A stretch of 64,000 nt of DNA from Azolla caroliniana (taxonomy: Eukaryota; Plantae; Polypodiophyta): NCBI GenBank assembly GCA_043228905.1, contig JBHGNT010000020.1, positions 5,952,001-6,016,000 of the forward strand, given 5' to 3'. Below are positions 1-64,000 of this stretch, in pieces. The position numbers and the translations under genes are program-made. Numbering within the stretch: position 1 is the first letter of the stretch; each line of letters starts with the position of its first letter. The notes beneath the pieces were generated by a model. The model was not told the DNA's origin, made no database searches, and saw nothing but the letters and a program-made list of their open reading frames with translations.

Positions 1-1184
1 TCTGTCCCGACTTGACTACTCTTCGGCGCCATAAAGGCGCCCTCGATATTCACACCAAATGTACATGGGTGCGTACACACGTTGCACCCCACCGATGTAG
101 ACAATGTTTCCCGGTTTTCGCCTATGGCCGAAATTCTTCACGACATCCGCCCCCACCTAACTGCACGTCCACCGGTACGTGCCAATCTGGTTGAAGGGTG
201 AGAGATTTCGGCCGGTGAGAAACCGGTCTGCCGTGATCCGCATCTCGGCTCGCTGCCGGTTTGATCCGGCGGCTTCGAGTCTTCCTTCGCGCTCGCCTCC
301 CCGTAGGCTCGTTCAACCCGTCGATGGGTCCTCTGCGGCGATCTCCATAGCACGCGTTCATCCGTTGGCCCTTGTTCGGCCGTACGAACGCCCCGCTTCC
401 CGCCGTATGCCCGATGTCCTCCGCTAGAGGAATGCCCGTGGCAGCCCGCTTGGCCTCCGTTGTCGAATGATGATGTCCCGATGGTGTCTCGCGTCGCCTT
501 CGTCCTTCCGCCACCACCTTCCTTCTCCATGGTCTTACATCGCCGCGTCGGCTCGAACCGCCATGGTCTCCGGAACGGTGTGGAAGATCCCTTTCCGGCC
601 TTCTCCGCGCTCGCCTTTCCGCTCCGGCACCTCCGTGTGTTACCTACCCTCGTCTGTTGTTTGGTACTGCCCGTGTTGCACTCCTCGTTGGCCCCTTTCC
701 GGCCTGATCGTGCATCGCTGTTCACCCGCATACCGGTGTCCTTGCATCCGAGGAACACCCCGTAGTAGCCCGCTTGGCCCTTCCCGTCGTCGTGCTGCTG
801 AAACAGGTTCTGGGTCTTTCGCTTGCCGTCGTCCCCTCGCCCCCACCAGCTTGTCACCCCGACTTGCCGTGTCAGTCTTTGTTACTTCGACGGAGTTACC
901 GAGATCTATGAAGCGAGTGTGGAGGATCCTCCTCCGGCCTCTCTTGCCGTCCTGGTTCTGACCCTGTGCAGTCCACTAGGCACTTGTCCCTTCGTTCTCG
1001 GCACCTCCCTTGTGCCGTCTTCCGCTTCCTTCATTCGGCCTCGCTCGCGCCGAGCACCCTCCCGTAGTCACGCTTCGATCCGGCCCGTGATGGCCACTCG
1101 CGAGACTCTTGTTCTGTCCAAGGTGTGCCTTTCCAGCCTGACACACCTCCCCGTGTTCACCCCTATCGGCTCCTTCCGATACCT

Positions 1185-1720
1185 CGTGTCGTCGGGTCCC
1201 GTTCCCTGCCGCCACCGTCCTTCTCCCCCGGTCTCATGTTGCCACGTTGGCCGAACTGCCGGAGTCTCCGGATTAGTGTGAGGGTCCCATAGGGCCGGAC
1301 TCCGTTTCTATGCTTGCTGAAAGTCGGGTGTCTTTTGTTTGAGTCCCTCCCGGACTCTCCTCGTGCCTTCCGCGTAGCCGGGTCCCGTTTCCCGCCGCCA
1401 CCAACTTTCTCTGTCGGTCTCACAATGCCATGTTGGCCGAACTGCCGGAGTCTCTGGCTAAGTGTGGGGATCCCGTAGGACTGGACTTCCTTATGCCCAT
1501 TGTCTTTGTCACCTCGCCGCCACCGTCAGTATCTTGGTCTTACGTCGACCGTGTTGCTGACTGCCGAAGTCTCTAGAACCGGTGTGAAGGATCCTCTGTA
1601 GACCGGCCTTCCGTAGCCCTTGCCTTCGTCACCTCGCCGCCACCGTTAGTATCTTGGTCTTATGTCGACCGCGTTGCCGACTGCCGAAGTCTCTAGAACC
1701 GGTGTGAAGGATCCTCCGTA
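1185..1720. repeat. Internal imperfect tandem repeats in the gag-only element
   Basis: ~121-bp duplication (gtcacctcgccgccaccg...gaaggatcctc at ~1507 and ~1628). A related pair lies at ~1190 and ~1378 (gggtcccgtt..ccgccacc...ttggccgaactgccggagtctc). Confidence 0.75.
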
Positions 1721-2776
1721 GGCCGCCGATTTGTCTTCCTGACCCTGTCCTGGGTCGTCCTTCTCCGTATGCCGAGAGGGCGTTTTGTTCCGCACCCTCT
1801 CCCGTGGTACCGACGTATCGTGTCCTCGGCCTCTTTGTAGGCCAGCTCTCTTCCTCCCTCCTGGAATGGTCATCCGGGAGTCCGCTCCGCCCGGTTCTCG
1901 CTCGGGTTCGTTCGTCTTTCTCCGGATTGCCGAGTCCCGTTCTCCTGTCGCCACCGATCTCTCTTGTCGGACTCACGCCGGCACTCGGGCCTGCAGCCGG
2001 ATCGGTGTAAGGAAACCCATAGGACCGGCTTTCATTCTCTTTCCAAATCTCGACCTTCGCCCGGTCGGTCTTTCTCCCCATGTAAAAGAGGGCGGCTTGT
2101 CCCGCACCCTCTTCCGTATCGGCCCCTTTCATGCCGAAACCGGACCCGATCGAACGATCCATGACCGGATCACGCTCCACTCGTATCGGAATGCCGATCC
2201 CCTCGTGCCGCGTCTGCCCTCGGCCTCCTCGCAGGTCGTTTCCCATCCGACTTTGCTGGCATCGTGCCAGGACTCCTCGGTACCGCCATCCAACTCCTCG
2301 GTCTTACATGGGCATACGGGCCCGAATGCCGAGTTCTCCGGAATCGGGTCCGTGGGCTTTCGTCCGCTCCTTCCCCGTATCGTCACGCCGGTGATTCTTG
2401 GCCCTTCGCCGCCGCCTTCCTCCGCTTGGGACTCACGTGGGCACTCGGGCCCGACTGCCATCGTCTCGGGAGCAAGTGTGGGAAGACACAAGGAATCGCC
2501 CGTCCGTTTTACGCCCTTGTCCGTAGCCACCGGCTCTCCGTGGTCGGTGGTCGACTTCTTACCGATCGCGCAAGCCCCGTCTGGGCTTGCTTCTCCAATG
2601 AACGGGATCTCGGGCTGACACGCCCGAAACCGCTAGTCCCAACGTTCCGGTTCCTCGATCGGTATCTCGGCCTCGTCCTTGGCCGTTCTATCTCCGCAAG
2701 TCGAGAGGGTGGCTCGTCCCGCGCCCTCTCTCGTGGTACCGACGTACCCTTCTCTTTCGGCCTCCTCATCCTCCGA

Positions 2777-3481
2777 TCACCTCCGGCCCGACTCCATAAT
2801 AAGCCCTTCTTCGGCTTCTTCCCGATGTGATGGCACGCCATCGCGTACCTTCCTCTTAGCCTTCTCGGCTCGCTCGTTGTCTAGCCTTTGGCACACCCTT
2901 CCGACCCTCGACCAGTCCTCCGTAAGCCCATTCGCTTCATCATCGTCTTCGAGCTCAATCCCGATGGCTTCCCGTTCCGCTCGGTCGATCGACCTGACGA
3001 ACAAAAGGATTTTGTCCGCCCCCACCAAACCTTGTTCCCGCTCTGGGAGCCAAGCAAGTCGTCGCTCGAATTCCCGGAACGCCTTCGTCGCACCCCGGTG
3101 GGTCTTTGCCGATGCTACCCACTGGTCGAAGTGGTGCCGTCCCTGGCTCTTCTGCCGTCCTCCGTATGCCTTCAGGAGCGCCTCTTCGAAGGCCTCCCAC
3201 AAACCACGAGCCTCACGGAGCTCCATTACTTCCGTATGCATCCAGACAGCTACGACCCAACAGAAGAACTCCAGCCTCAACGCCTCGTCTACACCACGCT
3301 CTTCCATTTCCGCGTTGTAGGCTTCCAAGTAAGATGGGACTTTGTCCCCGTTGAAACGGCCGACTCTTTCGACCACTCGCCCAACCGCTTGTTGCGCTGC
3401 TTCTCGGCTCATCACCACTCGTGCCGACTCCAACACCACTTCGGCCACCATCTCTGCAAGGTCGTCGTCTTCCGACTCCAT
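2777..3481 (-). CDS. gag: Gag (capsid-like) protein of the non-autonomous element
   Basis: Starts just after the PBS. Aligns by eye with the Gag at 27519-28076 (VGRFNGDKVPSYL / IGRFSGKDATSYL; ILLFVRSIDRAEREAIG / VLLFVKSVDERDREQVG). Confidence 0.8.
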   Translation of the reverse strand: MESEDDDLAEMVAEVVLESARVVMSREAAQQAVGRVVERVGRFNGDKVPSYLEAYNAEMEERGVDEALRLEFFCWVVAVWMHTEVMELREARGLWEAFEEALLKAYGGRQKSQGRHHFDQWVASAKTHRGATKAFREFERRLAWLPEREQGLVGADKILLFVRSIDRAEREAIGIELEDDDEANGLTEDWSRVGRVCQRLDNERAEKAKRKVRDGVPSHREEAEEGLIMESGRR

Positions 3482-3496
3482 CCTCCCTTGCCGCCT

Positions 3497-3514
3497 TTCA
3501 CGTCGGGTTCACCA
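3497..3514 (-). promoter_or_regulatory. Primer-binding site complementary to tRNA-Trp 3' end
   Basis: TGGTGAACCCGACGTGAA, 4 nt inside the LTR. Complements the plant tRNA-Trp(CCA) end TTCACGTCGGGTTCACCA (recalled sequence). Confidence 0.8.
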
Positions 3515-3518
3515 AAGA

Positions 3519-4281
3519 TGTCGCGTTGTTACGCGTGTGCGTGGAGAAAGGCGGGACCACGGGGGTCTTGGACTAGGGAGTGACGGAGCGTAGGAAGTCG
3601 CACTTCACCATTTTTTGGGGCACCCCTGAAACGCACCGGAAGCAACCGAAGAGAGAGAGGGAGTGAGAGAGCGTGCTTGACACCGACTCACGCTCGCGCA
3701 CACACACACACACACACACGCACACACACCCTCTTGTACAGGAAAGTAGGGAAGGAGGGGAGCACCCGACACCAACGAGACGCCAATATACACAGACAGA
3801 CGCAAACATAAATGTATATATATATAAGAAGAATACACTCCCGGCTTCGAGCCGGACCAGGATAGTTTACAACAGTCGTCTGCTGTCAAGCCGCCGTCGG
3901 GGAGCTCTCGGGCTCGTCGCGCCGAGCAGGGTCTTGCACAAGAGATAAGCTGCAACCAACCCTAAACGAACACGAAGGGGAAGAAGAAGAAGCAGAAGAA
4001 ACCTAACCCTAAACCTACCGGTATACCCTCTAATCCAAAATGGGCAACCCTTTTACAAAGGGCGTTCCCTCCATTTTATAGAACAAGGAGAGGGATGCGT
4101 TACAATGTGGGACAAATCTCGACTTTCATGGGATCGTCTGTCCCGACTTGACTACTCTTCAGCGCCATTAAGGCGCCCTCGATATTCACACCAAATGTAC
4201 ATGGGTGCGTACACACACTGCACCCCGCCGATGTAGACAATGTTTACCGGTTTTCGCCTATGGCCGAAATTCTTCACGACA
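3519..4281 (-). repeat. 5' LTR (763 bp) of the gag-only element
   Basis: TG...CA termini. The last 145 bp are near-identical to 1-145, and the U5 end matches 27420-27475. Confidence 0.9.
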
Positions 4282-5329
4282 TCGTAAATCCTTAACATTG
4301 GAAGGTCGTGGCCAATTTAGTACCGCTTCTATATTAGATTTATCGATAAACACAACTGACCTAGATATGTGGTGTCCAAGATATGTAACTTCGTTTTGAA
4401 AGAAATCACATTTAGATAGTTTGGTAAATAGATTGTATTCACAAAGCTTGTCCAAAACTATTTGGACATGACGCACATGATCCTCAAATGTGTTACTATA
4501 TACCATGATGTCTTCAAGGAATACGAGCACGAAATCGCCTAGCTGATCTTTGAACATATCATTCATCAATTGCTAGAATGTGGCTGGAGCATCTGTTAGT
4601 CCAAATGGTAGAACCCGAAACTCATAATGACCATAATGAGTTCAGAAAGCTATTTTGGAACCATTTTCTTCCAAAACCTTGATCATATGATAGCCAATGC
4701 GCAAGTCTATCTTAGTAAAATATCTTGCACTTTGGAGTCTATCTATCAAGTCATTAGAACGAGGCAAAGGGTAGGAATTGCGAATGGTGAGTTTATTCAA
4801 ACCCTTGTAATTCACACACATTCGCCAAGTTCCATCCTTCTTCTTGGCTAAGATGATGGGAGCTCCCCATGGCAATTTGCTATACCGGATGTGTCTCATC
4901 CTCAAGTACTCCTTGATTTGTTGGGCAATTTCATCCTCTTCGGTTTTGACTCAACTGATAAGGGGGTATGCTCACAGGTTTAGTGCATGGAACCAAGTTT
5001 ATCTTATGATCTATAGAACGAGAAGGAGGTAGTCCTTGAGGTAACTTATCTGGGAATATCTACTTAGAATGCGACAAGATGTCACGTAGAGCATTTTTCT
5101 CAAAATCATCCAATGAACTCTTATCTACAAATTGATACAAAGGATCATTGGTTTGTAATATACGTGTATGCATAAAATTGTGCATCGACATTTTGATCAT
5201 ATGCATAAAGATGTTTAATAGACATTAAATTGTTTATCGCAGTCCCATGAATAAAAACTTGTTGGTTGTTATTTCCTTCAAAAGAAATAGTATGATCCAA
5301 CAAATCGATATCAATACTATGTCTATTAT
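4282..5329 (-). pseudogene. pol: Outer (oldest) chromovirus-type Ty3/gypsy, RT segment
   Basis: PWGAPIILAKKKDGTWRMCVNYKGLNKLTIRNSYPLPR and VLVFLEDIMVYS...FLED-type catalytic motif, YLGHHIS. The reading continues across copia A (GYIWFYN at 20307 joins NRHSIDID at 5329). Confidence 0.8.
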
Positions 5330-5740
5330 TGTAAAAGAATACGTGTGCGGAAGCGTATGCGTAAGAGCACCGAGTACACGGTTCGGAAGTACGACAGTTC
5401 CGTAGAACACAGAAATCACAGAGAAAGAGAGGGAGAGACAGAGTGAGCAGAAAATACAAAACTATATTCAAATAATTCTCTGTATGTTCTCTGTACATAC
5501 TTGGTGCTCAGTGAACACCTTTTATACAAACCCTGACTATCGGGCTAACACAAGTACTGATAGTAGTTGACCGCTTATAAATGAGCCTTCTACACTAACT
5601 CCCAAAACTATTCCTTATGAGGAATAACGTTCTAACGACCTTCTGGTTTAAACACCGCCACGACCATACTTTGCGTACGGTTTTACGCACCCAGTCTACG
5701 TACTGGTTTATGCACCCAATGTTAAGCTTGTCTGTCAACA
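5330..5740 (-). repeat. 3' LTR of copia A
   Basis: Direct repeat of 19904-20306 with TG...CA ends, adjacent to PPT complement ctccccctcaa. Confidence 0.9.
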
Positions 5741-6181
5741 CTCCCCCTCAAAGTCAACTTGAGGTTCCATATGCTTTTCTGGGTCTTCGCTCCGGCTTCT
5801 TCTAGCTTCACGCCTCGCTCGTGCTCCTCGACCCGTCCGATTCTACACGCTTTGACCCTTTCGGTCGGCTTGTCTGCTCATGTGGCCTTTCTTAGCTCCC
5901 TTGTTGTTGCGGTGTTGGCGCCTATTTCGCTACTCTTTCCTCTGCTTGGCCCTTAGTCGATTCGTAATGTCCGAATCGAACATTTCGATTAAATCGGTCA
6001 TTTCCGATTCAATTCCTTTTACACTTAAATTGGCTGCATTTCCCTTTGGTTTGACTATCTTCGACTCTTCTTTTCGATTACAACCCCTATTTTCTTCTTC
6101 GGCTTCTTCAACCGACCCGAAATCGAATTCTTCATCCGATTCGGCATCGCGGTCACTACCGCTCCTTTAACGCTCCTGTTC

Positions 6182-6874
6182 CTATCTCCCCCTCAAGTTT
6201 GGCGTGTCGAGATGATGCAAACCGAGCTCACCCGAGAAATGCTGTAACTTGCTGAGACCAAGGGGCTTGGTGAAAATGTCGGCAACCTGCTGACCCGTCG
6301 AAACATACGCCAGTTCGACTTCACTAGAAAGGACACGCTCGCGGACGAAGTGGTAGTGCACCTCAACGTGCTTGGTCCGGGCATGGAATACTCTTCGCAA
6401 GGTGGATGTTCTTCAGATTGTCGCAATAGATCGTCGTTGGATCAGACACCTCTACATGCAGATCCCGTAATAGCCGTTTCAGCCAAATGACTTTGCACGT
6501 AGCGACAATCGCCCCTCAATATTTGGCCTCAGTGCTCGACAATGCTATTGTTGGCTACTTCTTACTGCTCCATGCGATCGCCACACTTCCCAATGAGAAT
6601 GCGTATACAGATGTGGATCTACGATCGTGGGCATTTCCGGCCCAATCGGCATTTGTGTAGCCGACTAACTGCTCGACTACGTCTGCACGATACAACAACG
6701 CCATGTCTTTCATGCTGCTAACATATCGTAATATCCTTTGCATGCACTGAAAGTGTTCGGTCGTGGATTGCGACATAAATTGACTGATCATTCCGATCGG
6801 ATAGCTGAGGTCCGGCCGAGTGATCATCAAGTAGATGAGGCTTCTGACAATCTGTCGAAACCATGTCGGGTCGC
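6182..6874 (-). pseudogene. pol: Copia A RT C-terminus and RNase H
   Basis: TRPDLSY, GYTNADWAG, AWSSKK, HARTKHVEVHYHFVRE, QVADIFTKPL, with stops and frameshifts. Confidence 0.9.
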
Positions 6875-9800
6875 TGTTAGGAATAGTACTAAGACAGAGA
6901 AGGAATTAGTACTAAAAGAAGTATTAGTACTAAGAGAGGTGAAGAACTCTCGAGAGAAGGAAAGAGTGAGTGAGAGGGAGAGAGAGTGATGATAAGAAAA
7001 GATATGTATTATGTGAAGAGAATGTACAGTAGTAGCTAGGAGGCTTAAGACTGGCGTTGAACCGATTTGGTTCGAAATAATGCCTTGTGCCTCCATTTCT
7101 TGTGTTCTAAGGAATACTCCTGAAGCTCTAGAATGTTCTAGAGAAATCTGGAATATACATAATTTTCTATAGTAAAACATAAATGAAAATAATATTCTAC
7201 GTATTACAATGTATGGTCTAATGGTCAAGAGCTCGACCCATGTAGCATAAGGTCATGGGTTCGAGTCTTGCCATATCATGACACTATCCCCCCTCTAAAA
7301 CGACGAGTGTAACGAGTCGTTTTGGATTGAGGACCCGGTTTGTCTAGATATTGACGATGGAAGTCTTTAAGAAGAGCACGAGCATTGGTGACATTCTCTA
7401 TCGGTTCCCAAGTACGCTCGCTTGGACTATATCCTAGCCAATCGACTAGATAGTAGAGCTTGTTGCAAACAATCTTGGAATCAAGGATGGCGGCAACCTC
7501 GTACTTAGGTCCATCCTCAAGCTCGATCGGGGGCGGAGGCTGTGTAATACGTCATGGGATGGTGCTCTCTTGATAGGGTTCGAGGAGAGAACTATGAAAC
7601 ACCGGATGTATCCGAAGTTGCGGAGGTAGATCGAGACGAAAAGCGACATTGTTAATCTTTCCTATAATACGGAAAGGACCTAATCGCCGATAATCCAACT
7701 TCTCGCATGGGCGAGTAGTCTTGATGTGTCGTCGTAGTAGCCATACCCGATCTCCAATGTTAAAACTGGATGGGAGTCGATGACAATCCGCATAAACCTT
7801 CTGTGTTTGTTGAGCTTGTTGGAGATGAGTTGATAAATCCGCTTGTATCTTGCGTAACCGCTCCAAATGATCCTCCGCGCAAGGATTTGTGGACACCTCT
7901 AGGGTTTCAAGAACACACCACCGGGGGTGACATCCCATATAAGCATAAAATGGCATAACTTTAGTCGATGCGTGGATAGAGTTATTATAGGAAAATTCAG
8001 CGAAGTGACTTGATGAGAAGATCCCTCTAGAAAATGCCTCCATTGCATAAAAGAGTCCACTATAGCCAATAGCTATTTATCATGAATTTCGTAGTTGATT
8101 TCGGCAGCTTCAAACTTGCATGAGTGAAAAGCCACAGGATGTAGCTTTTCATCATTACCTCGTTGTGATAGAATGCTCGCCAATGCAAAATCCGATGTGT
8201 CCGCTTCGATGATGAATGGTTTTTCTGGATCAACGTGAGCTAGAATTGGAGCCGATGTAAATGTCTGTTTAAGATTCTCAAAAGCCATGTCCGCTTCTTT
8301 AGACCAAACGAACGATTGTCCCTTCCTAGTAAGTTGTGTAAGAGGCAAAACGAGCTTTGAGTAATCCTTTATAAACTTCCAGTAAAAATTGGCAAAGCCT
8401 AGAAAGCATTGCACATCCCGCACCGAATGCGGAGTCTGCCATTCTACCACCGTTTTGACCTTAGCTGGGTCCATGGAGATGCCTTCTGAGGAAATGATAT
8501 AGCCGAGAAATTCCACCTAGTTGCGCCCGAAACTACATTTTTCCAGCTTTGCATAAAGGCCATTTTCTCGAAGTCGTTTTAGTACTAACAGTACATGAGA
8601 ATCATGCTCTTCTTGGGTCATTGAGTAAACCAGTAGATCATCCAAATAGATGATTAGACACACATCTAAGAGATCTCGGAAAATATCATTTGCCATGTGC
8701 TAGAAGACTGCTGGTGTATTAGTGAGGCCGAACGGTAGGCCCGTATACTCGAAGTGCCCATATCTGGTGCGGAACGCGGTCTTCCATTCATCTCCTGGTC
8801 GGATCCGTCTTTTAGAACCTTACACCATTGATCCGTTCTAAAAGACTTGAGATAAGGGGGAGTGCATACCTATTTTGGATTGTAACCTTATTCCAGCCAC
8901 GGTAATCTACAACGAGACGAAGTGAGCCATCCTTTTTCTTGACGAAGAAAATGGGTGCGCCGGCTGGAGATTTTGAATGTCGTATGAAACCATTCTCCAA
9001 ATTCTCCTCTATATAGGCTTGAAGGACTTCCAGTTCGGTTGGTGACAGATTGTAGATCGGTCCCCATGGTGACTCTTTCCCCAATTGTAAATCGATGGGG
9101 CAATCATAAGGTCGATGGTGAGGAAGCGTATTGGCTTGTACTTTATCAAACACATCGGCATAATGACGATACTTCTCTGGAAGTTGAACGCTGGATTCCT
9201 CTTTAGTGGTACTGGAGGGTTTTACTGATATTGTGAAGAGGAACATTTCTTCCTTGCGTCCTTCCTCACGCAACTGATGTATTGAAATCGTTGCAATCTC
9301 ATGAGTAGACCCTCAGACTTTTCGATGCCGGATTTCTCTTGTTTGCCAATCTATGTCTGGGTTATGTAATTTGAACCATGGTAGTCCTAAGACAATGGGG
9401 TGTTCTGGGATGCTAATTATATTAAATGATACGACACATGCTAGATTATCTAGGACAATATTAACGGGCTTTGACTCTTCTGTGATATTTTTGGAAGCAA
9501 TGGGACGACCATCAATAACTATTACAGAGGCAGGACACGGGAGTTTTCTGAGAGATATTTGATGAGCTTGGGCAAATTTCCTATCCATGAAGCAAGAATT
9601 AGCCCCGGAATCTAGAAGTGCTAAGACATGTATTGGAGGAGTACTTTTAGTACTAACTGTTACTTGGGCTACGAACACATTGCTAACTTGCTTAGAGGAA
9701 ATGGAACCACTAATGGGTTGCATAGATCTAGGGCTGTCAAACCAATCGGCTCCTATTTTGGCTGGACTTAGTCGTTTAACTCTTCCTCTAACTAACTAAG

Positions 9801-10075
9801 GACATCAAATTTGTTCGCTAGATTTGGGCTATCAGTACTATTAGGACTATCAGATATCCCTACTGAAATAGACTCGTGTTTAGTACAATCAGAACTAGTA
9901 ACTATTTGGTTTACCTGCTTTCTTGCCCTATGGGGACAGTTTACTGCGATATGCCCTGGTCCACCGCAATAAAGACATAGTTGGTTTGCTCGGCGTCGTT
10001 GCTTTTCTTCTTCCGATAGCGGTCCATGACGAGGTGTGGTGTCAATTTCCATCGGAGTTGGAGTACTTACTAATA
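6875..10075 (-). mobile_element. 5'-truncated Tcn1-like chromovirus (3' LTR 6875-7283) with an internal integrase deletion
   Basis: Colinear with 39378-43610. CCHC knuckle CLYCGGPGHIAVNC, PR LLDSGANSCF, RT YLDD, and chromodomain YEVAAILDSK...TWEP at ~7330-7510. About 980 bp is missing at ~8008 relative to 40540-41515. Confidence 0.9.
7207..7279 (+). promoter_or_regulatory. tRNA-like Pol III A/B-box cassette at the LTR U3 end (copies at 39747, 44973, 45776)
   Basis: A box TGGTCTAATGG 7214-7224 and B box GGTTCGAGTCT 7258-7268. The 44-nt offset equals tRNA positions 8 to 52. Confidence 0.65.
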
Positions 10076-10089
10076 GAAAATGAAAAATT

Positions 10090-10270
10090 AGGGGTTTTGA
10101 GAGATATGGCTTCCGTAGGGAAAATTAGGATTAGGTTATATGAGTATTATGGCTTCCATAGGGAAGATTAGGGTTTTGGAGTGTTATGGCTTCCGTAGGG
10201 AAGATTAGGGTTTTTGAGTGTTATGACTTCCGTAGGGAAGATTAGGGTTTATGAGAGATATGGTTTCCCT
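10090..10270. repeat. Minisatellite, ~38-bp unit containing TTAGGGTTTT
   Basis: gagtgttatggcttccgtagggaagattagggtttt repeated about 5 times imperfectly. Confidence 0.8.
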
Positions 10271-10639
10271 AAGATAAGGGAGTTGAGAAGGAAAAGAAAA
10301 TTAAGATAATATGGAGAGTCAGTCCTAGTGTAGGAAAAAAATGGAATATATATGGTGTTCTCCCTTGATCATAGCCTTTCCACTTTTTGTTGCATGGCCT
10401 CTACTTTTAGTTGCTTAGCTTTTTCTTTTAGTTGCATCTATTTTTAGTTGCACGTGACCGTCCACATGATCTTTACTTTTTGCATGCACTCCAACTTTAG
10501 TTGCTTGCGTCCACATGGCCTTTACTTTAGTTCTCTTCACTTTACTTTAGTTTGTTGCATGATCCAATCTTCCGTCCGTCCGCGTCCAACCTCGTCTGGT
10601 AGCTGGTTCCACCCGATCGCCGAATCCCTCGTCGGCTGG

Positions 10640-10965
10640 TTCCATTTTGCTTGCCGATTGCGGTTGCGGTTTTGCTTACAGGCCGGTTTCCAGTTTTTCT
10701 TGTTGGACAGTTCCAGTTCTGGTTTTGCTTGCCGGTTCCGGTTCTGGTTTTGCTTACCGGCCGGTTTTCGATTTTGCTTGCCGACGGGTTCCGGTTTTGC
10801 TTGTCGGTTCCAATTCTGGTTTGCTTGTCGGTTCCAGTTCCGGTTTTGTTTACCGGCCGATTTCCGGTTTGCATACCGGCCGGTTTCCGAATTTGCTTAC
10901 CGGACCAGTTTCCGGATTTGCTTACCGGCCGGTTTCCGGATTTGTTTACCGGCCGGTGTCCGGTT
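10640..10965. repeat. Minisatellite, ~18-25-bp unit tttgcttaccggccggtttccgg
   Basis: More than 10 degenerate copies. This repeat explains the repetitive FAYRPVSG/NRPVSK ORFs. Confidence 0.85.
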
Positions 10966-11278
10966 TTAGGGAATCTGGCCACCATCATCCATTAAGACAA
11001 AGTGGCCAAAGTGCTCTTAACACAAATGAAAAATGAGGGAGCTCAAGGTGCTTATATAGCCAGGGCCTTAACTTTCCTATCTATGTGGGATAGTTCTAAT
11101 TTCCCTATCTTCTCAAACTTTATTTTCACATAAGTTGATATGTATTTCTCCATTTTGTATATAGTAAATACATTTTGAAGCTCTTGAGTATATCCATCTT
11201 TCTATAGTAAGCTACTAATCTAATCTATAATAATTATTTCATTATTTTTTTACATAGTGTGTGAAGATTCACACGACA

Positions 11279-12413
11279 CCGTATGAAAGCCGACATAGCG
11301 GAATCCATGAACGGAAACACGATCAACTACAGACCGCACATTCGGATCAACCTAGGTCTACCGATCACACGGATACCGATCCCGGGTGGCAAGCACTTGC
11401 GGACTCCCAAATCTCAATGCCGTAGCATGCTGCTCCACTTGTTACCTCGCTTGAAGGAGATGGTCCATTCACTCACAAATCGGGATACGTTGCATCCATC
11501 CGTAAACCTCACGACCCCGACACCAGGACCTCCTCTGATGGATTCACAAAATCCAACCATACAACTCATCTTACGAGGTCACAAAGTTCCCGGATGCATT
11601 ATCGATGGTAGGTCAGGCGTCAATGTGAGTAGTGAAGTGACATGCAACAAGATCGACATCACTCAATGGGAGCCGTGTCCATTTTGGTTATGAATGGCGG
11701 ATACACGGTCGATATACTCGATAGGCCTCATCCAAAACTTGGAATTTACCTTGGGAGGGCACGCTTTTACCGTGTCAACCGTAATCTTACGATTGGAGGC
11801 CCCCGATGCGTACCCCCTCCTACTTGGATGTCCATGGTTGTGTACTGCCAACATCAAGTAGCACTGACAGCGTAACGGGAAAACCAAAGTCCACATTCTT
11901 ACGAAAGCACAGAACTCGACTCCTCCTGACAACAACCCATTATACGCTAAAGGAGTCCATATGTTAGATGGTCTCGCGGATGACGAGATGAACTCGTTCT
12001 TGGATGAGCACCCTACAATAGTTCCACTTTCTGAAATCGACTTCCTTTCCGCTGTCAAACCCTACGAAGCCAACGCCATCGATCACGAAGTTTCCCACGA
12101 ACCTGACCCGGCATCAATAAAAGCACTTCAACAAGCCCATGATGCAGTTGGCCGCGAGTTAGCAATATCGCAACGTGTAAAAGCCTCCACCTTAGAAGAT
12201 GTCAACCTCAGCTCACCTTCCGAGCCACGTATCGTAAAAATTGCCAAAGACCTAGCAACTAGCAACAAAACGGCCTTAATAGGACTACTTACGGAGTATC
12301 ACGACGTCTTCGTGTGGTTCTACAACGACATGACAGGCCTAGATCCTCAGTACTACCAACACTAGATACACCTTCAAATGGATGCACGGCCAATTCAACA
12401 ACAACGATACCGT
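11279..12413 (+). pseudogene. Non-chromovirus Ty3/gypsy fragment (gag end, protease, pre-RT linker)
   Basis: CIIDGRSGVNV protease motif, WEPCPFWL, LTEYHDVFVWFYNDMTGLDPQYYQH. Same family as 50680-51540. Confidence 0.75.
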
Positions 12414-14030
12414 TGTCGCGATATTCCACAACTATGTGTAGGATCCGAGGCGGGACAATGGGGGTCTTGGACTAGGGAGTAGAGGAGAAGAGGAAGAATA
12501 GCACATAAACATAGAATAAAATAGATGAAGGCAAGATACATCCCACAAGACAAGAAAATCACCATGATATATTAAGAGTTCACAAAAGATTACAACCAAG
12601 GCCGCATAGGCCGCACCAGAAACGACTACAAGAAAACCCTCACTGGATGAGCAAGTAAAGAAGTATTGAAAAACCCTAAAGGAAACCAAAGAAGAAACCC
12701 TAACCGGAACCCTAAAACTGAATAGGAAACCCTCCACCCAAGTGGTATGCCTCTGCCCCTCCAAATAGGCACCCCTTTACAAGTGACCCCTCCCTTCCTT
12801 TTATAACCCAAGGAGGGAGGGACCTTCTAATGTGGGATAAATTTCCCCTCTTTATTCTATACACCATTTTACATTGTAAATGTGCACATGTTGCACAGAA
12901 CCGACTTGCCCATTCCATCCCGGTTTCACACCGTAGCCGGAAATCTTCACGACATCCACCCCCACCAAACCGCACATCCACCGGTATGTGCCCAGAGGAG
13001 AAAGGTGAGAGATTTCAGCGACGGTGATCAACTGGGTCCTCCGCCGTCCCGGCTCCCGACCGCCTTGCCGGCTCCAATTGACCCCAATCCGTCGGATCCA
13101 TCCGATCCACCACGTCCACCGCGTGTCCCCGAACCACCGACTCCATCCGATCCACCATATCCGACGTTCGTACCTTCCTCCTCGATTGGTCCTCCCGAAC
13201 TCTATTGCCGACCCGGTCTCTCTTCCTTTGTTCGTCGCATATGTCCTTCAAATGCGCTCTCGATCTCCCCGATCGCACGCCAAATTCCACCCGTCGCATG
13301 CCGCGTATGTCCCTCGGTTCAATCGTCTCCGCGTCCCGAACACCTCGGCGTGCTAACTCTCTCCGCTCCACGCTTGCCTTCCGTAGGCTCTTCCCGTGTG
13401 TCGATGTTGTCCTCTGAATACGTGCTCGTTCTTTGGTCCTTACGTGACCCCATTACGTGCTCCTCGATTCTCCCTTGCTCTCCGTGCTCTCTCGATGTAG
13501 AGCGTACCTCCATCCCGACATCCGTGTCAGTGTACCCCGCTTCGGCATCCTTTCCGGCTTTCGTTACCGCTTCGTCTCGATTCACACCCTCTTGGCCCGC
13601 TTGGGCTTGCATGCCCTTTGGAAAGCCGCGCTTCCTCTTCTCGGCACGTAGCCCTTTGTTCTTCGCGCACCTCCTCTGGTTTCCAAGACACCTCCTTCCG
13701 TTCACGCCATCCATATGTCGATCCCAGCACCTCACCACTCCGTCCTCCATCTTGTACTGGCCTCTCAAAGGCTCAACTGGACCGCTATCACTGGTCACTC
13801 ATTGCCACTTTTCCGGGTACATGCTCGTTCTTTGGCCCTCCGTTGGCCGTAATGCATGTTCCGTATCATGCCAGAACACATGCTCCGTATTGCGCCGTAG
13901 TGCATGCTTCGTGTTACACGCTTCTCCTGCCGTAGTCCCGACCTCCGCGTCAGGCTCTTCTCCCTTCGTTTTCGTAGCCCCTTTCGACTCCGGCTTATCG
14001 TCTTGGCCCTGCTCGTCCGTCATTCTGTAA
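12414..14030 (-). mobile_element. 3' part of a second non-autonomous Ylt1-related family (LTR 12414-12954, PPT, non-coding internal region)
   Basis: LTR termini TGTCGTGAAG...CGCGACA on -, PPT complement tccacccccacc at 12955, left flank CCGT. Breaks abruptly at ~14030. Confidence 0.8.
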
Positions 14031-14500
14031 AGCTTTACTAGGTCACATTGTTAGTAAAGAGGGTATCGCTATGGACCCAGACAAAGTGCAAGCCATCTTG
14101 AATGCCTCGGCCCCCACTACGGCCAAAGCAGTCAGCTGATTTCTGGGCCAAATACGTGGCATAGTCGTATGCTCCGATACCTTGCCGATTCCGTGACCCC
14201 TTTACGCGCAGCAGTCCATACGGTGCCCTTTTGATGGACATAACTAGAAGACACGACATACCAATCACTGAAAGTCATGTTTTCCCAAGCCCCAGTATTC
14301 CAACCCCTAGATTGGACGGAGCCCTTTCACGTATTCGTGGATGCATCCGATATCGCGATCGGTAGTGCTTTAATGTAGAAAACCCCGCCCAATTGGTGTC
14401 GCCCAGTCTACTACGCTAGTCGTCGACTCTCGATAGTAGAAAGGAATTACTCCACCATGGAATGAGAAGCACTTGGCATGATATATAGCATTATGAAATT
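14031..14500 (+). pseudogene. Ty3/gypsy RT C-terminus and RNase H fragment
   Basis: ALLGHIVSKEGIAMDPDKVQAIL, PFHVFVDASDIAIGS, PVYYASRRLS..ERNYST, frameshifted. Confidence 0.75.
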
Positions 14501-14730
14501 GTTGACAACGAGGTCATAGACAAGGAGTGTGGAAATGGTGGATCATCGGCGGGCGGAGGAGATATTGGAGAAGAGGAACACCAAGGTCGATTGAGTGCAC
14601 CCGAATCGATAGATGCTTGGTGTATACGAAGAGACGAGAGTAGGTATTAAGAAGAGGGGCAAGGGTAGGGGATTAACATACTAATTAAAAAATGAAAGAG
14701 AGGGAGAAAGGGGAAGGGGGGTGGGGGCTA

Positions 14731-15282
14731 AACATAAAAACTAATAAAATGATTAAACCGTAAACAATAAAAAAACATAACCCTAAGTGTAACACAAGGT
14801 AAAGGGAGGGGTAGGAGGAATTAACCTATTAATTAAAAATAAAGTGAAAGAGAGAGAGGGGGAGAGAGATTAAAACATAATAAACCTAAGATTAAAGATT
14901 AAAAACGAGATTAAAACATAATAAACCTAAGATTAAAAATAAAAAAATGACGTTAAAAATCTAATTAAAGTTTAAAAAATGGGGTAAGGGGAGGGGAGGG
15001 GATTAACATAAAAACTAATAAAGTGATTAAACCGTAAATAATAAAAAAACATAACCCTAAGTGTAACACAAGGCAAAGGGAGGGGTAGGAGGAATTAACC
15101 TATTAATTAAAAATAAAGTGAAAGAGAGAGAGGGGGAGAGAGATTAAAACATAATAAACCTAAGATTAAAGATTAAAAACGAGATTAAAACATAATAAAC
15201 CTAAGATTAAAAATAAAAAAATGAGGTTAAAAATCTAATTAAAGTTTAAAAAATGGGGTAAAGGGAGGGGAGGGGATTAACA
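14731..15282. repeat. 274-bp tandem duplication in A/G-rich non-coding DNA
   Basis: aacataaaaactaataaa.tgattaaaccg at 14731 and 15005, near-identical copies. Confidence 0.85.
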
Positions 15283-15393
15283 TGCTACTTAAAATGAAAG
15301 AGAGAGGTACCATTTACAAGTAAAAAACAATATTAAAACATAATTAAAAGGGGGAGAGAGAGGGAGAGATAAAACATAAGTAAAAACATAATT

Positions 15394-15428
<35 letters not shown>

Positions 15429-15871
15429 AACATGTAATTATCATTAGGGAAAATTATATTGGGTTTTTGGTGGGTGGGGGGGTGCATGGTCTTATGTAAC
15501 CGGCAAACTAGTTTCGCCCCGAAGGGCTCATTAGTGCCATAAGACCATGAGGGTGAGGGAGGGGGTTTATATAGGATTTTAGGAGAGGGGTAGAGTGAGG
15601 GTGTGGGATCAAAATACGGAGTGAGGGGTAGGGGTGTGCTATGTGCATATGTGCACATTAAGGGATGGTAGTGGGGTGTAAGGTTTTTAAAGATAGGGAA
15701 AAGGGAATGGTGAGAGGGTGTAGAGGAGAAAAAAAACAAAAAGGTAAGAGAGAGGGTAAAGGTTGTGCACATGTGCACATGTGTATGTTGAGGAAGGAGA
15801 GGGTAATGGTAAGGGTGTTAAAATATAGAGAAAAAGGGAAGGTAATGTGGGCAAAAGTGTAGGGCCAAAAA

Positions 15872-15873
<2 letters not shown>

Positions 15874-15921
<48 letters not shown>
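15874..15921. repeat. (GA)n microsatellite
   Basis: Pure GA run. A second run lies at ~15398-15425. Confidence 0.9.
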
Positions 15922-15925
<4 letters not shown>

Positions 15926-15969
15926 GAGGGATGAGGGGAGTGGTAGGGTAGTAATTTGGGAAAAGTGAG

Positions 15970-17143
15970 GGATCTCGCATCTCGCTTCGCCTTCTTCCGT
16001 TCCGCATCTATCACGATCGTTGCCATTATCTTCGCGAAGTTGAAGTCTTCTTCCATCTCCGTCCTCCCTTGCCGCCTCTTCATGTCGAGCTCACCAAATT
16101 AATGTCGCGATATTCCGCGAGTACGTGTAGGATCCGAGGAGCGACCACGGGGGTCTTGGACTAGGGAGTTGAGGAAAAGAGGAAGAATAGCACATAAACG
16201 TAGAATAGAATAGATGGAGGCAAGATACACCCCACAAGACAAGAAAATAAACATGCTATATTAAGAGTTCACAAGAGATTACAACCAAGGCCGCATAGGC
16301 CGCACCAAAAACGACTACAAGAAAACCCTCACTGGATGAGCAAGTAAAGAAGTATGGAAAAACCGAATAGGAAACCCTCCACCCAAGTGGTATGCCTCTC
16401 CCCCTCCAAATAGACACCCCTTTATAAGTGACCCCTCCCTTCCTTTATAACCCAAGGAGGGAGGGACTTTCCAATGTGGGATAAATTTCCCCTCTTTATT
16501 CTATACACCATTCTACATTGTAAATGTGCACATGTTGCACACAACCGACTTGCCCATTCCATCCCAGTTTCATACCGTAGCCGAAAATCTTCACGACATC
16601 CACCCCCACCAAACCGCACATCCACTGGTATGTGCCAAGAGGAGAAAAGTGAGAGATTTCAGCGATGGTGATCAACCGGGTCCACCGTCGTCCCGACTCC
16701 TGACCGCCTTGCCGGCTCCTATTGACCCCGATCTATCGGATCCATCCGATCCACCACGTCCACCGCATGTCCCCGAGCCACCGACTCCATCCGATCGACC
16801 ATATCCGACGTTCGTGTCTTCCTCCTTGATCGGTCCTCTCGAACTTTGTTGCCGATCCGGTCTCTCTTCCTTTGTCCGCCGCATATGTCCCCCAAACGTG
16901 CTCTCGATCTCCCCGATCGCACGCCAAATTGCACCCGTTGCATGCCACATATGTCCTTCCTACGGTTCGATCGTCTCTGCGTCCCGAATACCTTGGCGTG
17001 CCAACTCTCTCTGCTCCGCGCTTGCCTTCCGTAGGATCTTCCCGTGCGTCGATGTTGTCCTCTAAATACGCGCTCGTTCTTTGGTCCTTACATGACCCCA
17101 TTACGCGATCCTCGCTTCGCCCTTGCTCACCGTGCTCTCTCGA
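15970..17143 (-). mobile_element. Tandem non-autonomous unit: LTR 16103-16598 with PBS and gag start on one side, PPT and 3' internal region on the other
   Basis: LTR is similar to 12414-12954. Degenerate Trp PBS 16079-16096 is followed by MEEDFNFAKIMATIV (compare MESEDDDLAEMVAEV). PPT at 16599, and 16599-17143 copies 12955-13495. Confidence 0.8.
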
Positions 17144-18605
17144 GGACGCCGAAGCGGGATATACCGACATGGATGTCGGGATGGAGCACGGCGAGCAAGG
17201 GAGAAGCGAGGAGCGCGTAGTGGGGTCACGTAAGGACCAAAGAACGAGCGTGTATTCGGAGGACAACATCGACGCATGGGAAGAGCCTACAGAAGGCAAG
17301 CGCAGAGCGGAGAGAGTTGGCACGCCGAGGTGTTCGGGATGCGGAGATGATCGAACTGAAGGAAGGACATACGCGGCATGCAATGGGTGGAATTTGGCGT
17401 GGGATCGGAGAGATCGAGAGTGTATCCGGAGGACATATGCGGCGGACAAAGGAAGAGAGACCGGGCCGACAATGGCGTTCGGGAGGACCAATCGAGGAGG
17501 AAGGTGCGTGCGGCAGATATGGAGGATCCAATGGATCCGACAGTTCGGGGAGGTATGGCGGATACGGTGGATCGGGTGGGATGGGTGGGCTACGACTGTT
17601 CGTGTGGGATGGGTGGGCATGCTCGAAATGGAAGGCGAAGTCGATCAAGGTCGACAAGGATAGCCGTGGAGGAAAGCTCCCTGAAGGAGGATGGAATCAT
17701 TCCAGAAGTCGACGAATCGGGGTTGGTAGGAGCCGGCAAGGCGGCCGGGTGCTAGTATGGTGGAGGACCCGGTTGATCACCATCACCGACATCTCTCACC
17801 TTTTCCCTCTTGGCACATACTGGTGGATGTGCGGTTTTGTGGGGGCGGATGTCATGAAGATTTCCAGCTACAGTGAGAAAACCAGAAGGGACAAATAAAA
17901 TGGGGATGTGCAACATTGCACATGCACTTGTAAATTTGTGTAATAAAAATAAGTAAACAAGTGTAAAAGGGAAGGGTAGAATCTAAAGTGTTAAGGTGCT
18001 CTACGAAAGTTGTTAAGTGTAAATGTGATGTGCGCTTGGTAGAGTAGAATGAGTAGTGGGCATTGAGTGTGAATGTGATAGGAGAGAGAGAGTTAAAGGC
18101 CCACCGATTTAAGATCAAGGACAAATATTCCCCATTTAATGAAAGGGGATTTGACTACCTTTGTAATGTGCCTCACCCCTTACTAGTATAAAAGGAGTGA
18201 GGGGTCACTTCTGAAGGGGTTGCCTATTTGGAGGGGCAGAGGCATACCACTTGGGTGGAGGGTTTCCTATTCAGTTTTAGGGTTTCTTCTTGGGTTTCCT
18301 TTAGGGTTTTACTATACTTGTTTACTTGCTCATCCAGTGAGGGTTTTCTGGTAGTCGTTTTTGGTGCGCCCTATGCAGCCTTGGTTGTAACCTTTTGTGA
18401 ACTCTTAATATAGCATGTTGATTTTCTTGTCTTGTGGGTGTATCTTGCCTCCATCTATTCTATTCTATGTTTATGTGCTATTCTTCCTCATCTCCTCTTG
18501 AGCTAAGCTTCCATTTTGTGTCTTATTCCTTCTCCTCTACTCCCTACTCCAAGATCCCCGTGGTCCCACCTCGGTTCCTACACGTACCCGTGGAATACCG
18601 CAACA
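17144..18605 (+). mobile_element. 3' part of an oppositely oriented copy of the same non-autonomous family (LTR 17850-18605)
   Basis: PPT gtgggggcgga, then TGTCATGAAG...CGCAACA, right flank ACGT. The internal part is a diverged reverse complement of 16599-17143. Confidence 0.8.
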
Positions 18606-19790
18606 ACGTGCATCACGTTCATATGTTTCGCTTTTTGCCGTACGTGGCTGAGAGGAACTTCTCCGACATGTTTGATGGTATGCAGAGTTTCGTCTCCCGT
18701 TTCGAACACTCCTTGTTTTTCCGGTTTCTCCAAGTATGAGAACCATTCCTCATGACTCGTCATATGATTTGACGCTCGGGAATCAACATACCACAGCTTG
18801 CTCGATTTCGAGGTGTTCACGGCCATCGAATTGGCCTTGTGCTTCATTACGAAGGCTGGGCCCGATCCATTTCTGGCTCGTTTGGAACCTTCGGTGTAGT
18901 GCGATTTTTGACGCCTTCCTGCATCTCTTCCGCTCGATTCGGCGTTGTCCGAATCGGCTCTATTCTTCCAGCACTCGCTCTCCCTGTGGCCTTTCTTGCC
19001 ACAGTAGCAACATTTCGTTGCGGCCTTCTCTTGCCGGCTTCCGCCACCGCTGTGACTCCCCCTACTTTCGGAGGGCTCGGAATTGCTTTCTGCATTTCGA
19101 TTATGCCGCACATTCTACTCTTTTCGGCTGCCTCCATTGCGCGCCGACCCGCTTCATCTGCCACAACAACAGGGCCTATTTTTCTTCGTGTACAACATCT
19201 TGTTGTCAGTGTGCATACTCCTTGACGCACCCACGTGATTTTCCTCCACGAGCAACATCGACTGAAGCTCGAAGAACGAAGGCGTAATCTCCCTTGTGCA
19301 AACCACCGTTCAGAATGCTCCGAACTTTGACGCTAACCCTCCAAGAGAAACCTACACCATTTCGTCCTCCTCAATGTTCACGTTGAAGGAGGCGAGGGAA
19401 TCGTAGATCTCCTTGATTCGGGCCGTGTAATCGGCCACAAATGGATCTTTCTGTTGGACATTGCTGAGCTCTTGCCTGAGTTGCAGTTTCTTGACTGTTG
19501 TGCTAGTAGTGAAAATCCTCTTGAGATTCGCCCATGCGTCCTTTGGCGTGTTAGCATCTTGAATGTAGCTTAAGAGCTGGTTGCTCACATAGGACGCGAA
19601 GCAGTAAAGAATTTTGCTGCCGCATGTTCTCAAGCCGAAAAATCTCTATGTGTTGATTCGGGTGTTGCATCATTAGCTCCTTCGACATAGCTCTAGTAGC
19701 CATGACCAAGCAGATACTGGTGCATCTTGTACGACCAATATGCATAGTTGCTCTTGTCGAGCTTCTCAGTCGGTAGCGAGCTTCCCATTG
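18606..19790 (-). pseudogene. gag: Copia A gag and protease remnant
   Basis: KKLQLRQELSN, CCYCGKKGHRESEC knuckle, WYVDSRASNHMT protease motif. Confidence 0.85.
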
Positions 19791-19903
19791 CTCTGTCCAT
19801 ATTGCTGTCTTATCTTTTCCGAAAACAATAACTTAACTCTGTCTTTGTCGTAAGCTTTTTCTATCAGTTGCAAAGGAGTCTCAACCCTCGTGCTTTGATA
19901 CCA

Positions 19904-20306
19904 TGTAAAAGAATACGTGTGCATAGAGTACACAGTTCGGAAGTACGACAGTTCCGTAGAGCACAGAAATCATAGAGAAAGAGAGGGAGAGACAGAGTGA
20001 GCAGAAAATACAAAACTATATTCAAATAATTCTCTGTATCTTCTCTATACATACTTGGTGCTCAATGAGCACCTTTTATACAAGCCCCGACTATCGGGCT
20101 AACACAAGTACTGACAGTACTTGACCGCTCATAAATGAGCCTTCTACACTAACTTCCAAAACTATTCATTACGAGGAATAATGTTCTAACGACCTTCTGG
20201 TTTAAACACCGCCACGGCCATATTTTGCGTACGGTTTTACACACCCAGTCTACGTACTGGGTTACGCACCCATTTACGCACCCAATGTTGAGCTTATCTC
20301 TCAACA
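19904..20306 (-). repeat. 5' LTR of copia A
   Basis: Direct repeat of 5330-5740, followed on - by PBS TGGTATCAAAGC. Confidence 0.9.
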
Positions 20307-20951
20307 ATTATAAAACCATATGTAACCAAGAACTACATCTACCGTTTGTAAATGCATTACATGAAAAGTCAAGTTTTCAATGTAGTTAGTTATTACTAGG
20401 GTTACACCATATGCAAATAATGAATGCCTTTGGACGTGGCCTCCCGCAATAAGGACTTTGTAGTCGTGGTCACTTTTGGTTGTTTTTATTCGTAAAATTT
20501 GTACCATATCAAAGTCAAGAAAATTATGAGTGCTACCACAGTCAAATAGTATAGTTACACTTTGATTGTGGATAGTCCCATAAGTTTTAAGTAAATCGTG
20601 TGGTCCAAGAATATTTTTTTGTAATAGATTAGAACTAACGGAATTCAAATAATTTGAGAACATACTTGGATTATTGGAAGTTGATGGATTTCTTTGCGGA
20701 CTGTTGGAGTTACCGCTCTCCTTTCTCCGCCTACACTCATTGGCTTTATGCCCAGGCTTCATATAAAAAGTTGTAGATTATTACGCACCTTTTCGCATTG
20801 TTGCCTTGACTTATCGGAGAAGGTTGGTGTCTACGTTTACTGCTTTCTCCTTCTGACTCTTTCGGTTGGTAACGAGCTTTTGTGTCAAATAGAATATGGG
20901 CACGTTCCATCGCTTCTCCCAAAGTGTTGGGTTGATGAGCGTGAATCTCAT
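20307..20951 (-). pseudogene. Outer chromovirus gag end and protease
   Basis: KPGHKANEC knuckle remnant, ILFDCGSTHNF, VDVVLGYIWF. Continues at 26201-26790 across copia B. Confidence 0.75.
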
Positions 20952-21018
20952 TGTAAAGAACCGATAGTGATTCGTGTGCAGCGGAATAGACTAGATATAT
21001 GTGTTGTGAGTGTGTGTG

Positions 21019-21053
<35 letters not shown>

Positions 21054-24000
21054 AACACAAGATAGATAGATTTTAACAACAATAGAATACTCAAGACGAT
21101 GTATATTACAAAGGCTATTAACCGAACTAATTACAACGTAGGAGGAGAGTGCTTTATATAGTCACTCTCTCTCTTCATTAACTACCTAAGCTCATGGGTC
21201 ATGGGGGATGTGAAAACTCATTAGTTATGTGTCATAGAATGTGATTCTATGACACATAGTTAATGTGATTCTATGACACATAGTTAATGTGTAGATAAGA
21301 GTGGTGACTTTTGACTTTTGAGTGAACACTCTCAAGGGTGTGTTCACACACTAGACTAGGTTGAGCTTGATTCTCAACATGCCCCCTCAAGCTCAACTTT
21401 GGTCGGCTACTTCGGTTGATGTCCACTTCGGCTCGTCATCGGTTCAGACAGTATCCAGTTCATTCTCGCTTGTACTCCCCCTCAAGCTTGGCAAGTCAGG
21501 GACCGTCAATCCAAGGTTTGACAAGAATTGGCGAAGCTTGTCAGCTCCTAGGGCTTTGGTGAAGATGTCGAATGTCTGAAGATTCGTAGTGATATGTTGA
21601 AGGTCGACATGGCCAGCCTGAACACGCTCTCGAATGAAGTGATATTGCACTTCGATATGCTTCGTGCGTGCGTGGAACACCGGGTTTCGAGCCAAATAAA
21701 TACTACTCATGTTGTCGCAATAAAGGAGAATAAGATCTTTGATGGGAACACCCAGATCCTTTAATATCCTCTTGAGCCATACGACTTCACATGCAGCCAT
21801 CACCGCGCCCCTATATTCGGCCTCTATGTTCGAAAGAGTGACGGTTGGTTGCTTCTTGCTACTCCAGGAGATGGCTCCACTTCCGAGGGAGAAGACGAAA
21901 CCAGATGTTGATCGTTGGTCAGTTTTGTAGCTTGCCCAGTCGGCATTTGTGTACCCCTCGGGTTGAATTGGTGTGGTAGACTTATAGAGAATGTCATAGT
22001 CCATCATTCTGCTCACGTATCGTAGCACTCTCTTAGCACCATCCAAATGGATATCTCGTGGCTTTTGCATGAATTGGCTAAGAAGGCCGACTGGGTAGGT
22101 CAGGACTAGTCGAGTCATCGTGAGGTAGATAAGACTACCGATCAGTTGTCGATACTAAGTCGGCTCACACTCTATGGTGGCACAATTGGCATCTAGTTTG
22201 AGGTTTTGGTCGAGAGGTGTTGCCACAGACTTGCACTCAGTCATCCCGAACTTGTATAATAAGTTGAGACTGTAGTGTCGTTGGGAGATCATTATTCCGG
22301 TTGGAGTCCGAATTACCTCGATGCCAAGGAAGTAGTGGGGCTCTTTCATGTCCATCATCTCGAATTTGTTGGAAAGGAGGGATTTGACCTTGTTGATGTC
22401 GACTAGATGCTCACCTCCAATGACAAGATCATCCACATACAGGATGATGACGATCGGCCTTTCGGAATCGCTTCTTACATAGAGAGAATTGTCGGATTTT
22501 GACATTCGCAAGCCGATTCGATGAAGATATTGTGTTATCTTTGAGTGCCAAGCACGTGGTGCTTGCTTAAGGCCGTAGAGAGGCTTCTTGAGTCGGCAGA
22601 TGGCTTTCGGATGAATGTTGGATTCGAAGATGGGTGGTTGTACCATGTACACCTCCTCCTCTAATTCACCTTGAAGAAAAGCGTTCTTGATATCCATCTG
22701 GTGGAGGTGCCACCCTTTCGCTGCTGCAAGCGCTATCACGGTTCGCACGGTTGTCATCTTTGCCACCGGGGCAAAGGTGTCATCATAGTCGACGCCCTGT
22801 GTTTGTGCGTATCCCTTTGCTACGAGTCGAGCTTTGTAGCGATTGACGGAACCATCAGCATTATACTTCACTTTGTATATCCATCTGCAGCCGATTGCCT
22901 TCTTGTGCGGTGAGTGAGGGATGAGATCCCATGTCTCATTCTTGCTGAGAGCTTGCATCTCCTTGTTCATCGTTTCGACCCATTGCGGATCTTTAGCTGC
23001 TTCGGCAAAGCTCTCTGGTTCTCAAACTGTTTCCACCTTCATCATAAAGGCATAATGGTATGCCATATAGTCATTGTAGCCAAATCAGGTAACCAGATTC
23101 TTCTCTCGGGTGGAGTGACAAAGTTTCTCATTTGCCGATGTGAGTGCATTCTCAACTCTGGGTGACCTCATAAGAGGCACATCAAAGCCATCAAACTTAC
23201 TATTGAGTGAATGAATCGATTCATTGCTGTCGAAGTGATCGTCTTCATATTCCGGCATTTTGGCCTTCCCTTTGTCCATCTTTGGACTTGGTTGAGATGA
23301 GCTTTGGTTGCTCGGAGGCTCTTGTGGTCCGCTCAATCTAGTTGAGATCGAACTCTCTTTGAGTATTGACCTTAGTTGATCATCGTCTTCTGTGTTGTCG
23401 AGGTCGTTTGTAGATGGTTTGGGAGGAGTTGGCTCGGGTTTGTACCATGATGTCGATTCGTCAAAGACGACATCCCAACTTACACGAGTCTTCCGAATAG
23501 AGGGGTTGAAGCACTTGTACCCCTTTGCTCCAGTGAGTACCCCATGAGGATGCACTTCTCTGATTTTGGGTCAAGCTTCTGCTGCTTCTCATCGGGAATG
23601 TGCACGTATGCAATGGAGCCGAATATCCTTGCATGGGATAGGTCTGGCTTCTTCCCATAGTATTTCTCGTGCGGGGTCACCTCGTGCACTCCAGATGTTG
23701 TGCTCGGGTTCATGTGGTAGATGATGGTATTTGCAGCTTCTGCCCAATATGACTTAGGCATATGCTTCTCGTTGAGCATGGCCCGTGCTACCTCGAGGAT
23801 GTGCCGATTCTTTCATTCGGCTACACCGTTCTGTTGCGGTGTGTGTCGGCAAGTGAATTCTTGCCGAATTCCTTCTTTTCGAAGATATGCTGTGAATGCA
23901 TCGGAGAAGTATTCCTTTCCTCCGTCTGACTGAAGACATCGTACATGACGCTCAGTTGTCTTTTCGACTTCTCTTTTGAATTTTTGGAAGTGTGTAAACA

Positions 24001-25855
24001 CTTTGCTCTTCATCCTCATGGGGAAGATCCATGTGTATCTAGAGAAGTCATCGATGAAGGTAACATAGTATCGACATCCTCCGAACATAGCCGTTTGTGC
24101 CGGTCCCCACACATCCTAGTGGACTACGTCCAATAGGCCTTTGCTCATGTTGCTCTCCTTCGGGAACGGGTGCTGATGTTGCTTGCCGAATTGGCATGCT
24201 TCACATACTCCTTCAATCTCTTTCTCTTTGAAGGTTGGGGGCCTGATGACGACTCCTTTCGATTGCATCGCCTTGAGTTTGTTGAGATTGATATGGTCGA
24301 TTCTTTTATGCCATAGCTCTATGTCGGTGTCGGGTTTGAGGCCATTTGCAAACATGGCCAATTTTACCTCGTTCGCTTCGAGGATAAACAGTCGGCCTTC
24401 CCTTCGACCACGAGCAATTAGTCGGCCTTCCTCCTTGGTTGAATTGAACTTGCATCCCTTGCTCCACAATTTGGCCGACCAAGACCAAATTCTTCGTTAT
24501 GGTGGGTACATGTAAGACATTTTTTATGCAAATTTGTTCACCTTCTTTCCCGAATGGGACATTGCCAACATGCTGAATCGGATGTGTGGTGTCATCTCCG
24601 GTCTTGAGATAACCGGGTCGATCCGGCTCTTGAAGGTCTTTGAACCATTCTTGATGGGACGTCATAAGGTTCGAAGCACCGGAGTCGACGAACCATACAT
24701 CTTCTGGATTGGAGGCATTAGTCGAAGTAGAGGCCGACATAGAATTTGCTCTATGTCTCATTACAAACATTCCACCATGATCTTCATAATCAGAGTTGGT
24801 GGAGTAATTGGTGAGTTGTCGGCTTGTGGAAGCCAACTCGCGCGTCTTCTTTCAGCACTCTTCTTCATGGTGGCCTATTTTTCCGCAATAACCGCATTCG
24901 ATCGAGGTTTTTTGGCTTGGACCGGAATGGAAGCTCCCCCTTCTTCCAAAGGTTCCTTGATGGCTTTCGTTTTGTTGCCAAAATTGGGAGTTGTTGCCGT
25001 AAGGCGAACCTTGTCTGCTTCGTCCTTGGCCGAATCGGCCTCTTGCTCGATCACGTTCTCTTCCTCCATTCGAATGTGTGTAGAGCATGTGGCCTTCCGA
25101 GGTGTTCCTCCTTGTTAGAACATGGTTTTCTTCAACGAACAACATGGATTGAAGATCGAAGAAAGAGGGAGGATTCTCCCTTGCTAGGACGATGGTTCTC
25201 ATTGTGCCAAACCGTGGTGCAAGGCCGTCGAGGCATATTTGCACCATCTCATCATCATCCACATTGACGCTTATTGAGCCGAGCAAGTCACAAAGCTCCT
25301 TGATCCTCAAGGTGTAGCTTGTGACTTGTTGTTTAACTCTTGGCGGAGTTGAAGCTTTCGTGCCGTTGTATTGGCGGAAAATATCTTCCTTAGATTGTCC
25401 CATGCTTCCTTTGGCTCTGTGGCTTCTCGAATGTAGCCGAGCATGTGGTCATGAACACATGTCGCTAAGCAATACATTACTTGACTCGCCGCTTGCTCCC
25501 ATGTTGCATCGTCGGGCCGGTTTTCTTGTGCTCCTTTACCAACAAGGTATTGGTGCATCTTGTACTCCCAAGATGCGAAGTTGTTCTGGTCCAACTTCTC
25601 GTTAGGGAGAGCGCTCCCCATTTGAATATTCATGGTGTTCGATGTAGATTTCTTCCTTCTTCTTCTCTCTTGAATATGAGCTATGTAGTTGCACTGCGAT
25701 AACGATGAGCCAATTCTTCTTGAACGTCGGCGTAAAGCTCAACACACGCGGATGGGCGAGATCAAGCTACCAAACCGCTCTGATACCATGTAAAGCATCG
25801 ATGGTGATTCATGTGTACAGTGGAATAGACTAGAGATATGTGTTGTGAGTGTGTG

Positions 25856-25900
<45 letters not shown>

Positions 25901-26200
25901 AACACAAGATAGATAGATTTTAACAACAATAGAATACTCAAGACGATGTATATTACAAAGGATATTAATCGAACTAATTACAAAGTAGGAGGAGAGTGCT
26001 TTATATAGTCATTCTCTCTCTTCATTAACTACCAAAGCTCATGGGTCATGGGGAATGTGAAAACTCATTAGTTATGTGTCATAGAATATGATTCTATGAC
26101 ACAGTTAATGTGTAGATAAGAGTGGTGACTTTTGACCTTTAAATGCACACTCTCAAGGGTGTGTTCACACACTAGACTAGGTTGAGCTTGACTCTCAACA
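20952..26200 (-). mobile_element. Full-length Ty1/copia element B (decayed ORF)
   Basis: LTRs 20952-21379 and 25789-26200. TSD CTCAT at 20947-20951 and 26201-26205. PBS TGGTATCAGAGC 25777-25788 and PPT at 21380. Domain order gag-PR-IN-RT-RH. Confidence 0.95.
21444..25633 (-). pseudogene. pol: Copia B gag-pol polyprotein, interrupted
   Basis: CGYCGKIGHHEEEC, WFVDSGASN, LWHKRIDH...CEACQFGK, TPQQNGVAE, RYKARLVAKGY, LYVDDLV, HARTKHIEV. Confidence 0.92.
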
Positions 26201-26790
26201 CTCATAATGAAAATCTTTATTATGTAAACCATTAATATACAATTTTATTAGTATTTCCTCATTAGAAGCCGATAAAAGTCCATGCTTTGTTATCAAGTCG
26301 CGGAAATACTGATTGAATTGGTCAATAGTCTTGCCCTTATCAGACAAGTGACACATATCAATCTTGTATCACTTTAGAAGTCTTCTTGGAATAGACAAAT
26401 TCCTTCCCGAGAGTCTTTTCAAATGCCTCCCACATTCCCGGTTTTCTATCCAACCACTCCCACGAAGAGTTTCGGCACCAATCATCTCACGAACAGTCAT
26501 ATCGATCTTTTCAGAGTCATTTTGAATATTCTCGAGGTGAAAGTGAGCATTCCATTGGTTTATCCAACTGCTTAGAAACTCATGGTTGTGTTGCTTTTCC
26601 CTTCCTGAGAACTGTTGAGGAGTAAATGAAGGCTTCTTTGTATTGCTTGATGTGAAGCGTGTGCCTTTAACTCCAAAATTTGTTATTGAAGGTTTTCAAA
26701 CTAATGCCTATTGACACCAAGAAGACCTTCAAGTTTGGTGGAGAATGCAGTTGTGACCATTGTCATTGACTTGACAATATCGTCTTACGT
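26201..26790 (-). pseudogene. Outer chromovirus gag, 5' part, highly degenerate
   Basis: Joined to 20307-20951 by the CTCAT TSD. The - strand reads like a retrotransposon gag (MWEAFEKTLGKEF). Confidence 0.5.
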
Positions 26791-27479
26791 TGTCGTGAAG
26801 AAAACCGTCCCCAGCCGCAAACCGTGTATAGTGTGTGTGAACCGGCCCTTACACGTGGGCACGCCCCTTGTTGTATAGTAGATAGGTAGGCACAAAGGTC
26901 AAATCCTAGGTAGCAATATTCTATAGGGGAAATCGAGGAGTATCTCTGTCCAAAAGGACAGAGAATTAATGTGATGTAAACGGGTGAAACGGCCTCCCTC
27001 CTTGAGCTATAAAAGAGAGGGAGACGGGGGAGAGAGGGTATCGTGCGCTAGAGGGGATGAAGTGCTGTCGGACTGGGACCGAGCTCTTCTTCTCTGTCGT
27101 TCTCCGTAGCTTTCTTTTGCGCAGGTTCTGAGGAGGCTGATCCTACTCCGTGGAATGCCCGTGTGCTTCCGGCAGAATCTCCATCTTGCTCTCCTGTGTG
27201 CGTGGGTGATCAGGCGCCGACATCCATCTCGCCAACCTGATCGGCTGTAACCGTTCGAGTTGTCTGCATACATACAAATACATACACATATTTATATACA
27301 TACGCTAGTGTTCCCAACTCGTGTCTCCTGTGTTGTTGGGCCGCATCCCCGTGCTCTTCTTTGTCTATACGTGTGTGAGCGTCTCTCTCTCTCTCTCCCT
27401 TTTCTCACCTATTCCTCGGTCCAAGACCCTTGTGGTCCCGCCTTGTTCTCCATGCACGCGCGTAATGACGCGACATCTT

Positions 27480-27497
27480 TGGTGAACCCGACGTGAA
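27480..27497 (+). promoter_or_regulatory. tRNA-Trp primer-binding site
   Basis: TGGTGAACCCGACGTGAA, identical to the site at 3497-3514. Confidence 0.85.
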
Positions 27498-27518
27498 CAG
27501 GTGGCAGAGGAGTAGAAG

Positions 27519-29645
27519 ATGAGGGGGTCGGACCTTCGAGAAGCTATGGCTTCGGCTGTGGACCGTATAGTGAGTGCGCGTGAAGGCACCGGCGCCCTTG
27601 ATAGGGCTATCGAGGCGGTTGTTGGTACGATCGGCCGGTTTAGTGGGAAGGATGCCACGAGCTACTTGGTGTCCTACCAGGCTGAGATGGTAATGAGGGA
27701 CATTCTGGAAGAGAGGCGTCTAGCCGGATTCCCTCGAGTGGCGATGCCGGATATCCATATGGAGGTGCTCGAGGTACGGGCCGAGAGCCGAACCTGGGAG
27801 GAGTTCGAAGGTCGGCTCCTTGAAAAATACGGGCTTGAAGATGCGCTTCAACTTTCGAAGCGGGACCTCATGGAGTGGGTGGAGACCCCCGACAAAGGAA
27901 GGAACGCGTCGGTGCTCCTCCGGGAGTTTGAGGAATGCTTCGCGCGCCTCTCGGTGCTTGACCGGACCGTTCTGGACACAAGCCGTGTCCTATTGTTTGT
28001 TAAGTCAGTTGATGAGCGGGATCGGGAGCAGGTAGGCCTCCTATTGGAGACTGATGATAGGCTAACGGCCGACTAGGCCGTGGTGAAAAGGGTCTGTGGC
28101 CGTTTCGACAAACGGCGGGAATGGGTTGACAAAGGATCGACATGGGCGGGCTCTGTCACAGCGAGGAAGCTCGAGCCAACACCACCAACGCGAAGGGAAG
28201 AGACCCGAGATTGGCTTGAGACCGGATCGGCTTCGACCGGCATGGTCAAGGGCTCGTCCGGGGGAGCAACTCTGGAGGAACTGACGCGGATGGTAAAGGA
28301 TCTCCAGATCGCCTAGGCACGGAGGGACGATAGTGAACAGGGCCGTGACAGACGTCCTCTGGCTAGAAACAGGTGCATGTGGTGTGACGCGGTTGGCCAC
28401 ATCCGGAAGGACTGCGGGGACTTCGCCGAGGCGATGAGAAGCAATGTGGTGTACCTGTGAAACGGTCGGGTGCACGCCAGCAAAACCTGAAGGCCCCTGG
28501 ACCTGAACGTCGGGCGAGGGGGTATGAAAAAGCTGATGGAGGAGGCGGCGGCTCGTCACGCGGAGACCGTCCACTACTCGGCGTCCGCTGGTATTCGGGT
28601 CGGAGGTGGCGAGGCTCCGAAGACGAGCAAAGCCGGGTTCTGGCCAACGATGCTAGAAGGCCTCACCGGCGCACGACTAAGGAAAGAAGAGGCGGACCGC
28701 GCGGAAAAATGGTTCCGGGAGGTGACCCGGTGGAGTGACCCGGTGGAAGAAAAGACGGGCTTCGTCGAAGCCGATTGTCAAAACTACGAGGCTCTGGTGG
28801 AGGACAAGCGGGTAGGGAAAACCGGAGGGGCCGGGCCCTCACAACGATATGAAACTCGATTCGGGCAAAGACGAAATGAGGCCGGTGTAACCGACGCCCA
28901 GGATAATCCCAAGAGGGGCGGGTACCGGCTGGGCACAGAAATCGAAAGATCCACGGACCTGCGAAAGGTCCTGGAAGAACGAATCCTCGACAGCAAGGTG
29001 AAACTGTCACTGAGGGAAGTGCTCGGGATCGCCAAGAAGGAGTTCCACGACTCCATCGTAGACTTGGTGAAGAGGAAGAGGCTGTCGACGGAGACAGAAC
29101 CGGAGAAGCCGGTGGAGGTGCAGACGACGCACATAGAGGACATGGCGCTGGATGACGAGTTGGCTGAGAGCCACTATTCGAGGCCGCACTGGGCTAGAGC
29201 GACCACAGAGACCCCCGTGAAGATCGGAGATGTTCATGAATCGGTGGTGGCGTTGGTGGACCACGGTTCAGAAATCAATTTGATGTCCATGGACTTCTAT
29301 AAGAAGGGGAAATGGCCGATGAACACCAAGCACGGGTGGAAAATACGGCCAGCCACGCGTGCCACCGAAAAACTGCATGGAGCCTGCCCGAATGTACGAG
29401 TAAAGATCGGCGATGTTGATATTGACCAGCACTTCTTCGTGCAGGAGACGTACTCACATCCGGTTATACTAGGAGAACTGTACATCACGACAGCACGGAT
29501 GGAGACCAAGGTGCTGGACAACGGCTTGGCCTATGCAAGGGTCAAGAGCTAGGATGGTCGTCACTCGGTCCAGTTCCTGACGGTAAGACTGAACCATGAG
29601 CGTAACCGGGAGACCCTCGGGGGTGAAAGCCGGGATAATTTTTAG
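27519..29645 (+). pseudogene. gag: Gag-protease ORF of the Ylt1-like element (in-frame stops)
   Basis: One frame with scattered stops. CMWCDAVGHIRKDC knuckle at ~28375 and ALVDHGSEINLMS protease. Ends ...SRDNF* at 29645. Confidence 0.85.
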
Positions 29646-32600
29646 AGAGGGCTATCAAGGCGTGGGGCTGCGATAGTCCGGACACTCCGGGAAAACCCCA
29701 CAAGTGTACGATAGCGAAGAAGACCTGTACTATAACTAGGAAATTTTGGTTCTCCGACAATGGAGGGTGTACGATAGTCGACGTTGTTGGCCGGAAGAAG
29801 AAAAGGGCGGAGGAGCGACTTCGGGCATGTGGTATCCTCGGCCTTGGAGAGGAAATCAACGGAGCCGTGGAGGCGGTCTCTTTCAACGATACCTTGGGGG
29901 AGTTGCGAGAGGTAGTCGGAGGAGTCCTTAAAGAGGACCGGACGATTCCGATATGTTCGGAAAGGATGTACGAAGTCATCGCGGACTTCAGTAGAGGGCT
30001 CGAGTCGGATCGGGCGTCCTGGGTGGACACGAGGTACAAGACTGTGGACTGGAAGGTGAGGCTAGTTGCGGCTCCCTTGCCGGAGGGCAGCGAGTTGCGA
30101 ATAAAGGGGGTTGCGTCAGACCCGAGTTTACGAAATCCAGCTAGCATAGGACACATGTTCACCGACATAACGCTGCGCGAGCTCAAAATCGGTGGGGGCG
30201 GCTTCCTATTGCTGGTGGAAGAGGACCGTTTTTGGGAAATGCTCGGGAGGCACGGGAAGGCTTTCGCATTCTCACCGAAGGAGATCGGGTGCGTAGATCC
30301 GACAGTCGTGGAACTGATGGTGATATTCACGGTGCCGCATGTGCCGTGGAGTCTCAAACCGATTCCAGTACCCAGAGCCCACATCCCGAAGCTGATGGAG
30401 CTGTTAAAGTAGAAGGTCGAGATGGGAATCCTCGAACCGTCGAGTGCCCCATACTCGAATCGGTGGTTTACCGTGCCGAAGAAGGACGGCACGCTGCGCT
30501 TTATTCAAGACCTGCAGCCGGTCAACAAGGTGAACATTCGAAACGCAGGAATCGGACCGACAATAGACGAGTTCGCGGAGGCCTTCGCTGGAAGGTCGAT
30601 TTACTCGGTCGGTGATCTCTACTCGGGGTACGATCAGTTCCAGCTAGCCATAGAGAGCAAAGACATCACGACAATGCGAACTCCTCTCGGCCTAGTACGG
30701 ATGTGTACCCTACCACAAGGAGGGACGAACTCGGTGGCTCACATGGTGAACGCAATGAACAAGGTGTTGAGGGATTGTATCCCGGACATCACTATGCCGT
30801 TTCTGGACGACGTCCCGATCAAGGGATGCCCGGTGGAGGAAAGGGACGAGACGATCGGACCGGACGGGTGCTGGAAACTCGTGGCGACGCACATCGATGA
30901 CTGCGAGAAGGTGCTACAGAGGTTGGAGGGCGCAAGGCTCACCTTCTCCGGGGGAAAATCGGCCTTCGGGCAATCAGAGATCATGGTTGTCGAACACCTA
31001 TGCAGGTTGTACGGCCGGAAACCGTCTCCGGCTAAGGTAGAAGCCATCTCCACGATGAAGGACGATTGTAGTTCGGTCACGGAGGTTCGGAGGTTCTTGG
31101 GAGCGTGCGCATTCTACCACATATGGATCCCGCATCACGCTCACATCGCGGAGTCGTTATACGGGTTGCTGAAAAAGGGGCAAAAGTTCGAGTGGAGAGA
31201 CGAGCATACGGAGTCTGTCCGAAAGATGAAGGAAGCACTTGCCGCAGCTCCGGCGCTCCGAAAGGCTGTCTACGGAAAGGACACTCCAATTTACGTAACG
31301 ATAGACACGAGTCCGACCGGGATCGGATGGGTCGTCAACCAAGAGGACGAGGACGGCATGCGTTTCCCGATCCGGTTCGGCGCGAAGGTCCTCAGCAAGC
31401 GACAGCGAGAATACGCCCAGGTTAAACGTGAGCTCTGGGGTATCGTTTCGGCGAAAAAGGCCGATAAAGACTACCTGATCGGGGCAGAGGTAATTATCGA
31501 GACAGACTGCCTGCCAATTCTTGGCATGGTTTCCGGATGCGCGACGCTGGACCTGGCCATGCTCAAGTGGATGGCGTACATCAAGTCCCTGAATCCGGAA
31601 ATACGACACATTTCCGGGAAAGACAATGCCATGGCCGACATGCTTTCAAGGGCGAGGTTCGAAAACGAGGGTGGCATGGTTTCAGAGTACGAGGAAGTCA
31701 GCGTGGACTTCTTCAAGGCGGCTCACGTAACAACCGGTAGGGAATGCACACCAACACTTAATGATTTCGACGAGAGTAAGTACGACGGGGAGTGGCTGCA
31801 GATCGGCGGGTTCTTGAAAACAATGACACCAGACGCGGCATGGACAACGGACGAGGCCAACCGGATTCGGAAGAAAGCCTACCGATTCTTTCTCCGGGAC
31901 GGGTACATATGGAAGCATCCGAAGAAGAGGAACGACATTCCGCTCCGAGTGGTGGCGAAGAAAGAGGAACAGGACTATTTGCTGGCGGCGTACCACGATA
32001 GTCCTTGGGCTGGACACCGTGGAACGTGGGCCACGTTCGAAAAGCTAAAAGGGAAGTACTGGTTGTCGGGACTATACCGGGACGTGCATCTGTTCGTGAC
32101 AACTTGCGAAAGCTGCTAGGTGCACTCCATGATCCGACACTGGGACGAGCTTCACCCGACCTACCCTCCGACCGTCCACTTCAAATGGATGGTGGATTTG
32201 GTGACGATGCCAATGGGGGTAGGACAGATGCGGTATCTGGTGCTGGCTCGGGAGGATCTAACAAACCAAGTTGAAGGCCGAGCCCTGCAGAACAAGACGA
32301 CTCCAGCCGTATGACGGTTTTTGATTGAGGACGTGGTATGCCGATACGGGTGCGTAGGGAAGATCGTGGCTGACCGTGGTGAGTTGGACGCAGAAGAGGC
32401 CGAAGAGCTGTTCGACCGGCTAGGAGTCAAACTTTCGCTCACCACAACGTACAATCCGGAGGCGAACGGGAAGGCCAATTGTCAAAGCGCTAGTACGGGC
32501 GTGTGGAGGCCGAGTCGGGAACTGGCCACGGCTGCTACCTTATGCCTTGTGGGCGGACCGGACTACGCACAGTTCGGTAACCGGGTTCATGCCAGTCGAG

Positions 32601-33113
32601 CTTATGTTCGGACAGAAATCGATCATGCCAACAGAGCGAACGATCTCCTCGTGGGCCACGGTGGACTGGAGGGATGAGATGAGCCGGGAGGAACTATTGG
32701 CGGCGAGGATTCGACAGCTTGAGCGGAGGCCGGAGGACGTAGAGCGAGCCGCGGAGAGACTTCGGGTAGCGAGGATAAGGAACAAAGCGCGATTCGGCCG
32801 AACACACCAGCGCAGGCCAAGGAAGATCGAGGAAGGCGACTGGGTGCTAGTCTACGACAGCAGCCTCGACAATCAGGACAGGGCCATGCAGAAGTTTGCG
32901 AGGAGGTGGTTCGGGCCTTACGTAGTAACAGGCGCCAACGACAATGGGATGTACCATCTCGCAGAGCTCGACGGTATGAGAATGGCGATACCAGTAGCGG
33001 GGAAGAGGATCAAAGCGTTCAAGAAACGACACGATGGTGAGCCGGAGCTAGGGGGCATGGACAGCAACGACGAGCAGCCCGAGGCGGAGGATAAACCGGT
33101 AAACGAGGAATAA
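29639..33113 (+). pseudogene. pol: RT-RNase H-integrase ORF of the Ylt1-like element, -1 frame relative to gag-PR
   Basis: Frame is open from 29639 into ORFs 29867-30412, 30422-32119 and 32120-32314. FLDD RT, IDTSPTG RNase H, H..GH..C..C zinc finger, ADRGE...YNPEANG core, WFGPY motif. Confidence 0.9.
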
Positions 33114-33878
33114 AAGCAAGGATCGGTTTTCTCCCGCAAGAACCCAATTTTGGCGCATACCGGTGGATGCGCGGTTAGGTGGGGGCGGATGTCGTGAAGA
33201 AAACCGTCCCCAGGCGCAAACCGTGTATAGTGTGTGTGAACCGGCCCTTACACGTGGGCACGCCCCTTGTTGTATAGTAGATAGGCAGGCACAAAGGTCA
33301 AATCCTAGGTAGCAATATTCTATAGGGGAAATCGAGGAGTATCTCTGTTCGAAAGGACAAAGAATTAATGTGATGTAAACGGGTGAAACGGCCTCCCTCC
33401 TTGAGCTATAAAAGAGAGGGAGACGGGGGAGAGAGGGTATCGTGCGCTAGAGGGGATGAAGTGCTGTCAGACTGGGACCGAGCTCTTCTTCTCTGTCATT
33501 CTCCATAGCTTTCTTTTGCGCAGGTTCTCAGGAGGCTGATCCTGCTCCGTGGAATGCTCGTGTGCTTCCGGTAGAATCTCCATCTTGCTCTCCTGTGTGC
33601 ATGGGTGATCAGGCGCCGACATCCATCTTGCCGACCTGATCGGCTGTAACCGTTCAAGTCGTCTGCATACATACAAATACATACACATATTTATATACAT
33701 ACGCTAGTGTTCCCAACTCGTGTCTCCTGTGTTGTTGGGTCGTGTCCCCATGCTCTTCTTTGTCTATATGTGTGTGAGCGTCTCTCTCTCTCTCTCCCTT
33801 TTCTCACCTATTCCTCGGTCCAAGACCCCTGTGGTCCCGCCTTGTTCTCCACGCACGCGCGTAACGACGCGACAACGT

Positions 33879-34442
33879 TTTGGGGAAATCATCGCTCGTG
33901 ACGAATTCGATATCATTGTTAATATCCTCGTCACAGACTGGAGATATTGGTCGGTCGTCCTCAACTCGCGTAGGAGAAATTGGATGACCTTGATGGACGG
34001 GACATGTGGGATGTGCCAAAAAACCTCGATGGTTGGGAGATGTGTGATGTGCGGAATTGCGAGAGGAAACCATATGAACTTAAATAAAGAGAGCTAAGAG
34101 AGTACATGAAGAAATGTACTAAAGTGTGTTAGATGAATTTGGACGAGGGAGTGAAGTGTGATATATTATCATGAGAGAGAATACTTATATACCCTTTTTT
34201 CATTTAAGTCACTGAGGATAAAATATCCCCCTATGATATAATCCAATTTAGGAATTTATCCCCTTTTTATCTATTTGAATTCCTAGATTAGACATTAGGA
34301 AATAAAAACCTCCCTTTTTAGGAAGTCGGTAATGAGTAGTCGGTCACCATCTCTCTAAGAATAATCCCTTAAATTCTACCAAACTAGGAAATTCTCCCTT
34401 TTAGTTAATGAGAATTCCTAGTTTAGAATTTAGGACTCAACA
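33879..34442 (-). repeat. Probable 5' leader and LTR of the outer chromovirus
   Basis: Joined to 26790 by the ACGT TSD. A degenerate PBS-like tcgatatca lies next to TGTT at 33917, with a candidate CAACA end at 34442. The far boundary is uncertain. Confidence 0.3.
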
Positions 34443-35149
34443 TCCCCTTTTTGGAAGTCGATGGGGATAGTTTGTGATTTTCTTGAGAATCATTGCTAAC
34501 AAACAAGGGCGATGATCAAAACATCCCTTCATCATCCCCATATTCTTCCCAACCATCTCACACTCATGCTCCCCTCTCACAAAACTAAAATTTTCCCTTA
34601 TATCTCTCCTTTGCATCGATTAATAATTGATGATGATCTTATCCATATAATCCTATAATCATCCCTATAATTATCTATATAATCATCCTTATAATTATCT
34701 ATATAATCACCCATATAATTATCCGCATAATTGAAACGCACCCGTAGTGATGGATGATTGTGGCCCTTTGATATAATCATAGGGTCGATGATCAATTGAT
34801 TATTGACATTCAACGATCATCACCCTAATTCTATTGGCCAACTTTATTAACATTGATTGTCAATGATCATTCTGTAATTGTATCATGATCATCAATTAAT
34901 CCATGTCAATTTGAAAATTAGATGATCAAGCATCACCTATAGTATATTAGGTGGCCGACCTCTAGTGATGCGATCTCCACACGTAAGGCCACCTCTGGGG
35001 CGTGGCCATCTTGATCGAGAGGGGTATACGAAAATAAAATAAAAGAATATTTATGGTGCTTTTATTTTAATAAATATATATTAAATATCTAAATGTAAAC
35101 CAAATATATAATAATAATAACAATAATTTTATAATTTTTTTTATAACCC

Positions 35150-35980
35150 GTTGATTTTTTTGTGCATCAATGTTGCTTCCAGCTCTTCTTCTGCGCGTGT
35201 AGCTTCTCGTGTCGGCTATTCGTGCGGTATTTCTTGCATAGGGTCTTCAACCGTATCATCCGTCATGGCCTTGAGGGAATCTGGTTGTGCATCCAAGGGT
35301 GGGTTTGGCAACATGGTGACCTCCAGGTTTTCTTCTTCTGGGTGTTGGGGTCTATCAATTGTGTGCTCCTTGGAGTAGTTGTCGGGGGGGGGGGGGGGGG
35401 GGTATGATGGCAGACGCCCTTTTTCCTTCTTCTGCCTTCCTTTGCTTGTTTTCGAATGCCTAGAGTTGGAGGGAGATGTCTGTCTTGTTTTTATGAACCA
35501 TATCCTTCTGTTCGTTCCGCATTGTGGCGAGCTCCCTGTGAACTTTGACTAAGGCGGCAGCTCGATTCCCATACTACCCTCATCCGCGTTTCGCATTCGG
35601 CCAATCTTGCTTAGAGTGTGTTCTTCCTCTTGTTCTACCATTCCAATCAGAGCTCACTCGATCATTTTCCTTTCTGCGTGCTCCTCTGCCATGTGTTACG
35701 AGACTTTGATTTGCTGTGTCGCCAAGAATTCCATGATTTCGAAGGAGGTGCTGAATTGGAGTAGAGCTGCGAATTCGTGGGCCACAATTGGCATCTCTGG
35801 GTAAGCCAGGACACCATTATCAGGTGTGAGGATCCCTTTGCCTCGTTCTGTATTTCCTATCAAGATCGATTGGATCGCGGAATTTCTTGAAGCACCTGCG
35901 TGGGCTCCGTTTCGACAATTACTGCGGGGGTAGGTTGTGGAGCCGCATCTTTTACCAAACCTCAACCATCCTTTCAATCT
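35150..35980 (-). pseudogene. Remnant of a gypsy-associated extra ORF
   Basis: YPEMPIVAHEFAALLQFSTSFEIMEFLATQQIKVS resembles YPDVPDMTHEFGSLLELGTIYELMEFLTTQ*IKVS at ~54860-54960. Confidence 0.6.
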
Positions 35981-36940
35981 AGTCGACGATGTTTGGGTTT
36001 AGGGCAACTTTCTTGCTCGTCGGTTTCATGGAATTGTTTGAGTATCGGCCATTCCATTACTCCAACCGGAAGCTATCGATCGCCGAGCATAACTACTCCA
36101 GGACCACGGGTGGAGCCCTCTGTATGATATATAGCATGAACAAATTTCGACACTACCTACTAGGTTGGAAATTCGTCTTTCAAGTGGATCACGTGACACT
36201 CCGCTATTTGGTTTCGAAGCAATCACATACAGGAAAGCTAGCACGATGTTACAGGAGTTCGTATTTGAAATCTAGCATTGGCCAGGCGCTTAGCATGCGG
36301 TGGCGATTATCTAAGCCATATCGAGAATGGCGAGAATGTTGTCGAAGGGGATGATGACTTTTGGACAACGGAATCCTACGCATTTCGGCAAGTGATGCTG
36401 AGACACACAAGTTGTCACCAAACGACAAATGTCTTGAGGATATGAGCCATTTCCTGAGCACAGGCCTACCACCTTTGTGGATGCGAACGGACGAGAAGAA
36501 GCAATTGACGGTCAGGAGTCGCAACTTTTGCCTATTAGAAGGAGTTACCTTGTATCACAAGGGAAGTGACAGCATTTGGAGAAGGTGTGTTCAAAATGAT
36601 GAGAAGGAAGCAGTGTTACGAGAAGCCCATTGCGGCAAAGACGGGGACTATTACACGGGTGACACTATTGCGCAGAAGATATGGCCAGGTGGGTTTTAGT
36701 GGCCAACCACACAGAAGGACTCCCAAGCGTACTACCGAGAAGGTGACCTATGTCAACGAATGGGACAACCTGTGGACCAAGCGTGAATGTCGCCTCAGCC
36801 CATGCTTCCATTAGAGTCATTCCAAAAATGGGGCCTCAATTTCATTGGCCCATTTGCCCCAACTACAACACACACGGGCAACAAGTACATTTTGGTCGCA
36901 ATGGATTACTGCACCAAATGGGTTGAAGCGAAATCCTTAC
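35981..36940 (+). pseudogene. Non-chromovirus gypsy RNase H-integrase fragment
   Basis: [36 protein letters not shown]...[16 protein letters not shown]. Confidence 0.8.
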
Positions 36941-37249
36941 CATCCCTTTGGCCGTCCAATGCAGTCAACACCCTCCGGATTACTGGATAGAATCTGGATT
37001 GGTTAAGCTGGAGCGATCAACCGGATGATGAGTCGGTGAGTAGTGGAGATTCAACTATGGTCTCCCCGTGCAAGGAACCGAGGAGATGGTTCACACGCAA
37101 ATAGAAGGGGAAGAAGAAGATGCCGGAATATGACACTAGTAGAGACGAGTTGGATCAGAGGGAATCTGACTCCGGAAAGCAAGAAGATGGACCTCCGGAG
37201 AAGAGGTCGAAGTCAGCCAAGAGGGCCATTAAATCGGCAAAGCAGATCA

Positions 37250-37740
37250 TGGAACGCAAAAATCATGGAGAGACTACGTCGGATGGGGTTTGCATCGTCC
37301 AAATCAGATGCTTCACTCTTCATTCAGTAGGGTCAGAATGGGCCGATAAGCATCTTGCTCTATGTGGATGATCTAGTCATCGCTGGTGTCGACCCGGAAG
37401 AAATCAATTGCACCAAGTCCAAACTCGCGGCATCGTTCGAAAAGAAGAATCTCGGGGACCTTCATCACTTGGGATTGAAGTGATCCGCACCCTCGAAAGC
37501 ATACTAATCAGTCAACGCCATTATATGTTGAGTATACTCTTCAATTCGGTATGACGGAATGCAAATCCATCTCAATTCGTCTAGACAAGAATGTGAAGCT
37601 TCACCTCGACTTCGGAACGACATGCAATCCGAAACAGTTCTGACAGATCGTCGGAAGACTTATCTACTTGACCATCACTTGGCTGGAGCTCAGCTATCCA
37701 GTCCGCTTGAGCAGTCAATTTATGGCGCATCTGACCGTTG
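37250..37740 (+). pseudogene. Copia RT fragment
   Basis: RMGFASSKSDASLFI, LLYVDDLVI and YLTIT remnants. Confidence 0.65.
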
Positions 37741-39477
37741 TCGTGAAGGATTCCGACCGGAGGAAGAAAACGGAGCCAGATGCTCGTGAACGGGGGTGTG
37801 CACGGATGCACACGAGAATTGTCTTTATGTACAAAGTGTGTAAATAACGTAGGACTAATAAGTACTAGAGGGTGTGATTTGATGGGTACTTTAATGTCCC
37901 ATAGAAAGAGAGGAATGAGAAGATACGATGTGAGAAAATTGAGGGGGCTTCCACCACTATGTATCTATCCCCTCTTGTAACTATTTAACTCCCTTGAAGC
38001 TTCTTTCTCTCTATCTCTCTTTCTCACATTGAACCCCCTTGGGAGGGGGGTGGAGCCATTCTAGGTGCCACCCCCACCCCGCAATGCTTCTAAATGCACA
38101 TCGCAATCATACCATGAACCCCACAATGCTTCCATCTTCATCACCATTTCCATCTCCATCACCATTAACATTCATGATCATCATCATCGTTAACCCTATT
38201 TCTATCTTTATCATTATTATTAACTCTAACCCTAAAACCATCAACAAAGCTGATTCCGGTGCCGAGAGCTCACATCCCGAAGTTGATGGAGCTTCTCAAG
38301 GAGAAAGTGGAGATGGGGATTCTCGAACCATCGAGTGCCCCTTATTTGAATCAGTGGTTTAAAGTGCCCAACAATCACACACTGTGCTTTATTCAGGACC
38401 TACAATCGGTCAACAATGTGACCATTCGAAATGTAGGAGCCGGTCCATAGATGAGTTCGCAGAGCCCTTCGCCGGCAGGTCCATCTACTCAGTCAGAGAC
38501 CTGTATTCCGAGTACGACCAGTTCTAGCTTGCTGTGGAGAGTAGGGATATTACAACAATGTGGACCCCCGTCAGCTTAGTTCGGATGTGTAACTTGCTAT
38601 AGGGTGGAACGAATTTGGTGGCGTACGTGTTGAATGCAATGAACAAAGTGTTGAGGGACTTCATCCCAGACATCACCATGCCATTTCTGGACGACATTCC
38701 GATCAAGGGATGTCAGGAGGATGTGAAGGATGAATCGGTCGGAGCCAACAGATGTTGGAAGTTTGTCGCGGACCACATCTCCGATTGCAAGATGACATTG
38801 CAGAGGCTTGAGGGCGCTTGACTTACCTTGTCCGAAGAGAAATAAATGTTCGGACTATCCGAGGTTATGGTAGTCAGACACTTATGCGGGACATAACCGT
38901 AAATCTTCTCCGGGAAAGGTAGACGCCATCTCCACAATGAAGGAAGACTGTCGATCGGTCACGGAAGTCCGACGATTCCTGGGAGCATGCGCCTTCTACC
39001 ACATATGCATTTCCCATTACGCACACATCATCGAGCCACTCTACGGCTTATTAAAGAAAGGAAGTTCGAGTGGACGGGAGAGCACATGGAGGCGGTTCGA
39101 AGACTGAAGGAGATGCTAACGGTGGTCCCGGCTCTCCGAAACGGGCCTTACAAGGCGTACACGCCAGTCTACATGACGGTTGATATGAGTTTGGCCAGAA
39201 TTGAGTGGGTGAGTCTGACCAGAATCAGGAGGACGAGGCCGGCACGCGGTTCCCCATCCGGTTCGGAGTGAAAGTCCTAAGCGAGTGACAGCGAGAATAC
39301 GCCCAGGTTAAACGCAAATTGTGGCATATCATCTCGGCGGTGAAGGCCGACAAGGATTACTTGATCAAGATGGAGGTTGTCAGGATCAGTACTAAGACAG
39401 AGAAGGAATTAGTACTAAAAGATGAGGATTAGTACTAAGAGAGGTGTAGAACTCTCATGAGAAGGAAAGAGTGAGCG

Positions 39478-39514
<37 letters not shown>

Positions 39515-42500
39515 GAGAGAATGATGATAAAAGATATATATTATGTGAAGAGAGTATACAATAGTAGCTAGGAGGCTTAAAACTGGCATTGAACAGATTT
39601 GGTTCGAAATAATGCCTTGTGCCTTCTTTTATAATGTTCTCAGGAATACTCCTAAAGTTTCTAGATGTTCCTGAGAAATCCGGAATATACATCAATTTTC
39701 TATAATAAAACATAAATGAAAATAATATTTTACGTATTATAATGTATGGTCTAATGGTGAAGAGCTCGACCCATGTAGCATAAGGTCATGGGTTCGAGTC
39801 TTGTCATATCGTTACACTATCCCCCTTTTAAAATGACGAGTGTCACGAGTCGTTTTAGATTGAGGACCCGGTTTGTCTAGATATTGACGATGGAAGTCTT
39901 CAAGAAGAGCACGAGCATTGGTGACATTTTCTATTGGTTCCGAAGTACGCTCGCGGGGACTATATCCTAGCCAATTGACTAGATAGTAGAGCTTGTTGTT
40001 AACAATCTTGGAATCAAGGATGGCGGCAACCTCGTACTCAGGTTCATCTTCAAGCTCGATCGGGGGTGGAGGCTATGTAATACGTCCTGGGATGGTGTTC
40101 TCTTGATAGGGTTCGAGGAGAGAACTATGAAACACCGGATGTATCCGAAGTTGCGGAGGTAGATCGAGACAAAAAGAGACATCATTAATCTTTCCTATAC
40201 TACGGAAAGGACCTAGTCATCGATAATCCAACTTCTCGCATGGGCGAGTAGTCTTGATGTTTCGTTGTAGTAGCCATACCGATCTCCAATTTTAAAATTG
40301 GATGGAAGTCGATGACGATCCGCGTAAACCTTGTGTGTTTGTTGAGCTTGTTGGAGATGAGTAGATAAATCGGCTTGTATCTTGCGTAACCGCTCTAAAC
40401 AATCCTCTGCGCAAGGATTTGTGGACAACTTTGGGGTTTCAAATACACACCACCGAGGGCGAGAACCCGTATAAGCATAAAACAGTGTAACTTTAGTCGA
40501 TGCGTGGACAGAGTTATTGTAGGCAAATTCGGCGAAGTGGAGAATATCTACCCAGTCATCCTGATGATAGCTTAGAAAGCACCGAAGATACTGCTCCAGT
40601 GTTTGATTTGTTCGTTCTGCTTAGCCATCCGTTTGTGGGTGGTAGCCGGAGGAGAGGTTACAAGTGAGCTTGAGCATTTTAAAAAGGTGCTTCCAGAATT
40701 TCGATACAAACTGGGGTCCACGGTCGCTGATGATACTATCGAGAAGGCCATGATGTCGACATACTTCACGCATGACAATTTCAACGGTTTCTTCATTGGA
40801 TATTTCCTTAGTACATGGCAAGAAATGAGCCATCTTCATATATCGATCTACGACTGTTAGAATCGCATTGAACCCCTTAGATACTGGAAGATCTGTGATG
40901 AAGTCTAGAGCAATGGATTGCCATGGCTTGCTTGGAATTGGTAATGGTTCTAATAAACCATATGGATGATGCCTTGGAATTTTCGCTCTGTAATATGTAT
41001 CACAAGTCCGAACTAAATCTTCGATAAATTGTCGCATACGGGGCCACCAAAATGATCGTTGTACTAAATCTAATGTTTTAGTACTACCAAAATGCCCAGT
41101 TGTATATGTGTCATGACAATTTTGGACTAATCGAAGGCGGCAAGAACAATTAGGAACATACAAGAGTTCATTAAAGAATAGTAATCCATCATGGTATTTG
41201 AATTGTCGATAGTCCGTACCTGGTCATTGCGACTGTGAACAAGATGCTCGAGAGGGATCAATTTGTGCTAGAATGGCTTCGGCGAAAGCATCGGTCTTCA
41301 AGTCCTCACATATAGTATCGATAACGTAGGAATCTATGGGCAGGCTAGGTACAAACGCCGTGATAATGCATCTGCCTTCCCTTGGTGCTTCCCCAAACGA
41401 TATGTAATTTTGAAGTCGAAACGCGTGAGGAAGTGGGCCCACCGAGCTTGACGTCGATTTAACACACGAGTGTCCTGAAAGTAGGCAAGGTGTTTGTGGT
41501 CACTGAATACGGTGTCTTGATGAGAGGATCCTTCTAGAAAATGCCTCCATTGTGTAAAAGAGTCCACTATTGCCAATAGTTCCTTATCATGAATGTCGTA
41601 GTTGATTTCAGCGGTGTCAAACTTGCGTGAGTGAAAAGCCACAGGATGTAGATTCTCATCATTACCCCGTTGTGACAGAATGCTCCCCAATGCGAAATCC
41701 GATGTGTCTGCTTCGATAATGAATGGTTTTTCTGGATCGACATGAGATAGAATTGGAGCCGATGTAAATGCCTTTTTAAGACTTTCGAAATCCATGTCCG
41801 CTTCTTTAGACCAAACGAACGATTGTCCCTTCCTGGTAAGCTGTGTGAGAGGCAGAACGAGCTTTGAGTAATCTTGTATGAACTTCCGGTAAAAATTGGC
41901 AAAGCCTAAAAAGCATTGCACATCTCGCACCGAACGCGGAGTCTGCCACTCTAACATAGTTTTGACCTTAGTTGGGTCCATGGAGATGCCTTCCGAGGAA
42001 ATGACATAGCCCAGAAATTCCACCTGGTTGCACCGAAAACTACATTTTTCCAACTTTTCATAAAGACCATGTTCTCGAAGTCGTTTTAGTACGAACAGTA
42101 CATGAGAATCATGCTCTTCTTGGGTTTTCGAATAAAGTAGTAGATCATCCAAATAGATGATCAAACAAACATCCAAGAGATCTCGGAATATATCATTTGC
42201 CATGTGCTGGAAGACTGTTGGCACATTAGTGAGGCCGAACGGCATGACCGTATACTCGAAGTGCCCATATCTGGTGCGAAACGCAGTCTTCCATTCATCT
42301 CCTGGTCGGATCCATATGAGGTTATAGGCTCCCGTAAGTCGATCTTCGTGAAGAACATGGCACCATTGACCCGTTCTAAAAGACTTGAGATAAGGGGAAT
42401 TGCATACCTATTTCTGATTGTAACCTTATTCAAGCCACAATAATCTACACCGAGACGAAGTGATCCATCCTTTTTCTTGACGAAGAAAATGGGTGCGCCG

Positions 42501-44590
42501 GCTGGAGATTTCGAATGCCGAATGAAACCATTTTCGAAATTCTCCTCTATATAGGCTCGCAGGACTTCTAGCTAGGTTGGTAACAAATTGTAAATCGGTC
42601 CCCATGGTGGCTCTTTCCCCGGTTGTAAATTGATGGGGCAATCATACGGTCGATGGTGAGGAAGTGTATTGGCTTGTACTTTATCGAACACATCAGCATA
42701 ATGATGATACTTCTTTGGAAATTGAACGGTGGACTCCTTTTTAATGGTGTCTGAGGGCTTTACTGATATTGCGAATAGAAACATTTCTTCCTTGTGTCCT
42801 TCTTCCCTCAACTGATGTAGCGAAATGGTTGCAATCTCATGAGTAGACCCTCGGGCTTTTCGATACCGGATTTCTCTTATTCTCTAATCTATGTCTGGGT
42901 TATGTAATTCGAACCATGGTAATCCTAAAACAATGGGGTGTTCTAGGATGCTAATTATATTAAATGATACTACATAGGCTAGATTATCTAGGAGAATATT
43001 AACAGGCTCTAACTCTTCTATGATATTTACGGAAGCAATGGGACGACCATCAATGACTACTACAGAGGCTAGACACGGGAGTTTTCTGAGTGATATCTTA
43101 TGAGCTTGGGCAAAGTTCTTATCCATGAAGCAAGAATTAGCTTCGGAATCTAGAAGTACTAAGACATGTATTGGAGGGGTACTTTTAGTAATAACTGTTA
43201 CTTGGGCTACGAACACATTGCTAACTTTCTTAGAGGGAATGGAACCACTAATGGGCTGCACATATCTAGGGTTGTCCAACCAAACGGCTCCTATTTTGGC
43301 TAGACTTAGTCGTTTAACTCTTCTTCTAACTGACTAAGGACATCAAATTTGTTCGCTAGATTTGGGCTATTTGTACTATTAGGACTTTCAGATATCCCTA
43401 CTGAAATAGATTCGGGTTTAGTACAATCAGAACTAGCAACTATTTGGTTTACCTGCCTTCTTGGCCTATGAGGACAGTTTACCGCGATATGCCCTGGTCC
43501 ACCGCAATAAAGACATAGTCGGTTTGCTCGGCGTCGTTGCTTTTCTTCTTCTGATAGTGGTCCACGACGAGGTGTGGTGTCAATTTCCATCGGAGTTGGA
43601 GTACTTACTAGAGTCGCATTATATGACTCCCTTGGAAAAGGTTTTGCTACCACGGAGGCATAGGTAGGCTCGGAGCTTGCCCTTGGCATCTGGAACTGAC
43701 GTTCCGAATGCTATTCGAAGAGGCGATTGTTGCATCTCACTATGCGACTGATTTCTTCTATTAATGAATTTGTTTCTTCGGGAAAGGTCAAGAGTAAATC
43801 TTTGACATCGTTACGTAGACCATAACGAAATTGCTCCATTAACGCTTGATCATCCTAGGGGATATCGGAGGCAAGTAGGCGAAAATCTGTAGCGTATGCG
43901 GAGGCTGGACGATCGCCTTGACGTAGTCGTCGGATTTTGTTTATTGTTGTCCTTATGCTGTCAGTATCTCCAAAACAGGATTTAAACTCACTTATAAATT
44001 CTTCAAAATTGTTTAGTAATGGAGATTCTTTTTCTTACAGCGGAGCAAACCATGCCAACGCTGAGCCACTTAACAACGTGCCTACTAAACCCACTTGTGA
44101 TGCATCGATGGGATATCGGGAAGGATGCATTTGAATAACTAGTCGTACCTGATTAAGGAACCCTCTAAACTGCAATCGTGTTCCATCAAATTTCATGGGA
44201 AGGCCAATCTTGGGTTCTTTATGAATCCCTTGTGTTCTGGGTCCTTGTTGTTGCATCGCTACGATGGTTGCTTCGAGTTGTTGCACACGCAACGTCAACT
44301 CCCCGTGTTGTTGTTGTTGTTATTCTAGTGTTATTTGTTGAACATCCCCCAAGAAACGATGATTTTCTTGTTCTAGTGCTACGAATTTGTCCTTTAAGCA
44401 CCGGAGCTCCAAGAAAACAGATTGGTATTCCTGAGCGCTAACAGTTTCCATTTTACTAGGGAGGATAAGAGGATTAGTATGAAAGGAAGAAAGGGGTAAG
44501 AAGATGAGGGAAACCGAAAAGAAGACCGGAAAAAGGGGATATGTAAGAAGATAAAAGGAAGAGGAAAGGAGGAGACGGAAGGAGGACGGA

Positions 44591-44602
44591 AAATCGGTTC
44601 AA
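44591..44602 (-). promoter_or_regulatory. Putative self-priming PBS (TTGAACCGATTT)
   Basis: 2 nt inside the 5' LTR end. Exact complement of AAATCGGTTCAA at 44829-44818 in the LTR. Confidence 0.75.
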
Positions 44603-44694
44603 ACTGTTAGGATCAGTACTAAGACAGAGAAGGAATTAGTACTAAAAAATGAGTATCAGTACTAAGAGAGGTGTAGAACTCTCGAGAGAAGGAA

Positions 44695-44741
<47 letters not shown>

Positions 44742-44855
44742 GTGAGAGAATGATGATAAAAGATATATATTATGTGAAGAGAGTATACAATAGTAGCTAG
44801 GAGGCTTAAGACTAGCGTTGAACCGATTTGGTTCAAAATAATGCCTTGTGCCTCC

Positions 44856-44862
44856 TTTTATA
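44856..44862 (-). promoter_or_regulatory. LTR TATA box (TATAAAA)
   Basis: 33 nt upstream of the predicted self-primer 5' end at 44829. Also present in the LTRs at ~39630 and ~45660. Confidence 0.65.
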
Positions 44863-45066
44863 GTGTTCTCAGGAATACTCCTGAAGTTTCTAGAATGTTC
44901 TAGAGAAATTTGGAATATACATCAATTTTCTATAAAACATAAATGAAAATAATATTTATGTATTAAAATGTATGGTCTAATGGTCAAGAGCTCGACCCAT
45001 GTAGCATAAGGTCATGTGTTCGAGTCTTGCCATATCATGACAGAGGTGATTATCGAGACAGAGTGC

Positions 45067-45597
45067 CTACCGATTCTTGATATGGTTTCTGCATGTGCAA
45101 CTCCAAACCTGGTAATGCTCATGTGGATCGCATATATGAAGTCCCTTTGCATATATCCGATAAAGCCAACACCATGGCTGATATGCTGTTGAGAGCATGG
45201 TTCGAAGGAGAGGATGACACGTGTCAGGAATAGTACTAGAGATAAGGGTGCAGAATTCTCGAGGGAGAGAGAGAGAATGATAACAAACGATATATTATAT
45301 TATATGAAGAGAATATACAAGAATAGCTTCTCTGTCTACCGATTCTTGATATGGTTTCTGCATGTGCAACTCCAAACCTGGTAATGCTCATGTGGATCGC
45401 ATATATGAAGTCCCTTTGCATATATCCGATAAAGCCAACACCATGGCTGATATGCTGTTGAGAGCATGGTTCGAAGGAGAGGATGACACGTGTCAGGAAT
45501 AGTACTAGAGATAAGGGTGCAGAATTCTCGAGGGAGAGAGAGAGAATGATAACAAACGATATATTATATTATATGAAGAGAATATACAAGAATAGCT
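45067..45597. repeat. 269-bp-period tandem duplication spanning a host/LTR junction
   Basis: 45067-45328 matches 45336-45597. The LTR start is duplicated at 45222 and 45491. Confidence 0.9.
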
Positions 45598-46178
45598 AAG
45601 AGGCTTAAGACTGGTGTTGAACCGAATTGGTTCTCAATAATGCCATATGTCTCTTTTTATAGTATGCTTAGGAGTACTCCTGACATTTCTAGAATGTTCT
45701 AGAGAAATCTAGAATATACATGGATTTCCTAAGTGAAATAATAAATGGAAATAATATTTTTTGTTTTACAATATATAGCTTAATGGTAGGGCTTCAACCT
45801 GTGTGATACAAGATCATGTGTTCAAATCCTTTTCAAGCCATACCATGCGCCATACCATGCTATATCATGACACTACCTCCCCCTTAAGACGATGAGTGTT
45901 ACGAGTCGTTTTAGATGGAGGACCTGGTTTGTCAGGATATTGGAAGTCCTCAATAAGAGCACGAGCATTTGTGACATTCGCAACTGGTACCATGTACGCT
46001 CGGTTGGACTATAGCCTAGCCAATCGACCAAATAGTAGAGTTGCTGCAAACAATTTTGGAATCAAGGATGGCATCAACTTTGTACTCCGATCCTGCTTCA
46101 AGCTCGATCAGAGGTGGAGGTGACCAGATGTAACCTTAGATGTGGAGGTAGATCAAGAAGAAAAGTGACATCATTAAC
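45491..46178 (-). mobile_element. 3' end of a diverged Tcn1-like subfamily (LTR 45491-45872, PPT, chromodomain remnant)
   Basis: TGTCAGGAATAGTACT...TATCATGACA, PPT complement ctacctccccctt, degenerate AILDSK...WLGYSP chromodomain. Confidence 0.8.
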
Positions 46179-46345
46179 TATTGAGAGTCGAACTCAACTT
46201 CCCATAGAGATAGGGTTCACATTAGCTCATGGACATACCAGGCTAGTTTTGTAAATAGTTGAAACGGCACTTGACCTAGCCCAGTTGGTACTTAAACCAA
46301 CCGTTTGTAACTTAGTCCTTGTTGGAAGTAATATACAGTTTCTTG

Positions 46346-46383
<38 letters not shown>

Positions 46384-48975
46384 GTGTCTTACGTGCACAC
46401 ACACCGTCTTCTTTCGCTGCACAAAATCTCTCTCATTCTTTACATGGTATCAGAGCGTGTGGTTATCTGATCAAACTTGCTTAATTATGCTGTGATCACA
46501 ACATCGATGATCATCAGAACCGGTTCAAGCAACAGAGAAGAAAATAGAAATCATGAACACTCATATGGGAAGCGCTCTTGCTACAGAGAAGCTAGATCGA
46601 ACAAACTTCACATCTTGGGAGTACAAGATGCATCAGTACCTTGTTGGACAAGGCTACTGGAGCTATATTGAAGGTGCCCACAAAACGCAACCCAAGTCAA
46701 CACACGCCGACTACCCAAGTTGGGAGTAGGCCGCGAGCCGTGTATTGTACTACCTTGTATCATGCGTTCATGATGACATGCTTGGCTATATTCGAGACTC
46801 AAAAATGCAGAAAGAGGCGTGGGGCAATCTCAAGAATATTTTCGCAGCCAACACGGTTGCACATAAACTCCCACTCCAACTCGGACAAGACCTAAATAGT
46901 ATTCAACAAAGGGACATGTTAATCGACACCTACACCCTGAAGATCAAGGAGCTCTGCGATGCCCTCTCGATTAATGTCGTCATCGACGATGTAGAAACGG
47001 TGCAAATATGTCTCGGAGGCTTGGCACCTCGATTCAAAGCAATAAGGTTGGCCATTCTTGTGAGAGAGAATCCTCCCTCTTTCTTCGATGTCCAATTGAT
47101 ATTGCTGGGCAAAGAAAATCATGTTTGACAAAGAAATAACTCACATGATGGTCAGATGCTCTATTCGAACCTCAACCAAGAGCAACCTCGTGAAGAAAAA
47201 TTCTACTACCGACAACACGCGTCAAACACGCGAAGCAGAGTCTCCGGAAGAAGGGGGAGCAATCATGCCAGACCAAGCAATCATAACAGCCCGATCGAAT
47301 GTGAGTACTGCGGAAAACTCGGCCACTACGAAGAGGAGTGCTGAAAGAAGAAGCGAGACTCCGCTTTGACTAGTCAAAAACTCACGAATTACGTATCGAA
47401 TTCCGACTACGACAATCGTAGCGGAATGTTCATGATGAGGCACAAAGCGCACTCAATGGTGACACAAGGTGAAACAAGCACCATGCCCTTAGATAATGTA
47501 TGGTTCATTGACTCGGGAGCATCCAATCATATGAAATCTCATGAAGATTGGTTTCGAGAATTACGAAAGCCCCAATGGCCCGGATATGTCGAAACAGGCG
47601 ATGACATGACTCATTCAATACGACATATCGGGAACGTCCCATTCGGAAATGATGGCAAACAAACTTACCTCAAAAATGTCGTGCATGTCCCAACCATCAC
47701 GAAAGACCTGGTCTTGGTCAGCCAGATTGTCGAACAAGGTATGCAAGTAAGATTCAACATTGACAGATGCTTCATTGAAAAAGACAATCAAGTCGTAGCT
47801 CACGGCCATGGAGAAGGCCGAATGTTCATGCTCGAGTCGAGAGAGGTGAAGTACGCTATGTTCCCTAATGGCATCAAAGTCGACACTGACTTGAAAATGT
47901 GGCACAAGTGAATTGGCCACATCAACCTCCGGATGCTCTAGAATATGCAATCAAAAGGAGTTGCAATCGGACTCCCAAACTTTACCAAGAAGGAGATTGC
48001 GGGCATATGTGAGGCATGCTAGTTTGGAAAACAACGCTGACATCCATTTCCAAAAGAGTGGAATGTGAGCAAAAGGATCCTGGATGTCGTACATTCAGAT
48101 GTTTGGGGTTTGTCATAGATAGTCACATTCGGCAGATGCCAATATTATGTCACGTTCATCGACAACTTCTCTAGGTACACTTGGATCTACCCGATGAAAC
48201 ACAAGAGCGAACTGTTTGGCCACTTCCAAAGGTTCAAAAACAAAGTCGAAAAGGCAACGGGACGGCACATACGATGTCTTTGATCAGATGCAGGAAAAGA
48301 ATACTTCTCGGATGAATTTACGGAGTATCTCCGAAAGGAAGAAATTCGACGAAAATTCTTATGCTAGCACACACCTCAGCAAAACGGCATAGCCGAGCGG
48401 AAAAATCGACACATAGTAGAGGTTTCACAAGCGATGATGAGCGAGAAGAACCTGCCGAAATCATATTTGGCAAAAGTGGCTAACACAATCGTATACCTCA
48501 TGAATAGGTGTACAACCTCAGGGGTAAACGACGTAACCCCATATAATATGTTTTTCGGAAAGAAACCGGAGTTATCACAATGTGTGTATTTTCGGCACGA
48601 TCGCCTATGTGCATATTCTTAATGAAACGCAACAAAAGCTCGATCCGAAGTTGGAGAAATGTATCCTTGTAGGATACTCACTAGAGCAAAAGGGGTACAA
48701 GTGCTATAACCCCTCAACTTGAAAAACTCGAGTAAGTCGAGACGTCGTATTCGACGAGTCCGCATCCTGGTATACACCAGAGACAACTTCGATTGTGATT
48801 CCACTCGACCCGAAATCCGTCGAAATTGAGATAATCGCTGAGGATCAGCTCATGCGCATGTTTGAAGAAAGCCTGATTACTACAAGGCTTAGTGGGCCAC
48901 AAGAGCCTACAAGCGATCAAAGCACATCTTGGCTGAGTCGGAAGTTGGACAAAGGGAAGGCAAAAATGGGGAGAT
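46179..48975 (+). mobile_element. 3'-truncated copia element D (LTR 46179-46444, gag-PR-IN)
   Basis: PBS TGGTATCAGAGC 46445-46456, CEYCGKLGHYEEEC, WFIDSGASNHM, TPQQNG. Ends at DKGKAKM. Confidence 0.88.
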
Positions 48976-51900
48976 AGAAATGGCAAGGAAGATAGGAAAT
49001 GAAGCGATGTTGAGGATGGTACGATGTCGATGGTAACTATAGAAGCAAGGGTGATGACGGAGACGGGTGATGCTTCTAGTTGGAAGGTGAACAAACTGTC
49101 ACGGACACACCAAGTGCAGACTAAGACGGAGCACGGATGATGAGGCTACGACGGAGCGATGACGGAATGACACAAGAGCATAAAGATAGACATGAATATT
49201 AAGGAGAGAAGATGGGAAAAACCAAAATACTAGATTGGTGTGTCCATGACAGTGCCACCCATTGGCATGCCCCACTCGATATTGTGGCATTCGCCTCCTA
49301 CGACCAACTCGAGTCAACGTTTTTACGATTCTTTCACCGAAGCATTCCGCAACACAAAATTATCAGCCAGTTCTACTCTATTCGGCAACTCCAGCAAGAG
49401 ACCATCATTGACTTCAGCCTACGATTCCAAAATCTAAGGCACCAGCTGACGAAAGCTCCCTTGGAAGATGAGGCCAAAGAAAGGTTCTTGGCCACCTTGC
49501 GCCGACCGTTGCGGACGACGTTGGGAATGCAAAACTTTATGGGACAGACGGCGAACATGGTCATTGAACGGGCCTTGCAGATGGAATTAGAGGACAAAGA
49601 TGATGTCATATCAATGACGTCGTTAGGACAGGTGTTACCTTGGGATGAGGAGTATCGTTTTCGGTAGGCTTTGCAGTGCACAATATGCCTAAATCCGGGA
49701 CATTCGGCAGTCGATTGCAACATGCGGGCCCACTGCCCTATCTGTCACTCTCGAGCGCATACGGTGGATCAATGTGAATATAATATGTTAAATCGTCCTA
49801 TAGCATCGGTACACTCTATTCAGCCTCAATGTACTAACAAATAAAACGACTAGAGCCGCCAAGAGGAGCACGACCGGAATTCGGAGCGCAACCATCGTTC
49901 GGGTCGTCCAAGCCGTCCTTGCCACGACAATTATCCATATTCGGAGGATGAGGATTAGGAGGAAGAGGAGTACCCAAGAAACGACCACTATAATCCTCAG
50001 GGAGGAGGGCGCTACGACAACTAGCATCCCACTAACAATCGTGGTGGCCAGGCCGAGCCGCGCTCATACGACGGAAACCGACAAGCACGTAATCAACGAG
50101 TCCACGACGAGAATTCAAAGGATGAGCGTCGCGAGGATAATCGTCACAAGTATTGCTAGAAACCCCATAATAACAAGAATTATCAGTGATCTCGGGAAGA
50201 GTAGGCGCCACTAACCAAGCCAGTAGCATCCCTAGTCGTCGAGAAAGGTGAGGCTCGTTTCCATTGTTTTCTTTGCCGACAACCAGGACACTACGCGACT
50301 CAATGGTCACGACACGACAAGGGGAAGGGGCCAACCGTGAACACCATCACAACAGAAGTCTAACAAGTCACGTTCCACAGTAAGGCCAAGTCCACTGAAT
50401 GGGCGAAGCAAGACGAGATCCGCGAAGCTGCTAAAGTTTGGGTCGAGAAGACGATGAAGCCAAAGTTAACTGCATGCACCAGGAGTCAGCGAACGCACTT
50501 CATCTTCCCACGACGAGGAGACGCCATCAGTGGAGGATCTGATATAGCAAGCACTTGCCAACTGTGAGATTACCCTGACAATGGATAAGTTATTAAACCA
50601 AGTTCCCCTATTCTGGAACCTGTAGAAACACGAATGTTGGGCCTATAAAAATTTTACGGAATCTAGTATGAGGCCAACAATGATTGACCATCATAATCAG
50701 GCCATCAAGGTGGTTCTACAAGGACAGGAAGTCACAGGTTGTATTTTCAATGGAGGTTCAGGGGTAAAAGTTATCTATAAGGCCACATGTAATCGGCTTG
50801 GCATTACGGAGTGGGAAGTGTGCCCATTCTAGTTATGTATGGCGGATACACGTTCCGACGATTGGGGTTGGTCTGAAAATTAAAAATCGTGATAGGTGGC
50901 CATGCCTTTGAAATTGCAGCCATTGTTTTGGTTCTCGATTCCCTGGGTGCATACCCTATTTTGGTAGGTCTCCCATGGTTACATTCTGCTAATATGAAGT
51001 AGAATTGCCAATTTAACAACATTAGCTTCCGACGAGGCCGTGCCAAGGTTCGGGTTCCGACGAAGGAGACCACATCACCCATACAAGTGATAACCCCACT
51101 ATATGCGGAAGAGGTCAACATGTTGGAAGGGATGGATGAAACGGAACTCAAGGCATACCTAGACGAGAATCCAAGAATAGTACTGTTGTTCGAGATAGAC
51201 GTTTTAGAAACAGCGAACGAATACGTCACATTGACCGCACCAGATAAGGCGGATTATGAAACTAACTTGGAATCATTGCAATAATTGAGTAGGGCGCGTG
51301 ATGCGTTTGATCGAGAAATGGAGATCTATCGATGAGTCACAACATCAGCCTTGGAAGAAATTGATGTAGGCACCACGACCTCTATCCATAGCAAAGGACC
51401 TAAAGCTTGCGGAAAGGGTAGCAATGATCAACCTATTATGGGAGTACAAAGTCATGTTTGCGTGGTCACACAAATACATGAAGAGATTGGGCCCCAAGTT
51501 TTACCAACACCAAATCAATTTGGCAACAGACGCAAAACTACCATATGAACCCGAATTACGTGGCACACATAAAGAAAGAAATCAATAAACTTTTAAAAAT
51601 CGGGTTCAATAGATCGGTAAACCAAGCCACATGGCTTAGTCCGATTGTAGTCATACCAATAAAAAACGACAAAATCGGGGTTTGCGTCGACTATCACAAA
51701 TTGCATGCAGTTACGATCACAAACACCTTTCCATTGTTGTTTATAGATAACGTACTTGATGTCGTGGCAGGCCACCAAATGTACAACTTATTGGATGGGT
51801 TTAGTGGGTACAATTAGATACGCATGCACCCAGACGTCTAGGAGAAAACCGCCTTCGTGACAGATTGGGGAGTCTTCGTGGCCGTCGTCATGATGTTCGA

Positions 51901-52184
51901 GTTGAAGACTACCCGAACAACCTTCCAACGCATCGTCGCTGAAATTTTTGGCGAGTTCATTACCGCGTTCATGCAAGTGTTGCTTGATGACTTTGTGGTT
52001 TATGGAATGCTCGCGGATCATTCAGGGCATTTACGATTATTCTTGGAGCGATGTCGTTCAGCAAGGTTCAACCTCAATCGGGCCAAATGCACATTCGAGG
52101 TCATGAGCGGAGCCCTTCTGTGGCACATAGTGAGCAAAGAAGGTATCGTGGTGGATCCCGGAAAAATCAAAGCCATCGTGGAGG
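48976..52184 (+). pseudogene. Degenerate non-chromovirus gypsy gag-PR-RT
   Basis: Gag IRQLQQETIIDFSLRFQNL, tandem C/H knuckles at ~49675-49775, WLSPIVVIPIKNDKIGVCVDYHKL, LDGFSGYN, LLDDFVV. Confidence 0.8.
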
Positions 52185-52231
52185 TGTTACCGATTAAGAT
52201 CGTGGTATAGAAAATGGATAACGTAGTACAT

Positions 52232-52864
52232 TGTCGCGTTGTTACACGCGTGCGTGGAGAACGAGGCGGGACCACGGGGGCCTTGGACCGAGAAATAACC
52301 GAATGAGAAGAGGGGAAGGAAACTACATATGTACTTCACACGTGCACCGACACACAAATTCACAGGAGTTGCAACTAACTCTGAACAATGGAGACAGAAC
52401 GAATCTATATGTATGTATAAATCAAGGAGTTACAACCGGCAAGCCGGCGAGTGATAGGCTCCGACGCCTACACACACAGAACGCGAGATGGAGACTCTGT
52501 CGGAAGCACTCGGGCGTTCCGCGGAGCAGAGTCAACCTCCCGAAAACCTGCACAGAACGACTATGGAGGAGGCAGAGGAGAAGAGCTCGGTTCCAGTCCA
52601 GCAGCACTTCGTCCTCCACAAAACGCGATATGTTTTACCATACCTCTCCCTCTCTTTTATAGCCCAAGGAGGGAGGCCATTACCACCCGTTACATCATGT
52701 TTACGCCTCGATTTTCTCCCTAATGAATGTGTGCTACCTAGAATTTCACATCAGCCGACTTGTACCTATCTACATACTATACAACAAAACTTGTGCCCAC
52801 GTGTAAGGGCCAGTTTACGCACGTTATACCCAATTTCCGCCTAGGGACGATTTTCTCCACGACG
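52232..52864 (-). repeat. Solo LTR of the Ylt1-like family
   Basis: Diverged reverse complement of 26791-27475. Flanks ACAT/ACGT fit an ACGT TSD with one CpG decay. Confidence 0.85.
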
Positions 52865-53226
52865 ACGTCAAGCCTCAACCCACGGGAATGGGTAGTGCGT
52901 TAGTGAGTGATCACGAGGGTAAGGCGTTAACAAGAGACGACTACAACCAAACACCTTCTTACCATATGTCGTGGTTTACACAGATACACAACTTACCCTA
53001 AGAACAAATACGCTTCCCTATCAACACAGAGCTCAGATAATACTCGACACAAAGTTCGGAAAAGACATCACGATTATATTAGACGGATTATACTCCGTTA
53101 CAATGTTCTTATGCCCATTATATATGTAGGGCATAGACGGTTACACTTAGTGCGTGAACCATTGCATGCGCTTATGCTTTCTAACACTTCCATCATTACA
53201 AAATATGCTTATCTACTAGTCTACCT

Positions 53227-55881
53227 TTAATCTTCGCCTCGTTTCTCACTAGGGCGGACAACACCTCGCACGCTTGTGGGACAGTGGCATGGCACATCAA
53301 ACCCATCCTCCTTCTCTACTCGTCGTCTAAAGGATGGAGGATATTTGTTTATCGTAATAGGTGGTGTCGTGACATGGATGGGCTCACCATTTTCCAGCTC
53401 GGCCGAAAGTCCCTGCATCGTGGATTCTACATTTGTTGGGTCTCCCTCCTGATAGTTGGCCATTGCATCCTCCTGCAACGTCTCCACCAATGGTTATGTC
53501 CTTATTTCCTCCTCTACGCCTGTGGGAGTCTGGTCTAGGTGTCTTTGTAATGCCTCATTCACCACGACTACCAGAGCAAGGGACATAATGATAGGTGTGG
53601 CCGTTGTCGTAACCTCCGGAGCTACGTCTTGTTCGTACGGACTCTCGTGTTGTTCCGCAGAATCTCTATTTGGCAGGATGATGGCCTCCGACTTCTTCAC
53701 CTCTTCTTCCCTTTGATGTTCGTTGCTGATGTCATGCAGCTGGCGGAATGTGTCGTGTTGGCTTTCACTGAAGTCCTCTAATAGTTCTACCATTTCTTCG
53801 GTGTGACGGTTGACTAAGGACTGGTAATCTTGCGTAAGGTCTTTGTGAATCGTAGCGATGCTCTCTTCGCTTAACTTGTAAAACCCTTTTCCTTCCTTAC
53901 TCTGATTTTCCCAGTCCGCTCTGTATGTGTGGAGTTCCGTTGCTTGCGCCGCCCATTCGGCCCATCCTCTGTCTAACGCCACTTGTAATTCGGCCATAAA
54001 CCGTTGTTGTTTCGTTTGGAGGAGGATGCGGATACGGTCTGTGGTCAGCCACATGCGGGCATGTAAGTCCTCAAGAGCCTTGTTGGCCACCACTGCTTCT
54101 CATGAAGCTCCTCTAGCCGGCCCATCTCCTTGTTGAGGCGTATTTCGACATCACGCTTGAGTTGGTGCTCGTGCTCGAGTTATTTGTCATACCACTCTCG
54201 CTTTTTCTGTCCTACCTCTCTGAGCGCCGTGACGATGCCTTCTTTCTTTGTCCCTTCCTCGTGGAGCTTGTCCCTCTCCGCCTTTGTTTGGCAATGCACG
54301 ACCACTTCCACGTCGAGCTTGTCCTGAATTGCCTTGACCGTCTAATGTCCATTTGCCCAAATGTCTGCTTCTCTGTCGGAGGAGTGACGGAGTACCAACC
54401 TAAGACGATCGATCTCTAATTCAGCTAGCTCAGTAGCACTTTTTGCTTTAGCTGTTATTGCTTCTTAAGGCTCTACTTCCTCTTGTAGGGTCTATAGTTT
54501 GGTCGTTTGTGAGGTAGGAGCGGGAACTGGTTGCGTCGTTGGTGCACTGCTCTCAAGCTCTGTAATCCGTTGTTGTGCTTTATTCAACTGCTCGTGGGTT
54601 ACTTACACGGTTTTCCAAACGTTTTTGTTCTTGATTGCCATATCTTTGGTGCCTAGAGTGACCTTTGCCAACTCCCTATGAACCTGGACTAAGGCCATAT
54701 TAAGCGGAGGGAGATCGATCCCTACGTGGTGAACACCCACGTTTCTCTTCCTTCCTACCCCCGCTAGTGGGCCTTCGTTTTCGTTTTCCTCCATCCATGT
54801 TAGAACATGCTCGATCATTTGGCATTTGGCGTGCTCTTTGGCCTTTTGCTGGGACACCTTAATCTACTGTGTCGTCAAGAACTCCATGAGCTCATAAATT
54901 GTGCCTAATTCCAAGAGGGAGCCAAACTCGTGCGTCATGTCCGGGACGTCTGGGTAGGACAAAACTTTGCTTTCCGAAGTTAGCATGCCCTTATTGTGTT
55001 GTGACTATTCGGTTATTATTGGCTGAGGTTTGGGAATCAACTCCAATGTGGAGGTGGCCTCTGTAGTGGCGAGGTTCTCGACTCGTGAGGCTGTATCCTT
55101 AACAAGCCCGTGACCGTCCTTTCTGTACAACCGCTTGCACTTGGGTTTCGGGCTTCTGCGTGCCGTCTCTTGCTCGACCTTGGACTCTGTCGATTGTGCT
55201 TCGCTGTAGTGGGCGCGCTTAGCTAGTGGGTCGCGTTGTGATGGGGCAGCTTCCGTTTCACGCGGATTTGCTTCTTCCTCCCATTCAGTAACTGTGAGAT
55301 CAGCTAGTCGTCATTTTGTTGACCGTGGTGTGGGTGTCTGGTGGCTCGTTTGCAGGGCAGGGAGGTCACGGGAGGGGAATAGTACTGTTAAGTACTGCTG
55401 GATGATAGGGCAAAGCTCTTCCCCGGCTTGAAACGCATGCAAGCCCTCTCTCAGTGTTGGCCCTGTAATGAATCCCCAGTCAATGGAATGGCCCTCTAAC
55501 GTAGCAATGACGATGCCTACTTTCTGCTTTGGCATCCCATATGCATTAGTATGTACACACCCTACTCACAATAAGAACTTTGCCACTTCCCCAAAGAATG
55601 GGTTAGGGATGTCTCGTGTTTTGTATGCCTTTGAGGAGGTTGAATATTCCCCGAAGTACCGTTCGAGGACTCCTACTGGGGTGATTTCAAAGTGACGTTC
55701 GCCACTTCCAGATAAACCCAGCTTCTTCCTAATAGTGGCATTTGTGATGGTGTCGACATTGAGTTTCTTGGCCACCTCCTAGGCATTTGGGTGTGGTGGA
55801 GCTTTTTTTACCCGGATGTAACCTTCTAAGCCCTTGTCATGTATCCATCGCCACAGAGTCGGGGAGATATAGGTCGGCATG
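53227..55881 (-). pseudogene. Extra ORF 3' of integrase, unknown function, coiled-coil-rich C-terminus
   Basis: Pieces 55566-55775, 55311-55535, 54603-54857, 53494-54093 and 53227-53490 run consecutively on -, with stops. A homologue lies at 35150-35980. Confidence 0.6.
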
Positions 55882-58234
55882 TCGTCTTGTCGAGATAAGC
55901 AGGGAGAGCGCCTAGGGGGCACGGTCCGCAAGCTTATTGTTCTGTGATGGCGATGTGAGTGTGGAAAGCGAGGAGAGCGAGGGGAGCAAAGAGTTTGGGA
56001 ATGTTTTCTTCAATGTGAAGAGAAATATCTTTTGTCCTCGTTTTGTGAAGATGATAAGTTAGGGTTACGAATCATTGTGTGGACGCGTGTTCTTTCTGTC
56101 TTGTAAAGTGTGGATGCATGTAGTCCCTTTAATAGTCGTGGATGTCCATCTTTCTCTTCTTCTTTTGTTTTTTTTTCAGACCTAACGGTTAAGGCTCGTT
56201 TTATAGTACATTAATGTTACATGCTGACCAGTGGGCCCTGTTTAGTGACCGTTTCAATCTACCGAGGAAACGACCCAATTATCTTCATTCGTGCAAAACG
56301 GGTTTGGCAGCGTGGGTCCCAAATACGGCTTTAATCGAAACCCATTGACTTTTTGACACAAGACTTCCCCTGCCAGGGTGCCTAGTTCGAATGTCCCGTT
56401 CTCGGATCCTATTATCTAGTACGGCCCTGTCCATCAAAAATGCAGTATTCCCGGCATCTGTCCCATGTGTGTTTGGAATACTAAAACTGATTTTCCAATT
56501 TTAAAGTGCTTCTCATTTGTGGCATGGTGCTGATCTATGAATGCCATCTGCCGCCGATGTTCGTGCTCCAAGATCGCCATGTTGTGGACTCTCGCTTCCC
56601 CCAATTCGAGTAGTTGATGTAAGCGGATTTGCTCGAACTAGCCCTCCGAAAGTCATTCGCGGATCTGTAGGCGTAAATTTGGTATCTGAAACTCTACAGG
56701 CATTATGGCTTCTAGCTAAACGCCAGCCGGAATGACATTGATTGGACGTTGGTTTTGAAACTAGTGCGGTATGTGCATAAGGCATTGTGCAACTTTGTGT
56801 CCCAATCCGTGTGGTTGTCGTTGACGATTTTTTTAAAGATATTCTGAAGTGTTTTATTCGTCAATTCCACGAGTCCATTGGCCTGTGGATAATATGGCAC
56901 AGTTTTCTCGTGAGCAACGGCGTAATGTTCCGTGAGATCGGATACGACCATATTTAAGAAATGGCTTCCTTGATCGCTGATGAGCTCGATCAGGCAGCCA
57001 AAATGACACCAAATTTGCTCGTACAAGAATTTGGTCATGGAAGCCGCGGTGTTGTCTCATAATGCTTTTGCCTCCACCCATTTCATACAATAATTCGTGG
57101 CCACTAGGATATATTTGTTTCCTGTATGAGCCGCGGTTGGGGTAAAGGGTCCCACGAAATCAAGGCCCCATTTCTAGGAAGGCTCAAGTGGAACCAACGA
57201 CTGGTGAGGCGTCTGTGCCAGCTCCGTGAGTTGGCCCATACGCTGGTAGAGGTCACATTCTTTGCAGTATACGTATGCATCCCTTTGCGTTGTTGGCTAG
57301 CACAAACCTGCTTGCCATACTTTCTAGGCCGTAACATCCCCCGCGTAGTGGCTCCTTGTTGTGCCGCAGTGAGCCTCTCGTAATACCCCGTCCTTCTCGT
57401 CCTGTCGTACACCCCGCCGCCAGATGCCATCGCTTCCCTTATGGTATAACACTCCATCTACTAGGCAAAAGTTTTGGCTCCTAGCCACAAGCCGTTTGTT
57501 TTCATCTGTTCTTAGTTGTGGCGGTGGCAGCCCCGTGCTTAGGAAGTAAGTCATTTCCAACAGCTATCTATCCGGGAAATTTTTGGTCTGCTTTTCTCCG
57601 GGCTATTGTAATACACAGGATTTCGGCGTTCGGAAAATCATCGTGCCCTGCTCCTACTTCGTCGCCATTGTCGATCCTGCTCAGATAGTCTGGGATAGCA
57701 TGTTGTGTCCCTGGCCAATGTGGGATCTCGAATTCAAATTCCTGTAATAGCAGCATCCATTGGGCTAATTTCCCGGTTAGTGAATAAACCCAACTTTCAA
57801 AACTTTGTCGATTTCCTCTTTTACGCATGCCACATAATTCAGGTTCACGCGATAGCCCGTGATAGCCGGTATACGCTCTCCATTTCTTGCATCCCAATCT
57901 TCTTGAGCCGTACCCCAGAGGATTGAGGGTAGGTCGTGTTTACGCTACCTGGTAACAGTAATGATAAGTAGTCGTTGCAATGTAGGTCTGAATACAATTG
58001 AGAATGCAAGTAATGAGACCACTATCATAAAGAGAAAGGTTGTAGGGTATTTCAACGTTCAGACCAAGCACATCAGCAATGAAGACAAGAAGGTAGTACT
58101 TTACAGAATATTAAATGATCCGTCGATAAAGGAGTTTGTTGATTGTGATGGTTTTAATACAAACATAGCATCGAACACCTCATGCAACCACCTTAATCCA
58201 AGATATTCTACAACAACATGTCAGCTAATTAGTG

Positions 58235-58845
58235 GCCTCTCTTTAGCTAAGTAGCTACATTTTCTCATTAGGTGTAGCTACTTTTATGAAGTTATTTATA
58301 CACTACACTTGTAGCTTTTCTACCACCTTCGGTGACAACTAATATTGGCAGTAACTAGACTATACATTGGCAGTAGCTAATTAGCTACGACTCTTGATAA
58401 TGCTTAGCTAATTACCTACTATACTATATATTGACAGTAGTTAATTAGCTACAACTCTTGATACTGCTTAGCTCATTACCTACTATACTATAGATTGGCA
58501 ATAGCTAATTAGCTACACTTTATACTACTTAGGTAATTAGCTAAGTTGTAACTAGACTATAGATTGGTAGTAGCTAATTCACTACCACTCTTGATACTAC
58601 TTTGAACCACGTTGCAAGCTATCTCCTCATTGGTTGCTCAGTCATCGGCACTAGGTTGGCAGTAGCTAATTAGCTACTATAGTTAAGTATAGCAATAGCT
58701 AATTAACTACCACTCTTGATATTGCTTAGCTAATTAGCTACATTGTAGCTAAATAATGGCTACACTATAGATTGAGAGTAGTTAATTAGCTACTATAGTT
58801 AAGTATGGCAATAACTAATTAGCTACGACTCTTGATACTAATGAT
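58235..58845. repeat. Degenerate array built on the palindrome AGCTAATTAGCT
   Basis: About 10 exact or near copies interleaved with gactatagattggcagt and actcttgatact modules. Confidence 0.8.
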
Positions 58846-59140
58846 AACACCGAGTCATATGAAATTGGTAATATGTTGCAATTTAAGAACAGTCCGTCCA
58901 AAAAAGGCACAAAGTAGGTCATTTCACAAAAAGGACCATTGCATGCGTAAAGGGTTTTGGAAATTGAATCAAAATATATTGATTTATACCATGTCCAAAA
59001 ATTTAGGGCTTTCAAACAAATGCCCCTAATAATCGACACGTGAAATTTACAAGGGAACGTACAAAAATTACAAAATGACTAACATGTATATATACATATT
59101 TGTGAACCGCCATATTGATGTAACGTAGAATATTTACATT

Positions 59141-59945
59141 TCATATATGGGATCCATCACTTCCCAGAGATACGCCTTCCCCTTCAGACCCACCTGATGA
59201 ACTAGAAGAGCTTTGTGAGGTTTCATCCTCATCATCACTAGCAACCAATGCATTGTCTTCATCCAATTGCAATCCAACGTCACCGTGATTATGAGACATA
59301 CTCCTTCTTTGTCTTTGTGTTGCGTCAACATGCACATTTGGGATCTTCTCTTTTATTATCTTCAGTGTAGTCTGCCTTAGATGGCCTGTTTTGGTCAAGG
59401 AGAAGTCATACACGAGTGCTAGAGCAGACGTGCTTGGTCGATTCTTTCTTCTTCGCTTTCTGCTTGTGCCTTCGACATCCTTAACCATCTCTAAAGAGTA
59501 CTTCCTAGTAAATGCATCTTTGGAAGAGTTATGATACTAATGAACCATAATAAACTTTACTTGATTACCTTCATCATCCTTAATAATTTCAATGATTTTG
59601 GAAATCTAGAAGGGATGGCCCAACTTATCACCCCCAACTAATGTTGCAACCAACATACCAACTTGTAGCTCATGTAGATTGCCTTGCCACCTCGCCTCTG
59701 CAACATGATAATGTTGGTTCCACGTAAACATCTCTTTGTCGTGGACGACCTATATTATTCAATTCAAGATTATCTAGTGGTTGTAAAGGAGTCATGCTTG
59801 CCACTGATGGGTCGCCAAGCGCCCATTCGAATTGATTTTGTAGTGGCTAGTACCCTGTAAAGTGGTTATCAAATATTGTATGTTGATGATTAAAGAAGAC
59901 ATCCCACCAATCCACATCTTGATCACCAACGTACTTTTTGGTTTG
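59141..59945 (-). pseudogene. C-terminal remnant of an unidentified protein, possibly from a DNA transposon
   Basis: The interrupted - reading ends in RKRRRK (NLS-like) and an acidic Ser-rich tail. It lies next to the palindromic array and is cut by copia E. Confidence 0.3.
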
Positions 59946-62900
59946 TGTTGAGAGTCGAACTGAACTTCCCATAGATAGGTTTCACACTAGCTCATGGACA
60001 TGGTCTACTAGTTTTGTAAATAGTAGAAAGAGCACTTGCCCTAGCTTAGTTGGTATATAAACCAACGCATTGTAACTTAGTTACTATTGGATGTTTTATG
60101 TTTGATGTATTTTTGGTTAATATACAGTTTTTCTATCTCTGCCTTAAGAGCTCTCTCTTTCTCTCTCCCTCTGTTGCCTCACACACACTCTCTCAATCTT
60201 CTTCCGCTGCATTGCAATCACTATTGCCCCCCATTCTGTTACATGGTATCAAAGTGTGTGGTTGCCTAATTAAGCCTATTCGACTGTGTTGTGTTGCATG
60301 TTGACGATCAACAGAACCGGCCCATCAACAGAGAAGAAATCACCATGAATACTCAAATGGGAAGCACTCTTCCTACCGAGAAGCTCGACAGAACGAACTT
60401 TGCATCTTGGGAATACAAGATGCATCAATACCTTGTCAGACAAGGATACTGGAGCTAAATCGAAGGAGCTCACGAATCACAACCCAACCCAACACACGCC
60501 GACTATCCCGCTTGGGAGCAGGCCGCATGTCGTATGTTGTATTGACTTGCATCATGCGTTCATGATCATATGCTTGGCTACATTCCAGAGGCAAAAACGC
60601 GCATGGGAAAACCTCAAGAAGATTTTTGCAGCCAATACGGCCGCACGAAAGCTCCAACTTCGACAAGAGCTAAACAATGTTCAACAAAGCGACATGTCAA
60701 TTAGCAACTACACCTTAAAGATCAAGGGGTTGTGTGATGCCCTTGGATCGATCAATGTTAGCATTGAAGACAAAGAAATGGTGCAAATATGCCTCGGTGA
60801 CTTGGCACCGCGATTTGGCGCAATAAGATCGGCCGTTCTCGCGACAGAGAATCCTCCCTCCTTTTCTGATCTCCAATCATTGTTGCTAGTCGAAAAGAAT
60901 CAAGTGCGTCAAAGGAACAACGTGCACAACGGACAAATGCTATATTCGAACTTCAATGGAGGAAGAGGGACAAAGCCGCAGAAGGAGATGCCGACACAAC
61001 CAAGAGCGTAACTCCCACCAATGGCAAGCGGAGAGAAACGGCCCCAGAGAGTTCGGCGGGAGGGGCAGTCATCACGCCGGACCAAGCAACCGTAGGAACC
61101 CAGTTGCGTGTGGGTACTGTGGAAAACCCGGCCACTACGAAGAGGAGTGTCGGAAGAAGAAGCGTGAGCAAGGCCAAGAACTAACAAATTACGCCACAAA
61201 CTTTGACTACGGCGACCGCGACGGAATGTTCATAATGAAGCATGAAGCGCACTCAATGTCCACACTTGCGTCAACTACTACTTCCACTCTGAACAACGTA
61301 TGGTTTGTCGATTAGGGAGCATCCAATCACATGACATCCCATGAAGATTGGTTTCGGGAACTACGGAAGCCCGAACGTCTCGGATATGTCGAAACAGGAG
61401 ATGACACGACTTACCCAATACAGCATATCGGGAACGTCCCATTCGGAAACGACGACAAACAGACCTACCTCAAGAACGTGCTGCATGTTTCCACTATTAC
61501 GAAAAACCTGGTCTCAGTTGGCCAGATTGTCAAACAAGGAATGCAAGTATGCTTCAATAACGATGGGTGTTTCATCGAAAAAGGCGATCAAGTCATAGCT
61601 CACGGCCGTCGTGAAGGCCGTATGTTCATCCTTGAATCGAGTGAGGTAAAGTCGGCCATGTTTGCAAAGGGCCAGAAAGTCAAAACCGACTTGAAACAGT
61701 GGCACAAGAGAATCAGCCACATCAATCTCCAAAAGCTCCAGAACATGCAATCGAAAGGAGTCGTAATCGGACTCCCAAACTTTACGGCAAAGGATATTAC
61801 AAGCATATGCGAAGCATGTCAGTTCTGAAAGCAATGTCGTCACCCATTCCCTAAAGAACAGAATCTGAGCAAAGGAATCCTGGATGTCGTACATTCAGAT
61901 GTGTGGGGACCAGCCCAGACAACAACATTCGGCGGATGCCGATACTATATCACGTTCATCGACAACATCTCTCCAGGAACACTTGGATCTATCCGATGAA
62001 GTAGAATAGTGAAGTATTCAGGCACTTCTAGACATTCAAAGCCGAAGTCGAAAAAACTATGGTTGGCATGTACGTTGTCTTCGATCAAATGGAGGCAAAG
62101 AATATTTTTTGGATGAATTTACGGCATATAGGAATCCGACGAGCGTTCTCGTGTCAACACACGCCTCAGCAAAACGGCGTAGCAGAGCGTAAAAATTGCC
62201 ATGTAGTAGAAGTTGCGCGAACCATGATGAATGAGAAGAACCTACCGAAATCATATTGGGCAGAAGCGGCAAATACGGCCATATATCTCATGAACAAGTG
62301 CACAACCTTGGGAGTACATGATATAACTCCGCATGAGAAGTTCTTCGGAAAGAAGCCGGACTTATCACATGTCCGCATTTTCGGTTCTATCACCTACATA
62401 CATATTCTTGACGATACGCGGCAAAAGCTTGACCGAAAGTCGGAGAAATGTATCCTTGTAGGATACTCACTTGAACAGAAGGGATACAAATGCTACAACC
62501 CATCTACCCATAGGGTTCGAACAAGTCGAGATGTAGTCTTCGACAAATACGCATCCTGGTACGCACTTGAGAATACTTCGACTCCAACCCCGCTTGACGC
62601 GGATGACACTGAAATAGAAATAGAAGTTGAGGATCGGCTCACACAAATGTTAGAAGACATCCCAACTACGACACGGCTAAGTGGGCCATCAGAGCCGTCT
62701 AGCGATGAAAGCACATCTCGGCCGAGTCCGAAGCTAGACAAAGGGAAGGCAAAAATGCGGGAATCTGAAGATTAGGAAGAGACCGAGATGCTTCACTCTC
62801 TCGATAGTGAATTTGAAGATCTCGACATCCGCATAGATGGAGCAAAGAAAGCCATACTCCCCACGGATCGAGAGCTACGCTGATCCACACGTGAAAAGAA

Positions 62901-64000
62901 CCCCGTAAACCGCTACGGCTACGATGAGTACATGGCGTATCACTACGCTTTTATGATGAAAGTAGCGTCAGTACGGGAACCGCAACCGCAACCGCAAAGG
63001 ATCCGCGATGGGTTGACGGGATGAATGAGGAGATGGAAGCTTTATGCAAAAACGAGACATGGGATCTCATTCGTCTCCCCCCAAACAAGAAAGCGATTGG
63101 TTGTAGATGGATATACAAAGTAAAATACAATGCTGATGGATCCATAAATTGCTTCAAAGCACAGCTCCTTGCAAAAGGCTACGCGCAAACGCACAACATA
63201 GACTACGAAGAAACCTTTGCCCCGGTGGCAAAGATGACAATTGTACAGATAGTAATTGCACTCGCCGCAGCGAAGGGATGGCACCTCCACTAGATGGATG
63301 TGAAAAATGCTTTCCTCCAAGGAGAGTTAGAAGAAGAGGTGTACATGATACAACCAACCGGATTTGAATCGCGTAAACATCCACGCGCCGTATGCCAACT
63401 CAAGAAGCCACTCTACGGCCTCAAACAAGCACCACGTGCTTGGCATTCGAAGATCACGCAGTATCTTCATCAAGTTGGATTTTGGATGTCAAAATCCGAT
63501 ACTTCTCTGTACATCCGAAATGAGTCGGATAGCCCGATCATCATCATCCTATACATGGATGACTTAGTCATCAGAGGAAAGGATCTTGCCGAGATCAACA
63601 AAGTAAAAACACTTCTCTCCAGCAGATTCAAAATGAAAGACCTACACGAACTCCATTACTTCCTAGGCATTCAAGTAATTCGGACACCAATCGGGATAAT
63701 GATCTCACAATGGCACTATGTCCTCAACTTACTCTACAAGTTCGGAATGACCAAGTGCAAGTTTGTGTCTACCCCTCTCGATCGTAACTCAGTATCGACA
63801 ACTGATCAGTAGATTGATCTATCTAACCATTACGTGACCCGACCTCAGTTATTCGGTCAGCCTACTTAGCCAATTCATGCAGAATCTGTGAAACCTTCAT
63901 CTTGGTTGTGCTAAGAGGATACTACGGTATGTCAGTACGACAATGGCTTACAAAATCATGTATAAATCGAACACGACTATTCGACTCGAAGGGTACACCA
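59946..64000 (+). mobile_element. Copia element E (LTR 59946-60243, gag-PR-IN-RT), runs off the window end
   Basis: LTR is related to 46179-46444. PBS TGGTATCAAAG at 60244, [35 protein letters not shown]-type motif, LYMDDLV. Confidence 0.92.

What the first reader, a model, noticed from the sequence alone, without database searches (positions are those of the whole stretch)
7207..45830. tRNA-type Pol III promoter built into the U3 tip of Tcn1-like chromovirus LTRs
Seen: all four LTRs that retain the U3 end carry an A box and B box at tRNA spacing near that end. Starts are 7214/7258, 39747/39791 and 44973/45017 (TGGTCTAATGG...KGTTCGAGTCT, offset 44). The diverged subfamily has 45776/45819 (TAGCTTAATGG...TGTTCAAATCC, offset 43). 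The boxes stay consensus-like while the sequence between them differs between subfamilies, and no cloverleaf forms. The cassette is antisense to the element, so it points into flanking DNA from the 5' LTR and across the PPT and chromodomain from the 3' LTR. Established: Cassandra TRIMs carry 5S-type Pol III promoters in their LTRs, and tRNA genes and TFIIIC sites can act as chromatin barriers. Inference: this protein-coding chromovirus may carry its own TFIIIC site as an insulator or antisense RNA source. I do not know of a prior description but cannot search.
Basis: partly seen in the sequence, partly recalled or inferred. Interest (0 to 1): 0.85.

Follow-up and report, generated by a model that had tools for sequence, protein, structure and literature searches.

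The report
Backwards tRNA promoter in retrotransposon ends
The end repeats of an abundant jumping gene, probably from a moss, carry a worn tRNA-gene piece facing backwards whose two promoter boxes stay intact while the DNA between them drifts, so it likely still binds the cell's tRNA-gene factor and may shield the element's own neighbouring promoter, though neither binding nor an RNA has been shown.

Summary
Confirmed. All four LTRs carry an A box, variable loop and B box at exact tRNA spacing, antisense at the U3 tip (0 of 100 shuffles). It is a tRNA/SINE-head relic, not a tRNA. The host element is a protein-coding Tcn1-type chromovirus with its own Pol II promoter (heat-shock elements, TATA, self-primer) 70-145 nt away. 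Between subfamilies, 0 of 11 invariant box positions differ versus 19 of 43 other cassette positions (p=0.004), but not significantly fewer than the rest of the LTR (p=0.16). Contigs from four organism labels show the B-box region among the most shared LTR parts; the A box is not. A distant lineage (L003) has the same antisense cassette; its four sampled sister loci lack it. Poly(A) RNA gave 25 reads and no start site. Best reading: a retained TFIIIC site acting as a barrier beside the LTR promoter (0.4); passenger relic 0.25. Closest known: Helenus TRIMs (sense, non-autonomous). This scan noted similar cassettes in probably fungal LTRs on other DNA. New variant of a known kind.

The parts
6875..7283 (-). 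L1: 3' LTR of element A (Tcn1-type chromovirus with an internal deletion; no 5' LTR found in the window)
   Evidence: TG...CA ends, PPT adjacent
7214..7267 (+). tRNA-derived cassette in L1: A box 7214-7224, variable loop 7250-7254, B box 7259-7267
   Evidence: 33.7 bits on an A/B-box matrix, 0 of 150 shuffles
7284..7295 (-). Polypurine tract of element A; the pol frame runs through it into the first bases of the LTR
7320..7323 (+). First T4 run downstream of the cassette (possible weak Pol III terminator; overlaps pol codons on the other strand)
   Evidence: function inferred
7354..7503 (-). Chromodomain with the three aromatic-cage residues (group I type)
   Evidence: PF00385 E 9.8e-15; residues read; group I definition from passages
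39378..45042 (-). Element B: full-length decayed copy, 5-bp TSD GAGGT, LTRs 93.3% identical (406 of 435), inserted into another gypsy-type element
39747..39800 (+). Cassette in L2 (3' LTR of element B, 39378-39816)
44973..45026 (+). Cassette in L3 (5' LTR of element B, 44605-45042), pointing into the flank
44903..44972 (.). 84% AT stretch between the heat-shock elements and the A box, where TFIIIB would be placed
   Evidence: role inferred from passage
44883..44902 (.). Four alternating GAA/TTC units: heat-shock-element array in U3 (three units in L4 at 45687; degraded in L1 and L2)
   Evidence: motif definition recalled, HSF binding not tested
44856..44862 (-). TATA box of the element's own Pol II promoter
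44818..44829 (-). 12-nt self-primer, 33 nt after the TATA start: predicted 5' end of the genomic RNA
   Evidence: perfect complement of 44591-44602
44591..44602 (-). [quoted passage not shown]
45776..45828 (+). Cassette in L4 (diverged subfamily, 3' LTR 45491-45872)
   Evidence: 25.7 bits, 0 of 150 shuffles

Best explanation
The LTR tip of this Tcn1-type chromovirus holds a backwards tRNA-gene-derived A/B-box cassette that is likely kept as a TFIIIC-binding site and would act as a barrier or roadblock for the element's own Pol II promoter next to it. Shown: order along U3 is tip, B box, A box (both facing outward), 60-70 nt of 84% AT DNA, heat-shock elements, TATA, self-primer. Inferred steps: (1) a tRNA gene or tRNA-SINE head was captured into U3 in reverse and copied to both LTRs by replication; (2) TFIIIC binds the B box and places TFIIIB on the AT-rich stretch; (3) because the group I chromodomain is thought to steer insertion into heterochromatin, a bound complex at the outer edge of the 5' LTR keeps nucleosomes, spreading silencing or host read-through off the HSE/TATA promoter; (4) masters that keep the boxes transpose better, so boxes persist while the cloverleaf decays. 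Any Pol III RNA would be a by-product.
For: Exact tRNA geometry (T8 to G53 45/44 nt, variable loop kept). Subfamily comparison (majority of L1-L3 vs L4): 0 of 11 invariant box positions differ vs 19 of 43 other cassette positions, Fisher p=0.004; all 5 changes inside the two boxes fall on degenerate positions; spacer differs at 12 of 25. Logan contigs of 4 runs under 4 organism labels: the 7240-7267 bin is the deepest LTR bin in 2 of 4 runs and second in the other 2; none of the 40 variant rows shown (of 63) lies in 7252-7283, against 13 of 61 positions in the AT-rich stretch. Same antisense cassette, same place, also followed by HSE arrays and TATA, in L003 (58% integrase identity to the window family's nearest protein), in a separate subclade. 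Its spacer and hairpin are not shared, its B box and variable loop are. Barrier, roadblock and nucleosome-phasing effects of TFIIIC sites are described for yeast (PMC4228148, passages); chromodomain-guided heterochromatin targeting is proposed in PMC3350952 (passages).
Against: Invariant positions are not significantly better kept than the rest of the LTR (0 of 11 vs 27 of 171, p=0.16), and L4 is one old copy. The A-box bins are no deeper than flanking U3 (134-201k vs 113-259k in X1), 3 of 11 A-box positions vary, and a G>A change at 7216 that breaks the consensus has 9% of depth in X1 and is in 5 of 7 and 2 of 2 RNA reads there. The B box lies 16-25 nt from the integrase end, so terminal constraint could explain its conservation. 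Contig depth is a noisy proxy, lowered wherever L1 has private changes. The cassette is absent from L001, L002, L004 and L012, which are closer to L003 than the window family is, so it is dispensable for the clade. No binding, chromatin or barrier data exist; barrier action of TFIIIC in plants was not found in my searches.
Confidence: 0.4

Rival explanations
1. Passenger relic: a reversed tRNA/SINE head was captured once or twice and survives only because it sits next to the integrase end and PPT; the boxes do nothing now.
For: p=0.16 against the rest of the LTR; A box not more shared than flanks; cassette missing in 4 sampled sister loci of L003; 0 of 48 automatically found LTR tips of other relatives scored above 11.5 bits; an earlier unchecked scan note read a similar reversed relic as a passenger.
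Against: Within the cassette, change avoids exactly the invariant positions (p=0.004); the B box and variable loop persist in L003 while its T stem, acceptor and spacer are gone; the U5 end of the LTR is far less shared than the B-box region.
Confidence: 0.25
2. Antisense Pol III RNA source: from the 3' LTR a roughly 110-130 nt RNA complementary to the U3 tip, PPT and the last pol codons is made and dampens or tunes replication (PPT masking, small RNAs); from the 5' LTR it runs into the flank.
For: Both boxes, AT-rich upstream DNA, and a T4 or longer run 79-133 nt after the A-box start in all three 3' LTR contexts and at 125 nt in L003.
Against: Only 15 and 10 reads in about 1,750 million letters per run, mostly of the orientation that is element-sense in a usual stranded library; no place where many molecules begin. 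Poly(A) libraries from a related organism label are a weak test. CAA not at -10..-3. The T run overlaps codons and could be chance.
Confidence: 0.15
3. RNA or DNA hairpin at the U3 tip, next to the PPT in the genomic RNA, is what is selected (plus-strand priming, packaging, integrase end); the boxes survive because they are part of the stem.
For: Long hairpin through the B box in L1-L3 on both strands (z -4.6 and -5.0 for L1).
Against: Not kept in L4 (z -0.7) or L003 (z -1.6, a different fold); a common G>A variant at 7242 (34% and 23%) hits the innermost pair.
Confidence: 0.12
4. Dampener rather than shield: a Pol III complex beside the HSE/TATA promoter represses basal transcription (tRNA-gene-mediated silencing), limiting activity to heat stress.
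For: A box starts 71 nt from the HSE array and about 110 nt from TATA; tgm silencing of nearby Pol II promoters is described in yeast (passages); very few transcripts in the two runs laid.
Against: Low RNA is equally explained by ordinary TE silencing; no data on induction.
Confidence: 0.08

Closest known systems
Helenus TRIMs (TRIMp3; Kojima 2024, PMC10886601; read parts 1-4 of 6, searched passages, passages of its one supplementary file)
   Same: tRNA-derived sequence inside LTRs, conservation centred on boxes A and B, no functional tRNA, proposed origin from a SINE2 insertion; one family in the non-seed plant Selaginella.
   Different: Helenus is non-autonomous and 311-1263 bp; the Helenus LTRs seen in the supplement passages, including Helenus-1_SMo, carry the boxes in sense and are thought to be transcribed from them. 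Here the element is a 5.7 kb protein-coding chromovirus, the cassette is antisense at the U3 tip, and a separate Pol II promoter drives the genome.
Cassandra and Ajax TRIMs (as described in PMC10886601)
   Same: Pol III internal promoter boxes from a small-RNA gene inside LTRs.
   Different: 5S type, sense, non-autonomous; Cassandra transcription starts in the 5S part.
Tcn1 clade chromoviruses of mosses and Selaginella (PMC2864245, PMC6317226, PMC3350952; passages)
   Same: RT-RH-IN-chromodomain order, group I chromodomain, no tRNA PBS, self-priming, LTR about 440 bp, 5-bp TSD.
   Different: No Pol III boxes mentioned in the passages searched ('polymerase III' 0 hits in PMC2864245); sampled relatives L001, L002, L004, L012 lack them.
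Yeast tDNA barriers and extra-TFIIIC sites; mouse B2 SINE boundaries (PMC4228148 passages; PMC8136502 abstract)
   Same: A/B-box DNA acting or proposed to act without a useful RNA product, next to Pol II promoters; B2 is a mobile boundary.
   Different: Host loci or SINEs, not part of an LTR; the B2 boundary in that abstract is tied to CTCF; activity here is untested.
ONSEN-type heat-responsive LTRs (PMC3907296, PMC13602373; search listing only)
   Same: Heat-shock-element array in the LTR.
   Different: Copia of Arabidopsis; heat response of this family is untested, and the P. patens chromovirus RLG1 is repressed by heat while RLG2 is induced (PMC7466625, passages).

Membership tests
Tcn1 clade chromovirus | Gypsy domain order with C-terminal chromodomain | tested here: met
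   PR, RT, RH, IN, SH3 on the minus strand; Chromo E 9.8e-15
Tcn1 clade chromovirus | Group I chromodomain with aromatic cage | tested here: met
   Y, W, Y at the cage positions read; definition
Tcn1 clade chromovirus | Self-priming instead of tRNA PBS | tested here: met
   12-nt complement 33 nt after TATA; criterion of at least 10 bp in PMC6317226
Tcn1 clade chromovirus | Groups with named Tcn1 references in an RT/IN tree | tested here: inconclusive
   Tree of 103 rows held no named Tcn1 reference; only Ustilago proteins were named, outside the window's clade
Helenus (TRIMp3) | tRNA-derived sequence with boxes A and B in the LTR | tested here: met
Helenus (TRIMp3) | Non-autonomous, about 0.3-1.3 kb, no coding capacity | tested here: not met
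   element B is 5,665 bp with gag-pol remnants
Helenus (TRIMp3) | Boxes in sense, able to transcribe the element | tested here: not met
   antisense to pol and PPT; sense in Helenus passages
tRNA gene | Cloverleaf with paired acceptor, anticodon and T stems | tested here: not met
Type 2 Pol III promoter (plant) | A and B boxes at workable spacing | tested here: met
Type 2 Pol III promoter (plant) | AT-rich/TATA-like upstream region | tested here: met
   84% AT over 61-70 nt; low information
Type 2 Pol III promoter (plant) | CAA triplet at -10 to -3 | tested here: not met
   a CAA sits at tRNA positions +1..+3 in L1 and L4 only (definition)
Type 2 Pol III promoter (plant) | Transcript starting upstream of the A box | tested here: inconclusive
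   25 poly(A) reads, no start pile-up
Type 2 Pol III promoter (plant) | TFIIIC/Pol III occupancy | not testable with these tools
   needs ChIP or footprinting
tRNA-derived SINE insertion | Free SINE copies, tail and TSD | tested here: inconclusive
   no free copy in the 64 kb window; no whole genome held; no tail seen

The most novel reading that the evidence does not exclude
Autonomous chromoviruses repeatedly domesticate tRNA-gene promoters in U3 as portable TFIIIC barriers: having aimed themselves into heterochromatin with a chromodomain, they carry the boundary that keeps their stress-inducible promoter open, and thousands of copies seed TFIIIC sites through the host's heterochromatin. The window family, L003, the two sense units in L098 and the earlier fungal notes would be instances of one recurring design.
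Probability: 0.25. Interest if true: 0.8.

Novelty: new variant of a known kind. Interest (0 to 1): 0.52.

Why it matters
How chromoviruses that insert into heterochromatin stay expressible is open, and TFIIIC barrier activity is well described in yeast but I found no report of it inside plant LTRs. A moss chromovirus with an outward-facing A/B-box cassette beside an HSE/TATA promoter makes this testable with one point mutation. It also extends tRNA-derived LTR cassettes from non-autonomous TRIMs to protein-coding elements, in an orientation that cannot drive the genome.

Tried and rejected
No whole genome is held, so no family-wide LTR alignment; conservation rests on 4 window copies and contig tables. 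ARAGORN and Rfam found no tRNA; ARAGORN at a lowered threshold on the loci gave only noise. A strict A+B regex found 0 antisense hits in 92 of 103 loci with enough downstream DNA and missed L003, whose A box deviates. Automatic tip finding scored 48 tips from 102 loci with a chromodomain hit among 140 and also missed L003, which was scored by hand; the whole-locus scan then found it. A PPT+tip+B-box pattern found nothing in viral or prokaryote-genome contigs; those collections gave only distant relatives, so the LTRs of the closest protein clade (P0001-P0025) could not be read. Common origin of the window and L003 cassettes is not settled: L1-L003 scores 42, an unrelated tRNA-like unit scores 34, L4-L003 is at chance. 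No landing-pad evidence: no insertion upstream of any of the four cassettes, and none among the loose ends shown (12-24 rows of several hundred). Function as a primer source rejected: the element has a self-priming site. Earlier-findings look-ups by place and sequence were empty. Pfam was run on 20 of 166 ORFs. PMC11656987 has 0 hits for tRNA or Pol III terms. bioRxiv supplements were not open and Repbase was not searchable, so an annotated autonomous family with this feature may exist unseen.
Full report
Observation. The four stated cassettes are at the stated coordinates. An A-box + gap + B-box pattern matches only in the four LTRs, 3 times with a T8-to-G53 distance of 45 and once with 44; 0 of 100 shuffles reached either count. 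A matrix scan of the window and 140 related loci (1,676,968 positions) gave 7 distinct sites at 25 bits or more: the four LTRs, one in L003 and two in L098. The box consensus used is recalled; the B-box form agrees with the passage. The spacing, the five-base variable loop and a 3-4 of 4 D stem mark a tRNA or tRNA-SINE head; the anticodon, T and acceptor stems are broken, and ARAGORN and Rfam call nothing.

The element. Pol domains and a chromodomain lie on the minus strand. Element B spans 39378-45042 with a GAGGT target duplication and LTRs 406 of 435 identical; its frames are broken. [quoted passage not shown] Self-priming and an aromatic-cage chromodomain are the marks of the Tcn1 clade of mosses and club-mosses (PMC6317226 and PMC3350952, passages), so the host is probably a moss (inference; no named Tcn1 reference was in my tree). 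U3 reads, from the tip: B box, A box (both facing outward), 60-70 nt of 84% AT DNA, a heat-shock-element array (four perfect units in L3, three in L4, none perfect in L1 or L2), TATA, predicted start. The cassette is therefore back to back with the element's own Pol II promoter, 71 nt from the HSE array and 144 nt from the predicted start.

Is it kept by selection? For: comparing the majority of L1-L3 with L4, 0 of 11 invariant positions differ against 19 of 43 other cassette positions (p=0.004), the spacer differs at 12 of 25, and the 5 changes within the boxes are all at degenerate positions. In Logan contigs of four runs under four organism labels (3,206-7,699 contigs laid per run), the bin holding the B box is the deepest of the LTR in two runs and second to the self-primer bin in the other two. 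At finer grain the peak is 7250-7271 in X1, and no variant among the 40 rows shown of 63 falls in 7252-7283. Loose ends show further subfamilies whose A boxes differ only at degenerate positions. Against: the invariant positions are not significantly better kept than the rest of the LTR (27 of 171, p=0.16); A-box bins are no deeper than flanking U3; a consensus-breaking change at 7216 holds 9% of depth in X1 (0.2% in X15); the B box is 16-25 nt from the integrase end; and contig depth is a rough proxy that drops wherever L1 has private changes. The B box looks constrained, the A box loosely so.

Distribution. Of 140 related loci, most are distant (30-50% identity). L003 has an antisense cassette at its LTR tip (25.7 bits, 0 of 150 shuffles) followed by HSE arrays and TATA. 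In an integrase tree of 103 rows (quick method; rows with under 300 aligned residues or under 42% identity were left out, apart from the two window copies and L012), L003 sits in a subclade with L001, L002, L004 and L012, which lack the cassette, apart from the window family; at least two changes are needed. So it is either old and repeatedly lost, or gained twice at the same place. Sequence similarity between the L1 and L003 cassettes (42) is only modestly above that to an unrelated tRNA-like unit (34), and L4-L003 is at chance. The long hairpin of L1-L3 is not shared by L4 or L003, which favours the boxes over the fold as the shared feature. L098, a distant gypsy element, has two sense units in its LTR. 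Three unchecked notes of this scan describe tRNA-type boxes in LTRs of probably fungal elements, two as landing pads and one as a reversed passenger; I did not test them.

RNA. Two poly(A) runs of 2026 under a related organism label gave 15 and 10 reads on 7030-7359 in about 1,750 million letters each; over the cassette most are in the orientation expected of element-sense RNA in a usual stranded library, up to 3 reads are opposite, and no start pile-up is listed. This neither shows nor excludes a short Pol III RNA. The first T4 run is 79-133 nt after the A-box start in the 3' LTR contexts, before the chromodomain. The plant CAA triplet (PMC13578239, passages) is not at its canonical place.

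Mechanism. I favour a retained TFIIIC site with an effect on the neighbouring promoter rather than an RNA product (0.4 for barrier or roadblock, 0.08 for dampener). Anatomy is shown; capture, binding, barrier action and selective benefit are inferred, by analogy with yeast tDNA and extra-TFIIIC sites (PMC4228148, passages) and B2 SINE boundaries (PMC8136502, abstract). Rivals: passenger relic 0.25, antisense Pol III RNA over the PPT 0.15, structural hairpin 0.12.

What is known. Kojima 2024 (PMC10886601; parts 1-4 of 6, passages, supplement passages) describes Helenus, non-autonomous LTR elements with tRNA-derived A/B boxes, one in Selaginella, and notes that 'not a few' Repbase LTRs hold tRNA-like parts, but analysed only elements under about 1 kb and argues that autonomous partners must use Pol II. 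This element fails Helenus membership on autonomy and orientation while sharing the cassette type. Six full-text searches found no description of such a cassette in Tcn1 or other autonomous plant elements; the library lacks most subscription journals and Repbase notes.

Verdict. Real and well beyond chance; a new variant of a known kind, with moderate evidence of constraint on the B box, recurrence in a second lineage, and no functional evidence. Interest 0.52.

Noticed in passing
window 44883-44902, 45687-45701; L003 4270-4341: Heat-shock-element arrays in U3 just upstream of TATA in both cassette-bearing lineages; the only arrays of 3 or more perfect units in the 64 kb window are in these LTRs.
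   Followed up: partly
window 44818-44829 and 44591-44602: Tf1-like self-priming pair; the primer sits in a short inverted repeat, as it also does in L001 and L003.
   Followed up: partly
L098 4834-4900 and 5002-5067: A distant gypsy element (36% to the query) has two tRNA-like A/B-box units in sense orientation about 110 and 280 nt into its 3' LTR (28.9 and 33.7 bits). A second case of such units in a protein-coding element.
   Followed up: partly
L003 4134-4217: Antisense cassette with a perfect 4-bp D stem of different sequence and a terminal hairpin between B box and LTR end.
   Followed up: yes
window 7069-7078 and equivalents: A second B-box-like word on the plus strand overlaps the predicted Pol II start; it lacks the final invariant C and is changed in L4.
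   Followed up: no
window 7296-7323: An 8-bp inverted repeat in the last pol codons directly before the PPT, ending in the T4 run.
   Followed up: no
window 30361-39366, 45041-45146: Element B is nested in another gypsy element without a detected chromodomain, whose gag region hits DUF4100; that this family is known from Physcomitrella is recalled, not checked.
   Followed up: no
window 21400-25700, 46450-49000, 59900-64000: Three related copia elements, 65-74% alike.
   Followed up: no
window 45064-45597: Near-perfect 269-bp tandem duplication spanning the junction of L4's U5 end and its target.
   Followed up: no
L019 and L041, just before the PPT: A B-box-like word in sense orientation immediately upstream of the PPT in two distant elements; may be chance.
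   Followed up: no
L110-L139: 30 prokaryote genome records hold eukaryote-type gypsy integrase sequences, most likely contaminating contigs.
   Followed up: no
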